A stretch of DNA of 64,000 nucleotides from Psammoneis japonica (lineage: Eukaryota). How positions within the stretch are numbered: position 1 is the first letter of the stretch; each line of letters starts with the position of its first letter. The position numbers were made by a program, and so were the translations under genes. The stretch lies in NCBI GenBank assembly GCA_008632985.1, contig QPGO01000083.1, positions 99,075 through 163,074 of the forward strand. Reading direction: 5' to 3'. The notes under the pieces are model-generated. The model had not been told where the DNA came from. It was given only the letters and a program-made list of their open reading frames with translations, and made no database searches. Below are positions 1-64,000 of this stretch, piece by piece.

Positions 1-1
1 A

Positions 2-412
2 TTTTCGAAGCCTTCCGTAAAGATTGATGACATCAGGGAGAGACTAACTCTCAAACACTCTGTAATTGCAGGCGACAGTAAAGAACTAAAAGAGGATCAG
101 AGAGTGATCTTTGAATGGATGAAAACCACGTTTCTCGAAGAGATGGCAGTCAAAGGCCTCTTGAATGAGTTTCTTCAATTCTGTACGGGCTACAGTTCAA
201 TCCCCTATCGTCAACCCAACGGTCGTGACCTCAAAATCGAGGTAGAATTTGATGATGAAATGGAATTGGCCGCAGGGTGGTATGTGAGGGTTCATTCTTG
301 CACTTGTCAGTTGCTTTTAGCGGCTTTGTTGAAAGAAGATGACATTGAACACCTTGAAAAAATTCTTCATGAATATGTCAAAACATTGTATGATCAGTTT
401 AACATGGCATGA
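2..412 (+). CDS. 3' end of a HECT-like E3 ubiquitin ligase (gene starts upstream of the window)
   Basis: Open frame from base 2. EFLQFCTGYSSIP ... VRVHSCTCQLLL ... LEKIL ... FNMA* resembles the HECT C-lobe (LLQFxTG...P..HTC, with catalytic Cys). Normal TpA and CpG content. Confidence 0.6.
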   Translation, partial: FSKPSVKIDDIRERLTLKHSVIAGDSKELKEDQRVIFEWMKTTFLEEMAVKGLLNEFLQFCTGYSSIPYRQPNGRDLKIEVEFDDEMELAAGWYVRVHSCTCQLLLAALLKEDDIEHLEKILHEYVKTLYDQFNMA

Positions 413-849
413 AGTTTTTTTTTCTCCAGCTCGCTTTGGAGTGCTTTTCATGTTTGGAATGTCAGAAGTCTTGCCAAATGACAGGGTGGTTCCCCAGTCC
501 TGGCGGCTGCGTGTACTGTACTTATCTAGTAAATAGAACCTATGGTATGAGAGTTTTCTTACTGGACCTAGTTCACGCACATTTTTCTCACCCTAACCAC
601 GTTCCTGAGATGAGCTAATAAACTTGCGAAATGACAGATTAGTTCCCCTGTGCTGGCGGTTGCGTGTAAATAAAATCCATGAAAACCTACCTATATGAGA
701 GTTTTCTGACTGGACAGCTTAGTTTACCGATCATTTTTCTTACCGCGAGTATTCTGAGATCACCGTTCAATTTTCTCACCACGAGTATCCTGAGATGAGC
801 TAATAAACACAAGCCAGTACCACAGAAACATGCGAGAAAACACGAAGAG

Positions 850-943
<94 letters not shown>

Positions 944-1615
944 TGGATAATCACAGGGTGGTTTCCCTGTACTGGTGGCTGCATACAATTTCTAAACGTC
1001 AGCGCACGTAGAAGTCCTTTGTGAGACAGGCGCTGTGCTGGTCTCCATTGGCACAACGGAGCTACCGGCAGTTTCAACCATGGCAGAGATACCATTGGTA
1101 CCAAAGAGACACTCTGCAGTGCCGGTACTTGGGAGTTATGGCGCCATCATGGTGACCTTCATCTTTGCCCCCCCCCCCCTCCGATTGCCCCGTCAAGTCA
1201 AGAAATTTTTTCTCCCACTAGCTGCATTCTTGAAAGAAGAGCACATTGAACACCTTGAAAAATTCTTCAAGAATATGTTGAAACATTGTATGATCAGTTC
1301 AACATGGCATGGAGTTTTCTTCCACTCGCTTTGGAATACTTTTCATGTTTATGCACTTGAATGTCAGAACTCTTGGAAAATGACAGGTAACCCTATGCTG
1401 GTGGCTGCCTGTTAGACTTACCTAAACCCATGGTTTCTATTTTTTTAAATCTTTTCCCGAAAAGATGTTCCTGTCATCAAGGTATCATAATGTGTGTCTA
1501 CGTAATATATATGAGAGTTTCTGACTAGACAGTTCAACCATCATTTTCCCACCACGATATCCTGAGATGAAATGAGCTAATAAAACACGAGCGAGTACCA
1601 CAGAAACGCGAAGAG
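317..1615 (+). repeat. Local partial duplications of the HECT gene 3' end and 3' flank
   Basis: About 1218-1410 re-copies about 317-510 (ttgaaagaaga..cattgaacaccttgaaaaaattctt..attgtatgatcagtt.aacatggcat). The unit atgagagttt..ctggac...ttttctcacc...cctgagatgagctaataaac recurs at about 548, 695-810 and 1511-1610. Confidence 0.75.
850..939 (+). repeat. 90-nt poly(A) tract
   Basis: Uninterrupted A run between two of the local repeat units. Confidence 0.95.
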
Positions 1616-4600
1616 CAAAAAATAGTCAGGATTCATTTGAGAAGCTTTTCATACGCAATTGCATGATAACACAGCAACAGATAAATAAAGTCAGCTAATG
1701 GTGCAGCAAGAAAGGCAATTTAGGCAAATCGATGTGAAATTAGAGTTGATTACAGATGAGAGATGCCGGTGTTTACCTTCGTTATGGAAAATCTAATGTC
1801 TTGATTGAAAAAAGGTATTGTGTCAAAGCCTATGATAAGGATAAGATAAAGTGTCGCAATTCTTTTTCTGATATTTGCTTTGAGTTGGCAAGAGAGGCTA
1901 TCAGCCAGGAGAAATGATGTGAAAGTACAGTTGATCACCCAAACATCATGAAAATATATCTTGATTGTCTATAACATGGTTTCTATTGAATTATTCTATC
2001 TCTTGTAATCAATCACTTTACGGTACTTTCGTTAAAATGAAAATCTATTGTCTTGATTTTCTATAACATGGTTTCTTCCTATTTGAAATTATAGATTATA
2101 TTTATATATTTGATCTCTTGTGAATAGATTGTTTTATTTGATCTCATGTGTAATCACATATATTTTTTGTCCTCGTCTCTCTACAAAATACACAGCTCGA
2201 AGACCCGTCGTACTCGTGGCGGAGGGGTGTAGTTTCGGGGTATAAAAACGCGCGAACGCCCCTCCAAAAAAAAAAACAACCAACAAATCGGCTGCTATCT
2301 GCAAGTTTTCATATGAAAACAGACTCATCATCGTCCATGATGGCAGAAAACATCAGAATATCGAACAACAACGGCAACCAACAATCAACAACGAAAGTCA
2401 ATAAGAGATGTTAAAAAAAACGTTACTGGTGAGCTATCAAGATGTGTTCATGAAAGAAAGAAAGGCGAAAACGATTGACTGCAACTTCATACCTTATCAG
2501 AAAAACACGTCATATGGTTACTGAAACCTTAGCTATGGATACAACAGTAACATAAAATATTAATCACGTTATTGTAAATCGACTAGGATTGTAGAACAGT
2601 GATTGATGTGCGTAGGTCACAGAGGAGCCGCGACGGGTCTAACTCGTTCGTAGAAAAATCTTGAGACGAGAAATGACAAGGTAATCTACTTTAAACCTTC
2701 TATTACTTATGCGAACAATCAGCTTTTTATTCCTCATATTAAACAGTGCAGAAACCACAGTGATAATGGAAACCCGACTGGACTGTTCAAATAGGTTCTT
2801 ACATATAAATCTTAGAAAAATATGGGAGGAACATAATCTGGTAATTTTGAAAGAAAGGAGTACTTTGCCAAAAGGCCTAAGGACTTTTGCCGGATGTGCT
2901 GGGCCGAGGAGTGATAGCACTAAAATAATTGAATTTTTCCCTGTAATTCATTGCGGCGAGGTCGGAATGTTCGTCGCCTAAGACTGCTTGACGAATCTCA
3001 AGAGCCTTGCGACACTCCACAAAGACTTACTCTTACCTGAAGTGATGGGATGATTTTTACTAAAAAGGCTTCAAGAGTGTTAAGAGCCTTGCAAACTTGC
3101 CCAGATCAGCTAGAATGGAACCCAATTTGTCGTAGTGATTGATTGGCTTCTGAACCCCAAATAGCATTTCAATTGACATCTCGAAAAGTCATTAGCCCCA
3201 ATCACTCACTGTTGCGGGATTTTCGAAAGATTCTCATTCACCCCACCTCGACAACCGCATAGGGAAAAATATTTGCGTTTGTCCACTCTAAATAATGCAC
3301 ACACTGTTACTATTTGCATGTCGCATTGATTTCAGTTTGCTCATCTTAGGATCTTTTGCAAACACATTACATCTCTTGTGTCTTGCTGATTTAAATGTTT
3401 TGCTCATCTTGTTAAACATTTTCAATGAATATTTGCACGTAGCATTGATTTGAAGACTTTGTTCAGCTTAAGACCTTTTGCAAAATTTCGCCTTAAACTT
3501 TAAACCCTGGCAACTTTTTGACTAAGTCCGGATTGTTCGTGTAAGCGACGAAGAACCATCCAAGCACACAACAAAGACTTGGCTGTTCGAGATGGAGAAT
3601 TCATCAAAACATCGTAGAAGCCGAATAGAACTTAGTTGTTAGCAAGAACCAAATGGCTCGGTTGCTGAAACTACGTCATACGCTGGCAGTGGTTGTCGCA
3701 CAGACGTTTGGGTCACCTGGAGGTGGGGTGATTCCACGCGTGCGCCGATTCTACCACTGCAACTTCTTTCAGGTAAGCTGCCCTCATCAGTTCAGGCACT
3801 TTTCATGTTAGACGTAAAACCTGAGAAAATGTTCTTTATGTTTGCAGCCAAATTCCTTACCTCCACAGTCTTCGACATTGCCTGTCTCCAAAGAAAGATT
3901 GAGTGTGAGGGACCCATGTCCCTCACCGAATCTTCGGTTGCCCTTGCAGCGTTTTTGTTGGTTTTTTCATCATCAAACTCTTTTGCTTTTCCTCATGTTT
4001 GTGTATTATCACCAGCAAACTTTGGTCCTCTTCAGGTTCTTCCTGTTCTTGTGTATCTTTGCGAGGGCGTCTGACGCTGATCCTGTCATGCAGCTCAGGG
4101 CCGTGTGTCTTGCCACGTGCTCTGCGTTTTCTCATAAAACTGCAAGCAAAAAAGCCGCTTTAGGTTGTTTAAAAGCGATTTCAAGAGACTTGCGATTCTC
4201 CACTTGTTGGCAATACGAACAAACTCTAGACACATCCACAGTCTGTTGCGTCATTCGTCTAGAGTTTCTTGACTCAACAATTGTTGGACTGCCCTTGTCG
4301 GAACAGCTCCGGGCTGCCAGAACAAAGGCAAGGACACCCAGGCTGAGAATTCCTCTGCTCCACCATGTGATCGTGATGTTCACAGAGAACAAATTTGCGT
4401 TTGTTCTCTCCTCCGGAAATGCACACACTGTGTCCTTTGCATGCTTGCTGATTCAAAGGATTTTCATCTTAACCCTTTCAATGGACCGCTTTGCATGCAG
4501 CATTGTTTGAAGAGTTTGCTCATCTTAGGACCTTTTGCAAAATACACGCGTGTTTGTGTTTTCACGGCTTTCAACCCTGGCAAAAGATCCTTCAGAATCG

Positions 4601-4894
4601 GCTGGTTCTTGGGGAAACTTTGTGGGTCTGCTTCTGGGTTAAATTCTGTCCCCACCACCTCCTGTGTGATGTCCCCGATGTCGGTGAGTCGGGTGCACCC
4701 TCCTGCCCGACCTGCGCTCGTTCTGTGTGGAGCTGTCTGATGGGAATTTCTGGAGGCTTTTTGTTGTGACACCCACGTGGACAAACAAGAGTCCGACAAT
4801 TTCAACACCCACACCAAGATGTTTGGTGCCTGCCTTCCCAACCGTCATTTTCAAATTTTTGTTGGCCGCAACAAAGACGCTCAGAGCTTAACCG

Positions 4895-5302
4895 GATTCA
4901 CCAGGCAAAATTGGCAAAAGTCGGGTATGGCAAAAAGTGTGCATTTGGTCGAAATTGATCATTGAGTGCAAAGGTGGTATCTTTAGGGTCCCTTTAGTGA
5001 GCCGAACACGCACATTTCTCATTTGACCATCATAGGTCCGTCTCATGGGGGGTGTCAAAACGTCGTGCTTTGACGCGTCTCGAGGATTAATCGTTATATA
5101 ATATATTCAGCTGTTAAGGTTATATAAAATTGAAAATTCACACATTAAAGCACGACATTTTGACACCCCCCGAAGACGACCTGTGATGGTCACCCAGATG
5201 AGAAATGTGCGTGTTCGGGGACCCTAAAGATGCCACCATTTGCACTCAACAATCGATTTCGACCAAATGCACACTTTTTGCCCGAGTGTTGCCTGGTGAA
5301 TC
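4895..5302. repeat. Imperfect inverted repeat (arms about 4895-5078 and 5140-5302) around an AT-rich spacer
   Basis: gattcaccaggcaa...gcaaaaagtgtgcatttggtcgaaat...ccgaacacgcacatttctcat...ggggggtgtcaaaacgtcgtgcttt is matched by its reverse complement downstream. Confidence 0.85.
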
Positions 5303-6082
5303 GATGGATGCGGTGTCAATTGAAAAAATGCGATGGCAAGTCCTTCTTTTCCCACCGTGGCTGCAACACTTGTGCCGACACGCACCACTCTGCTCTTCAT
5401 GTGCTCATGTCGTGACTCTTGTCATTTTGGTGTGCTTGCAGCTGCTCATTGAAGAGTGCATCGCCCAAATTTTCTGACCTTGCTTTCTGTTGTTGTTCTG
5501 TTCTTGTTCGACGTTCAGCAACTCGCAACGCGCAGAGATGCAATTGCCGTGTTGCTGGAATCATCGTGTCATTGAATATGCATTTCTACCTGCAAATTGT
5601 GCCGCACCACTCTGTTTTTTTGTTTTTTTTTTTTTTTTTTTTTTTTTTTCTTTTTTTTTTTTGTTCGACGTTCAGCAACTCGCAACGCGCAGAGAAATGC
5701 AGCACTTCACAATCAATTGTGTGCTGCACCAGTGAGCCCTCTCTGTTTTTTTCGGCCTTGCTTTGACTGCTTGCTCAGCATTCGTTGTTTCTCTGCTTCT
5801 GCATCACAGACCTGTTCTTTTTTGGCGTTGCTGCAGCATCACGCCAGCTGGACAGCTCTGCTGCTGTCATGGGCAAAAAAGCTTCTTTTGTGCTGTTCTG
5901 CATCCCTCCAACCTTCTTTGGTTGCTGCTCAAGATTTTTGCTTTTTCAAGATGTCCACCTCTGATCCAGCGCCAATTGCAGAGGCACCGTCAAAGGTCCA
6001 GGCTGGTGATGGCTGTTTTTTGGTGGTGGGCTGCTGGGTTTGGGTTCCGGTGTTGATTTGGCGCTGACATCAATGGACAACC

Positions 6083-7550
6083 CTGCTGTTGGAGATGTGA
6101 ATTTTTGTTTCTTGCCAAGGAAGAGGTCTGCAGTTGCAGCCTCTTTTGATCAGGTTGTGCTCCCTGTTGGGGGGGGGGACTGACATGTCTTCTGGCTCTG
6201 CTGTTGGTGATTTCCTGCCTTTTGGTGCAATGCTGTTGCTGCTCACATGGGCCATGATGTGGAGAAGGAGGCCACCAAGCCTTGGCATTCCAAGGGTTTG
6301 GCAGTGAAGTGGGCAGGAACAAAGCTTGCAGACAATGTGACGGTGGTGGGCTCTTGTTGTTGCGATCACTCTTGGCTGCTGCTTTCTGTTGTGACGAAGG
6401 ACGAAGGACCATCTTTGGATGCCCAGGGTGTCATGCATGAGTTGTGACGTGATGAATCCAAGTGCGCCAAAGCAGAGCAGATGTTCTCTGAAGATGGGTT
6501 GTTGCTTGATCATTGGAAATCATGCTCTGTGGCTCATTTTGTTTTTCCAGACTTGGACAATGACCAACGGTGCAGCACCTCTCGCACCTCCATGCCTCAC
6601 TGTCAAGTGCAGTGCTCCGAGCTTTTTTTTAAGTGATGATGTTCGAGGTGGGCGCGGCACTCCTGGATGAGCCAGCCAGCTTCAACGCACACTCCAAAGG
6701 TGAGTGTGGCATCATGTGATGATGTGATGTTGCATGATGGCACCACATGATCTGTCGCACCCTCCAACAGCGCTCTGCTCTTGTTTGCTCTTTGTTTGTT
6801 TTGCACAGACTGCTGTTGGAGATGTGAATTTTTGTTTCTTGCCAAGGAAGAGGTCTGCAGTTGCAGCCTCTTTTGATCAGGTTGTGCTCCCTGTTGGGGG
6901 AGGGGGGGACTGACATGTCTTCTGGCTCTGCTGTTGGTGATTTCCTGCCTTTTGGTGCAGTGCTGTTGCTGCTCACATGGGCCATGATGTGGAGAAGGAG
7001 GCCACCAAGCCTTGGCATTCCAAGGGTTTGGCAGCGAAGTGGGCAGGAACAAAGCTTGCAGACAATGTGACGGTGGTGGGCTCTTGTTGTTGCGATCACT
7101 CTTGGCTGCTGCTTTCTGTTATGACGAAGGACGAAGGACCCATCTTTGGATGCCCAGGGTGTCATGCATGAGTTGTGACGTGATGAATCCAAGTGCGCCA
7201 AAGCAGAGCAGATGTGCTCTGAAGACGGGTTGTTGCTTGATCATTGGAAATCATGCTCTGTGGCTCATTTTGTTTTTCCAGACTTGGACAATGACCAACG
7301 GTGCAGCACCTCTCGCACCTCCATGCCTCACTGTCAAGTGCAGTGCTCCGAGCTTTTTTTTTTAAGTGATGATGTTCGAGGTGGGCGCGGCACTCCTGGA
7401 TGAGCCAACCAGCTTCAACGCACACTCCAAAGGTGAGTGTGGCATCATGTGATGATGTGATGTTGCATGATGGCACCACATGATGACATGATCTGTCGCA
7501 CCCTCCAACAGCGCTCTGCTCTTGTTTGCTCTTTGTTTGTTTTGCACAGA
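6083..7550 (+). repeat. Tandem duplication of a ~730-bp unit (6083-6809 and 6810-7550)
   Basis: Both copies begin ctgctgttggagatgtgaatttttg and end ...tttgttttgcacaga. They are near-identical. Confidence 0.95.
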
Positions 7551-10500
7551 CTGACGTCACTCCAATGGGTTCTTGCAAGTCAACGATGACTGCTCTTTGC
7601 CAAGCGCACGGGGTTTCAAAAGATCGTGGACCTTGTTTTTGGGCTGGGAACGGCAGACACCTCCAGTCGTCACCAGGTCATGTCGCTGGGTGTTGGGTGC
7701 ACCAGCAGAAGCTGTGCGTCTCAAGCTGGCAGTGAGTGCAGCACTGCATGTCCGTTGGTTGAGCCGGGTGCTGGCCACCCTGCTGCCCAGGCTCCAAGTC
7801 TTGCAACTGCAATTTTGTTCCTGATGGTGGGTCTGCTTTTTCTCACTGAGACGAGTCCCATCCAATGGCCCAGCACTCCAATGACTTGTTTCCTGGTTGT
7901 GTCTTTGCCGCTGCTCACTTTGGTCTCACCAACAAAGACAACCCTCTTGAGACTCACACCAACAAGCACAACCCAAATTGCTTTGATCCTGTGCAGTGCA
8001 ATCATGCCATCAAACTCTTTCTTTGTCTGGAGCAGTGGCAGTCGAAGGGAAGAGGACATGCCTTGTTTGTTTGGGGTGCAGTTGCTGAAGCCTGTTTTTG
8101 GCCAAATCCAAGACCCATCTTCATCAAGGCTGCATTGGCTGTGTTTGTCAAAAGTGCATGGAGTTGGGCAAGTTCCACCATCATCTTGATCATGAAGTGT
8201 TGTCGTGTGCATGGGGTCCCCGTGTGTTGAATGTGTGCCTGGCTTTGATTGCAGAAAAGTGCCGCACAATTTTGATCCCCATGGCTGCACCACATCCACC
8301 ATCTTGCACATCTTGAAGGCCTGAAAAGCACCGAAGCTGATCCACCCAGAAAAGACAGCACTGACAAAGGCCGCGGGTTGCATCCCCAACAGCACTTGTC
8401 ATTTCTGTGCCGCCACACACTGTGTCCCACAAGAGCCATCATTGAACAAGGCCTGTCGTCATGGTGTTCATCTTGGACATCTTGTTTTGCACTTGATGGT
8501 GGCCATCGACAAGAAGATCAGGAGCTGGGTTGCCCCCAGCACCCCATTGCTGCAGCCAGCACAAGCATCTCCCAAGACTCTGATGTTCCCAGAGCATTGT
8601 GAGTCATGCGCATGCTTGTTGAAAGCATCGGTGTGCTGTCCCACCAACAAGTCCATGCCCAAATCAGCTGCGTCTGGGAAGAAAGCTTTTTCAACACTTG
8701 CTCCTGCTGTCATCAAGGAATTTGATCAAGTCAGTGACCTTGGAGCAGCGCACTTGTTGCTTGGCATTCACGGCATGGTTTGCAGCTTCCCCAAGTGTTG
8801 CATGACCAAGATCAATGCAGATGAGTGGAGACCAATCCAGCGGCTCCACGAAAAATGCAAGGTTCCCACACCCGGTTTTGCAAAAAGTGGTTTGGATGTG
8901 TGGTTGACTGTTGCCTCTCCTGCCACAGGCTTTGCATTGCTTGGGTTGACAATGAGTTGACACTCCTGTGGCGGATGACATGCGTCAACCGTTGCGTGCG
9001 CGCTTCGCTGACCCGGCCCGGGTGTGCAAAGCGGGCCAAGTGATTTGGATTCAATTTGATCAGTTTTTGTTTCAACAAACCAATGGCTTTAATTGTGGCA
9101 TTCTGTGCAACAGGTTTCCTGTTCACCAGCTTCTTTAGGTCACGGCAATGCATGTCAAGCATGGGGGTTGAGTTGCTGCTTTCATCTTCGTCTTTGTCTC
9201 AGTTGTCAGCCCAATCTGAAGTGAGCGCTTTCTGGCTCATGATTGTGCTGTCTTCATTGCTCGATGGCTCATTGTCATGTGTGGACACACGGGGCAATTG
9301 AAGCACAGTGGAAGAGGTGAGTTCTTGACTTCATCAAATGAGTCCATTGTCAAACTGTCCTCATGACAAAGCTTGCTCAACTCAGGACATTGCGAAGGCA
9401 GGGTGTGGTCATGGCACAGGCAACCCTGTGTGCAGGTCTTGCTGTGGATGCATTTTTGAAAAGATCTGCAATGTTGCTTTTGTTGGTGTTTCAATAAGGC
9501 CAACTGCCACTGCACTGACCAAGAAAGGTGCCAAACAAAAGAAAAAACTGCGTGCAAGCTTTGAAAATGTGAGTGCTCACCAGCATCATGAGAGCATTTG
9601 GCCCAAGCCTGGGACACCCAGCATTTCACCTGCTTCTGCATGCATTCTCAGCACTGTTTCTTTCCATCAATGTGATGAAGATGATGATGACAAGAGATGG
9701 TGGCACCAAAAAATGCAACCCCACACATTGCAGCCATCAAGACCAAAACAAAGCACTTTTGCCATGAAGCAAGTTTGGCACCAGTCACAAACACAAGAGC
9801 CAAAAAGAGAGGCACATTCTCTGCCTGGGTGCAAAAACTTTTCATGGCCAAAGATCCAATCCACCTGCACAAAAGACATTGGGGTTTCTTTGTTTGCTTT
9901 CACATGCTTGGCTGTTCTCCATGAGATTGGACACACCAGTGTGCCAGGTTCTGCCACTTGCTCCAGCTGGGTGCTTTCTGTGGCACCACTGTTCCAGCTT
10001 TTGAACTTCAGCAGCTTCAAATTTGGCATTCGAGCCAAACACATCATAGCCAATGGTGGCATTTGCACCAGCAGTGCTCTGCTTGCACTGCTCTGTGATG
10101 CATGCAATTTTTGGGTTGTTTTGAGATGCTGGTGACTTGGCAGAAATTGTCATCTGTTGGTGACTGTCATTCTAACTCAGTTCAGGACCTGCCGGAACCC
10201 ACTGCCTTTGGCCCTGTGACTTTTGCAGCAACCCACAACCTTGGGTCCTGCAAGTTTGCAACCTGCAACCTTGGTTCTGCAGCTCAACACCCACAGCCTT
10301 TGGGGGTCCAGCAACTTTTGCAAACCCACCTTGTTGGGTCCTGTCTGGGACTTTTACAAAGACCTGCCACCTTGGGTCCTGCCACCCACAACCCAAATGA
10401 CCCCACAGGAGGCTCAGCACTGATGTTGTGTGTTGGAAAATTGGGGTGCAAGGTGGTTTTTGCAAAACACACAGATGACATTGCAGTGGATGATTTGCTG

Positions 10501-11458
10501 ACAGCTGTCAATGACACATTTTGGCAGCCAATGATGAGATGCAGATCTTGTGCTTGCTTTTTGGCTTTTGCACCCTGGCTGCTGACATGGCAGCAACAGT
10601 GGCAACAGAAACATGTTTGCACTCCATGCCTCAAGTTTGGGGTTTGGTGAGACCAAGTGAGTGTCAGCTGGTGAGCTGCAAAATTCCAACAACAAGAGAG
10701 AGCAGCTCATCACAGACACCCACATCACAGCATGGTGAAGCTCCAATGGCCTCCCAACCAACAGAATGGTCAGCCTGCTGGCAGAGCTCAATTGCCCATC
10801 TTCTCTGAACTGAGCCACTGGAGGCAACCCATGGTGTTTGGTGCCCTGGCATTTGGCACCCTCACATTTGCCTTCTCATGTTTGATGCTGTCATGTTTTG
10901 CATGTTTGGCAACCTCATGGTTTTTGCAAATGGCATGGAAGCCTCTGTGCACACTGCCCAGAACATGGCACCATAAATTGCAAGCACTGGTTGCTGCTTC
11001 AGGTGCTTCTGCTGTCATGACAGCACTGTCCTCACTGTGTGTTGATGCCTCATTTTAATCTCTTAGAAATGCACAGATGTCTTTGCCAAGCTGATTTGTT
11101 GAGCCAAGTTTCCTCAGGTCTGTGGCTGCACACACATCCCAACAAGGGGCAAGTCAAGGGATGCACTGTGGCCACCCACCATGCTCCACTCAAAGAAGAC
11201 ATTTATCTCAATTGTGGCTGCCCATCACAACCCACCACTCAAAGACACACATCTCTGTCACCATCAAAAGGAGCCTGTCACCACTGTCACTTTTGTTTGA
11301 CCTCTCCTTCCTCTGCCTGCAGCGATGACGCAAAAATTGCCCATGGCACTGTCTCCCAAATGCAAGCAAGAGGAACCATTGCAAAGGTGTGCAGCTCCAC
11401 CCTTGCATCTGCCATTTGCCAGCAAAAGAAGGCCATGTTGTGGAAGTGGCAATGCAAG

Positions 11459-11620
11459 CAACAACGACATAAGAGATGTGGTGTGTTGGCACCTTGTTGG
11501 GGAACTCTTGCACAACAACGACGTGAGAGATGTGGTGTGTTGGCACCTTGTTGGGGAACTCTTGCACAACAACGACACAAGAGATGTGGTGTGTTGGCAC
11601 CTTGTTGGGGAACTCTTGCA
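11459..11620 (+). repeat. Three tandem copies of a 54-bp unit
   Basis: caacaacgacNNNagagatgtggtgtgttggcaccttgttggggaactcttgca x3. The only variable segment is ATA/GTG/ACA. Confidence 0.95.
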
Positions 11621-12239
11621 TTGTCAAAGTTGTGCAAAGTTGTTTCACACGTGCAGTGTCATGGTTTTTGATTCTGCACCATTGGCCGTGTTGTTTGTGC
11701 TTTGGCTGTGGATCATCTTGGATGGAGTTCTGGTCGTGCGACACACAGCCTGCATGTCGCAGGGAGATTCATTTGGGCAACCTCTCACCGGCTCAACAAG
11801 TCCCATCCCCACCTGCACGAAGTCCCCCCATGTCCATGCGCAGGGTGCATCCTGCCCAACCACCCCACAAACAGCTCCCCCAAGTGTCTGATGGAATCTT
11901 GCTTTGAAGACTCGCATCTCCAAACACTGTCAGCTCAAACCAAAGAAGAACACAAGCATCAGCCATGGACAGCTTCGGCTCATCGTTGGCAAGTTTGCAC
12001 GTGCCCCTCCCCGGTTTTGCCAAGAGAAAGCAGTGGTTCCTCATCTTTGTTTCTTTTTTTTCAGGCAGTGAGGTTGCTTGGCATTGCTGCCATTTCTGAC
12101 AGTGTTCAGGAGGCTTTGTTGCTGTTTCTGCTGCTCAACAACATGTTTGGCTTCCCGCTTCATCAAGCAACAATCTGCATCAGTTGCTCCAGAGCTCTCT
12201 TGATGGCCTCCTTGTGCAGTTTCCAAAGCTCTGCATGAT

Positions 12240-13200
12240 GCATGGCATCACAATCGGCCCCAGAAGCAATCCCTCTCAATCAAAGGTTGACCTCATGCCT
12301 TGCTGCAAGAAGAGCCAAACCGGTGCCACAATCAAGTTTTGCTCTCAGAAGTGTCCTCCCAACAACACAGGTCACCTTCTTCTTAAATGTGATGTGCAAA
12401 ACACACATGACACCCAGGGCATCCAACATCCAAAGACGGATCCTTTGCCACAACAGAAAGTTTCAGCCAAGAGCGACCGTGACAAAAAAATCAGACTTTG
12501 CTGCTGAACCCAAATTGGGGCACTGGAGTGCCAATGCTTGGCAGTCTCCTTCTCCACACTGGCAGCCTCCTTTTCAACATGGTCCACACAGGAGCAGCAA
12601 GAGAAGCAACAGCTTCTGATGCACCAAAGGCACAAAAGGAATTGCCAACAGCACAACCAGAAACACAGCAGTCTTCTTTCCAACAGGGAGCACCACCTGA
12701 TCATCAGAGACTGCAACTGCAGACCTCTTCCCAGGCAAAAAACAGAAATCCACATCTCTGGCAGCAGGGCTGTTGTCTGTCAACATGAGAACCAAATTAA
12801 CACAGGAACCCAAACCCAGCAACCCACCACCAAAACAGACATCATCTGCCTGGACCTTGGATGACACCTCTCCAATTGGTGCCAGATCAGAGGTTGACAT
12901 CTTGAAGGAGCAAAAATCTGGAGCAACAACCAAATCAGGACCAAGGGAGGCAGAATGGGATGGGCAAAGCTTGTTTGCTGCAATGGCAGCAGAACTGTCC
13001 AACTGGCAAGACATTGCTGTGATGCCAAAAAAAAAGAACTGGTCTGTGATGCACAAGCAGAGAAGCAATGAATGATCAGCAAATGGTGGCAGCAAGACTG
13101 AAAAAAAAAACACAGAGGACTTGCTGATGGAGCAAATGATTGATTGTAAAGTGCAGTGTTTTCCCTGCATCACGCATTGCTCAACGTCAAATGAGAACAG
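12240..13200 (-). repeat. Dispersed repeat: diverged inverted copy of about 5690-6430; 12240-12400 also matches about 22030-22220 in inverted orientation
   Basis: Shared translated text (MSTSDPAPIAEAPSKVQA vs MSTSDLAPIGEVSSKVQA; SKVDLMP..QKCPPNN..LLKCDVQN vs SKVDTMP..QKHPPND..LLKCDVQN) and shared nucleotide blocks. Confidence 0.8.
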
Positions 13201-16200
13201 TGTTTTGGCAATGTGCCTTCAATTGTCCACTTCACCTGTCTTTCATTCCAGCTGCAGGCAGTTTAGCCACAGGCAATCCAACCCTCATCAAACCAAGTGT
13301 GAGCTGCATCCAAAAAATGAGTGTGCTCCTGCAAAAATTGGCAACACACTGTTTTGATCCGGGAGTGGTCATGCAAGGTGCATGTGTGTGTGGAGATTTG
13401 TGTGCATGCACTGCATGTCTTGTGAGTGAACTTGTTCTTTTCTGACTCTTCCCACTTTGCCTGTTTTGTTCAAACAGCTGTTCAAGGTGGCATGGAGAAA
13501 ACAGAGGCACTCCTGGAAAAGGAGTGGGGGGAACCATTTTGGTGCAAGCACAACTGTGCAGGTGTGCAAAAGTGACAGAATTGCACTGCATGTCATTTTC
13601 ATTCTTGCCAACTCTGCCACATTCTCTCCTTCTTCTCTTGTGTGCTGAACGGAGCACACAATGAGAAGGAGAATTCCACCCAGGTTGTCACCATGCAGCA
13701 ACCACAACATCCAGAAGAAATGGACAACAAATTGCCATCAGCCCTTGCAACAATTGTTGCACAAAATGCAGTCTCTGCTTTTTTCCCTGACACTCCACAA
13801 GATCTCTGGCACCACTGTCTGTGAAACTTCCAGGCCAGAAACACAATCCTTTTGGCAGCTTTTCTTGTTGGAACAGTGCAGAGCCATCAACAGTGGTGTT
13901 TTGTTCAATGTGGAATGAGCCAACACCAAACAGATGTTTGGAAAGAGGAGGGGAAGTGGCTTGGGGTGACTTCATTTCCCATCCAACCAGTTGTTCTTCA
14001 AGCCATGGCAGAATTGTCCATTCAAAGATTGCTGGCATCAACCAAGCAGTGGCTGGGATCAAATCAATCTGCTGCCAAGCCTGGCACAAGCCTTCTCACT
14101 GAACTTTATCACATTGGAAAATGTGGGATTTTGTCCCAGACAGCCTTCTCATTTGTAAGGTGTGGTGGCAGTGGACACCTTGGAGGTGATGCAACAACAA
14201 AACTTTCTTTCATTGCCTTGCATTTTGGGATGCTTTCAGAGTTCTTGATGATGGCTGCAAATGAAAAGGCTGCATGCTTTCATCCCATTGATGTTGTGGT
14301 GCATTGCTGAGGCCAGCCAACTCAACACCTCCTCTTTGTTGGCCAGAAAGTCTCAGGGCTTGTGCAAGTCAAGAAGCAGTGTTCAAACAAAATGCAATGT
14401 GGCTGCTTTGATGATGCCATGACTGCATGGCACAGCTCTGGATCTGCAGTCACCAGAGAGATCTAGTTGACTCAGCACCTCCTCTTTTGACAGGTGTTTT
14501 GGTTGCAACAACCATTCTCATGCCTGCCTCTAAGAGCCCCAACATGGCAAAGGTCCCTCCAACAATTGCTGTTGGTGCTGAGGCAATGCATTTGCAAAGC
14601 TTGCATGACTTCAGCTTGCAGGACATGGCAATGGGACTCAGATCAATGATGGGCTCAGCTTGGAGGACAATGTCATTAGAGCAGCACAACAACTCCATTG
14701 ACTGCAACACCTGACACATGCCTTGAGACCTGCTCCAACAGCGCGACTTTGCACCCGAGCCATTCTCCATCATGGCTGTGACTGTGCAGAATTGTCAAAA
14801 TCACCCAAGCATGCTCAAAGTTGGTGGTGGCAAAATGGACACAAAATGAATGTCCAAAGGCACCATCAAATGGATGCTCATTGACAAGATGAGATCAGAG
14901 CTGTTGCATGGCATGAGCTGGCTTGGGGGTTTGTGAAGCCACTGGCTGAGAGATGCCAGCAAACACATGTCATGAAGGCAAAGATGTGGTGGTGGTGAGG
15001 ACACATTGATTTTGCTCACAACTTGGCTGCAAAAGAAAGTCCTTGCATTTTGACCTTGATGGATGATGAGCGTTGCTGGGCAGAAATGCAAGTGCCATCT
15101 CTGGCCCATTTGGCGGAAGCAACAACATTGGAAATTGAGCCTGACAGTCAAAGCTTGCATGTCCATGAGATGAGTGGCAACAAGTGTTCAGTCAAAAGTC
15201 CTTCACAAAACCACCAGTGACCAAATTGTGAGCTGCCCAGACTGAATCTGCTGAGTGCACCAAACAGAGGTTCATCCACAGACTGTGCCAGAGACTGGCG
15301 CAAGCTTCAGGGTTGACCACTTTCACAACGATCATCCAAGCACTGCTGAACCAATCTGTGTTTGGTCTGACATCTGTGCAACACCTGTGATCCTCAAAGC
15401 AACCAGCTTGAGATTCATGTCGATGTGGCGCAAAAAGAACTTCAACCAGAATTCGGACCGACAGAAGTGCAGACACACAAGAGAATTTGGGGGTCGTTGG
15501 ACAGATGATGCACAACTCTCCCTCTCATTCACAGATTCCATCAACCAACAAAGAAATCACAAATGAGAAAGCTTGCACAATTGGTGCAAGTTCAGAGCGA
15601 AGCTCTTGCATCTTGACCAAGCCACAACATGCAACAAAGTCTGCCAGCAATTTTGTCACCACCAGCGCCAGGACCGGCACTTTCTCACCGTTGAATTGGC
15701 ATCTCCTTCAAGTCTGCAAGCCCGCCATTTGAATTGATCTAGAATGCTTGTCAACTCAGTGCAGGCAGTTTCACATGAGTTTAATCTTGAGTGCTTCGTG
15801 CTGAATGCACCTTGATCCACTTTTGGGTCTCCACCCAGCTGCTCTGTCCTGGATTTTTGGGCAGAAGTCAATGTCTTCGAATGTCAACAAGCTCTTCACG
15901 CAACAGCAGGTCCTCTTTCATGAAGTAAGAGCCTTACTTTTGTCTTTTTGCGTTTCATCGGTCAATGTTTACTTCGTCTTTGATGCTGTCATCTTGGTCA
16001 TGCTCAAAGAGGAGTCGTGCGTCCAGATGTGTAAGTTTCCGCGTGTGTGCATGCACGACCGACCCCGCGCGCGTTGCGTTGTGCACCACGCTAGTAGAGC
16101 ACGCTGCGACCCCGCGCGCGTTTTTTTATCCGCGTTCATCCACGTGCATCGTTCTTGCTCCAATCAAGCATGCTTCGGTGATGCGAACACAAAACAAAAA

Positions 16201-16264
16201 AGAGCCCCTCTTTTGTCCAGCATCTCTCTCTCTCTCTCTCTCTCTAAAAGCGTTTCCCACCACG

Positions 16265-19200
16265 ATGAACCACTTCAACGACAACGAGGATGATGAAATG
16301 TGCGACAGGCATGGTGTTCGCTGCAGTGCCGGGAGCGGCGACTTGAAAGAGGACAATGAAAAGGAGAATCAACTGGAAGAAGTGCAAGAAACAATTCCGA
16401 TGGGGGAATCCGTCGCTTCTTCTCATAAGAAAAAGAAGAAGAAAAAGAAGAAGCGAAAAAGTGCTCATCACCACCGTCAAGAGCATCAGCAACCAGAGGA
16501 AGATGTGGTGGTTAACAAACAAAAACAAGAACAAGAAGAACTCGTTGCTGCGGATGATGCTGACGAGGACACCGCTGCCATGATTGCCCCAAACTCGACA
16601 TCCGATAATGCAGGTGCAGATGCTGCTGGTGCCTTTGCCATCAGTCAAGGAGGAGGGGCGGTGCGAAGAGGAAGGAATGCCGATTCCAATGTTTCACTCT
16701 TGTCAGTGCTTGAAACAAGACGTTCCAATGATTCGATGCCTGCTGCTGCCGAGGAGTCAACTCGTACGGACAATGATGCTCCACTCGTCGAAGCTCAATT
16801 GGCACCAGAAACGGAGGATGTCGTAGCGCTTCGGCAACGAGTAGATCATCTTGAAGCAGGAATTATCCAGGCACAAGTTGTGCAGGAGAATATCTCAGAG
16901 GAGCTTCATTACAAGCGCCTTCGCAAACAACACATTATTCTGGGCGCTGTAGTTTTGGCCATCGTTGCAGCGATTGTCGGGATTGCAGTTGGCGTATCTT
17001 CTGGTGGTGGCAGTGGTGGCAGCCAAAGCATCGTTGAGCCAGGCGCTACTCCGTCCACAAAAGAAGCTTCCGGATTGGTAATGAGTTTAGTTGGGATCAC
17101 TACACAGTTTGATCAAGAAGATTCTGACTTGTGGGCCACCGCCACCAAGGCATTTGTCGAGGATTATTACAATACTCGTCGCCGTGGCCTAATCGGTCTC
17201 TTGATTCGGAATTTGCAAGTGTCAAGTGTACAAGATGTCGAGACAACGCTGCAAGTTACCAACACTTTTGCGGTTCAAGATGGCAACGGTGGAGATCCCT
17301 TCCTTCAAATCATGTACAACCAAGCCATCACATACACTCTTGACAGTGGCAGCCAAGATGTTTCCATGGAAACAATGGCGACCGAGCCATTCAATACATC
17401 TGCAAAAAGGCTGGCCTATGTGACCGACCTTCAGTCGGCAGCTGAAAATGCCGGAAGCGATATTTTCGACGATTTGGTTGGTACTAGTGAAGTGTTACCA
17501 AATACAGGTAATCCAACACGGTCACCTACAAAAAATGGTTTCACTACAGAACCACCAACACAAGATCCGGCGTCGCCTCCGTCTACTCTGGGTCAAACGC
17601 TCAATCCAACAGCAGCGCCAACGAGGAACCCTACTCCTACAAACAATGTTTCTTCTACAGAACTACCAACACAAGATCCAGCGTCGCCACCGTCGACTCT
17701 GGGTCCAACTTTAACAGCAGCTCCAACAAGGAACCCTGCTCCTACAAGCAATGCTCCCGTTACAGAACTGCCAACGCAAGGTCCCGCATTGCCACTGTCA
17801 ACTCCAGGTCCAACAACCCACAATCCAACAGCGTTGCCAATGAGTAACCCTACTCCAAGTCCAACACTTAATTCATCGCCTCTTCCAACTCTGAATCCAT
17901 CCTTTCATCCAACTCTCAATCCAACTGCACTGCAAACGAGGAACCCTACTCCTTCTCCATCTCTCAATCCAACGTCATTACCTACGAGGAACCCTACTCC
18001 TTCTCCATCTCTCAATCCAACGTCATTACCAACGAGGAACCCTACTCCTCGCCCAACTCTCAAACCTGCGGCATTGCCAACGAGGAACCCTACTCTTGGT
18101 CCAACTCTCAGTGAAACGGCATTGCCAACGAGGAACCCTACGCCTCCTCCAACTCTCAAACCGACGCTCAATCCAACTCTACGCCCCACTCCAACACCGC
18201 CAGATGGGATGTGGAATCCAGTTGGTCGAGTATTGCATGGAAACGGTGCGGATGATTATTTGGGCGATTCCATCTCCTTGTCCCGCAATGGTAATGTCAT
18301 GGCTATTGAGCAGATCAAGACACTTCTTCTTTTGGTTCTGGTTATGTTGTTGTCCAACGATACAATCCAAGTACCCAACAATGGCTACAAATGGGCCAAC
18401 AATTGGTCGGACAAGCACCTGGTGACAGTTTCGGCGATTCCGTTTCGTTAAATGGCGACGGCACAATTCTTGCTGTCGGAGCGGATGAGAATGGCAGTGG
18501 TGAAGATGTTTCCGGTCGTGTACAAGCGTTTGAATTCAGCTCTGGTGGTTGGTTCCCGCTCGGAAGCGCCGTTCAAGGACAATCCGTTGGCGCTCGTTTT
18601 GGTTACGCCGTGTCACTTTCGGATGCGGGTGAAATTCTTGCTGTGGGAGCGCAAGGTGAGCACACGGCAAATGGTGAATGGACTGGATCCGTTCGATTGT
18701 TTCAGTACGACCGCGGTACATGGAATCAACTTGGACAGACACTGATTGGCCAGGCCGCTGAAGATTTGTTTGGCGCTTCTGTTTCTTTGAGTCAATCGGG
18801 AACCATTGTTGGCATTGGAGCGCGTTGGAATGATTTGGGTGGAGATCGTGCTGGTCAAGTAAAGGTGTTTGAATACAATTCCGCATCATCAAAATGGGAA
18901 CCGTTGGGCAGTCCAATCAATGGACAAGTTTATGGTGGGTCATTTGGACGTTCAGTGTCTCTTGACGACAGCGGCTTGATCATGGCTGTGGGTGCCGAAG
19001 GAAGCGAGAGAGTCTTTGTTTATGCCTACGACCGATCGACTTTTACATGGAATCAACGTGGCCAAATTCCACCCACCCAACAGCCTGGAGATGGTTTTGG
19101 TCGGTCAGTATCGTTGAATGGAAATGGAAAAGTCTTAGCTGTGGGAAGTAATTTTCATGACGTCAATGGATTGCTTGACTCAGGCCAAGTTCGAATCTTT

Positions 19201-19392
19201 CAATATGACACCACCACAAACAAATGGAAGCAAGTTGGTGATCCTTTAAGTGGTGAGGATGCAGATGATCGTTTTGGATATTCAGTGTCATTGTCGACAG
19301 ACGGAACCATCGTTGGAGTTGGTGCTCCTTGGAGGGACGTCAATGGCGATCAGTCGGGATCCGCATACGCATTCACGCTAAACAACAAGTAG
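16265..19392 (+). CDS. Single-pass membrane protein with PT-rich stalk and C-terminal FG-GAP (integrin-alpha-like) beta-propeller; 1-nt frameshift near 18308
   Basis: ATG at 16265. TM segment IILGAVVLAIVAAIVGIAVGV, PTRNPT repeats, and repeated (D)xFGxSVSLxxxGxxLAVGA motifs. Adding one G (ATT GAG -> ATT GGA G) joins the two ORFs as VMAIGADQDTSSFGSGYVVVQRY. Confidence 0.85.
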
Positions 19393-19949
19393 ATGTGTAT
19401 ATTTCGTATTTCATACCTTTGTGTCAATGCTACGAATTTGGAATGGTAGCTCTCTATAAAACGTGTAGGATTTGTCCTGGAACTTCTGTAGAATTCGATA
19501 AGGACACAATTTCCATTTTGACAAGGACAGTAGAAAGCTACGGTTCATTTTGGCACAAATTTGATAAGGACGCCCCGAGGAGGAATCCTCTTGATTCCCT
19601 CCATTCAACGAGCAACGAGCGCCGCGATGAGAAAAACAACACAACATCAACAACCATGAGGCTCAACCGATGCTCGATTTTGCCGCCGGACCTTTTCCTG
19701 CCAAAAGTGCTAATGCGTGACATGCCACATTTTCCTCTGATGAGTGTGTCAATGAAAAGAGAGGTGAGAGAAACCCAAAAAAAATGGACAAAAAACCCTT
19801 CCTTGGTTTTGCTGCCATTTTCACTCGATTCTCACTCGATTATCACAACTTGCGCAGCAACAACCAACACTCTATTTTGCCGCCGAACCTTTCCCACCAA
19901 AAATGCACAAGGCGTTTGAGCAGTGAGCAAGGCAGTGTGGAGCAGGCGG

Positions 19950-21710
19950 CATTGCCTTTGGTGGAATTGTTGACACTTCAAGGTTGTTGACATTGTGGTG
20001 TTGGCTGAACAAGCGCAAGCTTGTCCAGTCACCTTTGTTGCTTGCCGCAAGGTGGCAGCATTGGCAGCACAGTCTGCACACTCATCAGCACCATTTGTGT
20101 CTGGTGTTGAAATGGTTGCTTTTGATTGAATTGTTGGCTCATCAAGGCAGGCGGAGTTGCAGCAGCAAGGCAGTTGGCATGGGAGTCGGTGGTGCTGGAG
20201 TGGCCAGCGGGTCCCACACTCTCTTCATGTCCATTTTGCTTTTCTTCATTTGTGACTGATTCTCCATGGCTTGAGTGGAGGTGTCCATGTTCATGTTGGG
20301 TCTGGATGCAACACTGCTTTTCTTGACGGCTTTGTTGATGCCTTCCGTGGGAGTCCCAGCACACTCGTCACGGTGCCTCACACATGATGACGCAAATGAA
20401 ACAGGCAATTTTTCTCACAGGGCTTGATGTGATTGATGACCCAATTGTGCACTTTTTGTGCCACAGCCTTGCCCAATGCAGCAAGCACTTCCCATTTTTT
20501 TTAGCAGAGGGAAAACAATCACTTGCAAACTTGGTGTTGCAATTTCACATCACAAGCGGGCTTGACCCAACTGCACGCCCATTGTTGCATGAGGTGAACA
20601 ACCACCTTTTGTCTTTGCATTCTTTTAAGGTCAAGCCTGCATGGTCAAATGACTTTGTGATGAGATGCCAATGACAACGGACTGCTCAAATTGAATTCGG
20701 AGAAAATTGTCTGGCAAGGCAGAGTCGATTTGCGTGTGCTCTTGGGGGTTTCTGTCACTCCTGATGATGACATTCACCTGTTTCAGCACATTCTTGCCCA
20801 ACAAACTTGGCATCACCTCTTGAAAAATCCAGCAATGAGTCCATGTGCATTTATTTGGGAAATGAACACAAAGGATGATGAACACCTTCCTTTCAGCATT
20901 CTTGCCACAAACCAACAAAAGCGGCTGCCCCTCTTTGTTGGTGTTGTGAGTGGCATCGACAGTCACAATGTCTGGACTCCTGAGGAATTCATGCTGTTCA
21001 CAGTCAAAGCACCAAGTGGTGGTAAGGAGCAATTGCTGGCTGGGCTTTGCTTGAGAAGTTTCTTGGTTGGTGCCATCACACTTTGTTGCACCCGGCTGGC
21101 ATGGACCAAAATGCACCAATTTAGATTCAACTGCCTGCCCTGTTGCCACATTTGACTCAATGAAGCCATGCACATGTAGATCGTTTTCCACATCATCAGA
21201 TTCATCATCATCAGATTCATCCACACTGGACCTTCTGGACAAGTTGGGGACATCGTCATCAGCATCAGCACTGCAGTCATTGCCAGTGGGTTCCACATTG
21301 ACAGCAAGATCATTTCTGATCTCCAACAGCGGATGACAACTGCCTTTTGGAGGATGGCCCTTGCAATGCTTCATGAACCAAGAATTGATGGAGTGACACA
21401 AGGCTGTGAAGGACAGCAATTGATGCCTGTTGCACAAACACCTGAGCAACTTGTTGGAGGAGGAAGATGTGCTTGCAGAGACAGATGACTGCAGTCTTGA
21501 CCAAGCATGCTGCACCCAAGATTGGGCAACTGTTTCACCTGTCATGTGGTTTGTGAAACAATGAACAACTCCAGATCTGTCCACTGGGTGCTGCACTGCC
21601 AGTCTTAAAAAGGTGCTTCTTTGTCTCTTTGGAAAGCTGGGATGACAGGAACCTGGTTGCATGTTTCCCACTGCATGGGTGCACATGAGAAGTGTGGGCA
21701 CCACAATCAT
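19950..21710 (-). pseudogene. Degenerate MULE (Mutator-like) transposase
   Basis: SPDIVTVDATHNTNKEGQPLLLVCGKN..KVFIIL...WIFQEVMPSLLG...VIIRSD matches the MULE DDE core (DxTxxTN..PL). Downstream RHRDECAGTPTEGINK. Multiple disruptions; TA/CG depleted. Confidence 0.75.
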
Positions 21711-22249
21711 GACTGCACAACAAGTGGAACCACCTGTCTTCCAGATTGCAGCACTTGTGGAACTTGATTGTGAAGTGAAAATGACAACAGCTCTCTTTGC
21801 AGATTGGCAGAGTCATTGTGACACACCTGCAATCGCTTTGTGCTGCATGACGTGGCTGTTCTTCTTGTCATTGTGCACTCACTGATGACACAAGTCAACG
21901 ATGTTTGACAGCTCAGAAACAGCTCATTGCTGAACTCTTTTTTGTTCTTCAATGGCTTTGATTTGGAGCACTTTAGCTTGTGCACTTGTGACAACAGCAC
22001 TCAAAAATGCTGTGACCCTGGTCTGTGACTGGCTTGCAACACTCATTGGGTGTGGCATTTTGCACATCACATTTTAAGAGGAAACAGCTTTTGTCATTTG
22101 GAGGATGCTTCTGAGGGCAAATCTTAACAAGGGCACTGGCTTGGGTCTTGTCAAGGTGAGGCATTGTGTCAACCTTTGATTCAGAGAGAGCACTTCCCAG
22201 GCCAACTGTGGCACCATCCATGCAGAGCTTTTGGGGCCATTGATGATGG

Positions 22250-24420
22250 CAACTCCCACGATGATGACATCAATGCCACCAACATGATGTCACAGCAAGA
22301 CGTTGGTCACTTCGCCACCCTCACCTTGCAGGTTCAAACCCACTGTCTGAGTGCCTTCAAGAATGGAAGTGCAGCAAGGTTTTGGCCACAGAAGACAACA
22401 CTGACCCACAATCCTTCCACCAGCTTCTCCAAGAGTGGAGCATGCAAGTGCCATGCATGTGGAGTGCCTGTTCTGTGACACATGGTTTTCACTGGAAAAT
22501 GCCACCACCCAAGACCTCCCAAGGCAGTTTGAGCTCACCTGCATGCAGAGCACAAAGACACAGACCTCCAATTTCTCCCACAAGACTTTTTCTCCCAGGG
22601 CAATCTCCACTCTTGCTGCTTGTGCAACTCCCCAGCTAACACCTTTGCTTGTGCCCGGAGACCTCCACAATCACCTTGCCCACCACAACCATGACCACCC
22701 TGATGCCAATTCAACCCTTGTGGCCACACACCTGCCCCACAGCACTGCTTGGCCAACAGCACTTCAGTGGCTCACTGTGCTCAAAGTGACACCCCCACCT
22801 TTCTGCACCTCCATTTGCACAAGCTCTCCCTGTCTGCACACCACCATGAGCTGTTCATCACTTTGCACAATGTCCTCACCTGCATCATCATTGCATCCAC
22901 CAAACCGCTTCACTTTGGCCCACATGATCCTGCTCCACCCCATGAGTGCACATCCACCCCTTTCTGGAAACTGCCACTTCTCCTTGAAGCACTGTCTGCT
23001 TCCTCCTCCATTGCCTCCACTTGCCCCAAACTTTTCCAACAATGCCACACCCACCAACTCTGTGATGCCACATGCACCGTCTCCTCCCACCATGCTGCCG
23101 CTGTCCCTGGCACCTGATTTCTCCACATCCACCTGCTGCAACACAGCCCAAGCAAACACCACTAACACTGACAACTTTGGCACTGCTTGTTGCCACGTTC
23201 CCTCCAACCTCCCCGTCACCACCATCAATGACAACCGACTCTCTCTCATCCATGCACCACATCCACCCCATGCCCTCTGGCCACCTTGAGATCCTGCTCC
23301 CCACACACAATGCTCCCCTCCCCTGCCATCCCCACCCCACGCCTCTGACAATGAGCTCTTGGCAGCTCTCAGCAAATGCAAAAAACAGTGATGCTGCCGG
23401 CCTGTGTGCTCATTCCACCAACCTCCTCAAAGCATGCGCCCTCTTCAAAACTGCTGCTCCAGCCAAGACTCACCTTTGCCCACACCTCTGCACCTTCAAG
23501 AGGAGTTCATGCTCCTTCTCCAAACCAACTCCATCCCATCTCCAACATTCAACCCTTGATTGCCACCAACTGCTTTGTTGCCCCAGACAAAGATCCCACC
23601 AACCTTGACAAACTCAGCCCCATTGGCTGTGGTGCTGCAGTCTGCCGCATTGCCGGCACCCTCACTGTGACCACCCATGCACCTGCTCTCACCAAATGCC
23701 TGCTCCCAGATGGCCAATTTGGCATTGGCATCAAAGGTGGCCTTGACTGCCTTGTGCATGATGCCACCCATGCTTTCCTCACCCTTGACCTTGCCAACTT
23801 CTTTGACAAGTGCTCTCATGGTGCATGTCAAGAGCTCCTCAACAACACACCCACCTTCCACCACCTCATCCCCATCTTTGACCTCTGCTGCAACACCCCC
23901 AACACATGCTGGCACTGTGACCCCAACAGCTGCTAGCAATCCTTCCCTCAACCAGAAGGCTTCTCCCAAGGATGTCCACTTGCTCCTGCCTTTGCTGCTC
24001 TCATCCTCAGTGTTGTTCTCAAACAACTTAACACCAAGCTCTGCCAACAGCTGCCCTCCCCCAATGTCACTTCTGCTGCCTCCCTCATTGACAACACAAG
24101 CACCTGGCTTCCATGCACCAAACTGCTGTGGTTCCCACAATGCCTTGAAGAGCTGGGCCCACAACACAGCATTCATCTCAACCGCTCCAAGACCAACATG
24201 CTCACTTCCATCTCTGGCACCAGCCCTCTGTCTGACTTGCTCCCTGCAAGTGCCACTGCCCTCTTCCAAACTCTCTCCTTCCTCAACCCCACCAATGACT
24301 CCACCCTCCACCCCAAAATTGCTGCTGGCACCTTTGCTTCCTTGGCCAACCCATTGGCAGCCCTGACTTCTCCCACACCCACCCCAACCCCTGCAGCAAC
24401 CACAATTTCTGCTGCTGTTC
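22250..24420 (+). pseudogene. Degenerate non-LTR retrotransposon reverse transcriptase (CRE/Ambal-like)
   Basis: KDPTNLDKLSPIGCG..CRIAG...QFGIGIKGG...LDLANFFD..S..., followed by QPEGFSQGCPLAP in another frame: RT motifs (RPI, DxxNxFN, QGxPL) with Y>C/H changes. Confidence 0.75.
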
Positions 24421-24769
24421 CCTTTGACACAAAACTGTCATGTCCAACGCCATCTGAAACAGCCGCTTTGCCACATTTCAAAACCTTGCCCCCCTCTGGC
24501 ATTGGCCATTTACAAAAATGTCAGAGGGGAATGCATGACTTGTGCCACAGACTGCCATTTCAATCATTCATTGTTCCATCATTTGAAGCTGCCCTTGAAC
24601 CTGCGCAGCCCAAACAGACTGCGAGTGATGTAGTTTAGAGTTGGGGTGTTTCAACCATTCATTGTTCCATTGTTTGAAACAACCCTTGAACCTGCGCAGC
24701 CCAAACAGACTGAGAGCCAAAGGATTGTTGGTAAAAATGGTCTGCAATGCAGAGCTGTTTACAAAAATG

Positions 24770-25980
24770 TTCTTTTTGGGGGGAATGCATGACTTGTGCC
24801 ACATGCTTCCTTGGCATGCAGCACCTCCACAGCAATTTGGGTTAGACAAAATTGTGCAAGCCATCTAAAATGGCAGGCAGGTTGAGTCAATCTTGCCCCA
24901 GCATCCATTGCAACCTTGACAGTTTGCTTCAGAGTTGCTACAAGCATTGTCAATGCAGATGCAAAAGTTGTGCATGCAGCAACTGGATCACCATGGGTGG
25001 AGCAACAGGTGCAACAGTGGGTGCTGGTGCAGGCACAACAGTTGGTGATGGTATGGACACAACAGTGGTTTGAACTGGTGCTGGCATGGGCGCAACAGTT
25101 TGAACCGGTGCCGGTGCAGGTGCAACAGTGTTTTGAACTGGTGCTGGCACAGGTGCAACAGCAGTTTGAGCCAGTGCTGGTGCAGGTGCAACAGCAGGTT
25201 GAACCAGTGCAGGTGTGAGCTGTGGAGGGGAAGGAGTTGCAGGTGCAGTTGCAGGCTGTCCAGGCTCAAATGACTTGTGCTGCTCATTGCCTTGGCACAT
25301 TACATCTCCACAACAATTCAGGTTGGTCGCCCAAACAAGCTGTCCACAAAGGAAGGCAGGTTGGATCAATCTTGCCCCAGCATTCATTGCAACCTTGACA
25401 ATCAGCTTCAGAGTCACTGCAAGCACTGTCAATGTAAATGCAAAAGTTGTGTGTGCAGCAACTGGGTCCATCATTGGGTGGAGCAACAGGTGCAACAGTC
25501 GGTTGGATCAGAGATGGTGTGGGGCTGGGTTGAACAGGTGCAGGTGCAGGTTGGACCAGAGACAGCATGGGGCTGGGCTGAACAGGTGCAGGTTGGACTT
25601 GAGATGCCATTGGGCTGGGTTGAACAGGTGGGCCTTGTGGAACACACTTGACATCTCCTCTGAAAGCCAAGCAAGTTTGACTTTCTTGATTGGTGGTTCT
25701 CCACAGTTGCATCATGCATGATCCTGGTTGGTGAGCCACTGTCACAGCAGACCTTGATTTAACTTCTACAGTGCATGTGGCACCCATCCAGTCCCTTGCT
25801 TGGATCCAAGCTGGGATTGCCTCAATTGCCATCCATGACCCATGCTGCAGAATTGGTTCACAATGCTCCACATCTGTGGAATGATTAGAAAGTCTGGACT
25901 TGACAAATCACAATCTGCATGTTGCCCTCAACAGCAGGCATGACAAGAAGGATTGCTGTGGCAACAATTGCAAGCTTCAT
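24770..25980 (-). pseudogene. Decayed secreted protein with signal peptide, two Cys-rich modules and PV/PT-rich linkers
   Basis: The minus strand starts MKLAIVATAILLVMPAVEG. CCTHNFC..DSACSDSEADCQGCNECWGKIDPTCLPLWTAC...CCG..CQG occurs twice, with PAPAPVQ repeats. Frameshifts and stops; TA/CG depleted. Confidence 0.6.
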
Positions 25981-26329
25981 TGTCAAACACACAGTCAGCT
26001 TGATGAAGGGAAAAAACCAATTTCAGTGTTTGTCACAAGACAAATGATGTGTGTTGGATGCAACGTGCCACGTTGTGCAAAATCAGAAAGGAGTCAAGCC
26101 AACAAAATGAATCATCCAATCTCCAGCAGCACAAATCACTGTTTTTTTCCCTTTTAAATGAGTCTCTGGTCTCAGATGTGCATGGCATTGTGCAGGCAAC
26201 AACTGGACACAAATGTGCAATGACCCTTCAAGCAAGACTGCAGTTGGAGTGCAGTGCAATGGATGCATGCATGACACCACATGACGGCAATGTTGGGGAG
26301 GCACAGCAGGTTTCATCTTGCTGTCATCA

Positions 26330-28280
26330 GTGACCTGTTTGCATTGCCAGCCTGATTCCTTGTGGGACTCCTTTGTGCAGCATGAAGGCTTTGCTCAAGG
26401 CTGCCCTCTCAGCCCTGTCTTCACCTGCCTTGTTCTTTCCCATGTGGTTTGTCCCATCAACCAAGAACTCCTTCAACATCTCTCTTCTTGCTCACCTGCC
26501 TCTGTTGGCTCCCAAGCTAATGATGCCCATGCCTTCCTCCCACACTCATCTGTTCCCTGTTTTCTTCAATGCTTTGAAACCCTCAGCACCCCCTGTGGCA
26601 TCAAGCTCAACTGGCGCAAAACTGAGATTCTCATGTCAACCTCTGACATCAGTCCACTCTCTGCTCTTTCTCCCATCGATGCCATCTCCCTTTGCACCAC
26701 CTTTTCTCCTGTCTCTCAACCCCGCCAACAACTCCTCACACAGCCCCAAACTCATCTCTGGCAGCCACTTCCTCAGTCAGCCCCTTGGTTCTCAGGCCTT
26801 TGCCAACTCCTCCCTCACAGCTGCTGCTGCCATCCCGTCCTTCCTTGTCTCCCTGCTCTGCTCTTTTTGCTTTGCTGTTCATGGCATGCAACTCTCATCT
26901 GGTGACTCCCTCCTGCACCATGCTCGAAGAACGAGCACAAACGAAAGTAGAACAAAGTGCGAAAAGTGGAAATTGTGAGATTAAATTTTGCTCTGTGATT
27001 TTTCTCCGAATGAGTTCTCAATGGCCCAAAGCTTCTGTGCTGCTTCTACAGACAAAAGGCCTTTCGGAGAATGCAATCGTGACAACAGATTGTCCGGATA
27101 CGATTGCTGTTGACACGTAAGATGTCAACATCGTCAATCGATCGTATTTGCAAAATTTTTGACTTCCGATCTATCAACTCTGTGTGTGATCGTTCTGACC
27201 TTCGTACGCATCCACGACTGTGGTGCGATTGACACACAAATGACACACCAAAATAGACATGCATGTGACAGTCGCATGCTGCACTCCACCTTTCTTGGAA
27301 TTTTTGCCTTGCACTGTCCTCTTGAAACAATCCCAACTCCCACCTTTGCCTGTGCACCCTCTTTTGCTGTTGCACCTCTGTTCTCACCTCTGACTCTTTG
27401 CCTTCCTCTGACTCTCCTTCCCTTTTTCTCTCCCTGCTGTTGTCAAGTCACTCACACTTCCTGGACTTGCCGGTCAACTCTGTCATGAGCACTGGCAATG
27501 CATTGTCAATGAGGCCATTGCCAATGCTTCCTCAAATGTTCAAATTGCTCTGCCTTCCCTTTTCTCTCTGCTTGCCAGCCTCCCACTTCACTCACTCTCC
27601 TGCTGCTCTGATGCCGTTCAACTGACCTCCCCAATGAACACACTGTTGCCGCCCAATGCAAGCTTCACCTCCCCACACTGCCTCCATCTCTCTCATTGGC
27701 ACTCTCTGCTCCTGCAGCCTTGCTGCTCTTGATGTCTGTGGTGATCATGCCTTCACCTGCACTGGCGATCACAAAAACCTTGGGTCCTCTTGACAAGCCA
27801 TGCAACATGCACCCAAAATGTCATCTTGAGCCTGCAAATCTTCTCCCAACCCCCCCCCTCCTCTGCCCTGCCAATGTTGGCATTGCCATCCCTCCTCCTG
27901 CATCCATTGCTGCCCCTTCCCATCATCACCACACCACTGCAGATGCAGCCATCCCAAAGCCCCCCTCACCCTCCTCCCAGTCTGCCCACTCCTTCTTCTC
28001 CAGTTTCAACTGAGGCACAATGTGCAAGTGTGAGGTCAAAGTTTCTTGGACCCACTTCCTCCTCCTCTGATGGTTCCCTCTCCATCCAATCCCTTGACAA
28101 CAATGGGATCTTCCCTCTTTTTTTTGCTGTTGATCACCTGGGCAATCTCGGCTTCTTCTTTCACCGCTTCCTCTTCAACACTTCCGCTGCTGCTCTCTGC
28201 TCTCAGCCCAAGCCACCCTGGTCTGACTCCACTGCCCTTCAAGGCTCTAACCCATCCTGCGTCCCCTTTTCCCATGCTCT
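26330..28280 (+). pseudogene. Second CRE/Ambal-like non-LTR retrotransposon remnant (RT and C-terminal region), interrupted by the Plavaka element
   Basis: QHEGFAQGCPLSPVF...GIKLNWRKTEIL (RT), then FFAVDHLGNLG..FHRFLF. The frame continues across the insertion as ..VPFSHAL|ASPFVLLSSAD. Confidence 0.7.
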
Positions 28281-29324
28281 CATCAGAGTGCACGATGTCG
28301 CAATGTCTGCACACATGACAAAAATGTGTTGCCACATTGTAAAATCTACTCATCTGCACATGATGGTTTTTGTCATTCAGCCAATTGTTGATCTCCTGCT
28401 GTTCTTCATGTTTGAACACAGATGCTTTTTAATTTTTATGCTCAGCCTTTTTCACAACAACTGATGATCTTTAATGACAAGCCAAACGTTGCAATTGCAT
28501 GCAATGAAATTTTCATCATGTGAAGTGTGCACTGATCATTCAATCAACAACTGTGCTCCAATTGGCCTGTTCGTCCGCATCATCCTCTTCATTCCATGTG
28601 TCTTGTCCGCTCTCTTGCAAGAATTTCAAATGTGTGTGCCGCTGCCACGTTGGATGTTTCCTCGTCACCGTTCCAAAAAAGCCACACTGCATTTCTTGCA
28701 TTTGGGTGAACATCATCGAGAGGAAGAGGTCCCTTGAAACGCAGAATCGCATCACCGCTCCCCTCTTGACGTCGTGTCGTCTGCTTCTTTTTCTCTTTCT
28801 TCATTTTTCCCGTCCTGTTTTTCTCTTCCTTCTTCGTCTTGGCACCGCCTGTTTTCACCGTCTCCGGCGTCTTTCCATCCGAATCCTTCTTTTTCATCGA
28901 TCCTGTCGCCGTTGCCTTCATCGTGTGTCACTTTGTTTTGGATCCATGTTTCTGACTTCTCTCCATGCTGTCCCTGTTTCCGAATGTTTCTTTGTGATTG
29001 TTCGCATGCGTCACTTGAAGGCACCCATGTGTTCTTCACGTGCCTCAACGTGCACACAGAAATCCATGTTGTTTTTCAGCACATGCACCCTTTCTCCTGA
29101 TGCATGTTTTCACAACATTTTCTTCCATCAATTCTACACTCCGCATTGCCCTTTCCCGGTGCAATCTCACGCAGGATTTCTCTGGGAGAAGTCACATGCG
29201 CGTCTGGCAGGTTTTTGTGCACAAAACTCAAATCCCACCAGGCGCGCATGTGACTTCTCCCACGCACCACTCTGGCATGTTTCCACAGAAACCAGAATTT
29301 TGTGACTGACACACAACCAATCTG

Positions 29325-30314
29325 GTGAATGCAATGGCGAACCCACGACCACAACAATCAGAGCATTGGAAGAAAACCATGTCAGATGAACTCCGTCCAT
29401 CCACTGCTGAGGATTTCCATCACCGGATGATGGAGACAGTTGATGGTTTTGTTCACGCTGATGCTGCTTGTTGTTCGGAGGAACAGAGAGCAAAGGATGC
29501 AAAGGCTGCTGTGTCAAGATTGGCAGAAGCAATGGCAGAAGCCCGCAGTGCTTTGTCAAATCAAGCAACAACCACTCGCGAATTTAAGCACATCCATGTG
29601 CAGTTCATTAAGTCATCGATCAAGACACACCATTCAGACAACTACTGCATTGTTGCAGTGGAAAATCACAGCAAAGCAGAAATGAGTTTCCAATGCTTTC
29701 TTCACGGCAACGCATTTGACGCAAAAGAATTGGGGCTCCCAATCTCCATTGCGGGACATCAAAAATCAGAATGCAGGCTAAACATGCTGCACAGCTGTGA
29801 CTCGACGTTGCTTCTGAGAAGCCTCAGGGCAAATTCTGACACAGACGCCAACAGAGCAGCAGAGAGGGAGCAATCTGCGATTGACAGCATTGGCAAATCC
29901 ATCCACCGCCGTGCCGTGCCACTCCTTCGAAGGCGACATCTAACACAGCCGCAGCGCGTCCTGAAGGACACAATCACATTGCTCCACGAGGCCCTCAACA
30001 ATTTGACAAGGAAAGACGTTGCCTTGCAGTGACAGTGGCAAGCTTTGTATGATCTAAGGCCAGGCACAGATCAAATGCGGGGAGGGATGTAGACCGCGAT
30101 CCGGGCTGTGGACGAAGAAGCCATGGCAAGAGAAAGGGTCCTGCAGTTGGCATTGCAAATCGAGGCACAATTGGTGGCTGTCAACCAGCCTGACCACAGC
30201 GCCAACTTTCAGCAGGCGATTGTGGCTGCCAGGGAACATTTCATGGTGCAGGATGACCAAATGGACCGTGCAAGTGGACACTGCATAGAATCCACGAGGA
30301 AGCAATTGCTCTAA
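29325..30314 (+). pseudogene. Accessory ORF A of the Plavaka element, unknown function, two in-frame stops
   Basis: The 235-aa ORF and the in-frame 30108-30314 ORF read as one helical-looking protein interrupted by TGA and TAG. Confidence 0.5.
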
Positions 30315-30339
30315 AAATGCACACACTGTGAGTGAATGA

Positions 30340-33300
30340 CAGATTGACACGCGTGTCCCATTTTAGAAACAAATCTGACCAACACTTCCTTCTGTCCTGT
30401 GTGGCCCAAACAAACAGGGCCTTTTCTTGCGCTTCTGCTGCTCCTGGACATTCTTCATAAACCAAAACATTGTCCCCAATTGCTTTGACAGGGACAACAC
30501 GTAACTCAGGTGAGCACTGAGTCTTCTCAGGCATTGAAAGCCAGTTGTTTTGTTTGTGATCAAGCTGCCAGTGACTGACCAAGTCTGCATGCTGACACCG
30601 TTGCCTCACAGTTCTCTGGTCAGCTTGACAAGCAGTTGGATGGACAACTGCAAAAATCGATCCTGTGTCTTCCTGTTCGAAGAAACACAGCAAACGGGAG
30701 GGAAACTGTTGATCGCCCTTTCGTGTGCCAAAGGTCACATGGGCAAAGTCACACCATGGTCCTTCGCTTTTGCAATCGGGGTGCACACGGTGCGCATCCC
30801 TCCCACTTGCATTGTAAAACTCTGTCTTACAAGTCAGGTGTGCATTTTCACTGTCTTCACCAACACAATCCTCCCACTTTTCCGACATGAAGTTTGGCAA
30901 CACAGGGTGAACTTGGCAACGAGTGTGCTCACTGTTCCACTCAAACGTCACAGCGCCAATCCCTCAGTTGTAGGTGAGAGTGAACGCACTTCCTCCCAGC
31001 ATGTGATTGTCCGTCCTGACTCTTGATGATTCCTTTTTCCCAGTTGGCAAAATCCAACTGTCAGCTGAAATTGCAGCGTTGAGCCTCATTTGGTCCTCCA
31101 CACGCGACACGACCTGCTTCAGAAAACTGTCGAGGTTGCGTTGTTGTGCGGCAGATGACGGCAGCTTGAAAAAGTCTTTCAAGAGACATTCCCCCAAGCC
31201 TGCGTCAAAGTTCATCGCATGTCGGCAATGACAAAGAAACACTGGGAGATGGAGTGTTTCATGAAGCTTTTGAAGCTTCCATCCGCACCCTTCTGTTTGC
31301 GGGACGAATTGCACTGTCCGGTCAATGAGGAGACGGATTTTCTTGTTCATTTTCTGAACAGATGACTGGGAGTTGCGCTTGTGATGGGTGGATCGCCTAG
31401 CCTGTGCCATGCGTGGAAGACAAGAAGGTCCTTGAGCAATTGAATGAATTGCCGGACGCTGCAGTTGAGTCTTTTTCCCTTGCATTTTTTCTTTTTTTGG
31501 TTGTCCTCACCATCCTCAGCCTCACTCTCCTCTTTCTCATCCTCATTTTTGTCCCAGTCACCCTCTTCGGACTCCTCCAACCTTTCATCGTCAGAGTCGT
31601 CCAAGTGCTCACTAGGTTGGCAGCAACTCTCAAAGTTTGCTTTGGGCATCTTGCGATTCTCTGGAACAATGGGTTCGTCTGCGTCCTCGTCAAGGAAGCA
31701 TGACTCACATGCGTTTCGTCCCTTGCTGGTCAACAGGAGAAGGTAGAAAACAAAAGCCATTCCAGCCCAGTGGTGAGAGTTGAGGAAGGCAAGCAACGTT
31801 GCTCCTCCTTTGAAGTTTGTTCGCAAAAAGGATGCTTTGCAAGTTGACCGGTGATTGCTGAAAATCCTTTCCACCATGCTGTCCACCTCACTTGCGACCA
31901 CAGGTGTCATGCTGTCTACAAATGAATTGATTGCCCTTTTCAAGGTGCCATTTTCAAAGAGATGCATCATGTCGCTTGCTGTCACAAGGGCAACGCCGCA
32001 TGGTTGTGTGCCAAAGTCTGCCTCAAAAAGACAGTTGGCAGGCACGTTGTGTTGCTTGAGGCAATGCAAGATGCCCAACCAGTGCTTCCTTTCTTGGTCT
32101 GATCTGTTGTCGTCGTTGGCCTTAGTTTGCACTTGGTGGAGATCCAGTCCTCGGACAAACTCGCATTCAATCCATGGGTCGTCCAGTTTGTTGAAGCCAG
32201 TGAGGCAAAAACGACAGCAATGTTGACGACAGTTGTGACCTCCATGTCGTCCGACGAGACAGTCGCCGCTTTTTGCGTCTCCTATGATGAGAACGATCAG
32301 TGGGATTGCGTGGAGGTGTCGCATCTCATCCCCTCGTCGCACGTGTGTTTTCATGCCTCCTTTTCTCATGACTTCCAAAAGTGGCTCCAAAACAACACGT
32401 GAGCAAGTGTGGCAGTCTCTTGACGAGCGTCCCTTCTCCACCTTGCGATTGTTTGAGAGATTCTTTGCCGCAGATGACGACATCTTTTCCAAATCCGGGA
32501 GATGACCAATTGGTTTCCAGACACTCTTGTCCGACCATTTGTTGAAGGCAACATGCGCAGAGGTCATGATCACTGGCTCTCCGCAATGTGATCCCATCCC
32601 TTGTGTCCTGCCAGTCTTGTCGAGGTAAATGACATTGCACTCGAGAAATTGTTTCTCCAGGTCAGCCATCCATTCTTCGTAACTGCACCTGCACTACTCA
32701 CCCGCCAAAAGGCACTTGTCATCCGGTCCCTTCGCTTTGCACTTCCCAAAAGGATTGTCTGGATCGACCATGTTCTCTCTGCTGCACCACAGGTGAGGAT
32801 CGAGTGAAAACTGTTCCCAAACCTTTGTGAAATCCCATCTTGGCACTGACACTCGTTTTGGCAAACCGGTTTTGAAATTTTTGGTTTCTAGAGTGACAGG
32901 AACAGACTCGCTGGGTGGAAGAGGGAAATGCTTGGTTAAGGTGCGCATCAACTCTTTTCTCCTTGGCAGAACTGTGCCAAGCTTGATGTTGCTGCAGCAA
33001 AGGATTGACCACCGCCAACATCCAAATCGTTCATTGCCAAAAGTTCAACTCCTTGCATGCTGTGGTTTGATGAAATGGAGGACATGTCGTCCATTCCGTG
33101 CGGTGCGTCATCCGGGGAGGGGAACAAGGGGCTGCTGCGTGGATCACTCGTTGAAGATCTTGGGAATCTGCTGTGAGTTGATCGCCTCAGATGGGACTCG
33201 TCATCATCAGAGGACGAAGAGGAAGAACTGCCGCTTTCTTCGGGTGGCCCCTCTGTTGTGGCAGGAATGTCGCTTTGATCTGGGATTGGATCTTGGGTTT

Positions 33301-33450
33301 GCAACTCTTGGGCAACTGAGTGACACGTCTGCGAGCATCTCCAATGGCAGGCTGTTCACAAAAAACTTTGGCCACAACTGGGACAGAGAAGAGGGTTTCC
33401 GTCCATTGTAAATCAGACAATGTTGACAGGGCCTTCATCAAGACTCATGC
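30340..33450 (-). pseudogene. Plavaka-family transposase, frameshifted and hypermutated
   Basis: VIYLDKTG...EPVIMT...WKPIGHLPDL...RDCH..IIGDAKSGD.LVGRHG..CCRFC...DMMHLFENG...KLHETLH...NFDAGLGE.LLK.FFK.P...PWCDFAHV, spread over several ORFs. Ends approximate. Confidence 0.75.
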
Positions 33451-33858
33451 TCGTCATCCTTGTCTTGTGTATGAGAAGGGAAAAAAAGAACAACACGCAA
33501 AAAATGGCGGGAAATTGGCAAACATTACATTGTCTTCCAGATTGGGATGATTCTCACAGGCATGACATGTCTGCATTTTGATTTTTTGTCTGGCATCCAC
33601 AATGAATGTTGCACTTTTTATTTGCTGTCAAAATGCAGGACATTGTCTCCGTTGAAATGCAATGACAGCCACATCAAAAAGTGAGTTGGACTGTTCGTTG
33701 TTACACACAAATGTGTTTTCAAATTTCAATGTTGCTGACAACAATTTGTGCAATGTCACAGAGAAAAATAGAGTGCCTGGCTGTCTCAACACGACCCAAA
33801 CGACGGTTGCACTGTCGAACAGTGCCACTCCTCTCATTGTTGCTGTGAAAAGATCAAG

Positions 33859-35157
33859 ATGTTGTCTCCAGCACAACCGGCAAAAAAGAGAAAGAAAAAT
33901 GAGACCATCAAGCCAATGAGCCCGAGACTTCAGGCAGTGTTGAAGAGAACAGGTGCGCAGGCAGCGCATGGTGCATTGAAATCAGAAGTGGAGAAGGTGG
34001 CCAGAAATGATCTCTTTCCACAGGTGAAGTTTCTCAGTCCATCAGAATTGGCAAGCAATGGGAGCATCTCAATGTTTGTCAAGAAACAGATTGCTGGTGG
34101 CAACACGGACACTTCAAATTGGTCAGGAACTTGGGAGGAATGGGCAAAAAAGGCGGTAAAAAGGCAAATTGACAATCGCAGAAACACGGTGTGTTTGGCT
34201 GTTGGGGCGGAGGCAATGGCCAGCAAGCCAAGTGACCAATGTGTGTGATTGGAGAGTTGCACGCATCTCACAAGAAGATGACAGTGATGCTTTGTCTGTG
34301 TGGGCGTTGTCACTGAGGAAGAGGGAAAGGAAAAAGAAAAGAAACTCAAGGCGGCAGACAGGAGGAAAAAGAGGAAAAAGTCAAGCCGTGACAAGAATGA
34401 AGAGAATGACATCCCGTTTGTGCCGACATGGGATCCGTTTGGCCTGGACACTGTCACCAGCGGTAAACGAAGGAACAAGCAGGCATGCAAGTGGTTCTGT
34501 GATCACATCCTGCCTCAAACCAAGCAAAAGCAGGCGTGGAGCAGCACCATCAAAACTGGGAACACACAGGTCTCACAGTTGTTTACGGTCGGTGACGAAG
34601 CTTTGGCGCTGTCAGCCATGGAGAATTGTTGGCAGGTGTGGGCATGCAGGAACAAGGAGGAGGTGGTGGAAGAATTGGGTGAGGAAATGGAGCCTGAAGA
34701 AACAAGGCCTGCCCCTCAGCACATGAAGCCAAAGAAACAACGAGTGTCTTGGGGAGATGACGGAATCAATCGGTTCAACGATTCATGCAAAGAGGTGACG
34801 AAAGACAGAGACTCCAAGGAGGGCAAGGAGTTTGAAAAGTGGCATGTGGAGATCAAGAAAAGTGAGCACGAGAAGTCCGGAGAAGCAAAAAAGAAGAAAA
34901 AGAAAGCACCGACCGGTGATGCGGATGAGGTGAAGGCAATGAACAGCCCAATGGTGGAGAGCAACAGGGACGACAACAGCAACGACAATGAGCAGGAGGA
35001 AGGCGCAAAAGGCAAAACGGATGATGGAGGAGACGAGTCCGATGGAGACGAGTCCGATGATGATCACTGGCTTAGTTTAAGAGAGTTGCAGCAAGAAAAT
35101 GTGTGCACAGTTAACACAGCACTCGGTCATTGCACTGCAGACATGACAAGGGATTGA
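33859..35157 (+). pseudogene. Accessory ORF B of the Plavaka element, two exons with inferred intron 34223-34303
   Basis: VARNDLFPQVKFL...IDNRRN, then WFCDHILP...FTVGDEALAL..MENCW...WGDDGINRFN. The exons join in phase 1 if GCAAG and TGG are mutated GTAAG and TAG. True start may be further upstream. Confidence 0.6.
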
Positions 35158-35454
35158 CTCAACCGATGAAATGCTTTTCTCGTTTAAAACAATGTTTGCG
35201 AAAATTGACAAACCAAAGATTGTGTGGAAATGCAATCACGCATTGGCATGTGGCAACAAGGTGGAGGCAGATGTGGTGATGTGGGTGCAGTGAAAAACAG
35301 CATGCACAATTCTCAACAAGTTGTTGCAACATTGGTGTGGCAAACTTGCAACCAGAGGTTGGCCTTTCATCATGTGACAACAATGTTTTGCAACATTTTG
35401 GCAAATTGTCATCATGCAAATCTGCACATTTTCAACATTTCGTGCACTCTGATG

Positions 35455-35750
35455 CTCGCCTCACCTTTTGTGCTCTTGTCCTCCGCTGATTTCAGTTGGC
35501 ACCAACTCACAACTGATCACTTTGGCTTCTCTTGCCACTCCTCCACTCCTTCTCAATGAGCCGCTCAAACTCTTGGCTGCAACATTGTCCATCACTCATC
35601 CGCCCACGCTCTCCACTTCCTTTCCAACCTTTGCACTGATGCATCTCCCATCCCTTCTTCGAAATGCCCTTTGCACTGTCTCACGTGCCCCTTCTTTGCA
35701 CCCGCCCCTGAGGCTCTGCAGCTCTCCACCGTGCCCACTCCCGGCTTGGG
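35455..35750 (+). pseudogene. 3' remainder of the non-LTR element split by the Plavaka insertion
   Basis: ASPFVLLSSADFSWHQLTTDHFGFSCHSSTPSQ* continues the 28280 frame once the CT duplication is removed. Confidence 0.6.
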
Positions 35751-35914
35751 AGGTCTGCAAAATTGGTGCGGGAAGAAGAGGAAGAGAAAGAGCTCCGTGC
35801 CGGCCCATCCTCTTGCTGCTTTCCATTCCTTTTGCTGATTTTGCTCTTTGACTTTCTACTTAAAATAAAAAGCCGCCGCGCCGGCCGGCCACACTGTAAA
35901 AAAAAGCACGGCGC

Positions 35915-36096
35915 TCACTGGCCTCGTGGAGACCGACAAGGGGAGATGACCTCATTGCCCGTTGATGACGCACTGGGAAATCACCCCCCGCATCTGCCAC
36001 ATTGAACGCATTCAAGTTGGCGTTTGGAAGCGAGCTGCTGTTGCTCATTCTTCTGAAGAGCTTTAGCAGCAAGCCGAACAGACAGTCTAAAAGCGC
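35915..36096 (+). repeat. Split direct repeat A1 (182 bp; partner A2 at 41921-42102)
   Basis: tcactggcctcg...gacagtctaaaagcgc is present at both positions with the same length. Confidence 0.95.
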
Positions 36097-36162
36097 CATT
36101 GTGTTCGGCGGAGGATGCCATCCGCCGCTGCACCCACGAGGCTCGCAGGATAGTCACACATT

Positions 36163-38420
36163 GTGAACCAAGACGGAAATGTCGGAAATGATCCACTGCC
36201 GGATGCCGCTGAGGTGGCACAACAACCCCAACAACCGATTCCGGCGGCCAACAACGCCCAGAATGTGCCACCAGCACCGGTGCATCCCGTGGTGCCGGCA
36301 GCACCAGGAGCAGCGGCACAACCTGCCACAGCGCAGGGAGGACAAGCCCCGGGAGGGGCTCCCCAACAGCCGGCACCTCAAGTGCCACCCGTCCCGCCAG
36401 CAGGTCCCGTGGGGCAGGGAGTTCCAGCGCCACCAGCAGTGATCCGGGCCTGTTGGGATTGCTGCTCACACGCCACAAAGGATCCGTGCGCCAGCAACCA
36501 TGCGGAAATCATGCAGGACTTCATGGTCCCACCACAAGGGCAATCCCGCTGTAATCCCAACGTGTTGAGGACACGTGTTGGAGCAGCCTCTTCACACGAT
36601 TTGCCTGTGGCACTGATGCAGCACTGCCGGGTGCAAGGAGGCAACGACATGGGAGTCACGCAGGTGTTTCATCGCGCAACCCAGCACCCGATCATGGTGG
36701 CAGGACCAGCACAACCGTGGGACGGACAATTTTTTGCGCTCGCAGGCGACCTGACGATGGGACAATGCCAACTTGCACCCATCGCCAACGATGCCTTTCA
36801 GCTGGCCCAACACGGCACATGGGTGCCGACCGACGCAGCGCTGCAAGCTCACATTGTCACGACCCTGGAAGGATTGCACCCACAAGTTCAGCCGAATGAC
36901 CAGACGCGGTTGAGGTCAGGACGCGGAACACCATGATGGTGCCATTCGCGCATGTTAATCTCTTGCTTTCAATGCCGTTGACGCCAAAGCAGGCATTTAC
37001 CCGGGTGCTGGGGGCTGTCACGGTTGCCAATGCGGTCAACGAATGCAGGCCACTTCTGGACTTTTTAAAAGTGGCGTGTTGCGCGACAGCATGGGACCAA
37101 CACACATCCGAAGCAGTGCAAGCATGGCCAACGATGGTGCAGCCACCCAACGAAGCACTCATTCGTTTCTTTGATGTGATGGTGCAGCGTGACCTTCCGC
37201 ACCGCGTGGGCCAACCACCGCAACCGCGCCAGTTCGAACCAGTGGTCACGGCCATTGAGAGCTTAACAGCAGAACAGCGCCAACAATGTTTAGACGTGGA
37301 AGCGCGCCAACAGGCGGCATCGCGCGGCAAGACACAAACGGAGTTCTGCGGAGAGTTTGGCATCGCCAAACTCATGCGTTTGTGCCAGGTGCATCACGAA
37401 GCTAACCCACCACCACTCTGGGCGCAACTGGCGGCCTCTCCCAAGACCGGCCGCATTGCTGCCATCCAAAATGCAATCGATGAGCAACGGCAAGCACACC
37501 ACGTGTACTTCAGCATGCCAGTGACCGTGAACCTGGTCACAAAACTCACCCAAGTCGACTTTGCTGGGCACAACAAGGACGAGTTAACTCAAGGAATCAC
37601 CCCCTTCTTGTTCGGCATTGCTGCACCGGAGCACGCCGAGCAGACCGCCTGTCGCAGCTCCATGCACCAACAGATTCATGGAGGCAATGGCACACCGCCC
37701 TTGGTGGATGCGCGTGTGTTGGAGGCCCCGGACGACGCTGTGGTGGCCACTGCGATCCAGGCAGTTCAGCAGTCTTTCAACGGTTTGCGCATGGTCCTCT
37801 CAGCAGCCTTTGGCGTGGCACATCCACTGGCACAGTGGTTGACTCACATGCACCAGTCAATGGATGTCTGCGCGAACGATTTGGCGGTGCAAGTGGTGTC
37901 GCACCCGACGTCACCAGCGGACCTGCAACGTTGCACGCAGGCAAAGATGTGCCATTGGTTCCAGGCGCAGATGCACTCACAAAACCCTGTCCCATTTCAA
38001 CTGCTCCCAGTGGTGGCTGAGGCCGCACAAGGCACCTGCTGTTGGCGTCTCAACCTGCCGACGTCTGTCCTTCAACCACCCACGACACCGCGGTCGCAGA
38101 CCTCTGGGCAGCCACAGCCAGGACAAAACCGCGTAAATGCGTCTGGCGACAATTCCATCGTCCGCAACAAACAGTGCGACGAACGTTTCACGGTCTTGCG
38201 GGAGCGCCCCAATGTCCGTTCGCACACCGTCAAGCAGCGCTGCGCCTGTGACAATGTCGCCTTGCCCACGGATTCCCAAGGGGTGCCACGTTGTCTCCCA
38301 TGCCATTTCATTGGACAGTGCAACAACAACTGCGGATCACGCGCCAATCATCATCATAACCACATGGAGCAGGAGCAGGTCGACCTTCTCACGTGGGGTG
38401 CGCAACATTGGAAGACCGAA
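36163..38420 (+). pseudogene. gag-like ORF1 with C-terminal CCCH-type zinc finger; frameshift near 36930
   Basis: Pro/Ala/Gln-rich N-terminus and C-terminal CLPCHFIGQCNNNCGSRANH, in the first-ORF position of the element. Confidence 0.65.
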
Positions 38421-38559
38421 CAGGTCATCGGCAATGGTTCCTGCTTGGGGACATGGAACCAAGAGCCACTTCCCGCACGGGCACACAAGCCCATGCATCC
38501 ACAACCCCCGCAAGTGGAGTCTAGAAAACGGCCCTTCCACCCCACAACACGTGGACAGG

Positions 38560-40620
38560 ATGTGGCTGCATCAGTGCTGACTGACAAATTAGGCAAGCAA
38601 ATTGCACGCGATGCAAAATTATTGCGCCTTAGAGGCCTCAGTTGCTTGTTGCGTCTGCACAGTGGCAGAGGTGACTGGGGACCATTGGTGACAACGCGAC
38701 AGCATGCAGCACACCGAGTGCTCACCGGTTGCAAATTTCGAGGGGTGCCGGTCACTGTTGCAGACAAGCCATGGTCCAACGCTGAGCTCCAAGGCAGCAT
38801 CGCTCGAGGACCACACAAGTCCGCCTACGAATGCATTGAGTTTTTGTGCGAAGACATGTCTGACTGTGTCAACAAGGGTTTCTGGGTGGTTGTTCCATAC
38901 AACGACGTCCAAAATGAGCCCAATCTGCGGCTGAGTCCCATTGGCGTTGTCCCACAACATGCACGTAGACCACGACTGATTGTGGATTACACGTTCTATG
39001 GTGTTGATCCCTCTGCTCAGCCCAACGTGCCAATGGAGTCCATGTAGTTCGGGCACACGCTGGACCGCATCCTGCGGTGCGTTCTCCTTGCCAATCCCAA
39101 CAAGGGCCGTGTCCATCCAATGAAGATTGACCCAGCTGACGGTTTCTGCCGCATGCAGCTGGCGCCCGAGCAAGCACCCACACTGGGTGTGGTTTTTCCC
39201 CAACTTCCCGGGGAACCTCCCCTGGTGGCCATGCCAACTCGGTTGCCCATGGGATGGTCCAACTCGCCTCCGGCATTGATTGCCAGCCAGTGCGCAACCA
39301 TCTGGCACCGGAACACCCACTCGAACCTTGCCTTGACAGCCGCCCACCAAAGCACCATGCTGTCACTGCTGACGTGAATCCGTCCATCGCTGTCCCAGTG
39401 CCAGACACGCCAGATCCACACCTCGTGCACCGCCGCCGGCGGCACCTCCAACATGTCGACATCTACGTTGATGACTTCATTGGCGCCGCCCAAGGCTCCA
39501 AACAATCGCTGCGCAACGTGCATCGCACGATCATGCACGCCATTGACGATGCATTTCGTCCACTCGACAACCGAGACCACGCGAGTCGCAAGGAGCCAAT
39601 CTCAGTCAAAAAGCTCCGCAAAGGCGACGCCACTTGGTCAACGCAGAAGGAGGTCCCAGGGTGGATCATTGACACTTTGTCCATGACCATCCGCCTTGCG
39701 CCGCGACGCCGCGAGCGCCTCCGCACCATGCTGTACGAAGAGTTTCCCCACCATCGCAAGCGGGCAGTGCTCACCGACCTGCACAAGCTTCTTGGCGAAC
39801 TGCGATCCCTCACGCCCGGCATTCCCGGGTCTCGCAATCTGTTCTCCGAACTCCAGGAAGCCTTGCTCCACACCAAACCCGACGGGCGAGTTTGTCTTGC
39901 CCGCAATTTTCATGACACATTGGACGATTTTCGGTTGTCATGCCGCGGGCTTGATCTCCACCCCACCTGTGTCCAAGAACTTGCTCCCCTGTCGCCCACT
40001 GTCACGGGCTGCCATGATGCAGCCGGTCATGGTGCAGGTGGCATTCTTCTCCCTGCGCCATCAGCGGTCGCATGCAGCACCACGCTGCGTTGCTCCACTG
40101 CTTGCCGTCGGAGACCACAACACAATGCCGGACCCATCGTCTGGCGCATGCATTTCCCTCAAGCAGTCACCGACCACCTGTCCACCTTTAAGAATCCCCG
40201 CGGCCCTGTTGCCAACACCGAATTGGAGTTGGTCGGCAGCATTGTGCAATCCTGTGCCGCGGCGGACTGTTTCGACGTTCGAGAGCGCACAGTGCTTGAC
40301 CGCACGGACAACACCGGCACTCTCTTTCGTCAACGCAAGGGCTCCACCATGACTGCGAAGGTTGCAACACCCCTCCTTCGATGCCAAGGTCACCACCAAC
40401 GTTTCCACTGCCACCTGTCTCTCCACGACTGCTTGCCGGGACCGTTAAACACCGCTGCAGACGACGCCTCTCGCTTGCAACATTTGTCCAACCGTGCCTT
40501 CTTGCAACATTTTAACACTCACCACCCACAGACTCCCTCTTGGCGCCTTTGGACCCTGCCACCCGAGCTGCGTTCCTGTGTGATCTCGGCGCTGTGCAAC
40601 ACGCCATTGCCCACGGCATT
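38560..40620 (+). pseudogene. Reverse transcriptase / RNase H (pol), with stop and frameshift
   Basis: LRLSPIGVVPQ..RRPRLIVDY, KIDPADGFCR, LPMGWSNSPP, IYVDDFIG, HDAAGHGAGG, ELELVG, TDN, PGPLNTAADDASR. Confidence 0.9.
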
Positions 40621-41694
40621 GCCGCTTCTTCCGCCAGCTCCAGCAACACCCACTGGGACCTCTGGCAAAGTTTCTGTGACGACTTGGCCCTCGACCCTCT
40701 CTCACAAGACGTCAGCGACCCAGTCATCTTTTTCCAAGTTTTCATGCACCGATTCTGTACAGGCGCCATCGCCCCACGTGGCAATCCCGTCCGCGCACGC
40801 ACCGCTGAGGGTGCCTTACGGTCGATTGGCCAAACGTTCGCTGCAATGGGGTCCCCGGACCCGCGGCACACACTCCAAGGCAACATGGATTTCTGCATTA
40901 GCCGCCAAATCCGTTTCTACAAGAAAGAGGATCCTCCACCAGACCGGGTCAAACCGGTCCCCGTCGCTGTCCTCTTGTGGATTGCCCACGCCGCTTCCCC
41001 AACCAACCATCCGGGCACCCAAACCATCGCAGACATGACTGCTTTGGCCTTTTTCTTCCTCCTGCGGCCAGGCGAATGCACCGCCACCCCTTCCGACACC
41101 ACTCCATTTCGGTTGGGCGACGTTCGCCTCTCTGCTGGAGGTGCTTGCCTCGATTTGTTCACCTGCACTGATGAACACCTCGACACCGCCACCTTTGGCA
41201 TGCTCACTTTTGCCACACAGAAGAACAGCGTGCGTGGCGAAGTGACAGGCCTTGGCCTGTCCAGACACCCTGACCTCTGTCTGACACGTGCCCTCATCCG
41301 TCGTGTGAAACATCTCCGCGCCTTTGGTGCCACACCAGACACGCCCCTGGGTGTGTGCTTGCACAACAACACCTGGTGCCGTGTCTCTCCCGCCGACATC
41401 ACCAGCATCCTGCGCACCGCAATTCTGGCAATCAGCCCCGCTGCGCTGGGTTTCACACCCGCCAATGTCTCCACTCGCTGTTTGCGCGTGGCTGGTGCCA
41501 TGGCCCTCCCATGTGCCCATGTTGACGCCAACGTGATCCGCCTCTCAGGCCGATGGCGCTCCGACGAGATGCTCCGTCACCTCCACTTACAAGCAGAACC
41601 CGTCATGCGCAATTTCGCAACCCGCATGTTGGCGGGCGGCCAATTTGTCCTGCACCCCAATGCCGACGTGCCCCTTGCTGCCGCCGACCCGTGA
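40540..41694 (+). pseudogene. Tyrosine recombinase of the retroelement; catalytic Tyr position reads His
   Basis: AFFFLLRPGECT ... QKN ... STRCLRVAGAMAL ... IRLSGRWRSDEMLRHLH. The family pattern is LRPGEY and GRWxSxxMLRYLH. Confidence 0.85.
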
Positions 41695-41792
41695 TTCCAT
41701 CACAGGCCACGCCTCAGCCTTCCAGCCGGGCCCACCCACCCACCCAATTGCACCGCCACTGCCTGCACCAGTGCACGTGGGTGGTGCCGGAA

Positions 41793-42185
41793 TGGCCACA
41801 CTGTTCCAGCTTGGGAATGGAAAGGGACCAACTGCGCTGGCAAAGTCCTCCCATCCATGCCAATTGCCTTTCCCTAGAATCAGATCACCGCAAGAAGTCG
41901 TGCGAGCAAAGCAACGCCAGTCACTGGCCTCGCAAAGACCGACAAGGGGAGATGACCTCATTGCCCGTTGATGACGCACCGGGAAATCACCCCCCGCATC
42001 TGCCACATTGAACGCGTTCAAGTTGGCATTTGGAAGCAAGCTGCTGTTGCTCATTCTTCCAAAGAGCTTTGGCAGCAAGCCGAACAGACAGTCTAAAAGC
42101 GCTCCCACCTCTCCCTCCCTCTGGCCACACCGTTCCAGCTTGGGAATGGAAAGGGACCAACTGCGCTGGTGAAGTCCTCCCATCC
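41793..42185 (+). repeat. 3' split repeats B1-A2-B2
   Basis: The 64-bp B unit tggccacac.gttccagcttgggaatggaaagggaccaactgcgctgg..aagtcctcccatcc flanks A2 on both sides. Confidence 0.9.
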
Positions 42186-42337
42186 CTGCTGGTTGCCTGA
42201 AAATCACTCGCCACCATGACGAGTGCCGCCGACGCGCCGTCGTGCAGCTCTGCGGCCGTTTCGCATTTTCCAATGCGGTGCCACCAACGCACTGTGTGAC
42301 TCTTTTATCTAAAATCACTGGCTTCAATGTTGTCACA

Positions 42338-43397
42338 GGGACACACGGCATTTTGTCGCATTTGGTGACATTTTCTTAAATGAATTGATGATTTGTCGCG
42401 AAAAGACGCAAATTGCGACAAAATGTCCGGGTTGGCGATAAACGGGACAGAAACATTGTTTGGCCAAGTCATGAAATGATCAATGTCATTGTTTGCAACC
42501 AACCTGAACTTTGGCGATGTCGTTTCAATGAGTGGGGCAATTAACAGAATTTGGCGATCGATGTCATCAACGAAAATTCATCCGACAAAATTTGTCGCAT
42601 CCGACAAATTTTGTCGGACAAATTTTGTTGGCATGTGACAAGACACGACACGACAAGACACGACAAGACACGACAAGACACGACAAGACACGACAAGACA
42701 CGACACAACAAGACACGACACAACAAGACACGACATGACACGACACGTCACGACACGACGACTCACGAACGAAACACCCACGCCCCCCGCACACGCTGGC
42801 CGCTAACATCTCCGTTGACACTGCCGGCATGTCTCTTTTGCACGATGATGCAAAGCGACGATCATGCCGCTCTCGGCGGTCTCCATGCTCTCGTCAATGC
42901 CGGGACAACATCGTGCGCTTCTACACAGTGCAACGGAATGCACCGGCATGTGTTGCTGCACTGTGCCTTTTGTCAGTGCGACTGGGCACTTCTGAATGTT
43001 GGGGAGCGTTGCGCCATCGGCATGTCGCAATGCGTTTGTCGGCTCTTGTCGGCGTTTGTCGTACGTTGTCAGGGTTTGTCGGGGCTTGTCGGGGTTTGTC
43101 GGGGTTTGTCGGGGCTTGTCGGGGTTTGTCGGATACGACAAAATTTGTCGCACGTACGACAAAATTGCCAAAACATCAATTAACAAGTGCAGTCTTCACC
43201 GAAAGTTAAATTCATCACACCACAGCACTTTGGTTGATTTAACGTTTGTGTTTGGGACACGCCATTGCCAATTAAATGATGATTTTGTCTTGTTTATCGC
43301 CAACGGTTGAAATTTGTCTCAAAGGGCGTTTTTCACGACAAATCGTCCAATTCATTTATGGGAATGTCGCAATTGGCAACAAAATGCCGTGTGTCCC
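42338..43397. mobile_element. Non-autonomous TIR element (1.06 kb) with ~130-bp imperfect TIRs and internal CGACAA/TTGTCG arrays
   Basis: GGGACACACGGCATTTTG ... CAAAATGCCGTGTGTCCC ends. (cacgacaaga)n at about 42637-42760 and (gtcggggttt/gtcggggctt)n at about 43067-43132. TSD not clear. Confidence 0.8.
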
Positions 43398-44269
43398 AGA
43401 ATGCCACAACCATTTAAAGCAAGGCTTCGAAAACGAATGGCAAATCTTCTGGGGTCAAACACAGTCACACTCAATTGTGACCTCGAAACCCTTTGTTCGA
43501 CCATTGAGCCATGCACAGCTTGCAAGAATGAGATCCATGCATGATGTGTGGAAAGTTTTTGTTGAGCTGGGTTTTGCACCGGAAAATGTGCATTGTGTGT
43601 CTCTTGCTGCACCCGGTCCGTCGCGTTGAGAGGTTGTGACGCGATGTTGCACTGCGCGGCATGCAACACCGAAACGAATGAATTTGCGACGCACTCCGTC
43701 CATTTTGAGCAGCGTTGCCATGGTGTTGGAGCAGTTCAAGACTCTGTCACTCATGCAATCACTCCTCCGAACCCCAAGATTGATCCAGTGTGTCATCCCA
43801 TGCGAAACAAGGAGAGCCCGGATCAACTCTTTTGAGTCAAATTAAATGACATCTCAGTTCATCAAAAGGTTCAAGATTCCGCATCCTGACCTTTGATGGA
43901 CATGAAGAGGATGACAAAGTTGCTCTAGTTTCAACTGTTCGGCCTGCTTGCTCACAGGAAGAATGGACTGACGAAATGAAAGAAGCGCTCAAGAAACTCT
44001 TCAAGCGCAAATTAAGTCCGACTCCAATTTCAAGTTACAGCAAAGCTTCGTGGGGTCTTTCTGTCCAGGTGCAGGTGGTCCGCATCTTCACAGACAAGCC
44101 CATTTCGCCGAGCCCCTCTCCGAAACAGCATCCAAGTCATTGCGCCTTTCATGCGGGTCAGAAGTCACCCGACAAGGAATTTCACTGCCCATCCTTGTGG
44201 CCAACTCGACATTGTTCCAATGCATTCAATTGCTGTTCATCTACACTGTTTGTGTCACAACCCAAAACT

Positions 44270-44765
44270 GAGCATTGTGGAATGTGCGCAACACTTGATT
44301 TGAATGTCGGAACAATTGGTGCAAGCTCTGGGTCTCGCACTGGGATTGGACGCTGACGCACTTGACTGTTTGTTTCAGAAGGATCCATTCCGCCTGCTCA
44401 AACTCACATCCAGCAGATCCACACAACCACATGATCCAGAACAAGACACCAGTGGTGTCGATGCTCGCACGGATGCAGGACTCTGCACTTTGCTTCTTCA
44501 AGATCAAGTGGGAGGCTTGCAAGTCAATCCACTTCTAAATGGAAACGACTGGATCAGTGTTCCACCCACTGGACCCGACATGGTGGTTTGCAACCTGGGC
44601 GAAGTTGCCGAGCTTGTGAGTGGCCGGCATCTCTTGGCCACACCACTCTGTGTTGTGATGTCGCCCTGTGACAAGGCACGCATGTCCATTTCCCGTTTTT
44701 TTTTTACAATCCGACAAACGCTTTCAGTTTTTCGAAATCGGGCAAGTGGGGGACTGCGGCACTGA
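44270..44765 (+). pseudogene. Fragment of an IPNS/DIOX-like 2OG-Fe(II) oxygenase
   Basis: ALGLALGL...GVDARTDAGLCTLLLQDQVGGLQV...WISVPP...VCNLGE...SGRHLLATP..V...RMSI. HxD motif lost; TA depleted. Confidence 0.75.
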
Positions 44766-44791
44766 AACAGCGTAGAATTCTACGTATCGTA

Positions 44792-45208
44792 CTTCGCCGT
44801 GTTGTAAATCGAAATCACGTGGTGAAAGCACGGTGAAACTGACAAGTGGCGGAGAACGTCCAAATGCTAATTGGAAGGAAAGTAACGTTATCGAGCTTGT
44901 CCTAGACACATGTTATCCAATGTAAATAGAAACTTTCGTTGAGAAACTTGTTAAAACAAATGTTTTGGACAATTCCCAAGTTCACCACGGTGAAGCACGG
45001 GAAATCACTCGCCAAATTGCCGCGCAAATCGCTGGCAATTATCTAGCGATACTTTATAGAGCTATAATCAACGAATAGCTTCCATTCCGACATCGAACTA
45101 GCACAACTTATTGTAAGATATGTCACAGCACAACTGTCATTTAGTCAGAAGCAGTTGTGGCTTTCCACCGTGCTTTCGTCGTGCCATCAATTTTATAACA
45201 CGGTGAAG
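44792..45208. mobile_element. 417-bp MITE, Tc1/mariner-like (TA target site)
   Basis: TA|CTTCGCCGTGTTGTAAA...GAAAGCACGGTG at the left and CACCGTGCTTTC...TTTATAACACGGTGAAG|TA at the right. Confidence 0.7.
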
Positions 45209-45534
45209 TATGTACGTAAATTCATACCAGGTTCTACTGCAGTCCCCCATTTGATCGACTGAAAGCGTTTATTCTATCGGCCGTTGTGATAAAACAACTC
45301 CGTGTCCATGATGACTTGTGGGAATGCTCCAGAGACAAACGTTGGAATCATCAAGCTGGAAACGTGATGCATTCTCATTATGGAAAGAACGCATTCAAGA
45401 GCCCTGCACGATCTCATCCACGAGTGTTTTCGGAGCATCACGCAGACTTGGAAGTGTTGGAGAATGGCAGTGTTGTGAAACGAGAAGATGCAACATGAAA
45501 CACACAAGACAAGCAAGTAGCCGCTACTCTTCCC

Positions 45535-46584
45535 TTACGCTCTTTCTAGATTCGTAACTTTGGATCCCCGACCATCGGCTTGAGCTTTGGCTTGCCGCGA
45601 CATTTGCGCGTTTAACCTGCCTCTCGATCCTACGTGTGCTGCCCCGGAGGAAGATCCGCTACCATGCCTCACCGTTACCGAGTGCGTGCTCTTGCCAGGA
45701 ATTGGAACAAGCTTAAACTTGTAAACTTTTGGTCCGTCGACACTTGGCTCATACGTGTAACCGGTGCATCGGTACAAGCCTTCATAATAGTATTCAGGCT
45801 TTCCATCTTCACCTGTGGATCGTCTCAATAAGCGGATCGGATCTCGAGTCGACACAGATGAAATGAGTGACGAATTGGCTACATTCTCCTCTTGATCTGT
45901 CACATGATGCTTGCCTTTTTTACCTCCCGATCCAGTGTAAATGACCGATCCGTCGGCTTGACGATCATTGTCGTCCACATATCCGCCAGACAAGCAAACC
46001 GCATAGCACGCCTCGTCCTTGACCGAGTCAATCCCAGAAGGAATCTGGGTGTGAATCCCCAGAATCGCGGCTTCACCGCGACCTTTCAACTTGATGCCGA
46101 TTGGGACTCCCTCTATTTCCCCATGGCGACGACGAGGTGTCCATGTGTTTCGCAACTCCTTAAAGGCAACCATATCGGGTTTCTTCTGCTCAGCCTTCTC
46201 CAGTTGATTTAGTCTCTGGCGGAACTTTTGTAGTGCTTCGGCCGCACGACCCGTGCATTCAAGTGTACCGTCCTGCTGCTGTTGCTGCTGCTCCTCCAAA
46301 CGCTCTTGTTCTTCTCGGTATTTGTTAAACACTTGTTTCCACTTTTTGTACAAGGCCTTGGCTTTGGACCCAACAGTTGCGTGCGACTTTAACTTTCTAA
46401 TCACAAAAACCACCTCGCTGTCCCTCAGCCATGGATACTCCACGTCAAGCTCGTCAAGCCTCTGCAGACAGTCTTTAACAGATTCGACCACCGTCTCGTC
46501 GTTGATGGTATCTTGATTCTCAATTGCTTTTTCAAGACGTTCCTTTAGAATCTTGATGGTGGATTCTGTATTTGGTGATGACAT
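45535..46584 (-). CDS. Protein with an N-terminal TFIIS-N/Med26-like helical bundle and a C-terminal SRA/YDG domain
   Basis: HGEIEGVPIG...GIH..IPSGID...AVCLSGGYVDDND...YTGSGG...DQ...N.SL...PIRLLR...YYYEGLY...KFKL is an SRA domain. LQRLDELDV..LRDSEV..VIRKLKSH..V..KAKALYKKWK is TFIIS-N-like. Likely ATG at 46584. Confidence 0.88.
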   Translation of the reverse strand: MSSPNTESTIKILKERLEKAIENQDTINDETVVESVKDCLQRLDELDVEYPWLRDSEVVFVIRKLKSHATVGSKAKALYKKWKQVFNKYREEQERLEEQQQQQQDGTLECTGRAAEALQKFRQRLNQLEKAEQKKPDMVAFKELRNTWTPRRRHGEIEGVPIGIKLKGRGEAAILGIHTQIPSGIDSVKDEACYAVCLSGGYVDDNDRQADGSVIYTGSGGKKGKHHVTDQEENVANSSLISSVSTRDPIRLLRRSTGEDGKPEYYYEGLYRCTGYTYEPSVDGPKVYKFKLVPIPGKSTHSVTVRHGSGSSSGAAHVGSRGRLNAQMSRQAKAQADGRGSKVTNLERA

Positions 46585-47243
46585 GTTCTGTTGAAATATA
46601 TCGTATGGCAACAAAAGGACAGAACGCAGAACGCAGACCAAATAATAGAGGACGGCTCACTTTTGGCTGCTAAAGGATAATCGAATCCAAAATAAGATAG
46701 ATGGATCTACGACAGAGATGGCGTTTTACAACTCTGACAACAACACACTCTTGGCAGCAACAACAACTTGAGGCTCGAGGTGACGTGAAGAAGCAATGTT
46801 GGAGATCGTGGATCGTGGCAGATCATGGCAGATGCGAGAGAGGCAGGTCGCGCGACACCGGTTAACAGGAACAACCACCGCTGATTGGGGGGCGCGCTTC
46901 CCCCTGACGTCACGGGTTAACCGCGCTAACCGGGGGGAGTCCTCAGTGGTTCCTGCCCGTAGGAGGCCGGCGCCGGAACCACCCCCGGAACCGGTTCCCG
47001 GACCCCGGATAGGCCTGTGGTTAGTGAAGATAAGAACCTTCAGAACAGGACAAGACGTAAAATCCACTTATCGAAATGTTCTTTCTTCCCACTCGAATGT
47101 CAACATGATTCGAAACGACTCCACTTATCGAACGCCATAAGTGAGCGTTTGATTTCAAAAACCTCTTTTCTTTTGATAGTAAGGTGGGTGCACCCCAAAA
47201 GATTATCCCTCGAGGCTATCATAATGAGCAGAACAGACCCAAG

Positions 47244-49295
47244 ATGGCGTCTCAGGTCTCCATAGGAGACTTGTTGGCCCAAACCATCACACCACCCAAG
47301 GTGGATGGCACTTATGTCACTGAGTGGAATGCATACAAAAGGTGGGTGGATGAATCGCCGGCTCTGTCGGGGCCGCCTTACTTGACGCGAGACCAGGTCG
47401 ACCGGTACTTCTTGGAGGTAGTGTCGAAACGAGACGTCACGCCGAAGTCGGCCAAGCGTGTCATTTGGTCACTGCAGCATTATTCATCTTGGGAGGAGCA
47501 CAAACCTCCCAATCCAAAATTCGTTGTGAGATCAGAGGCAGTTGACGTCGCTCTGGTGGCACACAAGGAGCGATACACCCAAAATTTGCTCACTACGTTT
47601 GTATCAGCTCATGACAAGCTGCCTACGGATACTCTGTCTCGTGTTGCTGAGGATAAGATATTGAATTATATTATTCAATCTGCTGCTTGGAAGAACTTGG
47701 TAGTGTCATGGACCAGCTGCAGCCAGACCATGATACGAGGCGATCAGCTCCGACTTACACGCTATGCGGATATTCACTATGACGAAACTCACGGCCCCGG
47801 CAACCCAAACGAATCGGTCGCACGTCCAATGATAGCTCTGATTGAGCAACGGTTTACAGGCAAACGAGGTTCCCACAAAAAAAGAGTTGCAGGCATGTGG
47901 CGGCACCGCGACTGGAAGCGATGCGGAACCGGTATGAACGCCGCCGTCGCCGCCTGCAGGTTTCATAGCGATACGGAAATCCACTTCATACATCAACATG
48001 ACGGTTTCCCGGACTGGTACAAGTGTGAACTAGTGGGTTGGAAAACATTAGACACGCACCGTAAGGCATACCAACGGGTATACAGGGCAACAAAGACGTC
48101 GTGGGCAAAGTGTACTCACCTTCGCACCGCCGGCATCGATTCTAGCAACATGGGCGGGGCGACCAAGCAAAATATTGAGCAGCAGACGAAGCATGGAAAA
48201 GATTCACTTGACGTCTCATACTTGCCTGAGATCCCTCCACAAGTGCAGTTGATTGCCGCCGGGTTCTCTAAGCTGCATGGGGAGAAGGTTTACTACGTCC
48301 CTCGTACCAACATATCCTTCGGCGAACTAGTTCCCGGAAAACCAAACGTCACTGATACTGAGTTGGCAGAGATGATATGGCCAAGACTGCCTGCATGGAA
48401 ACAGCAACACAATGTTGGTCGTAAGTGGCCATGCGGTACAAACTTTTTATATGGGACCTTACCTTTTTTCGCTCGCGTCCTGTGCCAAGACGGTATCCAC
48501 TGGGTCACGGAGTATCCGCAGCACGAAGTATCCCGTCTATTGGTTCGTGTTTTTGGCGGCAGGTACATTGAGTGGGCAAGGGACAGGCTTCAAGAGTTGG
48601 CTGATATGGACACTGCAGAAGAAGACGAGATTCAAAATCTGAACATTGCTGCGCAGACAGCTTTCTCCTCGGTTCGTACCGATACACAGGTTCTGGTTGG
48701 GAAAATGGATCGACTGTCAGCAGAAGTTCAAAATTTCACTAACATTATTCTGAGGCAAAACCAGCAGCAACAACAGCAGCAACGTGAGCAGATGCAGAGC
48801 ATCAGAATGGCTGTGAGTAGTCGGAATGCGATTCAGACACGTACCGTATTGGATTCGAATCCAACTCGCTCGCGCATCGTTCAGCATCTGCCTCCGCCGC
48901 CGTCAGGTGCTACTCAACCATACTTTCCAAAAGAAATGCCAAAGACAATGACCAAATTGTTGGAGGAGCACCTGGAGTTTCAGTTGGAACAGTACAAAGG
49001 AGTGAGCAAAAAGAATTGGCAGGGTGGGGTCACTATGCAGCTCAGTCGTCGTTCATACCTGTATGGCTTGATTCTGAAACGGTCTGAGCGAGTGCGTGGT
49101 TTTTCAGACCGTGCCGCTGTACTCCAGGAATCTGCAAGGCTGATTGACGAGGAGAGAGGTACTATGTCACTCAGACAATTGTATGATACTTCCAAGGCTC
49201 AATCTAGTGATACCAAGCGCCGTAAGGTCGACCGCTCCCAAGGACCGAAGAAAAGATCGCGTCGCATCCAACCTCTCCCATCGGAAGATGCGTGA
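47244..49295 (+). CDS. Crypton-type (NDC10-like) tyrosine recombinase with GCR1_C-like C-terminal domain; intact ORF
   Basis: MIRGD, RHRD..RCG.G, KCTHLRTAG, SYLPE.P...AAGF...YYVPR, VLCQDG. C-terminal PKTM..LLEE...LEQYKG..W...LSRR..LY..I. Likely ATG at 47244. Confidence 0.75.
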   Translation: MASQVSIGDLLAQTITPPKVDGTYVTEWNAYKRWVDESPALSGPPYLTRDQVDRYFLEVVSKRDVTPKSAKRVIWSLQHYSSWEEHKPPNPKFVVRSEAVDVALVAHKERYTQNLLTTFVSAHDKLPTDTLSRVAEDKILNYIIQSAAWKNLVVSWTSCSQTMIRGDQLRLTRYADIHYDETHGPGNPNESVARPMIALIEQRFTGKRGSHKKRVAGMWRHRDWKRCGTGMNAAVAACRFHSDTEIHFIHQHDGFPDWYKCELVGWKTLDTHRKAYQRVYRATKTSWAKCTHLRTAGIDSSNMGGATKQNIEQQTKHGKDSLDVSYLPEIPPQVQLIAAGFSKLHGEKVYYVPRTNISFGELVPGKPNVTDTELAEMIWPRLPAWKQQHNVGRKWPCGTNFLYGTLPFFARVLCQDGIHWVTEYPQHEVSRLLVRVFGGRYIEWARDRLQELADMDTAEEDEIQNLNIAAQTAFSSVRTDTQVLVGKMDRLSAEVQNFTNIILRQNQQQQQQQREQMQSIRMAVSSRNAIQTRTVLDSNPTRSRIVQHLPPPPSGATQPYFPKEMPKTMTKLLEEHLEFQLEQYKGVSKKNWQGGVTMQLSRRSYLYGLILKRSERVRGFSDRAAVLQESARLIDEERGTMSLRQLYDTSKAQSSDTKRRKVDRSQGPKKRSRRIQPLPSEDA

Positions 49296-50239
49296 GGTTG
49301 AAGGAGGTCGAGTGTTTTTTGTGTTTTTGTAACTCTATAGCCCCTGCATTTTTTGTTTTCAATTTTTTCCATCCTCCCGTGTAGACCCCCAGTGAAAAAT
49401 GTACCAGAAGAAAGGCTAAAAGCCAGTCAAGCCGCTGCTTTTGTTGTCTCACAACATTTAACGTCGCGTCATCGGATCACTTAAGTGTCAGGGGTCACGT
49501 GAAACTGTCGGACATTTTTCGATCGTGACTGAAAAGTCATCAATAAATGTTCTTTCATCGTCTATAATTGAATGATGTCCTGCCCCTAAGTAGAAAGGGC
49601 CTGCGTAGGTTTTGGTACTGATGTACGCGGTAACCGGCGCTCACCGAGGCCCTAACCCCCAGGCTCCGGAGAGCCTGCAACCTTGTCAGCATGCAACCTT
49701 GTCAGCATGGCAGGGATGGAGATCATGGTGGAACCTTTGCTGATGCTGCACAAGGTGCAGGCAGGCATGGGGGTGAATGCAGAGACCTTGCAAAAGACAA
49801 TGCCAGCTTCTCGCTGTTGTGAGAGGAAACCCAAAAGCAAACAAAAGAACACCTGTTTTGGTTGCACTGCATTCTTCATAACACCCTGATGCTGGATCGG
49901 TGAAGGGAGAGGAGGGCGAAATGCTGCTGCATCTTACAGATGCTCTGCTCGCAGACTGCTGACTCCTCTTCCATCTCCATCCGATCTCTGCTCACTCCAG
50001 CGCACGCTCGCATCGCCAAAACTGTTGATGAAAAATGAGCGTCAGCACTTCTAAAATAGAAATGTCTTCGCTCTCTCTACTCTAGCTAGCTAGAGAGAGA
50101 GCAGCTACTCTAGCTACTAGCTAGAGAGTAGATAGTAGGTGTGGCGATGGCTGGCTGGACAGTGGACAGGCTGCAGCTGCGTGTGGTGGATGCAGAGGTT
50201 GGAAACCCAGCATTTTTTTCAATTATCACATTACTATAT

Positions 50240-51934
50240 TCAGTAAACGGCCCTCCCTCCAGTGGCATCAAAGCAAAAGCCAGTCGTAAAGGCGGCTTCC
50301 GGAGAGGCAATGAAAGCAACTAGACTCGCTATCTCATCAATCGTTCCACACCTCTTCATCGGAATTTTGTCAGTCATGTACTTCACCTGTGCAGCAGGCA
50401 TGTCTTCCACCATTTTCGTCTTTACTACAGCAGGTGCAAGAGCATTGCAGGTGATGCCGGTCTCGGCGTATTCTTTTCCAATCGTCTTTGTTAAACCAAT
50501 CACGGCCGCTTTGCTGGTAGAGTAGGCTAGCATCCCTGCGTTACCCTCCTTCCCGGCAATGGACGCAATGTTCACTATGCGTCCATAACCGCGATCCTTC
50601 ATGTAGGGAAGCACAGCTTTGCATCCATTGAAGATACCCTTGACGTTGACACGAAAGACGGCGTCAAAGTTGTCAGGATCAACGTCTTCAGTCTTGAGGT
50701 TTGTTGCTCCCACAATTCCTGCAGCCTGCACTAGAACATCGATACGACCACCGTTGCCTCCCGCAATACTCCTCCATGCATGAGAAACCGCTTCAGTGTC
50801 TGTTACATCGCAGACAACGGCGTCAAACTGACAAAATGAAGCAACGTGCTGCAGCTTGGAGCACGCTATGTTGAGCGTGTCTTGGTCCAAATCAACAATC
50901 GTAACACAGGAAGCTCCCTCCAGACCAAGTCGAGCGGCAATGCCGTACCCGATTCCACGAGCACCACCAGTGACAATGCACGTCATGCCCTGGAGGCGAC
51001 CAGAGAGCAATGGCTTTGCGAGCTCAGCAATTTTTTCTTGTAGTGGTTGCTGAGGTTCCACAATCGGTGTAACCAGGGTCCCAATGCCGTCAATCTCGCA
51101 CTCGACGATGTCACCAGGTACAAGCCATCTTGGAGGATTACGAAAGCACCCCACTCCTGGAGGCGTTCCGGTTGCGATAATGTCTCCAGGATATAACGTC
51201 ATGAATCTAGATATGAATGCTATGAGCGCGTCAACCTTGAAGACAAGTTCTTTTGTCGAGGAGTCTTGGAGTACCTCACCATTGACACGGCACCGAATTC
51301 CAGTATTATGAACACTTTCAAGTGTCATTTCATCTTGAGTGATAATGACTGGACCAATCGGAGCATATCCATCTACGGCTTTTCCGAGCAACCATTGACC
51401 TCCGTTCCGTTCAAGCTGCCAATCTCTTGCCGAGACATCGTGTACCACCGTGTAACCGCCAATGTGATTCACAGCTTTTTCTCGTGGTGTATTTCGAGGA
51501 ACTGTCGTTCCAATGACCACACCAAGCTCCACTTCATAGTCAAGCTTTTCGGTCGTTTCGTCTTTTGATACCGGATCACCTGGTCCAACCACGCAAGAGC
51601 CAAATTTCGAAAAGACCAGCGGTTCTTCTGGAATCGGAACATTTTGTTCAGTGCAATGATCAACATAATTCATTCCAATGCAAAGGAACTTTCCAACGAG
51701 CGACCCGTCAAGCGGAGCAAGAATACGACAATCTTGTGAACGCACGTACAACGGGCTTTCAGGAGTGCAAGATTCAATGAGAGAGTTTGCTCGAGAAATC
51801 GCTTCCGGTCCAGCAGCCAAAAATGCTCTTGCATCAGGAGAAATCGACGAAAGGTCACAGTACCCTTCAGCATTTGGGATCTGAGCGGCGAGTTTCACCT
51901 TGCCGAGGTGGGCAACGCTTGCGAGACGGACCAT
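50240..51934 (-). CDS. Fusion of an FAH-family hydrolase and a classical short-chain dehydrogenase (SDR)
   Basis: CIGMNYVDH..E...FSK...LDYEVELGVVIG...HDVSARDWQ...GK..D...PIGP...PGDIIATGTPPGVG (FAH), then VTGGARGIG...NIASIAG...YSTSK...FDATGGRAVY (SDR). Intronless; likely ATG at 51934. Confidence 0.92.
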   Translation of the reverse strand: MVRLASVAHLGKVKLAAQIPNAEGYCDLSSISPDARAFLAAGPEAISRANSLIESCTPESPLYVRSQDCRILAPLDGSLVGKFLCIGMNYVDHCTEQNVPIPEEPLVFSKFGSCVVGPGDPVSKDETTEKLDYEVELGVVIGTTVPRNTPREKAVNHIGGYTVVHDVSARDWQLERNGGQWLLGKAVDGYAPIGPVIITQDEMTLESVHNTGIRCRVNGEVLQDSSTKELVFKVDALIAFISRFMTLYPGDIIATGTPPGVGCFRNPPRWLVPGDIVECEIDGIGTLVTPIVEPQQPLQEKIAELAKPLLSGRLQGMTCIVTGGARGIGYGIAARLGLEGASCVTIVDLDQDTLNIACSKLQHVASFCQFDAVVCDVTDTEAVSHAWRSIAGGNGGRIDVLVQAAGIVGATNLKTEDVDPDNFDAVFRVNVKGIFNGCKAVLPYMKDRGYGRIVNIASIAGKEGNAGMLAYSTSKAAVIGLTKTIGKEYAETGITCNALAPAVVKTKMVEDMPAAQVKYMTDKIPMKRCGTIDEIASLVAFIASPEAAFTTGFCFDATGGRAVY

Positions 51935-52069
51935 GGTGAAGCGTATCTTCGGATTTTCGCAATCGCTGCTGTTATCGCTGTCCCACAAGATTGCCCATGT
52001 TTTTACTGCGCGTTCAGCGTGAAGCGCGCGCCAAAAAAGCTGTGACAGACGTCAATCTGGAAATCGGAT

Positions 52070-52206
52070 GATGATGTCAAGAAGTAGCAACAGCACGACC
52101 AAAACATCAAACATGGCTTCGGTTCCTATTTCTTTCGCGCAGATGATGTCAAGAAGTAACAACAGCACGACCACAAAAGCCATAAGTTTCGGTCCCTATT
52201 TCTTTC
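52070..52206 (+). repeat. ~70-bp tandem duplication in the divergent intergenic region
   Basis: gatgatgtcaagaagta.caacagcacgacca...ttcggt.cctatttcttt occurs twice. Confidence 0.8.
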
Positions 52207-52212
52207 TCTTAT

Positions 52213-52908
52213 ATGAGTGAAGCAGAAGCAAGAGGTGTTGGCAGAGCAGCATTGTCATCGAAAGGAGACGAAGGCGGTGCCACTAAGAGCGCGCATCATG
52301 ATGAATGGCAGCAGAATTCGAATCGCGGGTGGGATTACATGAGCATCTACTGGACATTTGGTTTAGCCATTGGCAAGATATTTGGATATCTACCGCTTCA
52401 ACCACTGCTGCTGCATGACAATGAGGATGCCCTACTACACTTCACTGCTACTTTGGTTGTGACCGCAGCCGCCCAACCCATCATTTTGCGTCGTTACGGT
52501 CATTTTGGTCGCGAATTCGATGTCGGAGCTTTCCTTATCTTCCCCATTTGCAATGGCATTTTTGAAACGATTCTATTTTTGGCGTCGTACGACGTCGGAA
52601 AGTGGTTGTCACAAGTTGCTTTTGGAGTAGAATCAAACCTCTGGATAGCTCGCGGTGTCGGTTTCGTCACGTTTAACGTGTACTCGGCTCTCATTCACGC
52701 ACTCTTCTGGCTTCGTCGAGCATTACCGCGACACACGTTGCCCGACGCATCTCCATTCCATCAACAAATGCTTCCTGCCTTGTTGGTTGTTAGCATCTCG
52801 TGGCTGGCCTGGCATGAATTGCAAGGCACTGTGGCGGAAGTTTGCCTGTTACACGGTCTTGTCAATGCTATGTACGTGGTAAAGATACGTCTACCTGGCC
52901 CATTTTAG
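52213..52908 (+). CDS. Multi-pass membrane protein, weak CPBP/CAAX-protease-like motifs
   Basis: 231-aa ORF with normal dinucleotide composition and several hydrophobic segments. Motifs NGIFETILF, SALIHALF and LLHGLVN. Confidence 0.6.
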   Translation: MSEAEARGVGRAALSSKGDEGGATKSAHHDEWQQNSNRGWDYMSIYWTFGLAIGKIFGYLPLQPLLLHDNEDALLHFTATLVVTAAAQPIILRRYGHFGREFDVGAFLIFPICNGIFETILFLASYDVGKWLSQVAFGVESNLWIARGVGFVTFNVYSALIHALFWLRRALPRHTLPDASPFHQQMLPALLVVSISWLAWHELQGTVAEVCLLHGLVNAMYVVKIRLPGPF

Positions 52909-53109
52909 CCATTTTCCTTTTCAATAAAGTAATTGTTACCTTTATAGCATGGTAGATAAATGTGATGCCTACAGTATCGACATTGCTCTGTTACTTTTCA
53001 CCTTGCAAACTTTGCCTCTCGCGTGCCGTGCCATTGTACACTTTTTCCGCGTTCACATTGTTTTCCATCAAACTTGACTTCGTTGACATTGCGATAGATT
53101 CTAGATCGA

Positions 53110-56100
53110 TCCGAGAGAGGTGAGTGATCAAGCCAATGAGCATGTTGCACTCTTTGTGAAGAGGGCATCACACTGGCTAGACCTCACCGCATTGACACTC
53201 GCAACAAATGCAAGTGAAGACCCATCAGTGGCAAAAAATGTCACCCAGATCTATGGTCTCTAGTGGTGGGGAATGGCTCCTGCATTCAAATCACTGTTCA
53301 CAACTGTCTGAGCCACAGATGATTTGTTGATCTCCCAAGCAATTGCACACTGAGTTGGCCACCAATTCTGCACCCAACTTTTTTCAAACAGGAGGTGAGA
53401 ACTGGGGGCCCAGCATCTGTGCAATGCCCCAAAGGGCACCAAAGATGCTTGCATTGGCCAGCAGTGCAGATGACATGGTCTGTGGCAATCTTAAAACCAG
53501 GGCAAGTGCAGTTAGAACGCTGCTCCATGACCCACTTGCAGCTTCACACTGTGCCGGTGTCAACTCAGCAGCCACAGAACCGCTTTGTCACAGTGAGCTT
53601 TGGAATCCTCCAACTGCTCTCCTGCCATTTTCTGTTCAGCCTTGCTCTTCTCATGTTTGAAACCATCCGTGGGAAGCTTTTCATGTTGGTCTTCAACTTT
53701 TGCATGCTGTTTTGCTCAGTTGTCATGCTCAAGACACCTTGTGTGTCTCTGGCGCTGATCGATGCTCTCGAGTTGTGAAGTGGCTGTCTTCATCCGGAGA
53801 ATTTCAAGCAGCATTCCGTGCACTTGTTCTACAGCTCAACTTGTGCACAGCACCAACCAAGTGCAGAATCAAGTGTGGCAAAAAATGCTGGGTGTGCCTC
53901 CTTGAATTCCAGCAAAATGCTTTCACCTTTGCTTTCTGGGCTGTTGCAAGAAATGCAAAACCCACTCCTTCTCCATCTCCAGCAGCTTGGCAAAGCCTGT
54001 TTCCAATTGTGCTGGCTTGCCAGCCAGCAGGTCTAAATCCCCCACAATGAACCTCAAGCCATTTGAGTGCTCCAGTGAGAAATGCAACAGGGCCCTGGCA
54101 AAGCATGGGTCCTGCTCACTGAGAAGAAGAATCAAAAATGTGTTGGACTCATTGAAGCAGTGTCATTTGATCTTGACCAACTCCCAGCATCCAGCTTCAA
54201 GCTCAGACAAGACTTGCTCACTTCATTTCTTGAACCACTTTGTCCTTTGCTTTCAACAAAGATGCAAAATTTTTGAGAACAAGTTCTCCTGTTTTCTTCC
54301 ACAAAAGTGGCTCAAATTTGAAAAAGAAACCATGTGCTTCCATCATCTCAAATCCTGGAACTTTTGACAAAAGACCATTTTGTGAGGGCAAAGCTTTTGC
54401 CGGCTCAAAACACAAGCCCATCTCTGACCCAAATTGCACCATGACCCAGATGCCAGGCCCAAACATCAACTCAGTGCAATGCTCCAATGCACGCCCTTGG
54501 CATGAATTGCCCACCAACTGCTTTGCCATTTCTTGTGAGACAATGAATGACAAAAAAGTTTCTTCCCTGCCACAGTCTGCATGATGCAGCAAAAGGAGGT
54601 GCTTGCAAATTTGTTGGTTGACACACCATCAACGCTGCTGTCATTCCACACAACAGATTTCTTCTGCCACAAAGATCAGCCAGTGCTTTGTGTCCTTTCA
54701 GTCCATTGCAGAAAGACTGGATGAGCCAGCAAGAATGATCACAATTTTCTTTGTGGTTGTTTTGGCCCACATGGTCACCAAATGCAGCAAGCAACACCCA
54801 CATCATGACCAGGTTTGTAATGTGAAAAGAATCATCCAAAAAAATCACCCGCCATGCAGCACAATTTGCCCACCACAGAAGATTGAGAAGTGGCAGCACT
54901 GCTTTCTTAAAAATCTTGTGGGCAGTTTTGAAAGCATGTTGGGAGCATTGTCTGTGGCCACCCTCTGTCACAGTGTTCAAATGCATTGGCAGTTCCAAGG
55001 CTCTCTGTTGGGGCAGCAATGTGGCAGCTTTGGTGGCAGCAAGATTGGTGTGCAACACTTTGTTCCTCCAAAATGCTTGGAGTTGACATCACAGGAACAA
55101 CATGGCATGCTGTTTCCATGCCAGTTCTTTGCTGTTACATTCTTCCTGAAATTGTCCTGCAGATGAAAAGTGCCAACCACATCTGGTTGTCACAGATGGT
55201 CTCAAAAGGTTGACAAAAACACAAACTCATCTTTCACATGGGATCTTCCAAGAAAGTGTGTGCTGCAAGGGATTGCAAGAGCCCACCAACTCAGATGAAG
55301 GAACTCATGGCAAAAATGAATGTGACAAATGACATGCACAGCAAAGTCTCAGATGCCCCATGTTTTGCTTTGCAAGTGGGTGAAGTTTTGATGGAGCAAA
55401 ACACTCTTGTCTCAACTGTGCCACTTCACATGATCCAGCAAGTCCACCAACTGCTCATTGTCCAATGATTTCAAAATTCAGCATTGAAGAATTTCTTCAT
55501 GGACAACCTGGACATTCTGCCTTGATGTCTGCAACTCACAATTGCCCATCTCCATGTTGCACTTTGTGATGGTGTCCTCTGATGATGGCTCAAAACCACA
55601 CTTTGCACTGGCTCCAAATGCCAACTGCTCTGCAACATTTTCATTGATGTTGTCTGCAGGAACACTTCATAAAAAGATGAAAGTTTAGAGAAGCTGAGGG
55701 AAATTGTCCAAATGTTTGAAAAAACATCTGGGAGCCACTTCTTCTTAAATCTTGACAAGGTGAATGCATTGGAGCCTTTTCTTGGAAAGGCAGGCAATGA
55801 AATCTCCCTGTCACACACATTGTGGCTTGTGGTCACAAATCAACACAATTGACAACTTGATGGACTTGGGAAGTGTTTTGTTTGGGTTGCTCTCCTTCCC
55901 TTTTTCTTCTCAGCAAAGGATGTCTTGTGCAGCAAGGAAGCTTGCATTCTCCTGAGAATGCCAAATGCATTTTGTTAGACTCCCTGCAAAAGGAGAGTGT
56001 GTGAGAGATTTTTGTGTCATTCTTGAACAGAGTTGAAAATGATTTCATTGATCATTTGCATGAGGTCACCAGTGGAGTGTCTTGGCCCATTGAGCATGCC

Positions 56101-59100
56101 GTCAACTTTTTCACATGTCATCTGTCAGACAGTGAGATTGCTTCACAAAGAGAAGGAAGGATTTCTTGTGCAACTTGGCCCCTTTTGTGGAACACCTCAG
56201 TCTTGGTGCCAATGAAGAAATGAATCCTCTCAAAAGGATGAAAAAGGACACAAGAGACTTTTGTTTGGAGTTGATTTGAGTTGCTGCCTTGCCGCTGCCT
56301 CTGTTGCCTGCAAAAAGGATTGATGGAAAATTCTGAGGTTTCCAAGGCAAAGTCATGACACTGGAAGTGTGCAGTGTGTTTCTTTTGCATGTGCAGCAAA
56401 GGAATGCAAACCATCATCTTTTGGTCAACCCCCTCCCCCCATCATGACTGCAAAGAATGTCATGAATGCTTGACTTCCCTTTTGGACCTCTCTGCAGAAC
56501 GCATGTCCCACTCAGGCATGGGGACAGAATCCTGGCAATGTGCCAGAGGTCATGATGCCACATGTTCTTTGCCAGCATGTCAGTGAGGAGCTCCACTGCA
56601 AACCTTGGTCTCTTGGCAAGTGTCCACCTTTCTTGAGAGGATCCATCATCAGTGATGACACTTTTTCCTCAAAGATCTTCAAAGTCTTTCCAAAGATCAC
56701 GTGCACCCCAGCAACTGGAAATTGGATTGCTCCACTGTGCAAATTCAATGACAATCTATCCTCTGCTGGTTCTGAGGATGTCAACCCATGAAACTTGCCC
56801 AAAGTCATTTTGTTGCTCAGGAATGGAGCATTCTGCATTCTTTGGCCCAAGTCTTCTTCTGTCAACCTGCTGTTTAAAATGAACAAATGTGTCATCATTA
56901 AAGTGCAGTTCAAGAGCAGAAAGCAGAAGGTCAATTTGGCCATGCTGGTGGAAGAGCTTCAGAATCATGCTGTCTGTGCTGCAACAAAAGGAGCATTTTG
57001 TTTGCATTGATTGGGCTGACAATGGTGGAGGAAGAGCCACCAGTTGGCGAGCTCATCACTGACAATGCAAGCAACAAGATTTAACTGCATTGTGGCAAAG
57101 GGACTGCTTTTGCTGGTGTTCTGGTCCCCACTAACTTGGAAGTTGTTTTTGTTCTGACAACAGGCCTGGAGACATTTTTGATGAAAGAGGATGTTCAAAT
57201 CCTGCCGAAAGACAAACTGGATTTGCGACATGGCCTTGGCAACATGGTGGCCTTCAAAACACACCCCTGTGGTGGGGGAGCTGTGTGTGTGTTCGTGATT
57301 GCGCACGCACATTGAGTTTCAATGTTGATGTCCACATGCATGTGCACATTCCACAAGCAAAAATTCCTGTTCCACAGCTCCCCTAAAACTCTGACCACCA
57401 AAAACCAAGGGTGCAGAAACGCACTTTTTGGAAGACAGTGCACACACCAAAACATCACGCGTTTCGACGACTCGACCATGACGACCTCCCGTTCTTCATC
57501 CCCCACACCACCTGATGTGTGCCCGCCTGCCGTTCCTGACACAGCAGTCTCTCCCATGTTGGCCGGTGCCATCAAACCCGCTGTTGTAACCCAAACACAG
57601 CAGATTTGCAATCCTGAAGTTTGGGCCCACTTTCATCGGATCCAAAATTGACCGTGGACGACATTGCCACCATTTGTCATTGAGTGCCACAATCAAGCAC
57701 AATGCAACAACAAGGCGAAACCATCCCACTCATGCTCTGACTGATGTGGATGCAAGCGGGCCTGGTGGTGGCAGAGCGAGGCGATTTTGCTTGGAACAAC
57801 AAAGGCATGGGATCAACAAGCACCAATGCACTGGTCAATGCTACTTGCATGGGCGTGGGCATGGCAGAGGAGCGTCTGTGATGGGAGGCACGGTGACAAC
57901 TTTTCTCAGGATGATTGTTCCCAAGCAGATCATCCTCTGTCTGGAGGTGATTGAGGCGCACCCAGAGCCCAGTGGAGCCAATTGGAGCCAACAACAGGTG
58001 TCAAGATGAACTGCAGCAACATGTGAAGGAGGATGCAGCCAATGGAACACGGGCAGAGAAGGTGCCGGCATGCAAAGTGGCAGCACAGCTGTCGACATGG
58101 CACTGGTTTTGAAGGTCTAACAGGGGTTTTCTGTGTTTGCCAAAAGCACGTTGCTGCCTGCCTCCATTTTAGCAACCTACAAAAACAGCATGTTGTGCAT
58201 CACATGTGGAACTCAAATGGCGAGAGTGGCCTCTCATGGAATTGCACATGATGACCCAGTCCTGGAAAACAGAGCAGTGTCCAAGCCACATGCACCACTT
58301 GAAACCTTGCCAAGTTGCCTGCAAACAAATGCCAGTTTGCTGACCTCTCCAACTTGAAACTAAAAACCGTGAAAGCATGCTTGCCATCCAATTGTTGTCA
58401 GGTTTCTAATTTACACAGAGCTGCACAATGTGTCTGTACATTCTAAAGATTAGACTGCACTCAAGAGCTGACCAAGAGGCACTGTTTATGTCCATTGATG
58501 TGTCGTCCATCAGCAGGCCATGGTTGCGTGGGTTTCCTGGTCCGCCATCATCCATTGTGCTCCTTCTAAAGCAAAAACAATGACAGCATCAACAGCACCT
58601 GTGGCAGCAAGGGTGGGATTAACAGTGTCGAGCATGCCAGGGGGTCGAAATGCAGGTGCGGCGTTGGAATTCGTGACAGTGTCTGTGGGAGGCGGTGGGG
58701 CGAGAATGAAAGAAGTGTGAGTTGTTGGCACTTCATTGTGGACAACAACAGTGTCAACAGCACCTGCAGCAGCAAGGGCAGGAGCAACAGCATTGGGCAT
58801 GCTGGGGGCCCAAAATGCAGGTGTGGCTTTGGAATTCGTGACAGCATCTGTGGGAGGCGGTGGAGCATGCAAACAACAGTGTGAGTTTGCAGCATCTTGT
58901 TTTGCATGTGTCACACCCACAAGAACTGGAATGATGACATCACCTGTTGTGTCAGTGTTGTTGGCAACGGCATCAACAGGATCAGCATCCTGGGAAGGCA
59001 ATGGGGAAGAACCATGAGGCATCATCATGGTCAAGTCGTCAAAACGTGTGTTTTTTGTGCGGAGAAAAGAGCTGCCAAAAGTGCACTTCCGCACCCTCGG

Positions 59101-60220
59101 TTTTTGGTGGTCAGAGTTTTAGTGGAGAATGTGGCTCAGGATTTTTCCTGCTGCTGTTAGCATTTGTGTACAAATTCATGAACAAATGTAAGAACATTTA
59201 CATGAAAATGTGATGAATGAGATGTAAACTGCCACGCAACCATGACATCACCACATTCTCCCCTGCCACAGGGGTGTTCAAAACAACAGGGAGGATGCCA
59301 CGTGCCACCCAAAAGAATTGATCCCTCAAAGAACCTGCAGTGACTTGAGCATTTGAGAGGGTGACTCATGCATGGCCATCCCACCACCCATTCCGATGGA
59401 TTCTCCTCCACACAGCAGGTTCCTCATGGCAGGTTCCTGTCAGCACAACACAGACTTCAACATGGGCTGTTCTCCATGAACCTTTTGTGCCACCAATTTC
59501 ATTCTGTGTTGGACCTGAGTGTTTAAAACATGATGCAGTCTTGGACAGTTGGTGGCACTGGGTGGAAAACCCCTGCATTTGGCACAATGCATGGCCAACA
59601 CTGGGTTTCATTCTTGCCACCAACGATTTGAGCCCGTCTTGAGAAACTGACACAGTGGCCAACTTGCACTGGCTCAGAGTCAAGAACTCTGTGATGTGTG
59701 CCATGTTCACTTGGCTCTCATTCAAACTCTCTTTTGGCTTTGTTGAGGATGACCACGACACACGTTGCCCCCCCCCCCCCCTCCGTTCCATCAGAGCAAA
59801 TGACCCCAAAACCTGCTGCCTGCTGCTGTTGTCTGGGCTGCGGGTGCAGGGGTCACTGCAGATGAGCTGGGCCTTGATGGATTGATGCACAAGTGAAATA
59901 AAAACCAGATTGGAGCACTCAGGCTCTTGCTTGTGTCCTTGTGTGATCCACTCTTCTTGCTGAGTTTGTTCAATCCTTTGGCTTCCAGGTGGATGGCAGT
60001 CGCAGCTGCAGTGCGGACTCGCCCAATGCAGCAGTCTGTCCACTCCATTCCCTCTTGAGTGTCATTCTCTCATTTGATCCACAGCACTTTGTTTCTTGTT
60101 CATTGGACAATCACATCAAGCTTGTGGAGCTTTCAGCACAAGTTCTCTGTGTCTTGCTGGACTCTGGATTCCCCGGCAGTCCTGAGGCGTCAAGAACCCT
60201 GGCGACGAACCCATTGTAGA
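53110..60220. other. TpA- and CpG-depleted degenerate repeat domain
   Basis: Manual count finds about 43 TA dinucleotides in about 7.1 kb. Edges against the normal genes on both sides are sharp. Confidence 0.85.
57262..59276. mobile_element. Non-autonomous Mutator-like element, 2.0 kb, ~250-bp imperfect TIRs, 9-bp TSD
   Basis: TTCAAAACA|CACCCCTGTGG ... CCACAGGGGTG|TTCAAAACA. The arms share ctaaaactctgaccaccaaaaacc.agggtgc.gaa. Confidence 0.85.
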
Positions 60221-60641
60221 ATTTCAGGTTGCTGGCAAGAACACTGCATCACATTGATGCAAATTGAAGCACGCAGAACCATTTATTTCGAGTAGCTTCG
60301 ATCTAGGTGCGTGCACGAATCGAAACCAAATCGAACGACGAGCACCTTCGATCGGCATGTTCTCGCCTGTGGCCCGCGCCGCGGAGTAGAAACGAATCGT
60401 GTTACAGTGCAGTAGGTGCGTAGCGGTACATACGTCCGACCACACACGACTGACTCCCCGAGCACAAGGAATGCCGCACGCTCACGAACTCGCACCGTGT
60501 GCCAGAAAGCAAGGGGAGTTGAGAGTGGTATCTTGAATTTCGGCAACTGTTCCTTTGCACCATAATTTTCTGTGGAAGCGATTTCGCAGCTTGTGTTTAC
60601 GACGAAACCAGTACGGTAGTGGGAGGAAGACGATTCTTCAA

Positions 60642-63623
60642 ATGGTTCCAAAAGCGTTGCTCCTCCTGTTGTGCGTGAGCCCGTTGTTTTCTAAGGTTCA
60701 TGGCGAAAGCGTAAGAGACGGCAACGGAGGTAACTGCGTCAACGTTACTTCCTGCCGACCTCGATGCGTCACTTTTCGACTTGACCGCACCAAAACCGAC
60801 TGTGATAAAGCCGAGGGCGTCTTCGCGGAGCAATCTGAGCCCAATCCTTGGGATATCCATGAGTTCCGCTCGTTGAATTGTGAATCTGCTGGCACTTGTT
60901 TTAACAGCAAGTGTGGTCAAGACTTGCTGGGTAATGTGACGCTGCGCATCAGCGAGGATGGAGACCTTGGGTCTCCGTTCGTCACGAATGTCGAGTTGAA
61001 GGACACTCAAGAAAGATTCACGTTTTGTTCGGTATACCCCTGTCCAAATGAAGAGTGTGCATTGCCAGAGCAAATGGTATGTTGCCTTGCGATACTTATA
61101 TTGATTTTCTCCTTATCACAAAAAAAAAACTGAAACCGTCCAATTTGCATACTACCTTAGGGATCGGAGTTACGACTCGAAATTCACGAAGGAAGTAGCG
61201 GGCAGCCAAGTGACGAATATCTGCTTGCCTTGGTAGGTTTCGAACCTCTTTTATGTACTTCTCTGGAATGCATCCGAGAAAAGCTTTTCTCACACACATT
61301 GGAAACTCGCATATAGGAGCTCTCCCTAACGGCGTCTTTTGCCGGATCTGCGTTTCACGAAGCCGTAGACAACAGGTATGGACCGTTGTATCTGGAATGG
61401 ATGGATGATCCCACTGGATGTCGGCATGGCGCATTATCGGATTTTGCGCCAATTGCACCGCCTGCTGAGCCCTTGGTTGCTACGAATTTGACTGAGGTTG
61501 AAGCCGGCTTGTACTGCGAAGGTGATACGTACGATCTATCGCCACTCCCACAAGCTATGACACCGAGCGCAGCACCGAGTCTTGCACCCACGACGACTGC
61601 AACATGGACTTCCGAAGAACTCGACCAAATTGAGGCCCTACAAGCCTTTTATAACTCGACCCACATGGGGCATCACCAATCCAAGCGCTTTCATAACTGG
61701 TTCACGGTTGACAATTACTGTGATTTCACAGGTATCGTCTGCGATGCAAATGGTTTTGTAACGAGCATTGATCTTACTAACAAGAGGCTTTCAGGAATCC
61801 TTCCGACATCGTCCTGGGAGCTTTTGAGCAAACTCCAAACTCTCAAGCTTGTCGGAAACCTGATTGAAGGCAGCATCCCTTCCCAGCTCGCACAGTTGAG
61901 TCATCTTACTCATTTGGAATTGGCAGTAAACAACCTCTCCGGCCCAATTCCCGACTCTCTCTCGTCCCTGAACCAGATTCGCCGCCTCATGCTGCAGTAC
62001 AACAAGCTTAACGGTACCATCCCAGAGTCTGTCTGCGATTTGACGAAGCTCCTTGCATTTGACATTTCGGGAAACAAAGCCATGCATGGCGAGATTCCTT
62101 CATGCCTTGGTACACTTCCTTTGGAAGTTCTCCGAGTCGAGGACGTTGGTCTCGTGGGTGAAGTCCCGCCGGCATTATGTGCTGTGCGCAACATCAATGG
62201 ACTCGAACCGAATCGCTATGGGTGCGAGGGTATTGCTTGTCCAGCTGGATACTACGAACCTATTTTGGGGAGAAAGAACAATGCCAATAGCCAGTGCCTC
62301 ACATGTGTCGCGCCCTCCAATGTAATTGGGTCGACGAAAAATGCATGCTTTTGGAAGGCAACGATGTCGTAACACAAGCTCCGTCGAGCAGCCCGGCACC
62401 AAGCGGTGTTCCATCATTCAGTGCTTCTCCGACCATGAGCTTTTCACCAAGCGCTGTTCCATCTGCGAGTCCTTTACCAACCATCAGCATCATGCCTACT
62501 GTGGGTTCTTCAAACACGCCTTCTGGAGTTGAGACTCTTTCTTCAGCGCCAAGCGCTAGTAAGGAAGGTTATTCAGCGAATCCATCTGCGGCTCCCAGCC
62601 TGCATCCGTCTTCACCTCCCACGTCAGTCCCAACAATAATTTCGACAGCCCCCTTGACACCCGCTCCATCCCAAGCAGACACTCCAAGCCTGACCAAAGC
62701 CAATTCCACAAAACTTCATGAGGTATCTGTAGACTTGATACTCCTCTTTGCGAACATTACAACGAAGCTGACTGACTCAGCCGACAAGGCAGCTTTTAAC
62801 CATGCTACCAAGACCTTTTTGAACCATCAGCTGCCGGTGGAGGTACACGTTATTCACGATGTTCTTATTGTTTCGCAGTTTCTGCACGAGCCAGAGAGCG
62901 AAAGTGATGGAATTGTGCACTTTACTTTCCGACACCTATCTCAAGCGGCTCTACACATCAAGATCAGAGTCCAGGGAGAAACGAGCGATACTGACAACGC
63001 GTTCAAGATGGCGATTGAGCAGTCCCTGAAAGAACAGTATGGCTCATACATACACAAGCTTTCCAAAGACATTGATTCCTTCGCAACGCCGGTTGGTAGC
63101 CAAGGTGGTGGAAAGGACAACATTAATTGGGCACTGCTTGTTGTAGCTGTAGTCTTGTCTGTCGTGGCAGTTGCAACGCTACTGGTGGTTCGCCAACTTC
63201 ACGGCAGAGACCGCTTTTCAGCAGAGGGGCAAAACGCAGGAGCCCACTGGTCGAAAAAGAAAAATGTACGTCTTGAATCACCACAACGAAGGCATACAAT
63301 GCCGCTTGCTCAGCAGTAATATCCTCACAAGCAGTTTTCATTGAACTTTTCTTTCACAGAAGCGACATTTGTTTAGTTTTGGTGGAAGAGGAAAAGGTCG
63401 TCCACCGGTTGAAGGCGGCTCCTTGTCTGACGAGAGTAGCGCGGGTTGGAGATCAGGCGAAGGGTCAGAGGAAGGTGAATTTGTCAATCCGGTCCGTGAC
63501 AGTGAAAGCATTGAGTCAGCCCAAGAGTGGACCATTGACCCGCTGGACCAAATGACAGAGTACGATGGTGACAACATGTCAAGAACCCCCAGTACCACGG
63601 AACAATCCATTGCTGTTGTATGA
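60642..63623 (+). CDS. LRR receptor-like membrane protein (signal peptide, LRRs, PS-rich stalk, TM, acidic tail); introns 61077-61160, 61233-61316 and 63266-63359; 1-nt frameshift near 62340
   Basis: MVPKALLLLLCVSPLFS signal; LxxNxLxGxIP plant-type LRRs; WALLVVAVVLSVVAVATLLVV TM. All three GT-AG introns restore frame. Removing one A from GAAAAATGC gives STKCMLLEG. Confidence 0.85.
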
Positions 63624-64000
63624 GCAAGCGGCGTCGTGGTTTTCCTAATTCTTCTCGGCAAACATTACAATGAAGAAGACATTGATTCTCTTTTTCCTCC
63701 CAAGAAATGACGCATAAATGCACACATGACTCTTGTTCGAGTCCCACCTTAGAAGACGTAGTAGATCCCCATAAGAACACTTTGCCGCTGTTTCTATAAC
63801 ATGTGAGACTGCAAAAGGTTCAGCAACGACCATCGCATTACGAGCACCAAGTATTCTGCAAAAGTTCCACGACGCACCCTTTTCTTTCCAACAACGGTGG
63901 CGAGCAACGAGCTGCGACAAAAGGCAGGCATGGCATGCACACAAGAGAAACTGGTGATCTTCCAACTTCCAATTGCCATCGCGCTGCTGAGACAGGCGGC

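Follow-up and report, generated by a model that had tools for sequence, protein, structure and literature searches.

TpA-depleted blocks in the window

The window, a single 64-kb stretch of nuclear DNA of a pennate diatom, is the source of all results reported here. Two-state segmentation in 200-bp bins called three blocks (5.2-16.8, 19.6-44.6 and 53.2-60.2 kb), which together cover 43.6 of the 64 kb and in which the observed/expected ratio (o/e) of TpA was 0.05-0.10, compared with 0.50-0.57 in the genes and other normal segments between them. Block 1 (5201-16800) held 40 TA (TA o/e 0.054; CpG o/e 0.32), block 2 (19601-44600), in which several elements are combined, held 152 (o/e 0.105; CpG o/e varying from 0.08 to 1.1 along the block), and block 3 (53201-60200) held 41 (TA o/e 0.086; CpG o/e 0.21). 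A small depleted repeat flanked by normal genes (49701-50000) contained 2 TA in 300 bp (o/e 0.12; CpG o/e 0.25), and a stretch on the left side of block 1 (3818-4900) was partially depleted (TA o/e 0.22). Partial depletion was also seen within block 1, at 15.9-16.8 kb (TA o/e 0.20). The block edges were sharp to ~100 bp, the longest TA-free run measured 1727 bp, and 42.8 kb of blocks contained 224 TA where 1503 were expected from the flank rate. These data confirm a preliminary description of the window, according to which repeat blocks are nearly free of TA and the genes between them are normal; the segmentation coordinates are nearly those given there, and its small block at 49.7-50.0 kb is real. 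The gap that it had placed between two blocks at 26.9-27.3 kb is merely less depleted, with 9 TA per 400 bp.

Inside the blocks, TG and CA reached o/e values of 1.6-1.8. The dinucleotide mass balance holds, since the loss of TA and CG (-0.035 and -0.023, together -0.058) was matched by the gain of TG plus CA (+0.061). Much of the block sequence was depleted in CpG as well (o/e 0.21-0.58), and part of the TG/CA excess, like part of the Cys and His gain described below, is ordinary CpG decay. GC content was slightly raised, with GC and GG/CC dinucleotides up, ApT showed only a mild drop (0.053 versus 0.064), and TGA made up 1905 of the 2234 stop triplets.

Elements and gene fragments within the blocks

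A Pfam search of 242 block ORFs of at least 90 aa returned one MULE, one weak Plavaka-like match, one 2OG oxygenase fragment and four weak sub-threshold matches. The MULE transposase remnant (20634-21812, minus strand; TA o/e 0.06, CpG o/e 0.15) encodes 393 aa with no Tyr and with 5.1% each of Cys and His. The Plavaka/KDZ-like DNA-transposase ORF (31350-32693, minus strand) had a weak Pfam match (E 3e-3) and four homologues with E-values of 7e-42 to 7e-92; it retained none of nine conserved Tyr residues, four being His and one Cys. A reverse-transcriptase (RT) element on the plus strand (35903-42102) has a 195-bp direct repeat at either end (35903-36096 and 41908-42102, 93% identical), and its TA o/e was 0.14 despite a CpG o/e of 0.83. 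It carries an ORF of 715 aa (36900-39044, plus strand), whose C-terminal 267 residues align with the N-terminal part of RT-family proteins, and a second, 632-aa ORF that contains the RT core and its YVDD motif (39140-41035, plus strand), for which 246 homologues were found, some with Pfam PF00078. The composition of this RT-core ORF (Tyr 0.5%, Cys 3.0%, His 6.3%) can be compared with a median Tyr content of 1.9% (range 0.97-2.91%) in 120 listed homologues and with about 0.2-1.7% Cys among 40 homologues listed. The preliminary description had seen the signature across unrelated classes of transposable elements; MULE, Plavaka-like and RT elements are indeed affected, but with so few Pfam matches among the 242 ORFs this breadth could be verified only in part.

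Two further features of block 2 are of a different kind. One is a fragment of an organellar (bacterial-type) LSU rRNA gene (43990-44200, minus strand; Rfam RF02541, 108.9 bits, E 6e-34). The other is the C-terminal half of a 2OG-Fe(II) oxygenase pseudogene (44304-44762, plus strand), which contains no Tyr (TA o/e 0.08) and has Arg and Leu at the positions aligned to the His of the His-x-Asp motif and a later His in 6jyv, a relative of solved structure, presumably the iron ligands.

Direction and sequence context of the changes

Changes were polarised at 688 conserved protein columns of three ORFs, using relatives at 35-64% identity; 157 of the 235 changed columns were transversions or multi-step changes. 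Tyr persisted in 3 of the 18 columns where it is conserved (His in 6, Cys in 4), as compared with 453 of 670 columns for other residues (Fisher p 1.7e-5). The replacement of conserved Tyr by Cys or His, as described previously, was thus borne out where it could be tested, in 10 of the 15 changed Tyr columns. Arg was also converted to Cys or His through CpG decay, which had not previously been separated from the loss of Tyr. In the three ORFs, 26 of 35 polarised A:T>G:C changes fell at TpA and 9 elsewhere, which demonstrates the direction and the dinucleotide context of the process. A T preceded the changed base in 14 of 18 A>G changes, an A followed it in 12 of 17 T>C changes, and the same columns recorded CpG decay (C>T with a 3' G in 16 of 21; G>A with a 5' C in 10 of 16).

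On the premise that the flanks or the RT family reflect ancestral tetranucleotide frequencies, an additive half-site model fitted to 10 tetranucleotide contexts (R2 0.98) gave 3' neighbour effects on hits of 2.18 for TAT, 1.42 for TAC, 0.84 for TAG and 0.26 for TAA, and the ranking TAT > TAC > TAG >> TAA was unchanged with an independent baseline.

The LSU rRNA fragment was compared with a high-depth contig of the same sample, for which 12 of the 17 differences were listed. At ten of these 12, the reads have A/T where the window has G/C. TpA sites were converted in 6 of 8 cases, three to TG and three to CA in interleaved order, as opposed to 4 of 77 other A/T sites, so that 4 of the 10 listed A/T>G/C changes lay outside TpA. 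Dinucleotide counts, polarised columns and this fragment together support the proposal of a context-specific A:T>G:C change at TpA on both strands, opposite in direction to RIP.

A proposed hypermutation process and the base attacked

We consider it likely that these blocks record DNA-level hypermutation of TpA in sharply bounded dead mobile and junk DNA, representing a second, stramenopile case of the genome-defence-like process of Bigelowiella natans discussed below. In such a process, the A:T pairs of 5'-TA-3' steps would be converted to G:C within bounded domains, a strike on the top-strand A yielding TG and one on the bottom-strand A yielding CA. Strikes would be independent, site by site and on either strand, until TA is nearly exhausted, with an efficiency that varies with the 3' neighbor of the A (T > C > G >> A), and TTAA would as a result mostly survive. 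Each Tyr codon would end as Cys or His, and since TA>TG/CA makes no in-frame stop, ORFs would remain open. A slower CpG decay of the 5mC type would proceed in the same domains.

A dedicated enzyme may carry out the process. As its identity we tentatively favor an adenine deaminase of the TadA/ADAT2 fold, which might act on chromatin-marked DNA and convert A to inosine. The natural target of TadA and ADAT2/ADAT3 is A34 following U33, that is 5'-UA, the resulting inosine is read as G, and base editors have been derived from these enzymes. The low rank of TAA in the 3' preference is unlike the tRNA substrates of ADAT2/3 and speaks against this candidate.

A less probable variant of the same phenomenon has thymine as the base attacked, a TET/JBP-type dioxygenase oxidizing the T of TpA in silent chromatin to 5-hydroxymethyl- or 5-formyl-uracil, which would mispair with G during replication and cause T>C, visible as CA on one strand and as TG on the other. 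Because TpA is self-complementary, all results fit T>C equally well, the 5' neighbor then being preferred in the order A > G > C >> T. In its favor, 5-hydroxymethyluracil in dinoflagellate DNA occurs preferentially at TpA and TpC, 5-formyluracil promotes A:T>G:C transitions, and fungal KDZ/Plavaka transposons travel with TET/JBP genes, a Plavaka-like ORF being present in block 2. On the other hand, the 64-kb window yielded no TET/JBP domain, its sole 2OG oxygenase being the dead fragment, of the iron/ascorbate type, and among the matches listed, the literature on 5-hydroxymethyluracil and diatoms consisted of dinoflagellate papers only. Moreover, we know of no indication that the 5-hydroxymethyluracil:A pair is strongly mutagenic.

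Agreement with sequencing reads

An artefactual origin would require that the true sequence has TA and that a repeat-specific base modification makes the sequencer read it as TG or CA. In its favor, sequence context shapes the depletion, as it can shape the errors of base callers, and no platform is recorded for the assembly or for the three available runs (X1-X3). Since these runs also derive from one sample, from which the assembly itself may have been made, they offer a less than fully independent check. Nevertheless, a contig from Logan's separate k-mer assembly of run X1 (4484 nt, depth 63) matched positions 52814-57291, mostly in block 3, from which it differed by 19 letters and 6 gaps, while ~140-160 differences would be expected, as estimated from the flank TA frequency, had the reads contained TA. 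The TA-free part of block 3 is thus reproduced by an assembly of a kind that requires accurate reads. The blocks also resemble old dead elements in their frameshifts, their CpG decay and the divergence of their copies, and mutation-accumulation lines of another alga gave the same signature (bioRxiv 10.64898/2026.01.13.699255, as far as its available text goes). We therefore regard a base-calling or assembly artefact as very unlikely.

Action on inserted DNA and on both strands

TG and CA were gained about equally, with TG/CA counts of 1312/1241, 2363/2680 and 774/769 for blocks 1, 2 and 3. An inverted repeat of ~600 bp in block 1, with a left arm at 5664-6244 (plus strand) and a right arm at 12601-13191 (minus strand) of ~75% identity, showed CA/TG at 16 of 44 adjacent double differences. 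As had been described for duplicated copies, copies within the window differed at TA, TG and CA sites (TA/TG 4, TA/CA 5 and CA/TG 38 aligned sites), and runs tests gave |z| of 2.3 or less, with no tracts. CpG decay also yields CA/TG doubles and, by a hand estimate, explains ~11 of 27 in the seven pairs that could be calibrated.

Between the terminal repeats of the RT element there are one TA/TG site and two CA/TG doubles, an indication that change took place after insertion. Plavaka-like and MULE DNA transposons, the pseudogene, the rRNA fragment and non-coding DNA are all affected, so that the process works at the level of DNA. Both observations bear on the idea that element transcripts were A-to-I hyperedited by an ADAR-like enzyme and then reverse transcribed and reinserted. 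A retroelement is indeed among the affected elements, and the 5' T agrees with the 5' U preference of ADAR cited in the accessible text of 10.64898/2026.01.13.699255. RNA editing does not, however, account for equal depletion in DNA transposons, pseudogene and organelle rRNA fragments and non-coding spacers, for strands affected about equally and in interleaved order, or for terminal repeats that came to differ within one inserted element. ADAR further prefers a 3' G, unlike the 3' order T > C > G >> A found here. This route is accordingly extremely improbable.

Relatives of the retroelement

The control set was drawn from the RT family of the resident retroelement and comprised 65 metagenome loci, cut into 738 1-kb windows. 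TA o/e was normal at all 65 loci (0.38-0.84). The lowest value among the 738 control windows was 0.25; 169 of the 253 1-kb windows of the 64-kb stretch fell under 0.25, and 106 under 0.1. Given these relatives, the lost Tyr columns, the A:T>G:C changes lying mostly at TpA and the TpA lost from the rRNA fragment, TpA depletion is the product of a mutation process and not the native composition of the elements. CpG decay does supply TG and CA, and GC is slightly raised in the blocks, but a TA-poor foreign source, a purge of TA by selection (through TA-targeting nucleases or TA-site transposon insertion) and GC-biased gene conversion between repeats combined with CpG decay are scarcely credible, since relatives and ancestor carried TA, dead pseudogenes escape such selection, gene conversion lacks the TpA specificity of 26 of 35 changes, and ApT is reduced just mildly.

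Targeting of the process

A Crypton/NDC10-like tyrosine-recombinase ORF (47145-49295, plus strand) provides a contrast case, with normal TpA (o/e 0.65) and a CpG o/e of 0.91. Its summed depth in run X1 was 12-28 times that of the flanking genes, and the element thus appears to be multi-copy yet unaffected. The summed read depth of 53.3-56.7 kb in block 3 equalled that of single-copy genes. The signature had been called repeat-restricted, which is just partly right: it is confined to blocks of mobile and junk DNA and spares the neighboring genes, but it also affects pseudogene and organelle rRNA fragments and a segment at single-copy depth, and the Crypton-like element is spared despite its high depth. 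We infer that targeting follows a silent-chromatin state rather than repeat homology as such. The unmutated, high-depth Crypton-like element counts against our main reading.

Relation to known systems

The preliminary description knew of no such system, but the signature has been reported in a 2026 preprint. According to its available text, Mettrop et al. (bioRxiv 10.64898/2026.01.13.699255) observed in B. natans that the integrated DNA of NCLDVs and virophages undergoes TpA>TpG/CpA hypermutation; all GC-biased mutations in viral regions of mutation-accumulation lines were at TpA, clusters of TpA-poor, CpA- and TpG-rich windows enriched in transposase and RT domains form the long-term trace, and an adenine deaminase was proposed. 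Both cases share A:T>G:C at TpA, giving TG or CA by strand, and a limitation to foreign or mobile DNA. From what that text reports, they differ in host (a rhizarian chlorarachniophyte versus a stramenopile diatom), in target (giant-virus inserts versus transposons, a pseudogene and an organelle-DNA fragment) and in extent (o/e 0.45 in the NCLDV region, with clusters defined by a cut-off of 0.43, versus near-saturated values of 0.05-0.10), and the diatom blocks also show CpG decay. The 3'-neighbor rule TAT > TAC > TAG >> TAA was derived here and is not mentioned for B. natans in the text available. Our literature search found no report of TpA-erasing hypermutation in diatoms.

RIP in Neurospora and other fungi likewise introduces dinucleotide-specific transitions into DNA and disables mobile DNA in sharply limited segments with a strong dinucleotide bias. 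It acts in the opposite direction, however, converting C:G to T:A (CpA>TpA), raising TpA and AT and making stops, whereas in the diatom blocks TpA is lost, GC goes up and stops are not produced. Deamination of 5mC yields TG and CA and is present in the same blocks, but it cannot remove TpA, the loss of which is near complete where CpG is hardly reduced (median TA o/e 0.097 in 1-kb windows with a CpG o/e of at least 0.35). ADAR, acting on repeat dsRNA with a 5' U, and APOBEC3, acting on retroelement cDNA, resemble the present case as enzyme-driven, context-biased hypermutation of selfish elements. They use RNA or single-stranded cDNA and leave strand-coordinated tracts, in contrast to the changes on both strands and without tracts in DNA transposons and non-transcribed junk seen here, and APOBEC alters C, not A or T. 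The 5'-UA target of TadA and ADAT2-ADAT3 fits the TpA requirement, although the natural enzymes use tRNA and the low rank of TAA misfits the A35 anticodons of ADAT2/3 substrates. The same signature in a diatom and in one unrelated alga implies that natural DNA-editing defence may be widespread.

TpA is nearly absent from sharply bounded blocks

In 1-kb windows, the observed/expected ratio (o/e) of TpA was 0.00-0.2 across most of 5-16, 20-44.6 and 53-60 kb and 0.4-0.8 elsewhere, and in the low-TpA windows the o/e of TG and CA rose to 1.4-2.8. A two-state segmentation set the limits of the depleted DNA at 5201-16800 (block 1; 40 TA, TA o/e 0.054, CpG o/e 0.32), 19601-44600 (block 2; 152 TA, 0.105 and 0.58) and 53201-60200 (block 3; 41 TA, 0.086 and 0.21), while the normal segments had a TA o/e of 0.50-0.57 and a CpG o/e of 0.77-0.94. 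Profile and segmentation together confirmed the preliminary description of TA as almost missing from the repeat blocks and normal in the genes between them (TA o/e 0.46-0.65 at 16.8-19.6, 44.7-53.2 and 60.2-64 kb), and the small depleted block that it had placed at 49.7-50.0 kb proved real (TA o/e 0.12). Over 42.8 kb of blocks we counted 224 TA versus 1503 expected from the flank rate; the longest TA-free run measured 1727 bp, and the block transitions spanned about one 100-bp bin. An imperfect palindrome of 354 bp (4929-5282, 76% self-complementary) falls precisely on the left boundary of block 1.

The dinucleotide frequencies balanced closely, with changes of -0.035 for TA and -0.023 for CG against +0.061 for TG plus CA. 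AT and AA/TT were lower and GC and GG/CC higher in the blocks, as side effects expected of A/T to G/C changes beside other bases. The blocks contained 1905 TGA, 216 TAA and 113 TAG triplets, versus 799, 379 and 317 in normal DNA. Since TA>TG/CA changes remove TAA and TAG and cannot make an in-frame stop, very long uninterrupted ORFs persist in dead elements (715 and 632 aa), and many spurious ones arise. In the window, 243 of the 300 ORFs of at least 90 aa overlap the blocks. A Thr/Pro/Ser-rich ORF of 840 aa at 15929-18451 (+) contains tandem repeats of 48 bp at 17525-18166. The first 870 nt of the ORF lie in partly depleted DNA (TA o/e 0.20, CpG o/e 1.05); its frame is probably extended artificially upstream because TAA and TAG stops are lacking there.

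Among the genes between the blocks are one with FG-GAP repeats (18310-19392, +), one with leucine-rich repeats (61317-62372, +) and a fumarylacetoacetate-hydrolase/short-chain-dehydrogenase fusion (50240-52051, -). The best named relatives of the fusion are from Nitzschia inconspicua (71%) and a Pseudo-nitzschia (69%), with others up to 82%; most of the 120 homologues listed keep both domains, and the named ones are mainly diatoms. Judged by the inter-block genes, the window comes from the nuclear genome of a raphid pennate diatom. An ORF at 45535-46656 (-), some 0.9 kb outside block 2, joins a SAD/SRA domain (E 4.5e-31) to a TFIIS/Med26-type helical bundle; SRA domains recognise methylated cytosine. 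A Pfam scan of 242 stop-to-stop ORFs in the blocks returned a MULE transposase (20634-21812, -), a weak Plavaka match (31350-32693, -) and a 2OG-Fe(II) oxygenase fragment (44304-44762), and sub-threshold matches to SPT23_MGA2_DBD, Med16_C, ATP_synt_H and WD40 were disregarded.

A retroelement family with normal TpA argues for mutation

A 6.2-kb element in block 2 (35903-42102, +), bounded by 195-bp direct repeats of 93% identity, carries two long ORFs (36900-39044 and 39140-41035) that encode reverse transcriptase (RT) and have 246 homologues. Tyr made up 0.97-2.91% of residues (median 1.93) in the 120 of these homologues that were listed, and Cys about 0.2-1.7% in 40 members of the family, versus 0.5% Tyr, 3.0% Cys and 6.3% His in the RT ORF of the window. 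We then considered whether such elements might be TA-free natively. At 65 loci of the RT family in public metagenome contigs, TA o/e was 0.38-0.84 (median 0.63), and the lowest value among their 738 1-kb windows was 0.25; in the window itself, 169 of 253 lay below 0.25, and the RT element had a TA o/e of 0.14. Relatives with normal TA show that the family is not TA-free and therefore that the copy in the window was changed. We regard a mutational origin of the TpA loss as well supported and probable.

Direction and sequence context of the changes

We aligned the two RT ORFs with 60 homologues and the Plavaka-like ORF with its 4 homologues, and scored 688 clear-consensus columns over the three ORFs. 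Consensus Tyr was kept in 3 of 18 columns and read as His in 6, Cys in 4 and other residues in 5, versus 453 of 670 non-Tyr residues kept (Fisher p 1.7e-5); Phe was kept in 22/25 columns, His in 18/20 and Cys in 8/9. Conserved Tyr thus reads as Cys or His, as had been claimed, in 10 columns. Arg to Cys, His or Gln was also common; it results from CpG decay, and is therefore a separate matter that should not be scored as Tyr loss. Among single-transition changes, A>G had a 5' T in 14/18 and T>C a 3' A in 12/17, while C>T had a 3' G in 16/21 and G>A a 5' C in 10/16, so that 26 of 37 polarised G:C>A:T changes were at CpG. Because both contexts were enriched, two processes must be superimposed, TpA>TpG/CpA and ordinary CpG>TpG/CpA. 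A further 157 changed columns were transversions or multi-step, which reflects the 35-64% identity of the relatives. The MULE homologues offered about 110 alignable amino acids with two Tyr-frequent columns (one reading Cys) and two Phe-consensus columns reading His, too few to count.

Surviving TAs were not random, since survival relative to the flanks differed by context: 0.010 for ATAT, 0.033 for ATAC, 0.059 for GTAC, 0.15 for CTAG, 0.38 for CTAA and 0.61 for TTAA. We fitted a model that assigns each 3' neighbour of the A a single parameter and covers both strands; it gave an R2 of 0.98 over ten distinct contexts, with fitted hits of 2.18 for TAT, 1.42 for TAC, 0.84 for TAG and 0.26 for TAA. 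The model presumes ancestral context frequencies like those of the baselines, and the same 3' ranking was obtained with the 65 RT loci as baseline. This three-base rule describes equally well a T whose 5' neighbour is preferred in the order A > G > C >> T, and thymine oxidation, instead of adenine chemistry, may underlie the changes.

An organelle-type rRNA fragment with a presumed ancestral state

Block 2 also contains, at 43990-44200 (-), a bacterial-type LSU rRNA fragment (Rfam RF02541, 108.9 bits, E 6e-34), which is an organelle-type gene fragment of 180-200 nt in nuclear DNA. A 2-kb Rfam scan (43-45 kb) missed this fragment, and a 211-nt scan detected it (E 6e-34). We compared contigs of three public sequencing runs from one sample over 40-60 kb. 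One deep contig (depths of 1887, 1274 and 9.3 in the three runs, versus about 60 for genes) matched 44005-44183 only, with 17 differences of which 12 were listed, and was taken as the ancestral state. Among these 12 listed differences, 10 carried A or T in the reads where the window has G or C, and the remaining two were G>A, one of them at CpG. On the same 12 of 17 differences, 6 of 8 TpA steps had been converted, with three TG and three CA products interleaved; the unconverted steps lie in TTAA and TTAC, and 4 of 77 A/T sites outside TpA had changed.

A possible read-level artefact, and the share of CpG decay

A contig of run X1 (one of the three public runs) from Logan, an independent assembly of public runs, is 4484 nt long with a depth of 63 and covers 52814-57291, where it differed from the window by 19 other letters and 6 gaps; we estimated about 140-160 differences had the reads carried TA at flank frequency. 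The contig thus agrees with a TA-free block, but the three runs come from one sample, possibly the source of the assembly, and have no platform on record, so that the check is supportive and not independent. The blocks also have frameshifts, CpG decay and divergent copies, as in old dead elements.

CpG decay is present, with a CpG o/e of 0.21-0.58 in the blocks, and it accounts for only some of the increase in TG and CA and for none of the lost TpA. TA and CpG o/e were weakly correlated (Spearman 0.48, 40 1-kb block windows), with a median TA o/e of 0.097 where CpG o/e was at least 0.35 and of 0.055 where it was lower. As TA was nearly gone even where little CpG had been lost, the TpA process is faster than CpG decay or precedes it.

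The changes act on both strands of DNA, after insertion

Unrelated sequences in the blocks were similarly affected. The MULE has no Tyr in 393 aa, the Plavaka-like ORF keeps 0/9 conserved Tyr, and the dead 2OG-Fe(II) oxygenase fragment has a TA o/e of 0.08 and no Tyr. In this fragment, the His of the His-x-Asp motif and the later His of the solved relative 6jyv, which we take to be iron ligands, align to Arg and Leu. The change extends to the rRNA fragment and to every non-coding stretch that separates these features. TG and CA counts were nearly equal in each block (1312/1241, 2363/2680 and 774/769), which together with the 14/18 A>G changes after T and the 12/17 T>C changes before A bears out the claim of A:T>G:C change at TpA on both strands.

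The substrates of ADAR and APOBEC editing are RNA or single strands. ADAR-type RNA hyperediting fixed by retrotransposition would pass through RNA, alter the transcribed strand alone and favour a 3' G. This route is disfavoured, since DNA transposons, the pseudogene, rRNA and spacers were hit, both strands were hit in interleaved order, and the 3' preference was T > C > G >> A. Strand-coordinated tracts of TG versus CA were absent along the sequence (|z| <= 2.3), and these missing runs also led us to reject a processive single-strand mechanism.

Comparison of the RT element's two terminal repeats gave a single TA/TG difference, CA/TG doubles at two places and CG/TG or CG/CA differences at five; change therefore went on after insertion. 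Aligned sites in nine in-window repeat pairs comprised 5 TA/TA, 4 TA/TG, 5 TA/CA and 38 CA/TG, besides 35 CG/CG and 35 CG/TG or CG/CA, in keeping with the earlier statement that duplicated copies differ at TA, TG and CA sites. The CA/TG doubles are ambiguous as proof of TpA loss, as CpG decay yields the same; by a rough hand calculation on seven calibratable pairs, two of them poorly aligned, it explains about 11 of 27. Within block 1, a tandem duplication of about 730 bp (6083-7553, 97% identity, 6 mismatches including 5 transitions) postdates the TA loss, as it has just two aligned TA-bearing sites (one TA/TA, one TA/TG).

What is targeted and what escapes

Besides a pseudogene and an rRNA fragment, the blocks contain mobile elements of the MULE, Plavaka-like and RT kinds; the host genes between the blocks have normal TA. 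The summed depth in run X1 was 63-67 at 53.3-56.7 kb, equal to that of genes, and 500-6200 elsewhere in the blocks; summed depth is not copy number, so this contrast gives only a hint on repeat dependence. The same run had a depth of 700-1670 over an ORF for a Crypton/NDC10-like recombinase (47145-49295, +; 716 aa) that resembles NDC10_II/GCR1_C clusters (score 0.98) and has a TA o/e of 0.65 and a CpG o/e of 0.91, which hints that an apparently multi-copy element escapes mutation. The restriction to repeats that had been proposed therefore held in part: the edges are sharp and genes are spared, but DNA of single-copy depth (53.3-56.7 kb), the pseudogene and the rRNA fragment are mutated and the Crypton-like ORF is not. 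From this pattern we infer that a chromatin or silencing state, rather than homology as such, may direct the targeting.

At joints within 48029-49057 of the Crypton-like ORF, contigs of run X2, from the same sample, skip five segments of 72-95 nt with CT..AC ends. On the opposite strand these are GT..AG segments, which resembles antisense RNA spliced across an ORF that is intact on the sense strand. The run X2 contigs covered almost nothing of the depleted blocks and are not usable as expression evidence there.

Implications and comparison with known systems

If the signature holds genome-wide, a mutational defence described for one rhizarian alga by a single preprint of 2026 would also operate, at saturation, in diatoms, a major and ecologically dominant group that is partly transformable. 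A tentative reading, which we consider possible rather than probable, is that diatoms and chlorarachniophytes, perhaps the SAR supergroup, own a dedicated editor of double-stranded DNA. With chromatin or small RNA as its guide, it would change A:T to G:C at 5'-TAB-3' in invading DNA that has been silenced and so confer heritable genome immunity. Its targets would be transposons, viruses that have integrated, inserts of organelle DNA and pseudogenes; it would act as a natural base editor for adenine (or thymine), a mirror image of fungal RIP, and would kill proteins through Tyr erasure while reading frames stay open. The signature points to a natural enzyme that makes A:T>G:C changes within chromosomes in a defined context of three bases; to our knowledge, no such natural enzyme is known. 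A DNA deaminase system of the TadA/ADAT2 fold would call for a CDA-fold gene (HxE...PCxxC) in addition to the tRNA enzymes, and a deaminase domain was absent from the 261 window ORFs scanned. If the signature proves genome-wide, the enzyme hunt would become tractable, since the deaminases and dioxygenases of lineages that show the signature could be compared with those of lineages that lack it. Diatom repeat annotation is affected, since hypermutated elements lose Tyr and evade Pfam (3 clear hits in 242 ORFs). TpA o/e could offer a simple genome-wide marker for silenced DNA, and ORF length in such blocks is no evidence of function.

Fungal RIP changes C:G to T:A (CpA>TpA), raises TpA and AT content and creates stops, and it is triggered by duplication and confined to the duplicated segment. 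The direction here was opposite: TpA was lost, GC-type dinucleotides were gained, and TAA and TAG were removed. CpG decay by 5mC deamination is found in the blocks, yet it cannot remove TpA. TadA/ADAT enzymes act in a U33-A34 context, which resembles the TpA requirement, whereas the 3' rule is without obvious fit.

The preliminary description knew of no such system, but the signature appears in one paper, a preprint on hypermutation in Bigelowiella natans (Mettrop et al., 2026, 10.64898/2026.01.13.699255). Across mutation-accumulation lines of B. natans, the mutation rate of two integrated viral regions is raised about 1000-fold; the raised de novo rate is confined to some lines, and the changes are almost solely A>G and T>C, with all GC-biased ones at TpA (10.64898/2026.01.13.699255). 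The B. natans genome has 124 TpA-poor, CpA+TpG-rich clusters, its TpA-poor coding sequences are enriched in DDE and RT domains, and an ADAT2-like adenine deaminase is proposed (10.64898/2026.01.13.699255). Clusters were defined there by at least three 1-kb windows whose Rho(TpA) does not exceed 0.43 and whose Rho(CpA+TpG) reaches 1.52 or more (10.64898/2026.01.13.699255), and our blocks of 11.6, 25 and 7 kb, with a TA o/e of 0.05-0.10 and a TG/CA o/e of about 1.6-1.8, fall within these limits. The available text of the preprint (10.64898/2026.01.13.699255) mentions neither diatoms nor the three-base rule, and full-text literature searches returned no report of the same signature in diatoms; 'Tpa' in the part available of one candidate (PMC4504042) stands for 'Tpase'.

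Both systems thus share A:T>G:C change at TpA, seen as TpG plus CpA, with foreign or mobile DNA hit and host genes spared; the unaffected Crypton-like ORF is an exception here. The window is a well-supported, saturated case, in a second lineage, of the phenomenon first described in 2026. New relative to the preprint are the transposon, pseudogene and organelle-DNA targets, the three-base rule, the independent hits on both strands, the coexistence with slower CpG decay and the escape of an apparently multi-copy element.

Follow-up and report, generated by a model that had tools for sequence, protein, structure and literature searches.

Three head-to-tail 54-bp units in the diatom Psammoneis japonica carry TA, TG and CA, respectively, at the same dinucleotide. 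With a probability of roughly three in four, these units are a local triplication in a dead diatom DNA transposon, and the differences between them are likely three A:T>G:C changes made by a TA-directed mutator. As far as the preprint describing it goes, this process is of a kind described once before, in Bigelowiella natans, and the new, testable part is the footprint of additional hits that accompany the TA hits (side hits). The array is a small but real snapshot, consisting of three events that are little proof by themselves.

Array, host transposon and surrounding sequence

The array lies in a 64,000-nucleotide stretch of contig QPGO01000083.1, hereafter the window, at positions 11459-11620. 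Fifty-one of the 54 unit columns were invariant. The variable columns were unit positions 11-13, which read ATA, GTG and ACA in units 1, 2 and 3; the dinucleotides at 11470-71, 11524-25 and 11578-79 were TA, TG and CA, each preceded by CA, CG and CA, respectively. All differences between units were transitions, and the probability that three variable columns among 54 would be adjacent by chance was 0.002. The features of the array and its setting were as follows.

11459..11512, plus strand: unit 1, triplet ATA at 11469-11471, probably the state that was triplicated
11513..11566, plus strand: unit 2, triplet GTG at 11523-11525, probably two top-strand A>G changes (TA>TG and the A two bases upstream)
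11567..11620, plus strand: unit 3, triplet ACA at 11577-11579, probably a single bottom-strand A>G change (TA>CA)
11465..11466 (also 11519-20 and 11573-74), no strand: control CG at unit positions 7-8, kept in all three units
11211..11510, plus strand: fragment of a dispersed DNA transposon with long terminal inverted repeats (TIRs), 81-83% identical to eight copies elsewhere and corresponding to the 5' portion of the transposase-like ORF in the copy on contig C62
11618..11702, plus strand: the same transposon, resumed past an internal deletion that is common to the copy on contig C2
6001..16000, no strand: TA-erased domain of nested mobile-element relics that includes the array, with a TA observed/expected ratio (o/e) of 0.00-0.07 per kb
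28500..35460, minus strand: second TA-erased multi-copy element with a weak Plavaka transposase match under the Pfam cut-off; it is separate from the array and provided the reference rates and side-hit counts

The sequence-only reading had described three otherwise identical units that differ as TA, TG and CA, and this description agreed with both the sequence and the short-read contigs of run X1. In X1, each variant was backed by its own separate contig with 0 conflicting letters, and the depth at units 1, 2 and 3 was 81, 74 and 51, compared with 61-63 in the flanks. This check covered 8 of 31 contig pieces, and runs X2 and X3 contributed none; the contig carrying ATA extended into the unique left flank, and the order of units 2 and 3 is that given by the assembly. 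Because X1 is possibly the same sample as the window, it excludes consensus error and is no independent biological support. An assembly or polishing artefact, in which collapsed-repeat or two-allele reads were mixed into three apparent variants, would find some encouragement in the 52 substitution places and many 1-2 nt deletions by which the assembly departs from X1 over 17 kb, marking it as imperfect or as derived from a different culture, but the three separate contigs, free of differences and at about flank depth, make it highly improbable.

These deletions and substitutions were found by comparing the assembly with X1 at 7600-24900. Among the 40 substitution places that were listed (2 were dropped as paralogue reads), 30 of 31 transitions fell at TA, TG, CA or CG steps, or 28 of 29 after removal of a pair beside an indel; about 49% of bases are in such steps. 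The decayed state was carried by the assembly at 22 listed places and by X1 at 6. Two explanations fit these differences, decay still in progress between cultures or alleles and miscalling of modified bases in the long reads; the differences were compared without an outgroup and were left out of the evidence on direction.

In the wider window, the interval 7600-15900 contained 22 TA, 97 CG, 980 CA and 922 TG. TA was also nearly absent across most of 20-43 kb and 53-60 kb, and the genes at 45-53 kb were spared (TA o/e 0.41-0.68). At 36-42 kb, TA was erased with CG near normal (o/e 0.77-0.91), indicating that TA loss and CG loss are separable. The element at 36001-42000 (35908-42102) has 189-bp direct repeats at its ends (35908/41914), about 60% GC and close copies elsewhere. 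A 730-bp tandem duplication with 97% identity was found at 6083-7553, inside a larger element with 600-bp inverted arms (5664-6244 and 12601-13191); its copies differ by 3 transitions at TA/CG-type steps, by 2 transitions elsewhere and by a single transversion, and these numbers are too small for a further test of the process. The spared region includes, on the minus strand, an FAA hydrolase-SDR fusion gene (50243-52051) that is conserved across diatoms, with its best named relatives in Nitzschia inconspicua (71%) and Pseudo-nitzschia (69%), and a SAD/SRA-domain gene with a TFIIS-like bundle (45538-46656).

Genome searches recovered at least 19 further copies of the unit segment in the same genome, each with a single unit. 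The site read CATGA in 18 of 19 of these copies and TGTGA in the remaining one, a distant TA-erased copy. The sister copy on contig C2, which has the downstream deletion in common with the window copy, read CATG, and in the C62 copy, which shows no TA depletion, the ATG of the site is an in-frame Met codon. On the evidence of the other copies, the C2 sister and this Met codon, the TA of the array is a gain on the lineage of the window copy. Pattern matches on C321 and C149 had no family match and were excluded from the 19; the similarity of C295 and C26 was confined to sequence downstream of the unit.

The C62 copy (L142:1573-6858) is a near-intact 5.3-kb long-TIR element with convergent ORFs and an odd architecture. 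Its inverted arms are 352 nt long and 80% identical, and the same terminal 8-mers occur in several copies. Residues 290-510 of its 529-aa ORF scored 0.94 to DDE_Tnp_4/HTH_Tnp_4 clusters (atlas features), and Pfam gave no such hit at E values up to 1. By eye, no clear target-site duplication was seen in the flanks of C62-type element copies. The element of the array was read as a probable cut-and-paste DNA transposon and is a candidate member of the PIF/Harbinger-ISL2EU group; a transposon of this type would make an RNA step unnecessary to explain the changes in its copies. The minus strand of the C62 element also holds a 784-aa ORF with a Cys/His motif and, by eye, an apparent transposase C-terminal part, and a minus-strand ORF with an XPG_N nuclease domain lies near its right end. 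Folding of the units on both strands, and of one family copy, gave z values of -1.6 to +0.1, and the candidate hairpin at the site was rejected as not significant.

Direction, strand and side hits of TA loss

The direction of change was read from a transposon copy on contig C242 compared with three sisters over 2.2 kb. Of its 76 TA, 31 had become TG and 29 CA, and 16 were kept. Over the same length, CG was lost at 3 of 81 sites, other transitions numbered 7 of 982, and the 338 CA/TG dinucleotides showed one CG gain and 0 TA gains. AA>AG occurred at 6 of 326 positions, compared with 1 of 656 for GA, AG and GG. The strands of the hits were interspersed along the copy (runs test, P = 0.18).

A second family, represented in the window at 28.5-33 kb, gave the same picture. 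Its 12 copies (L157-L168) have a transversion divergence of 0.2-1.3%, and their TA columns contained 562 TG, 598 CA and 205 TA, so that 1160 of 1365 TA were lost; another count gave 680 TG to 713 CA. Singleton transitions at other non-CpG bases amounted to 0.2-0.8%. Strands were interspersed in all 12 copies (runs test, P = 0.16-0.83), and agreement between copies was near independence (median 0.55). TA survival depended on the flanks, with a kept fraction of 0.32-0.51 in YTAR vs 0.00-0.03 in RTAY. Away from hot columns, AA>AG was found at 49 of 7712 positions (0.6%), whereas 85% of TA was lost. Outside TA, A>G was twofold commoner before T (48/4617 vs 85/17427, P = 6e-5), and this ApT excess, considered as a sign of a second target, is partly the side hit at -2 described below.

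No strand-coordinated runs were detected along the C242 copy or the 12 copies of the second family, and the strand link was local, within 3 nt. A top-strand bias in copy C15a (14 TG vs 3 CA) disappeared with outgroups and was a polarity artefact, and a MULE-like family was set aside as too diverged (69-83% for most matches). Transposon copies differed widely in the degree of TA erasure; in C242:68000-77900 (L061), past about position 4500, zero TA and zero CG remained over 5 kb, which may be extreme erasure or masked sequence. CG decay was strong in other copies of the array family, with 19 of 30 CG changed to TG/CA in C33 and 18 of 33 in C10.

If unit 1 has the ancestral state, unit 2 holds two same-strand A>G changes two bases apart; therefore, we tested whether the process makes such doublets recurrently. 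Adenines outside TA that lie up to 3 nt from a TA hit were scored on the same and on the opposite strand, and compared with those beside kept TA and those with no TA near. All side-hit rates were measured in the second family, not in the family of the array. In the discovery set, 28 of 1146 adenines had changed on the same strand and 2 of 1133 on the opposite strand, with 0 of 532 beside kept TA and a background of 104 of 19319; a count of 28 was reached in 0 of 500 permutations. In the second half of the reference element (18 copies), the preset singleton filter revealed no enrichment (10/1232 same vs 10/1382 opposite strand; permutation 32/500). When up to 3 changed copies were allowed per column, a filter picked after the singleton result was known, this half gave 26/1320 vs 13/1444 (P = 0.023; permutation 2/500). 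Held-out copies at the columns of the discovery set gave 24/741 on the same vs 7/706 on the opposite strand (P = 0.003), in 19 vs 7 distinct columns, where some of the 24 events recur at one column in two copies and may be inherited. The held-out set leaves out L196, a near-identical twin of L195, and the pooled count also leaves out L206. Thus, local same-strand clustering was clear in two of the three sets and weak in one.

Pooling of the three sets with the singleton filter gave same-strand changes at 61 of 3010 adenines and opposite-strand changes at 18 of 3084, compared with 0 of 1251 beside kept TA and 287 of 46569 with no TA near. The two strands differed at P = 6e-7, and the same-strand rate was about 3 times the background. 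Among 3262 TA hits, the excess amounts to about 42 side hits (1.3%). Side hits were found at all offsets from -3 to +3, with peaks at +1 (22/530) and -2 (17/790). In the CATA context of the array, the pooled counts were 12/288 on the same strand, 2/253 on the opposite strand and 0/15 beside kept TA, and the doublet of unit 2, CATA>CGTG, was seen directly in several copies of the second family, including that of the window. Neither transversions (35/14985 near hits vs 206/86993, pooled) nor non-CpG G>A changes were enriched beside TA hits.

History of the three units

The family ancestor is ATG. Every history requires one slow TA gain and one G gain in unit 2, and the histories differ in timing. 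We compared them with a model of our own, in which the two dinucleotides were treated as four-state chains starting from the family state on four tree shapes, and in which the control CG and the positions without variation were also taken into account. Rates were taken from the second family, and the priors on tree shape and timing were assumed. With no side-hit term, the posterior for the state at duplication was 0.34-0.96 for ATA, 0.01-0.64 for ATG and 0.01-0.32 for GTA. With a side-hit probability of 0.018-0.028, it was 0.79-0.99 for ATA, 0.20 or less for ATG and 0.03 or less for GTA.

In the history that we favor, the window copy would have gained a TA by an ordinary G>A change (ATG>ATA) after its split from the sister copy, and the unit would then have been triplicated while it read ATA. 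Unit 3 would have been struck on the bottom strand (ATA>ACA), and unit 2 on the top strand together with a side hit at -2 (CATA>CGTG), with unit 1 still unhit. An ATA ancestor combined with a side hit in unit 2 makes CpG decay unnecessary.

The sequence-only reading had instead proposed ACGTAAG as the ancestor. Under this proposal, a top-strand hit removed the TA of unit 2, a bottom-strand hit that of unit 3, and methyl-CpG decay the CG of units 1 and 3. Every step after the duplication would then belong to a fast class, CpG decay is real in the family (C33 and C10, above), and the window copy retains CG at three other places where its relatives alternate between TG and CA. Against this stand two slow gains before the duplication (CA>CG and TG>TA), both of which must have survived and neither of which was found in the 19 other copies, as well as the CG four bases upstream, which is kept in all three units. 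The polarizing comparison with other genomic copies, which the sequence-only reading had suggested, returned 18 CATGA and one TGTGA, and thus ATG rather than GTA as the family state; 0 of 19 copies had TA or CG at the second dinucleotide and 0 of 19 had CG at the first. In the model, GTA had a posterior of at most 0.03 when the side-hit term was included and of 0.01-0.32 when it was not, and the corresponding probabilities of a CpG loss at the site were 0.05 or less and up to 0.21. Both the ACGTAAG ancestor and the role given to CpG decay were therefore unsupported, and we regard this history as very unlikely. For the CG of unit 2, a newly made A>G side hit is a better explanation than a CpG that was present in the ancestor and then lost on two occasions.

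A third history leaves the unit at ATG when it was duplicated. One lineage gained G (GTG) and another gained TA (ATA); copying or conversion then carried this TA to the far unit, where it took a single hit (ACA), and only one mutator strand would have been captured. With 3 changes it is the most parsimonious history relative to the outgroup, and it leads at 0.56-0.64 if the side-hit effect is absent and units 1 and 3 are given a one-in-three prior as sisters. However, two slow gains would have had to occur independently, two bases from each other and within a short time in which the 51 other columns did not change, and units that are not neighbours would have to be sisters. The posterior of this history was 0.00-0.20 once the measured side-hit rate was applied, and we consider it unlikely.

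With ATA as the triplicated state, several claims of the sequence-only reading held up. The site probably read TA at the time of the triplication, and TG and CA would be the two products of that TA (ATA at 0.79-0.99 with the side-hit term); the title of the sequence-only reading, which spoke of the ancestor and both products, is right for the array only and does not extend to the family, where TA is a gain from ATG. Mutation continued after the duplication, as at least one subsequent TA loss had a probability of 0.97 or more in every model setting. The claim that the mutator acts on chromosomal DNA and on both strands was also borne out, with hits on both strands at a probability of 0.79-0.99 if side hits are modelled and of 0.34-0.99 if they are not, although the TG and CA counts within other transposon copies are a better basis for the both-strand claim than the array.

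Candidate chemistry and relation to known systems

The side-hit footprint is a mechanistic fingerprint: single-strand events a few bases wide, with A>G on both sides of TA and no excess of transversions. One event would open or mark a few bases on one strand. A TadA/ADAT-type adenine deaminase would probably act on the opened bases, and the inosine would be copied as G. Adenine deamination is favored by the enrichment of A>G alone on both sides of the target and by the like footprint of TadA-derived editors; judged from these sequence patterns, we put it at about even odds as the chemistry. Nine PF00383 matches were found in the genome, by appearance an ordinary eukaryote-like inventory. They include what we take from motifs to be one TadA-like locus and one ADAT2-like locus, both of which any eukaryote would be expected to have. 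No deaminase fused to a chromatin reader was found among the nine (four ORFs were scanned in Pfam), and no candidate was singled out. A single ORF on contig C79 (L190:313-1785) combines a deaminase-fold domain with a 2OG-Fe(II) oxygenase (DIOX_N) and is probably a small-molecule enzyme.

The same history could also possibly have come about through other chemistry, either short-patch synthesis by a Y-family polymerase of the eta or iota type, or damage to thymine, for example an oxidised T pairing with G. Polymerase eta has a WA bias and polymerase iota a bias for G opposite T. Short same-strand clusters match a repair patch, and AA>AG was raised in the C242 copy (6/326, above), but an AA>AG rate of 0.6% against 85% of TA lost is far narrower than a WA signature, no excess of transversions or of non-CpG G>A accompanied the hits, and side hits fell on both sides of the target. 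A patch of the polymerase-eta type thus fits the data less well. These points leave a T lesion untouched, since an A>G change reads as T>C on the complementary strand, and an A lesion and an opposite-strand T lesion would predict identical sequence data.

In Bigelowiella natans, TpA>TpG/CpA hypermutation of integrated NCLDV and virophage DNA has been reported (Mettrop et al., bioRxiv 10.64898/2026.01.13.699255). According to this preprint, rates came from mutation-accumulation lines, were raised about 1000-fold per generation and were so in some lines only; an ADAT-type deaminase was proposed, and the process was suggested to reach transposons. Compared with that account, the process in P. japonica is similar in that A:T>G:C transitions are nearly confined to TpA (60/76 TA changed in C242 and 1160/1365 in the second family), in that both TpG and CpA arise according to strand (31:29 and 562:598), and in its limitation to foreign or mobile DNA with host genes spared (o/e 0.00-0.07 vs 0.41-0.68). 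In contrast to the viral inserts of Bigelowiella, the targets here are TIR-bounded cut-and-paste transposon relics of a diatom, and TA is erased far more deeply (o/e below 0.1, compared with 0.45 in the NCLDV region), with CpG decay alongside; the process here is deduced from copies only, whereas the preprint measured rates in lines. Same-strand side hits occur here, whereas the preprint places all A>G/T>C on TpA; the rate found here predicts about 3 side hits for its 230 changes, so that zero there does not separate the two systems. The main text of Mettrop et al. makes no mention of neighbouring hits (the words 'diatom', 'adjacent', 'tandem' and 'bystander' are absent), and its supplementary mutation lists may bear on side hits. 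Our literature search, mostly of openly accessible work, found no report of TpA loss in diatoms and no description of the side-hit footprint.

Repeat-induced point mutation (RIP) of ascomycetes changes C to T, mostly as CpA>TpA, and creates TA. The process here resembles RIP as a dinucleotide-specific hypermutation of repeats in chromosomal DNA; unlike RIP, it removes TA, with 0 TA gains among 338 CA/TG in C242, and its strands are interspersed within copies. Diatom transposons are reported to carry DNMT5-dependent CG methylation (PMC9998398). Methylation of this type would account for the CG>TG/CA decay in older copies but cannot yield TA>TG/CA; C242 lost 60/76 TA but 3/81 CG, and such methylation is not needed for the array. 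TadA-derived adenine base editors are described as making off-target A>G/T>C variants with a TA preference and bystander A edits (PMC13225742). The process here is like them in placing A>G/T>C at TA together with bystander adenines in a short window of one strand, a likeness in footprint only, as these editors are engineered and guided.

We tentatively propose that diatoms may possess a natural adenine base editor directed at silent mobile DNA, in which a TadA/ADAT-type deaminase would act on about six bases of one strand opened at TpA and edit the target A and occasionally a neighbouring A. Unit 2 would be one such double edit, preserved beside an unedited copy and one edited on the opposite strand. 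The side-hit pattern narrows the candidates and may help to identify the mutator enzyme. New TAs that arise in old transposon relics are likely still removed, and a DNA adenine deaminase, if this is true, would be a natural counterpart of the engineered adenine base editors.

Follow-up and report, generated by a model that had tools for sequence, protein, structure and literature searches.

The window analysed here, a 64,000-nt stretch of the diatom Psammoneis japonica genome (assembly GCA_008632985.1, contig QPGO01000083.1, positions 99,075-163,074, forward strand), carries transposable elements (TEs) that are poor in the dinucleotide TpA (TA) and rich in CpG (CG) among others that are poor in both, and it raises the question of whether the two dinucleotides are lost on two mutational clocks, as the initial annotation proposed. 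We find that TA loss behaves as a local switch and that only CG loss is clock-like. Two separable processes, a fast and patchy conversion of TpA to TpG or CpA and a slow and steady conversion of CpG to TpG or CpA, probably act on the same TE-rich domains. The copies compared were the top-ranked ones of a genome search and form a non-random sample.

The contrast in composition is as the initial annotation described it. In the Plavaka-like DNA transposon (28281..35454, minus strand) the observed/expected ratio (o/e) is 0.10 [0.07-0.13] for TA and 0.60 [0.53-0.68] for CG, and in the Ngaro-type retrotransposon (35908..42198, plus strand; ratios for 35900-42200) it is 0.14 and 0.82. Retention is 0.13 (TA) and 0.72 (CG) in the former and 0.14 and 0.75 in the latter, so that CG is kept only in a relative sense, 28% and 25% of the ancestral CG sites having been lost. 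MITE1 (42338..43400), a non-autonomous element with terminal inverted repeats (TIRs) and a 3-bp target-site duplication (TSD), has o/e values of 0.20 and 1.35 (retention 0.28 and 0.84), and the low-copy flank that follows (43401..44713) has 0.09 and 0.69. This flank consists of a 2OG-Fe(II) oxygenase pseudogene piece and a 23S rRNA-derived piece (44005-44183), which was recognised by blastn; an Rfam search of 43.3-44.8 kb gave no match. The older fragments lack both dinucleotides, with o/e values of 0.04 and 0.22 in the repeat block at 5700..15900, 0.08 and 0.14 in the MULE remnant and its neighbours (20000..25900, minus strand), 0.06 and 0.10 at 53.2-57.2 kb within the old block at 53200..60100, and 0.03/0.13 and 0.02/0.14 in parts of a non-LTR remnant. 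Two segments stand above this ceiling of 0.22 in CG: an intermediate-age element at 57260-59280 (CG o/e 0.40; TA retention 0.15, CG retention 0.51) and the short non-LTR tail at 35455-35870 (0.51 [0.27-0.88], overlapping the young range). Apart from these two, the Poisson intervals for CG in young and old segments are disjoint. The gene blocks of the window have TA o/e of 0.41-0.57 and CG o/e of 0.90-0.94, and an intact Crypton-like element (46846..49677, plus strand; 716-aa NDC10_II ORF; TA o/e 0.66, CG 0.94) served as the time-zero reference for a polarised series of copies.

The identity and relative age of these elements are known to different degrees. The Plavaka-like element ends in a 14-bp TIR (CATCAGAGTGCACG) with a 2-bp CT duplication, the same as in most full-length copies, and TIRs with a short TSD are typical of Plavaka. 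In contrast to the basidiomycete origin that the Plavaka label first suggested, the named homologs of a window gene are mostly from diatoms. It had been called structurally complete, which holds for its ends, but its ORFs are broken and about 220 bp found in other copies are absent. The ORF at 31347-32693 matches PF18759 at E=0.003 and 17.2 bits, below the cut-off of 26.3, and its sole longer homolog (P0121, 29% identity) passes that cut-off with 30 bits. The Ngaro-type element has no Pfam match, and its name therefore rests on structure: split direct repeats (35908-36096/41914-42102 and 41793-41869/42122-42198), a YVDDF reverse transcriptase motif and a tyrosine-recombinase ORF whose RPGE..R..GRW..Y motif is kept over 120 unnamed homologs. 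An A1..B1 A2 B2 arrangement with these two enzymes is presumably the Ngaro layout. Nesting, from which the age order had been drawn, does place the Plavaka-like element inside the non-LTR retrotransposon remnant (25950..28280 and 35455..35870, plus strand; RVT_1 E=0.003; TA retention 0.02, CG 0.18 in the larger part), as three of the 29 relatives examined (L113, L115 and L117) align up to 28276-28280 and resume at 35455. The remnant also hosts a solo LTR (26914..27287; TA retention 0.29, CG 0.90). However, nesting dates this remnant only; for the Ngaro-type element, the MULE and the 5-16 kb and 53-60 kb blocks the proxy for age is transversions, and distances to a family majority contain subfamily structure and overstate age. 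The MULE lies 6.3% transversions from the nearest relative found, and the dated pieces of the 5700-15900 block retain 0.07 and 0.25 of their CG at a distance of 0.036-0.040. The 53.2-57.2 kb segment is without a transversion date, its sole match among 40 candidates scored being its own allele. Several single-relative rows in the dating table are duplicates that arise from overlapping loci.

To describe the direction of change, we classified 605 sites, 98 of which show TA/TG/CA, 309 CG/TG/CA and only 3 a mixture; the other 195 hold neither TA nor CG and are assigned to former TA by inference. Depending on the copy, conserved tyrosine codons have become Cys or His, and 11 of the 13 listed differences between the 23S rRNA-derived piece and a high-depth 23S rRNA record are A:T>G:C. 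Losses of TA reach 100 per copy, against 0-2 gains. Seven young Crypton-like copies have lost 306 of 726 TA (42%) relative to the intact window element, compared to 12 of 1075 CG and transversions at 11 of 18161 positions (0.06%), figures that give relative rates only and leave out three CG columns common to young copies. One of these copies has lost 44 of 48 TA and 0 of 81 CG, and there are LTR copies with 10-28% of TA left and 100% of CG kept. Within families, TA loss outpaces CG loss about 50-fold in young Crypton-like copies and 40-fold in erased patches, in agreement with the initial annotation. The target is narrow: in four erased young copies, 278 of 781 TA sites changed, compared to 31 of 3907 other A contexts and 14 of 1335 AA sites (about 34-fold), the best non-TA target being AAT (10/255). 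The order of contexts is TAY >> TAR >> AAT, and the loss saturates at about 90%.

TA loss is not evenly distributed along the DNA. Six of ten LTR elements are mosaics, with 541 of 713 TA lost in erased patches and 46 of 580 in intact ones (row L272, not one element, was left out). A copy of 99% identity has six consecutive TA altered within 157 bp and zero other change. Between haplotypes, TA losses are counted as 20:0 and 4:17, compared to 9:8 and 75:76 for CG. In the flank at 43401-44713 most TA was erased after the haplotype split and CG was largely retained, and the erased domain ends sharply near 44760, in low-copy DNA. MITE2 (44714..45272), a multi-copy repeat with best copies at 92%, keeps 34 of 36 TA and 34 of 34 CG in both haplotypes and serves as a control. 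In gene regions, 14 of 296 TA differ between haplotypes, compared to 3 other transitions in 8574 bases. Strand coordination of the TA changes is slight (52.5% vs 50.1%, z=2.9; z of about 2 in the LTR patches), and retained TA are unclustered in the saturated TIR family. Because TA loss is patchy, haplotype-specific and saturating, it behaves like a local switch, and the description as two mutational clocks is not supported. The loss in a copy correlates with the TA state of its flank at rho 0.75 for LTRs, where the flank on one side belongs to the element itself, and at 0.18 for MITE1, so that a spread from old neighbours is unsupported.

MITE1 is present only on the window haplotype, in a region where this haplotype lost more TA, and the other haplotype has extra inserts where its own loss is larger; next to an insert of the other haplotype at 41842, TA loss is not raised. 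A tie between new insertions and the haplotype asymmetry is suggestive only.

CG loss shows a different pattern. The loss since the haplotype split is k = 0.20, 0.17 and 0.17 in three elements (p=0.80) and 0.009 in genes, and CG retention drops with transversion distance over nine window elements (rho -0.82). Older Crypton-like copies have lost 27-76% of CG. The products are even (1103 TG and 1070 CA), and C>T changes show no CHG excess (CHG 0.0033, CHH 0.0041). These features suggest decay through deamination of 5-methylcytosine (5mC) as the likely route. The genome has 29 matches to the C5-methyltransferase family PF00145, several in intact ORFs, and the SNF2-fused form of DNMT5 was not found at the two loci checked. 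Per base, CG loss (0.177) exceeds other C>T change (0.0039) about 45-fold, and spontaneous 5mC decay in vertebrates amounts to roughly 10-fold, which implies that CG loss may itself be enzyme-assisted. CG methylation of diatom TEs, DNMT5-dependent in Phaeodactylum, is described in the accessible part of one study (PMC9998398).

The two losses are separable in chemistry and dose and share the same territory. A>G change at AAY/GAY follows TA loss (rho 0.80) and not CG loss (0.14), with a dose range of 8-fold compared to under 2-fold; TA loss stays at 0.66-0.77 whatever the distance to a CG, and the outcomes show neither local nor strand coupling. The claim of mechanistic separation stands for chemistry and for dose, but not for targeting, since in LTR mosaics CG loss is 14/428 (3.3%) in TA-erased patches and 2/367 (0.5%) in intact ones (p=0.009). 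Losses that scale together across copies had been named as evidence against separation. They are correlated in five families (rho 0.56-0.85), and little in LTR (0.08), Ngaro (0.02; the allelic row L053 left out) and TIR elements (0.31-0.43; leaving out L046, 97.5% identical to L045, and the rearranged L049); the comparison was ill-chosen, since two time-dependent processes would give the same correlation. Together with the CG enrichment in erased patches, the correlation points to one upstream trigger as likely, and a single multi-activity machine behind both losses is possible.

Several other explanations could be considered for these patterns. That the contrast stems from family base composition, or from long-read base-calling at modified bases, is very improbable: the Ngaro-type element does have a GC content of 59% and a starting CG o/e of about 1.03, compared to 0.83 for the TIR element, so that its apparent CG richness is inflated, but the full series from intact to doubly depleted is seen within single families, where composition is refuted, and both window alleles are recovered in Logan contigs from a public run, possibly the assembled sample, with 0 and 10-18 differences at a depth of 29-41. 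We also regard it as improbable that both losses are constant-rate clocks and that the mosaics arose when old and young copies exchanged sequence by gene conversion or template switching. CG losses are also fewer in intact patches, the mosaic L259 has no matching TSD, and in the best-matching stretch of each of two copy pairs 23 of 25 sites agree, as conversion would have it. On the other hand, the outcomes in erased patches differ from copy to copy (concordance 0.55-0.74), the LTRs of L260 hold 10 and 30 TA although its TSDs match, the seven other differences that mark the best-matching donor are all missing from the 157-bp cluster, and the boundary near 44760 sits in low-copy DNA; transversions by patch type (1/5231 vs 12/13357, p=0.13) do not differ significantly.

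Two further explanations concern the chemistry. In one, deaminated 5mC yields a T:G mismatch that undergoes long-patch repair, in which a Pol eta-like polymerase recovers CG at most sites but introduces A>G at TA. The common domains of the two losses, the slight strand coordination, the local TA clusters and the rank of AAT as best non-TA target, which fits a WA motif, are consistent with it. Pol eta prefers this motif only 2-3-fold, however, far below the preference for TA over AA; there is no rise in transversions, and neither the distance to CG nor a common strand nor the A>G dose links TA loss to CG loss. We judge this single chain to be unlikely. Somewhat less unlikely is T>C change through thymine oxidation (5hmU/5fU, by a dioxygenase of the TET/JBP type) at RTA, the oxidised base mispairing with G, next to CG decay via 5mC. 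Seen as a change of T, the target becomes R-T-A, with RTT/RTC as weak sites, and according to the accessible part of a dinoflagellate study (PMC11572971), 5hmU prefers the T of TA and TC and is found on repeats alongside 5mC. Strong mutagenicity of 5hmU is not established in the literature consulted, and a genome search for PF12851 (TET/JBP) gave no hit at E<=0.1, although divergent enzymes or assembly gaps are possible. Adenine deamination has about an even chance of being the chemistry behind the fast process; thymine oxidation is doubtful, and an error-prone polymerase and a 6mA-linked or other chemistry are each a little more so.

Under the two-process reading, a new insertion (or a flank) would first become part of a silent domain, probably with CG methylation, where an A>G activity would then act repeatedly, kilobase by kilobase. 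Coding capacity would be destroyed (Tyr to Cys/His) at a transversion distance below 0.2%, and CG decay would follow as a clock across the 1-5% range. The likely agent of the fast process is a DNA adenine deaminase of the host that would target silenced chromatin. The genome encodes TadA-like ORFs, but such a gene is expected regardless, for tRNA editing. We take the TA-loss context to resemble that of TadA; a literature search on this context found nothing. A processive single-strand deaminase would coordinate changes along a strand more strongly than the slight effect seen here. We tentatively suggest a chromatin-guided adenine-editing defence of diatoms, common with distant Rhizaria, that is activated in cis at new insertions, extends patch by patch over kilobases and kills TEs long before CpG decay. 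It would be a counterpart of repeat-induced point mutation (RIP) with reversed polarity, guided by chromatin instead of homology, and would amount to a natural A>G editor of double-stranded genomes.

Once a fast A>G process, a putative defence, is told apart from the slow CpG decay that affects the same DNA, the question of whether methylation is guide or bystander becomes testable, and the context order provides an enzyme fingerprint. In such genomes, LTR or consensus divergence would greatly overstate TE ages; copies can be dated by CG retention and transversions, and A>G at AAY/GAY records exposure after TA saturation. The leak into low-copy flanks and, at a low level, into gene regions may shape allele diversity in diatoms.

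RIP in ascomycetes has a C>T polarity (CpA>TpA), is triggered by sequence duplication, and is premeiotic and RID-dependent. The outcome here is similar in its dense dinucleotide-specific transitions, killed TE copies and leak into flanks, but the polarity is opposite, with TpA removed and GC raised, and there is little strand coordination. Unlike a duplication trigger, the process has spared MITE2 in spite of its 92% copies (very young copies may not yet have been hit), has erased a low-copy flank, and forms patches within one copy. The slow process resembles the CpG decay of methylated TEs: CG becomes TG/CA, both strands are affected, the change keeps to TE domains and to a clock-like pace, and there is no CHG excess. 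It differs from standard 5mC decay in its 45-fold strength. For the fast process, our literature search, with subscription papers mostly outside its scope, yielded nothing on TpA loss in the TEs of diatoms, the closest work being a preprint on Bigelowiella natans (bioRxiv 10.64898/2026.01.13.699255). In its accessible part, this preprint describes integrated NCLDV and virophage DNA that is hypermutated at TpA in some lineages only, at a per-generation rate of about 1000-fold, with TE-related domains enriched among TpA-poor CDS and a putative ADAT-type deaminase proposed. TpA hypermutation was already known from this one preprint, whose accessible part covers neither CpG decay nor the context around the TpA, and the window widens its range from a rhizarian to stramenopile transposons and adds the kinetic separation from CpG decay. 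In both systems TpA changes to TpG/CpA only, regionally (and unevenly between lineages in B. natans), and single-copy DNA is included; the erased diatom flank at 43.4-44.76 kb shows that multiple copies are unneeded here too. The patches and the haplotype asymmetry of the diatom would fit an activity that is switched on in some lineages only. The rhizarian process was measured de novo on viral inserts, with TEs added by inference, whereas the diatom process is deduced from copies and haplotypes and has hit TEs as well as a pseudogene and an rRNA-derived piece. Set against what is described for B. natans, the diatom traits are the saturation near 90%, the TAY preference, the kilobase patches and the slower CpG process that accompanies them.

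Gene blocks and repeat blocks are interleaved along the window, with observed/expected ratios of 0.41-0.57 for TpA (TA) and 0.90-0.94 for CpG (CG) in the gene blocks, and with TA almost gone and TG/CA in excess in the repeats. Named homologs of the gene at 50240-52051 are chiefly from diatoms, the best of them pennate. A TIR element (28281-35454, reverse strand) has 14-bp TIRs, a 2-bp target duplication and an ORF with a weak PF18759 match and a sole longer homolog above the cut-off; beside it, at 35908-42198 (forward strand), lies an element that combines split direct repeats with an RT motif and an ORF for a tyrosine recombinase (YR). We take them to be Plavaka-like and Ngaro-type, assuming in part how these groups are defined. 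As the initial annotation described, both are TA-poor but richer in CG (TA/CG ratios of 0.10/0.60 and 0.14/0.82) than the doubly depleted older blocks at 5.7-15.9, 20.0-25.9 and 53.2-57.2 kb and in the non-LTR remnant (0.02-0.08/0.10-0.22). The nesting of the TIR element in that remnant (25950-28280/35455-35870) is real, because 3 of 29 non-LTR relatives continue through the insertion point, but as an age order it dates that pair only; other relative ages were taken from transversions.

An alignment of 20 TIR-element copies has 605 sites that carry both TG and CA; 98 of them also hold TA only, 309 CG only, 3 both and 195 neither. Since two one-step products at one site identify the ancestor, TA and CG each decay to TG/CA, and the sites with neither left would mostly be former TA. 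Which product a site shows in one copy is independent of the product in another (concordance 0.52-0.72), and the changes therefore post-date insertion. The assignment to former TA is supported by conserved Tyr columns, which hold Cys in certain copies and His in others; in the YR ORF four such columns are still traceable and three now read Cys, Cys and His, and 112 of 120 YR homologs lack Tyr-to-Cys/His changes. One of the 120, from another source (P0123, homologous to 40516-41694), has Cys/His in place of Tyr at 4 of 5 conserved columns, hinting that this process may also operate in another organism. The fraction of ancestral sites retained is 0.12 for TA and 0.70 for CG over 19 TIR-element copies, and 0.14 and 0.75 in the window Ngaro-type copy (set of 9 copies).

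The time course can be followed within families. The Crypton-like element at 46846-49677 is intact and has copies 100% to 84% identical; with the window copy set as ancestor and 11 of 30 matches used, seven young copies have lost 306/726 TA and 12/1075 CG (leaving out 3 columns common by descent), a loss-rate ratio of about 50, with 11 transversions in 18161 bases. One copy (L290) has lost 44/48 TA and 0/81 CG, and four older copies (transversions 1.0-2.7%) have lost 90-97% of TA and 27, 35, 60 and 76% of CG. In 25 copies of the family of the solo LTR at 26914-27287, TA retention runs from 0.93 to 0.10 and CG retention is 0.90-1.00 in 23; from copy to copy, CG retention follows transversions (rho -0.76) and TA retention does not (0.01). 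Over nine window elements, CG retention drops as transversion distance rises (rho -0.82, p=0.007). These series establish that TA is lost first and CG later, as had been claimed, and they rule out family base composition as the cause of the contrast, because the full series occurs inside single families. The Crypton-like element is very young and haplotype-specific; its 716-aa NDC10_II ORF is intact, it has copies 99-100% identical, and it is probably still active or newly inserted. The solo-LTR family (L259-L277), a 4.7-kb LTR element with 4-bp target duplications whose least mutated copy lacks long ORFs, is young and non-autonomous.

Contigs C454 and C421 represent the other haplotype of 33803-64000. 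Since the haplotypes split, CG loss per lineage has been much the same in the TIR element (0.20), the Ngaro-type element (0.17) and the 53-60 kb block (0.17; p=0.80), so that CG loss is a clock; in genes it is 0.009. CG losses are balanced between haplotypes (9:8 at 41846-44765, 75:76 at 33803-41846), whereas TA losses are one-sided (20:0 and 4:17). Base-calling error might produce such TA differences, but both alleles occur in Logan contigs, each at about half depth, which argues against it, although that run may be the assembled sample itself. In the low-copy flank (43400-44714), 30/37 visible TA-type sites differ vs 9/58 CG (p=3e-10); its pseudogene piece has also lost 9-11 of 22 CG relative to a paralog on C33, so longer-term CG loss there is not small. 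The TA-erased domain ends at about 44760, and multi-copy MITE2 (44714-45272) past it retains 34/36 TA. Low-level TA-linked haplotype differences are also present in gene regions (49689-53000, 60300-64000): in three gene segments 14/296 TA sites differ vs 3 other transitions in 8574 bases, one-sidedly (7:1) in 49.7-53 kb. The pseudogene flank contains a 23S rRNA-derived insert (44005-44183; blastn to E. coli 23S); the high-depth record matching it is likely organellar, and 11 of the 13 differences listed are A:T>G:C, of which the five outside TA all fall in NAY context.

TA loss is also patchy, and together with its one-sidedness this removes it as one of the two clocks of the initial annotation. 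Of ten full LTR elements examined, six are mosaics in which erased kilobase patches alternate with untouched ones (adjacency z 5-8), with TA losses of 541/713 in the former vs 46/580 in the latter. Conversion from other copies may account for some patches, but it does not fit an LTR element whose target duplications match and whose LTRs nevertheless carry 10 and 30 TA, nor a 99% identical Crypton-like copy in which 6 successive TA are altered within 157 bp and nothing else has changed there.

Among same-age TIR-element copies, secondary A>G change at AAY/GAY spans 8-fold; it rises with TA loss (rho 0.80, p=3e-5) but not with CG loss (0.14). Local TA and CG residuals are not correlated (rho 0.04), strands are not coupled and TA loss does not vary with distance to CG; these results speak for two separate losses, as the initial annotation proposed. 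That the separateness is complete is doubtful, because CG loss is higher in erased (14/428) than in intact patches (2/367; p=0.009) and the two losses scale jointly over copies in five sets (young non-LTR 0.69, MITE1 at 42338-43400 0.85, 57-59 kb 0.56, 15.2 kb 0.57, Crypton-like 0.78). The simplest reading is a single upstream state, probably silenced chromatin, which would feed two distinct chemistries, one acting on TA and one on CG.

For CG, the slow chemistry is likely 5mC deamination, given C5-methyltransferases in the genome and the CG methylation of diatom TEs (PMC9998398); DNMT5 was not identified at the two loci checked in this genome. CG loss exceeds other C>T 45-fold, which leaves room for enzyme assistance. 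TA-erased DNA also harbours several C5 DNA methyltransferase sequences (L184, L185, L186, L190 and L196 on C301 and C297; L193 and L197 on C28), which have TA ratios of 0.01-0.11 and are perhaps borne by a transposon or virus. Immediately beyond the erased domain, an intact SAD/SRA plus TFIIS-bundle ORF (45535-46656) is a possible methyl-DNA reader.

The fast process has a marked context: A>G per strand is 104/340 at TAT, 104/375 at TAC, 34/209 at TAA and 19/204 at TAG, and 0/426 at AAA and 10/255 at AAT, and YTAR makes up 46/74 of surviving TA in old blocks vs 70/507 in genes. Strand coordination is slight, which points to repeated hits and not a single processive pass. TadA favours a 5'-T and a 3'-pyrimidine; our literature search for its sequence context found no paper. 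The genome (91 Mb in 597 contigs) encodes TadA-like and other Zn-deaminase ORFs, which by themselves prove nothing. We favour a DNA adenine deaminase, at roughly an even chance, because of these ORFs, the TadA-like taste and the proposal of such an enzyme for Bigelowiella natans TpA hypermutation in a preprint (bioRxiv 10.64898/2026.01.13.699255). Thymine oxidation fits the context too, which agrees with that described for 5hmU in a dinoflagellate (PMC11572971), but the genome search gave no Tet_JBP match at E<=0.1; Pol eta-type repair fits poorly. At L173:313-1785 (C79), a single ORF encodes a Zn-deaminase domain fused with a DIOX_N/2OG-Fe(II) oxygenase.

Our literature search for diatom reports of TpA loss found none. 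The fast process resembles RIP in its working, but it shows neither the polarity nor the duplication trigger of RIP, and it is not RIP. It does agree with the pattern measured in B. natans and belongs to a barely known kind of mutation.

What the first reader, a model, noticed from the sequence alone, without database searches (positions are those of the whole stretch)
35915..42185. Complete Ngaro/PAT-type YR retrotransposon inactivated by Tyr-codon editing, including the recombinase nucleophile
The A1...B1-A2-B2 architecture is intact, yet family-typical tyrosines are changed: LRPGE(Y>C)T, MLR(Y>H)LH (the catalytic Tyr position), DGF(Y>C)R, G(Y>C)HDA, HD(Y>C)LPG and CLP(Y>C)H. The gag start may also be hit (TTATG>TTGTG at 36161-65). 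Since all Tyr codons begin with TA, this process would efficiently disable tyrosine recombinases. Ancestral residues are inferred from family motifs.
Basis: partly seen in the sequence, partly recalled or inferred. Interest (0 to 1): 0.75.

Follow-up and report, generated by a model that had tools for sequence, protein, structure and literature searches.

The report
TpA hypermutation kills diatom Ngaro retrotransposon
A dead jumping gene in a diatom genome has had about 85% of its TA letter pairs rewritten to TG or CA, losing its predicted catalytic tyrosine as a side effect, likely through a DNA adenine-editing defence aimed at silenced DNA that I found in print only for one unrelated alga.

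Summary
The element is real: a 6.3-kb Ngaro-type YR retrotransposon in a diatom. It is not intact: B2 is truncated, and there are two frameshifts and a stop. Four of six named Tyr changes and the lost ATG are confirmed, CLP(Y)H is likely, and G(Y)HDA is wrong (Cys in 20 of 20 genomic copies). "Tyr-codon editing" is the wrong level. TA is lost equally at all three codon positions, on both strands (587 TG, 550 CA), in the terminal repeats after insertion, and across 68% of the window. A Crypton-like DNA element 5 kb away gives a time series: copies lose 57-76% of TA while other sites differ by 0.3-0.5%, so TA loss runs far ahead of CpG decay; it fades toward gene-like flanks. No copy keeps both tested tyrosines (0 of 53). 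The signature matches the TpA hypermutation reported in Bigelowiella natans (2026 preprint). It also marks a related element in metagenome contigs. An adenine deaminase working on silent chromatin is the likeliest cause but is untested. This scan found the same process before on other DNA of this genome.

The parts
35915..36096 (+). Split direct repeat A1
   Evidence: 93% alike to A2; same 5' end in other insertions with unrelated flanks
36163..38423 (+). ORF1 (gag-like by position; Cys/His cluster near its end). Start codon reads GTG; 1-nt deletion at ~36900; its closing stop codon is erased (CAG at 38421)
   Evidence: tblastn to ORF1 of intact relative L054, E 2e-47 and 1e-10, in two frames; copies TCATG/TTGTG; end codon CAG x5, TGG x3 in 8 copies
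38424..41038 (+). ORF2, reverse transcriptase and RNase H; stop at 39047, 34-nt deletion at ~39280; no methyltransferase motifs
   Evidence: 42-47% identity to L054 ORF2, E 1e-180; L054 ORF2 weak RVT_1 hit E 0.21; YVDD at ~39464; motif scan
40516..41694 (+). ORF3, tyrosine recombinase, overlapping ORF2; Cys at 41077 and His at 41578 (predicted nucleophile position) in place of Tyr
   Evidence: 554 homologues; Tyr 117 of 120 at both; model of homologue P0001 (pLDDT 90.9) matches Cre, Foldseek E 1e-7
41793..41922 (+). Split direct repeat B1
41921..42102 (+). Split direct repeat A2
42122..42198 (+). Split direct repeat B2, lacking its last ~53 nt
   Evidence: 77 nt here against ~130 nt in 7 other copies
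19566..44704 (.). TA-erased block that holds the element (TA o/e 0.10, CG 0.58), with MULE and Plavaka remnants
   Evidence: segmentation; Pfam
5147..16764 (.). Second TA-erased block (TA o/e 0.05, CG 0.32)
53262..60216 (.). Third TA-erased block (TA o/e 0.08, CG 0.22)
46845..49677 (+). Crypton-like DNA element (716-codon open frame, NDC10_II match), essentially unedited, between genes; internal control and time series, not part of the Ngaro element
   Evidence: Pfam E 1.3e-5, below cut-off; 23 matches in the genome. The label Crypton-like is my inference

Best explanation
This is a dead Ngaro-type retrotransposon whose TA steps have been turned into TG or CA on both strands and at every codon position, likely by a host adenine deaminase acting on chromosomal DNA inside silenced chromatin, so that the loss of tyrosines, start and stop codons is a side effect. 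Shown: the substitution type, its symmetry, its indifference to reading frame, its action on the two repeat pairs separately, its speed relative to other changes, its 3'-pyrimidine bias, and that gene-rich blocks are spared. Inferred: (1) most edits come after insertion; (2) a new copy is first silenced, probably CG-methylated, and the domain, not the sequence alone, sets the target; (3) an A in 5'-TA is changed one site at a time and fixed as G at replication; (4) once one strand is changed the site is no longer TA, so the process saturates at 85-93%; (5) CpG decay and indels follow more slowly. My odds: targeted DNA-level TpA hypermutation 0.93; silent-domain targeting 0.7; direct adenine deamination as the chemistry 0.55.
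For: Three-state columns (TA, TG, CA) at 56 sites in up to 10 copies. Over 7 insertions TA kept 205 of 1342, CG kept 2385 of 3033; TG 587, CA 550; positions 1/2/3 kept 32 of 264, 48 of 316, 63 of 489. In 14 repeat pairs of 7 insertions (1974 nt): 28 TA-vs-TG/CA, 31 TG-vs-CA, 40 CG-type, 26 other differences; a metagenome relative has identical pairs. No strand runs in 9 of 9 Ngaro copies or 6 of 6 tested Crypton-like copies. Crypton-like series, TA lost / CG lost / other: 1 of 114, 1 of 169, 1 of 2253; 15 of 113, 3 of 165, 3 of 2229; 64 of 113, 5 of 169, 9 of 2253; 87 of 114, 6 of 170, 12 of 2265; 99 of 107, 107 of 153, 141 of 2167 (5 of 9 copies quoted). Five young copies pooled: TA>TG 261 of 1136 adenines, AA>AG 11 of 1960, GA>GG 1 of 1875, CG>CA 27 of 1688. 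Bias: TAC 104 of 375, TAT 104 of 340, TAA 34 of 209, TAG 19 of 204. One copy is edited from its TA-poor left flank inward and untouched at its last 25 TA beside a normal flank. SIT paralogues 88% alike keep normal TA. Same signature measured in mutation-accumulation lines of B. natans (10.64898/2026.01.13.699255). TadA-like, ADAT2-like and AID/APOBEC-like genes and C5 methyltransferases are present.
Against: No enzyme is identified. The TadA/ADAT-type genes found look like an ordinary housekeeping set with no expansion. Sequence cannot tell A deamination from a lesion on the paired T. No methylation or chromatin data were available; the domain argument rests on flanks of 9 copies, and two lightly edited copies (12 and 15 TA lost) sit between normal flanks, so the element can nucleate editing itself. 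Not all edits are independent: outcomes agree at 916 of 1425 site pairs within a subfamily against 658 of 1336 between subfamilies, and 33 of 162 coding columns are fixed in the subfamily, so a partly edited source copy probably still made progeny. 125 of 207 'TA' columns hold only TG and CA and are assumed TA-derived. TA within 5 nt of a CpG was edited less, not more (62 of 90 against 84 of 96). Whether the process is a selected defence or a by-product is not shown.
Confidence: 0.62

Rival explanations
1. Same targeting, different chemistry: a modified base at TpA (methylated adenine or oxidised thymine) miscodes or is deaminated, giving A:T to G:C.
For: Fits the strict dinucleotide context, both strands and site-by-site pattern equally well. 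No standout deaminase found.
Against: No TET/JBP match in the genome, though the control rang nowhere, so this is not absence. Adenine methyltransferases were not searched. Preference of TadA-type enzymes for TA is recalled, not tested.
Confidence: 0.2
2. Error-prone repair synthesis (polymerase eta or iota type) in methylated repeats, for example patch repair of T:G mismatches left by 5mC deamination.
For: TA loss and CG loss mark the same blocks. Polymerase eta favours W-A sites (recalled).
Against: AA>AG is about 40 times rarer than TA>TG (11 of 1960 against 261 of 1136). TA loss reaches 76% when CG loss is 4%. No clustering on one strand; TA next to CpG is not favoured.
Confidence: 0.08
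3. RIP-like trigger: DNA is targeted because it is repeated (homology pairing), whatever its chromatin.
For: All 54 measured YR stretches are TA-poor; editing can start inside a copy with normal flanks; the most edited young Crypton-like copies include a tandem pair.
Against: Copies over 99% alike remain nearly unedited; one copy is edited along only part of its repeated length; SIT paralogues are spared; the B. natans target is single-copy.
Confidence: 0.12
4. ADAR-type editing of the element's RNA, copied back by reverse transcription.
For: It is a retroelement; ADAR favours U before the edited A (stated in 10.64898/2026.01.13.699255). Some edits are shared within a subfamily.
Against: Both strands equally hit within each copy; A1/A2 and B1/B2 diverge at TA sites; a probable DNA element and 68% of the window show the same loss; copies of one insertion differ TG versus CA.
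Confidence: 0.03
5. Tyr-codon-directed editing that selectively disables tyrosine recombinases.
For: Tyr is nearly gone (9 in 1950 codons); Tyr codons are TAY, the favoured context.
Against: No difference between codon positions (p=0.53); non-coding DNA and non-YR elements hit; a YR-type gene 5 kb away is unedited.
Confidence: 0.02
6. Base-calling or assembly artefact.
For: The only run that holds the stretch may be the source sample and its platform is not on record.
Against: Contigs of that run match listed pieces of the window with no differences, and its variant places are 289 transitions to 32 transversions; two assemblies of the same insertion agree at 98% of edited sites; loss scales with copy age; same scars in unrelated metagenome contigs.
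Confidence: 0.01

Closest known systems
TpA hypermutation of integrated NCLDV and virophage DNA in Bigelowiella natans (Mettrop et al., bioRxiv 10.64898/2026.01.13.699255; read abstract, introduction, results, discussion, conclusion)
   Same: TpA to TpG/CpA only, both strands, confined to foreign or mobile DNA; ADAT2-like deaminase proposed but untested; the paper also finds RT and DDE domains enriched among TpA-poor coding sequences.
   Different: Here a diatom (stramenopile), not a rhizarian; transposons of several classes; near saturation (TA o/e 0.05-0.14 against 0.45 in the NCLDV region); 68% of this window; 3'-pyrimidine bias, edge effects and timing against CpG decay are not in the sections I read. 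No rate per generation here.
Ngaro retrotransposons (Cafeteria burkhardae, PMC8547959 passages; classification in PMC4157794 passages; LTR/Ngaro class listed for the diatom Chaetoceros muelleri, 10.64898/2026.04.27.720831 passages)
   Same: About 6 kb, A1-[ORFs]-B1A2B2, three ORFs (gag-like, RT/RH, YR), no methyltransferase.
   Different: This family reads R-x-x-R where Cafeteria Ngaro YRs have His-x-x-Arg (seen in the window, P0001 and L054). Pfam barely detects its RT and YR. This copy is dead.
Repeat-induced point mutation (RIP) of ascomycetes (recalled; search listings only)
   Same: Context-specific transition hypermutation that destroys transposons after insertion.
   Different: RIP is C to T and creates TA; this removes TA. 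Near-identical copies can escape here and no single-strand tracts are seen.
CpG decay of DNMT5-methylated diatom transposons (PMC9998398, abstract only)
   Same: The same blocks lose CG to TG/CA; the genome has C5 methyltransferase genes (27 matches).
   Different: Slower and separate; cannot remove TA. Methylation of these copies was not measured.

Membership tests
Ngaro retrotransposon | Split direct repeats A1...B1-A2-B2, internal repeats downstream of YR | tested here: met
   (B2 truncated in this copy, full in 7 others); definition from PMC4157794, PMC8547959
Ngaro retrotransposon | gag-like, RT/RNase H and YR ORFs in that order on one strand | tested here: met
   three ORFs of intact relative L054 map in order; RT support is weak by Pfam (E 0.21) plus YVDD and RNase H-type motifs (labels recalled)
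Ngaro retrotransposon | Tyrosine recombinase in place of a DDE integrase | tested here: met
   model of homologue P0001 (69% identical) matches Cre, E 1e-7, TM 0.58-0.68; no integrase family hit in the four ORFs scanned
Ngaro retrotransposon | No methyltransferase domain after RNase H | tested here: met
   no Pfam MT hit in L054 ORF2 at E<=1; two recalled MT motifs absent from window and L054; a very divergent MT is not excluded
Ngaro retrotransposon | RT and YR group with reference Ngaro elements in a tree | not testable with these tools
   no reference Ngaro, PAT or DIRS1 sequences were at hand; PMC4157794 warns that the structural features are homoplasious
PAT elements (DIRS group) | Methyltransferase domain together with split direct repeats | tested here: not met
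   one derived Pat1-like lineage also lacks MT, so only a tree would exclude PAT fully
DIRS1-like elements | Inverted terminal repeats with internal complementary region | tested here: not met
   terminal repeats are direct
B. natans-type TpA hypermutation | A:T to G:C transitions confined to TpA | tested here: met
   261 of 1136 at TA against 11 of 1960, 15 of 2021 and 1 of 1875 at AA, CA, GA
B. natans-type TpA hypermutation | Both strands (TpG and CpA products) | tested here: met
   587 TG, 550 CA
B. natans-type TpA hypermutation | Confined to foreign or mobile DNA, host genes spared | tested here: met
   gene-bearing blocks TA o/e 0.49-0.58, repeat blocks 0.05-0.10; one young mobile element is also spared
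B. natans-type TpA hypermutation | About 1000-fold raised rate per generation, in some lines only | not testable with these tools
   needs mutation-accumulation lines; copy series gives only relative speed
B. natans-type TpA hypermutation | Same enzyme (ADAT2-like candidate) | tested here: inconclusive
   an ADAT2-like gene exists (G000:C26; label from motifs, recalled); activity unknown in both organisms
RIP (ascomycete type) | C to T transitions that enrich TpA | tested here: not met
   TA is depleted, o/e 0.14; direction fixed by Tyr conservation and intact copies
RIP (ascomycete type) | Triggered by sequence duplication as such | tested here: inconclusive
   near-identical copies and SIT paralogues spared, partial editing within one copy; young copies may simply not have met the trigger

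The most novel reading that the evidence does not exclude
Diatoms and chlorarachniophytes share an old, natural DNA adenine base editor: a TadA/ADAT-type or APOBEC-like deaminase, guided by silent chromatin, that erases TpA from new transposon copies soon after they land. It would be a genome defence running opposite to RIP, here strong enough that no examined YR retrotransposon copy keeps both tested tyrosines, and active in further unnamed eukaryotes in metagenomes.
Probability: 0.38. Interest if true: 0.9.

Novelty: new variant of a known kind. Interest (0 to 1): 0.6.

Why it matters
The element is ordinary; the process it records is not. A TpA-specific A:T to G:C mutator has one report, in an unrelated alga, with no enzyme. 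Here it is saturating, hits several transposon classes, runs far ahead of CpG decay, and has a measurable context and edge behaviour, in a group with gene-knockout tools. That makes the enzyme and the targeting signal testable. A natural adenine deaminase for genomic DNA would be a new genome-defence pathway and of interest for base editing. In practice the process strips Tyr, start and stop codons, so it makes long false open frames, hides domains from Pfam and inflates transposon ages.

Tried and rejected
Pfam found nothing in the four element ORFs or in 5 homologues; PDB sequence searches found no relative for the YR profile or for L054 ORF2; only the fold search identified the YR. The model has pLDDT under 50 at residues 339-345, next to the proposed nucleophile, and Foldseek gave no residue alignment, so 'nucleophile' rests on conservation, on its place 8 residues after the conserved Trp and on the Cre-like fold. 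One search used wrong frames for RT and ORF1 (redone); two motif columns were mis-indexed and are not used. One search counted one insertion twice; figures are. Search for an empty target site with the left flank found only the same insertion on C454 and a 155-nt repeat. Strand-run tests were negative. A test for synonymous bias among inherited edits was not significant (18 of 33 against 202 of 513, p=0.10). TET/JBP: no match, no positive control. Host of contig L130 not identified (no match). No RNA holder listed, which says nothing about expression. Literature searches found no report of TpA erasure in diatoms; only searches gave the B. natans preprint; subscription journals are mostly not searched, and that preprint's supplements and methods, which I did not see, may hold context or transposon data. 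An intact ancestral element was not rebuilt, so 'all ORFs recoverable' is untested; copy comparisons answered the direction question instead.
Full report
Host and setting. The genome (91 Mb) has 24 matches to the silicon transporter family, best E 2e-208, so I treat it as a diatom. The window splits sharply by TA content: three blocks (5147-16764, 19566-44704, 53262-60216; 68% of it) have TA observed/expected 0.05-0.10, and the four gene-bearing blocks have 0.49-0.58. The element lies in the middle block.

The element. A1 (35915-36096) and A2 (41921-42102) are 93% alike and B1 and B2 91% alike. An intact metagenome relative, L054, has three ORFs of 740, 873 and 395 codons that map in order onto the window. 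Pfam sees nothing in the window ORFs and only weak RT and integrase hits in L054 (E 0.21, 0.16). A model of the 69% identical homologue P0001 (pLDDT 90.9) matches Cre at E 1e-7. No methyltransferase was found. By the structural definitions in PMC4157794 and PMC8547959 (passages) that is Ngaro, not PAT or DIRS1; no tree with references was possible. A repeat-annotation class LTR/Ngaro is already reported for a diatom (passages). The copy is not complete: B2 stops about 53 nt early, ORF1 and RT each have a frameshift, and RT has a private stop.

The named sites. I fetched 20 stretches with copies: nine close ones and eleven more distant ones. The nine close ones with the window represent eight insertions, since window/L031 and L032/L035 share flanks. 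The predicted nucleophile is Tyr in 117 of 120 homologues and reads TAC x3, TGC x2, CAC x4 in 9 copies, which shows the ancestral state and both products directly. LRPGE(Y), DGF(Y)R and HD(Y)LPG are confirmed; CLP(Y)H is likely. G(Y)HDA is not: no relative has Tyr (0 of 71) and 20 of 20 genomic copies have Cys, never His. The start codon (TCATG x4, TTGTG x4) and the stop closing ORF1 (CAG x5, TGG x3) are erased the same way. Across 57 YR loci of at least three families, chosen from 41 DNA and 111 protein matches with most fragments left out and including the window and duplicates, the nucleophile Tyr survives in 7 of 55 and both tested Tyr in 0 of 53; TA o/e is at most 0.27 (median 0.095, n=54) against a median of 0.545 in 80 metagenome relatives.

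It is not about tyrosine. Over seven insertions (the eighth covers only 850 nt and was left out), TA is kept at 205 of 1342 site-copies and CG at 2385 of 3033; products are 587 TG and 550 CA; retention is 12%, 15% and 13% at codon positions 1, 2 and 3 (p=0.53) and 27% in non-coding ends. Caveats: columns where all copies changed alike are invisible, 125 of 207 columns hold only TG and CA and are assumed TA-derived, and copies share ancestry, so p-values are optimistic. CpG decay is a second process and hits conserved Arg codons.

It acts on chromosomal DNA, mostly after insertion. In 14 A and B repeat pairs from 7 insertions, 59 of 125 differences are TA-type, 40 CG-type and 26 other; such repeats are described as identical and are so in relative L071 (where assembly collapse is possible). 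TG and CA outcomes alternate at random along each copy. The two assemblies of the window's insertion agree at 98% of edited TA-type sites but differ at 112 CG sites: TA went first. Against full independence, outcomes agree more within a subfamily (0.64) than between (0.49), and 33 of 162 coding columns are fixed in it, so a partly edited source probably still produced copies.

Time series. The Crypton-like element at 46845-49677 is unedited and has 23 matches; I analysed the 9 other copies returned as loci, polarised against the window copy. TA loss runs 1%, 11%, 13%, 57%, 73%, 76%, 87%, 88%, 93%. In the first six, other sites differ by 0.5% or less and CG loss is 5% or less; CG loss reaches 27-70% only in the three oldest. 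Pooling five young copies (two are a tandem pair sharing 57 of 75 outcomes), A to G occurs at 261 of 1136 TA adenines, 11 of 1960 AA, 15 of 2021 CA and 1 of 1875 GA; CpG decay is 27 of 1688. TAC and TAT are hit about twice as often as TAA and three times as often as TAG; the Ngaro copies show the same bias (359 against 251; sites with a purine after both adenines keep TA in 82 of 205). Editing fades toward TA-normal flanks: one copy is edited from a TA-poor left flank and untouched at its last 25 TA; two copies with normal flanks on both sides have 12 and 15 internal edits. SIT genes 88% and 99% alike (the latter pair possibly allelic) keep normal TA.

Mechanism. Shown: substitution type, symmetry, frame independence, relative speed, context and sparing of genes. 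Inferred: silencing marks the domain and an enzyme converts the A of TA site by site. Adenine deamination is the simplest chemistry and the one proposed for B. natans, but sequence cannot separate it from a modified A or T. Polymerase eta-type error is disfavoured by the rarity of AA changes, RNA editing by strand symmetry and the DNA element, pure homology sensing by the spared near-identical copies. The genome has a TadA-like, an ADAT2-like, other housekeeping deaminases (labels from motifs, recalled), an AID/APOBEC-like frame and C5 methyltransferases. None is tied to the process.

Elsewhere. Metagenome contigs L126 and L130 hold a related element with His and Cys at the same two sites, TA o/e about 0.25 and 28 of 66 differences of TA type; against a 69% identical relative the TA changes run 38 to 2. 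So at least one more organism, unidentified, does this.

What is known. Mettrop et al. (10.64898/2026.01.13.699255; parts 1-3 of 5 read; supplements closed) measured TpA-only A:T to G:C hypermutation in integrated viral DNA of B. natans and saw transposon domains among TpA-poor genes. I reached it through earlier notes of this scan, which also report the process many times in this genome, including in YR retrotransposons, a TAY preference and a deaminase suspect; these are leads, not support. Searches found no diatom report.

Verdict. Observation partly confirmed; interpretation partly supported. The element is a new member of a known kind; the mutational process is a new, much stronger variant of a once-reported kind. 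Interest 0.6; 0.9 if a chromatin-guided DNA adenine deaminase is shown (probability 0.38).

Noticed in passing
window 46845-49677: Young, unedited Crypton-like element between genes; 23 matches in the genome from 100% to 73% identity form a time series of TA loss; one tandem pair on C31.
   Followed up: yes
L126 and L130 (metagenome contigs): A related YR element (46% to P0001) with His and Cys at the two Tyr sites, TA o/e about 0.25 and 28 of 66 differences of TA type; normal TA in L130's gene-like flank. Host not identified. Protein P0002 carries the same scars.
   Followed up: partly
L055 versus L057: Two near-identical relatives with normal TA content differ at TA-type sites in 27 of 57 differences, possibly an early stage in a third organism.
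   Followed up: no
L220 1105-2067, minus (G000:C2): AID/APOBEC-like deaminase frame (NAD2, E 1e-8; HAE and PCxxC motifs), 320 codons stop to stop.
   Followed up: partly
L200-L206, L214: A third, distant YR family reads His at the LRPGE position in 8 of 8 copies, so this Tyr may be dispensable there or an early inherited edit.
   Followed up: partly
L031, L032, L033, L035: A ~396-nt element with inverted ends (two subtypes, 72-93% alike) is inserted five times in Ngaro copies, twice independently at window position ~36905.
   Followed up: partly
G000:C454: Same insertion as the window (flank 97% alike) but with about 7 kb extra inside ORF1 and a single B repeat at its end.
   Followed up: no
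window 45538-46656, minus: Gene with TFIIS helical bundle and SAD/SRA domains at the edge of the TA-erased block.
   Followed up: no
window 50243-52051, minus: FAA hydrolase fused to a short-chain dehydrogenase.
   Followed up: no
L137 319-1791, minus: Zinc deaminase domain fused to what looks like a 2-oxoglutarate/iron oxygenase (label recalled, not scanned).
   Followed up: no
G000:C38:226311-230342: One 1511-codon frame holds three silicon-transporter matches.
   Followed up: no
window 20634-21812 and 31350-32693, minus: MULE and Plavaka transposase remnants inside the TA-erased block.
   Followed up: no

Follow-up and report, generated by a model that had tools for sequence, protein, structure and literature searches.

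Surviving TpA dinucleotides in depleted DNA of Psammoneis japonica point to context-dependent TpA removal

In fungal RIP, C is changed to T at CpA or another CpN, so that TpA is left in excess, and duplicated DNA is required. The substrate of bacterial TadA is the sequence U-A-C-G. Among TadA-derived base editors, TadA-8e A48E prefers "YAC" (PMC13109818), and a preference for U at position -1 of the edited A is found both in the A-to-I mRNA editing of filamentous ascomycetes (PMC11156358) and in ADAR editing of animal RNA (10.64898/2026.01.13.699255, Discussion). In mutation-accumulation lines of Bigelowiella natans, de novo TpA-to-TpG/CpA mutations have been observed, the two hypermutable regions having 231 de novo mutations, with integrated viral and other foreign DNA as targets of the hypermutation (10.64898/2026.01.13.699255, a 2026 preprint). 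A literature search for a flanking-base preference of TpA hypermutation found only this preprint, and its main text gives no bases beyond the dinucleotide.

The window, a 64-kb stretch of P. japonica contig QPGO01000083.1, contains blocks that are read here as an instance of this recently described TpA hypermutation, to which extended flank context is added as a new detail. TA O/E is below 0.25 in 42 of 64 1-kb intervals, grouped as three runs, and CA/TG O/E is mostly 1.4-2.8. As in B. natans, TpA is replaced by TpG/CpA, transposon and reverse-transcriptase domains are among the targets, and single-copy DNA is also affected (10.64898/2026.01.13.699255, main text). The P. japonica window differs in that depletion extends over about 42 of the 64 kb and is mostly joined by CpG decay. 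Fungal RIP likewise ruins transposons through transition hypermutation at a specific dinucleotide and leaves a compositional footprint of surviving and product dinucleotides, but TpA is made by RIP and destroyed here. RIP as the process was rejected, as the blocks are depleted of TpA and not enriched in it.

The depleted blocks contain a MULE, weak RVT_1 and Plavaka matches, a retroelement and an element with terminal inverted repeats (TIRs). The MULE transposase ORF (20634..21812, minus strand) has 0% Tyr, with Cys and His at 5.1% each, and a homolog search with it returned nothing at E<=1e-5. For a multi-copy NDC10_II-like ORF, protein searches found no close paralogs above 58% identity. The GC-rich coding region of the retroelement lies in three frames at 36346..41077 on the plus strand and has 1414 homologs at E<=0.001, with RVT_1 in homolog P0031; it is flanked by two plus-strand copies of an LTR-like direct repeat (35903..36096 and 41908..42102) that are 93% identical. 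The nested TIR element (57378..59127, no strand assigned) has 51-nt terminal inverted repeats that are 90% complementary, and encloses two tandem copies (58577..58866, no strand assigned; period 165, 81% identity) that differ at CG/TG, CG/CA, TG/CA and TA/CA, among others. The region of this element matches many contigs of one sequencing run at >=80% likeness, with a summed depth, which is not a copy number, of 2758-7617 vs 58-81 in the adjoining bins; when metagenome contigs were scanned for exact copies of the 24-nt TIR core, there were 0 matches. For the surrounding block at 53110..60220, no Pfam family was found in the 11 scanned of its 15 ORFs of at least 110 aa, no relative of two of its ORFs was found among viral contigs, an Atlas search for its origin gave no usable match, and the contigs of one sequencing run gave no sign of a second copy of 53.3-57.3 kb. 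No RNA run was listed for the block and a second run matched next to nothing at 53.3-59.3 kb, neither of which bears on expression. A protein from the window matched only bacterial SDR and FAA-hydrolase clusters in the Atlas, which does not point to a taxon. The assignments to mobile DNA fall outside 53.1-57.3 kb and outside most of 6-16 kb.

The block at 53110..60220 (no strand assigned) has a TA O/E of 0.04-0.19 and CA and TG O/E of 1.6-2.0, and is depleted of CG as well. Its 43 surviving TAs comprise 25 YTAR (TTAA 8, CTAA 8, TTAG 7, CTAG 2), 16 with TAY on only one of the strands and 2 RTAY, each of them GTAC. The recount matches exactly the approximate tally from which the original prediction of a 5'-TAY-3' target had been drawn (about 43 TAs, with about 25, about 16 and 2 in the three classes). 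The distribution departs from a 1:2:1 null (P=1.1e-6), from the first-order Markov expectation of the block itself (13.4:21.2:8.4; P=3.2e-4), from what back-mutation would give, to judge by how its TG/CA 4-mers divide among the classes (9.6:23.0:10.4; P=5e-8), and from the TA sites of non-depleted window DNA (102:379:207; P=1.0e-12). The bias is present both inside the nested TIR element, which holds 16 of the 43 TAs (10:5:1), and outside it (15:11:1). The YTAR excess among the surviving TAs of this block is therefore confirmed as real and not due to chance.

The same pattern is replicated in the other depleted blocks (no strand assigned to either), with 28 TAs in 6001..16000 (15:13:0) and 148 in 20001..44500 (68:67:13). 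Within the latter, the parts at 20001-36000, 36001-42500 and 42501-44500 give 39:45:6, 19:17:4 and 10:5:3, respectively, and CG is depleted at 20-36 kb, though not at 36-43 kb. With 53110..60220 left out, the depleted blocks pool to 83:80:13 (P=2.8e-22 vs normal DNA), and all depleted DNA together gives 108:96:15, compared with 102:379:207 in normal DNA (P=4e-28) and with its own Markov expectation of 65:109:45 (P=2e-11). In the partly depleted stretch at 3001..6000 (no strand assigned), where TA O/E is 0.22-0.46, the flank classes are in between (29:28:14), indicating a dose effect. A YTAR excess in unmutated DNA had been named as evidence against the prediction, and within the window normal DNA shows the opposite, with YTAR in deficit (102 of 688, 15%) and RTAY at 207 of 688 (30%). 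The largest non-depleted comparator (45000..53000, no strand assigned; TA O/E 0.4-0.7) gives 47:164:93; further comparators lie at 1-3000, 16800-19500 and 60400-64000, and in the first of these, which is AT-rich and non-coding, the bias is also opposite to that of the depleted blocks (34:94:50).

Conserved tyrosines in the retroelement, which lies outside 53110..60220, bear on whether TA was lost or had always been scarce. At the 15 columns where at least 50% of homologs have Tyr, the window encodes His at 5, Cys at 5, Tyr at 3 and other residues at 2, so that 10 of the 15 have changed to Cys (TGY) or His (CAY). For the one retroelement tested, this pattern is direct evidence of a DNA-level change of TA to TG or CA, rather than of an ancestral shortage of TA. 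Across the ORFs of the depleted blocks, Tyr makes up only 0-0.7% of residues.

TpA removal depends on the neighboring bases. The baseline for every survival and product figure given here is 17.3 kb of DNA, mostly genic, from the window itself. Against it, survival per kb is 0.74 for TTAA, 0.40 for CTAA/TTAG, 0.19 for CTAG, 0.16 for GTAA/TTAC and 0.11 for CTAC/GTAG. It falls to 0.08 for ATAA/TTAT, 0.06 for both ATAG/CTAT and GTAC, 0.03 for ATAC/GTAT and 0 for ATAT (0 in depleted vs 52 in normal DNA). An additive model with four parameters, in which the rates of both strands are summed, was fitted to the 10 NTAN classes, and reached a negative log-likelihood of 24.0, compared with 128.5 for a context-free model. 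The fitted per-strand rates by deciding flank are A 0.19, G 0.76, C 1.52 and T 2.28; when that flank is taken as the base on the 3' side of A, they rank T>C>G>>A, or about 12:8:4:1, a ranking unchanged under three baselines. Beyond this base, A at +2 is protective (TAAA 0.43 vs TAAB 0.15-0.26; TAGA 0.32 vs TAGB 0.07-0.11), along with T at -3. The predicted 5'-TAY-3' preference thus holds in that removal is context-dependent and TAY-type flanks are lost at about four times the rate of TAR-type flanks, but the effect is graded, which makes TAA the real refuge and leaves TAG intermediate. TAY is a fair shorthand for the favored target, with TAA as the main refuge. The accompanying caveat, that the preference is not absolute, is borne out by paralog pairs that differ at TTAG/TTGG and at TTAA/TTGA or TCAA.

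Several other readings of the surviving TAs were weighed against context-dependent removal. One is that the pattern reflects chance or the original composition of the inserts, a reading to which the lack of known ancestral sequences leaves room, but P ranges from 3e-4 to 4e-28 under four nulls and the same bias recurs in all five depleted blocks, unrelated in origin, and is opposite in normal DNA including 1-3000, so that this reading is extremely improbable. Another is that erasure was context-free and that the TAs now present are mostly new, made where C changes to T at CAR, as could happen when methylated non-CG cytosine is deaminated; this route would give NTAR/YTAN and never RTAY. From the TG/CA 4-mer counts, C-to-T at CAR only would yield about 1942:2719:0, near the observed 108:96:15, and most blocks, to judge by their CpG decay, are probably methylated. 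Three retroelement TAs are probably new, in that CA or TG in their place would bring the codons closer to the consensus of the homologs; among them is the TAG of the stop at position 39045, which looks newly made from CAG and stands where Gln is found in 55 of 57 homologs. Against this, about ten retroelement TAs lie in codons for a conserved residue that the CA or TG form would not encode (Tyr 38898, 38988 and 39464, Arg AGA 38966, Asn 40513, and the T of five TTA Leu codons), and the CTAAAAC that is identical in both arms of the TIR element speaks against newly made TAs. With the CG-derived share taken off, YTAR-derived products are also left with hardly any net gain, the intermediate state of 3001-6000 argues against a new-TA origin, and context-free back-mutation predicts 9.6:23:10.4 for 53110-60220, where 25:16:2 is observed. 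New origin of most TAs is accordingly very unlikely. The duplex itself might also set a single rate for each site, depending on the local structure of the 4-bp step or on how readily it opens (RTAY opening easily, YTAR and A-tracts being stiff) and with no strand-specific motif. The protection by A at +2 and T at -3 recalls A-tract behavior, and the weak product asymmetry described below would fit. However, with each of the three baselines a multiplicative duplex model gives a poorer fit than the additive one (32.3 vs 24.0; 36.0 vs 25.1; 35.9 vs 33.1), placing TTAA too low (29.8 vs 48 observed) and GTAA/TTAC too high (52.6 vs 40 observed), which makes this explanation highly improbable as well.

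Given that NTAN sites are self-complementary as a class, survivors cannot separate a pyrimidine at +1 of the edited A from a purine at -2, or tell whether A or the T paired with it is attacked. The alternative in which the deciding flank is a purine two bases 5' of the edited A (R-T-A) fits the survivors as well as the +1 model does, and the evidence that bears on the choice comes from products and paralogs. A self-comparison of the window gave 13 usable pairs in depleted blocks with 11 TA-vs-TG/CA events; two were left out because the flank class differs between copies, and the remaining nine, with TA assumed to be ancestral, put +1 ahead of -2 by a log-likelihood difference of 8.4. The ten mutated conserved Tyr sites give -7.61 for +1 and -7.50 for -2, a difference of -0.1. 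Pyrimidine-preceded mutated Tyr columns have Cys:His at 4:3 (>=50% conservation) or 5:3 (>=40%), and since C precedes every such site, where both models predict mild asymmetry, the Tyr columns discriminate neither. Product gains per kb, depleted minus normal, are +20.1 for RTGY+RCAY but only +6.4 for YTGR+YCAR, the latter close to the YCGR loss of 6.3. The TGY-type products YTGY+RCAR gain +23.7 vs +11.0 for the mirror class RTGR+YCAY. In the block that retains CG, RCGY:YCGR is 133:89 vs 199:211 in normal DNA (P=0.008), an excess that editing of both strands at RTAY would produce. In frame, T|TGY vs T|CAY stands at 27:26 in depleted-block ORFs and 12:30 in normal ORFs (P=0.036), while A or G before the codon goes with 64 His vs 34 Cys in depleted-block ORFs, as the -2 model would have it. 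Favored products exceed disfavored ones in 38 of 42 depleted 1-kb intervals vs 15 of the 22 remaining ones, and the interval-level ratios are 1.36 vs 1.18 (Mann-Whitney P=0.044); product asymmetry and TA O/E show no significant Spearman correlation (P=0.64). The products of CTAC, CTGC and CCAC, gain equally (5.69 vs 5.72 per kb), those of GTAT run counter to the +1 model (3.93 vs 5.48), and the baseline product ratio differs greatly from one normal region to another (for the refined TTGB/TCAB contrast, 0.71-2.66), so the product asymmetry lends the +1 model weak support. Together, the product counts and the nine paralog events weakly favor +1 of the edited A as the deciding flank, and a deciding purine at -2 appears quite unlikely.

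The same footprint could also arise by other chemistry, in which the thymine of R-T-A is modified, for example oxidized so that it mispairs with G, and adenine is not deaminated. A-to-G at TAY is T-to-C at RTA on the opposite strand, and survival and product data fit both equally. An ORF for a 2OG-Fe(II) oxygenase lies at 44304-44762, though it is a general PF03171 match with no link to the signature seen. On the other side, an ADAT2-like candidate for adenine deamination is reported in B. natans, and the preprint, in its main text, proposes no thymine-directed mutator for the TpA signature (10.64898/2026.01.13.699255). Attack on thymine is thus unlikely.

Context-dependent removal is therefore the reading pursued here, and the depleted blocks are probably the product of TpA-directed A:T-to-G:C hypermutation, with surviving TAs that are mostly true survivors. 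Its targets would be transposons, the retroelement and DNA of unassigned origin, in which TA becomes TG or CA. The two A:T pairs of each TpA would be struck independently, at a rate per pair set mainly by one adjacent base (T>C>G>>A 3' of the edited A), with further protection by A at +2. Sites that are fast on both strands would then vanish (RTAY), one-sided sites would mostly vanish, and YTAR, above all TTAA, would persist. Strand-independent kinetics are compatible with an enzyme that recognizes a single strand where the target base is flipped out or unpaired, for instance a polynucleotide adenine deaminase, and we infer that A rather than T may be attacked. A TadA-like enzyme, to which the original prediction tentatively linked the signature, is a putative agent: TadA/ADAT2-ADAT3 and the TadA-derived editors likewise act on A after U/T, and in the window TA is lost quickly when C follows. 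The window differs from the U-A-C-G substrate in that loss with T at +1 is no slower than with C, and G at +2 is not preferred, TACG (0.10 vs 0.03 for TACC) surviving no worse than TACC or TACT. The U/T at -1 is also shared with ascomycete A-to-I and ADAR editing. However, both of these act on RNA, and in the fungal editing UAG and UAA are often edited (PMC11156358), contexts that survive best here. The scanned ORFs of the 64-kb window contained no deaminase domain.

A broader reading, which is possible but tentative, is that the footprint records a "reverse RIP," a natural genome defense that edits DNA adenines in transposons and single-copy inserts, each strand independently, with the motif T-A-[T>C>G>>A] and A at +2 protective. 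This would be the first extended motif for such a process; TpA hypermutation has been reported only recently and, in the preprint's main text, only at the dinucleotide level. A reproducible extended context and strand-independent kinetics narrow the mechanism to a one-strand reader, and the ratio of about 12:8:4:1 for T, C, G and A at the deciding flank is a quantitative fingerprint with which the in vitro activity of candidate enzymes, an ADAT2/3 homologue for one, can be compared. The context rule also explains which TAs stay as refuges in old targets, and the YTAR:RTAY ratio in combination with TpA depletion is usable in scans for such regions. If true, the "reverse RIP" footprint would be specific enough to identify the responsible deaminase and to distinguish it from ADAR-type and fungal TAD-type editing.

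The TpA dinucleotides that survive in the TpA-depleted block at 53110–60220 carry a flanking-base bias far beyond chance. The original prediction, which proposed TAY as the target motif, had tallied 43 TAs there, and this count was reproduced exactly: 25 YTAR sites (TTAA 8, CTAA 8, TTAG 7, CTAG 2), 16 reading TAY on one strand and 2 RTAY sites, both GTAC (25:16:2 in the class order used throughout). The distribution departs from 1:2:1 (P=1.1e-6), from the block's own first-order Markov expectation of 13.4:21.2:8.4 (P=3.2e-4), from the flank classes of its own TG and CA 4-mers, the expectation under context-free back-mutation (9.6:23.0:10.4, P=5e-8), and from the 688 TA sites in 17.3 kb of mostly genic, non-depleted DNA of the same window, hereafter normal DNA (102:379:207, P=1.0e-12). 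An equal excess of YTAR in unmutated DNA would have told against the original prediction, but normal DNA is biased in the opposite direction, with 15% YTAR and 30% RTAY, and the AT-rich, probably non-coding stretch at 1–3000 shares this normal bias (34:94:50).

The four other depleted segments (6001–16000, 20001–36000, 36001–42500 and 42501–44500) are biased like the reported block, at 15:13:0, 39:45:6, 19:17:4 and 10:5:3, and when pooled without it give 83:80:13 (P=2.8e-22 against normal DNA). All depleted DNA together gives 108:96:15, compared with its own Markov expectation of 65.3:108.8:44.9 (P=2e-11), and the partly depleted stretch at 3001–6000 (TA O/E 0.22–0.46) is intermediate (29:28:14). 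The reported block is itself composite, and the bias is present both inside (10:5:1) and outside (15:11:1) a TIR element at 57378–59127, which has 51-nt inverted termini and contains a 165-nt tandem duplication. This element is matched at 80% likeness or more by many contigs of the DNA sequencing run X1. At 52814–57291, the longest listed match is one contig from the same run with 19 differing letters, and no family or relative was found for the rest of the block among the ORFs scanned.

At 400-nt resolution, the depleted DNA of the window falls into three runs, 4101–16800, 19501–44700 and 53001–60400, the last corresponding to the reported block. In a 1-kb dinucleotide odds-ratio scan, these long runs are nearly devoid of TpA (O/E 0.00–0.25) and CpA and TpG are roughly doubled (mostly 1.4–2.8), while the DNA between them is ordinary (TA O/E 0.4–0.8). 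CpG is strongly depleted in most of the TpA-poor DNA (O/E 0.00–0.68 in 6001–36000 and 53110–60220), but the GC-rich retroelement region at 36001–43000 keeps it (O/E 0.77–1.13) despite its loss of TpA. The two depletions are therefore separable, and the TG/CA excess is fed by two separate processes. Within the depleted DNA, 22001–29000 has a strong strand asymmetry (GC skew down to −0.47), and at 23–24 kb TG has an O/E of 2.77 vs 1.47 for CA. A tandem duplication of ~730 nt with 97% identity occupies 6083–7553, where one of six scored substitutions is TTAT/TTGT, and an inverted copy of the repeat, 75% identical, lies at 12601–13191.

The source of the window is eukaryotic, as some contigs of sequencing run X2 skip stretches with CT..AC ends and the ORFs include SAD/SRA, LRR, FG-GAP and NDC10_II domains. 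The skipped stretches, five in number and 72–95 nt long, lie at 48029–49057 and would correspond to GT..AG introns in a transcript running antisense to an uninterrupted 716-aa ORF with an NDC10_II-like domain (47145–49295, plus strand), which has normal TpA content and is matched by many X1 contigs. The SAD/SRA-domain gene (PF02182; 45535–46656, minus strand) adjoins depleted DNA. At 50240–52051 (minus strand), a fumarylacetoacetate-hydrolase domain and a short-chain dehydrogenase are fused in one intron-less coding sequence of 603 aa, whose closest Atlas cluster is bacterial (score 0.98). At the edge of the second run, 44304–44762 (plus strand) encodes a 2OG-Fe(II) oxygenase ORF (PF03171, E=2e-12), for which no link to the mutation process was seen.

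The context effect is graded. Per-kb survival relative to normal DNA falls from 0.74 for TTAA through 0.40 (CTAA/TTAG), 0.19 (CTAG), 0.16 (GTAA/TTAC), 0.11 (CTAC/GTAG), 0.08 (ATAA/TTAT), 0.06 (ATAG/CTAT and GTAC) and 0.03 (ATAC/GTAT) to 0 for ATAT (0 vs 52). The ten NTAN classes are fitted with four parameters by an additive Poisson model that treats the loss of each A:T pair of a TpA as independent of the other, with one flank setting its rate. By base 3′ of A, the rates are A 0.19, G 0.76, C 1.52 and T 2.28, an order that is stable with genic-only and non-coding-only baselines. The negative log-likelihood of this model is 24.0, compared with 128.5 for context-free loss and 32.3 for a multiplicative model, where the duplex has one rate that is scaled by both flanks; the latter misfits TTAA (29.8 predicted, 48 observed) and GTAA/TTAC (52.6 vs 40). 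TAY is thus a fair shorthand, being lost about four-fold faster than TAR, but it does not capture the gradation or the fact that TAA is the real refuge. Furthermore, TpA in all depleted blocks gains protection, over and above the +1 effect, from A at +2 (T at −3 of the opposite strand): survival is 0.43 for TAAA vs 0.15–0.26 for TAAC, TAAG and TAAT (P=2e-4), 0.32 for TAGA vs 0.07–0.11 for the remaining TAGN (P=4e-6), and 0.18 for TACA vs 0.03–0.10 for the remaining TACN. Survivors are often TAAA or TAGA, with A at +2 in 49% of sites vs 26% in normal DNA, and positions beyond −4 and +3 have little effect. The context dependence is real and replicated, and is better described as T>C>G>>A together with the +2 effect.

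Direct evidence on the change itself comes from the retroelement rather than from 53110–60220, whose scanned ORFs match no recognisable family. The GC-rich DNA at 36.3–41.1 kb codes for this element in three frames, between LTR-like direct repeats at 35903–36096 and 41908–42102, and has 1414 homologs at E≤0.001, one of them with an RVT_1 match. The best 150 of these were aligned to the window by tblastn, and the 15 columns with at least 50% Tyr now read His (5), Cys (5), Tyr (3) and other residues (2). Since Tyr is encoded by TAY, Cys by TGY and His by CAY, the alignment shows that TA changed to TG or CA in an ancestral coding sequence. Across the depleted blocks, Tyr makes up 0–0.7% of ORF residues, and Cys and His 3–6% apiece. 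The CpG route is visible in the retroelement alignment, where the 54 columns with conserved Arg read R 40, C 5 and H 4.

About ten TAs of the retroelement occur in codons whose conserved residue would be lost if they read CA or TG (three Tyr codons, at 38898, 38988 and 39464; the Arg AGA at 38966; the Asn codon at 40513; and the T in each of five TTA Leu codons), and the same CTAAAAC is kept in both arms of the TIR element. Three others, at 39045, 38134 and 37403, look newly made; the TAG at 39045–39047 terminates a 715-aa ORF at a position that is Gln in 55 of 57 homologs, and has the appearance of a nonsense mutation from CAG to TAG, creating a TpA. The present TAs are therefore mostly survivors, with some new. 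In either case, the near absence of RTAY requires context-dependent removal.

Survivors are blind to whether the fast flank lies 3′ of the edited A (T-A-Y, +1) or two places 5′ of it (R-T-A, −2), because YTAR and RTAY are each self-reverse-complementary as classes. They are equally blind to attack on A or on the paired T, because A-to-G at TAY and T-to-C at RTA on the opposite strand are the same base-pair change. The +1 and −2 models are separable only by products at one-sided sites, where YTAY becomes YTGY (+1) or YCAY (−2). Depleted minus normal, YTGY+RCAR, favoured under +1, gains 23.7 per kb and the mirror class RTGR+YCAY 11.0, against losses of 19.6 in one-sided TA and of 12.3 in YCGY+RCGR, which feeds both product classes equally. 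RTGY+RCAY, from RTAY, gains 20.1; the gain of 6.4 in YTGR+YCAR, from YTAR, approximates the YCGR loss of 6.3, so almost no net product comes from YTAR. In the CpG-keeping block 36001–42500, RCGY:YCGR is 133:89 vs 199:211 in normal DNA (P=0.008), as would follow from the editing of both strands of RTAY into new CpGs. Taking normal DNA as the ancestral baseline, product gains per kb fit +1 for TTAC (TTGC 8.85, mirror TCAC 1.76), CTAT (CTGT 4.74, CCAT 0.92), TTAT (TTGT 4.46, TCAT 2.56) and TTAG (TTGG 2.87, TCAG 0.30), are even for CTAC (CTGC 5.69, CCAC 5.72) and go against +1 for GTAT (GTGT 3.93, GCAT 5.48).

In 1-kb windows the asymmetry is modest, the favoured/disfavoured ratio being 1.36 in 42 depleted windows vs 1.18 in the other 22 (Mann-Whitney P=0.044; pooled chi-square P=0.015), with no significant Spearman correlation with TA O/E. 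A refined contrast, TTGB vs TCAB, gives 1.71 in depleted and 1.48 in normal DNA, where regions range from 0.71 to 2.66. Repeat pairs wholly in depleted blocks provide 11 places where one copy has TA and its partner TG or CA; two of these were left out as their flank class differs between copies, and seven of the nine kept are directional. Six fit +1 (TTAT/TTGT, TTAG/TTGG twice, CTAC/CTGC, GTAA/GCAG and ATAA/ACAA) and one fits −2 (GTAA/GTGA); with fitted rates and TA assumed ancestral, the log-likelihood of the nine is −4.71 under +1 and −13.15 under −2. Ten mutated conserved Tyr codons decide nothing (−7.61 under +1, −7.50 under −2), because every one of them preceded by a pyrimidine has C there, where both models predict only about 2:1. 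In frame, Cys:His codons after T number 27:26 in depleted-block ORFs vs 12:30 in normal ORFs (Fisher P=0.036), while after purines His codons outnumber Cys codons, as neither model predicts. Among strand models, the +1 reading is thus favoured, though by no great measure.

The closest work is a 2026 preprint on TpA hypermutation in Bigelowiella natans, whose window cut-offs also capture the present blocks (10.64898/2026.01.13.699255). In mutation-accumulation lines, de novo A-to-G and T-to-C changes in two integrated viral regions were nearly confined to TpA, transposon domains were enriched in TpA-poor genes, and an ADAT2-like protein was proposed as a candidate; the main text contains no neighbouring-base analysis (10.64898/2026.01.13.699255). 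Full-text literature searches returned no further report of a flank preference for TpA hypermutation. The process itself has thus already been described; its flank footprint seems to be new.

Strand-independent additive kinetics, together with a flank effect from one side, fit an enzyme that recognises a short stretch of a single strand around a base that is flipped out or unpaired, in the manner of polynucleotide deaminases. The bacterial TadA substrate is U-A-C-G, and T at −1 with fast loss at C at +1 recalls its U-A-C; however, the match is partial, since loss here is no slower with T at +1 than with C, and there is no preference for G at +2. No deaminase domain was found in the scanned window ORFs. 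The same two positions also recall the 'YAC' preference given in a review for a TadA-8e variant (PMC13109818), whereas ascomycete mRNA editing, described as frequently at UAG and UAA, runs opposite to the pattern in the window (PMC11156358). The original interpretation is supported in part: removal does depend on context, and the +1 assignment and a TadA-like enzyme are plausible inferences.
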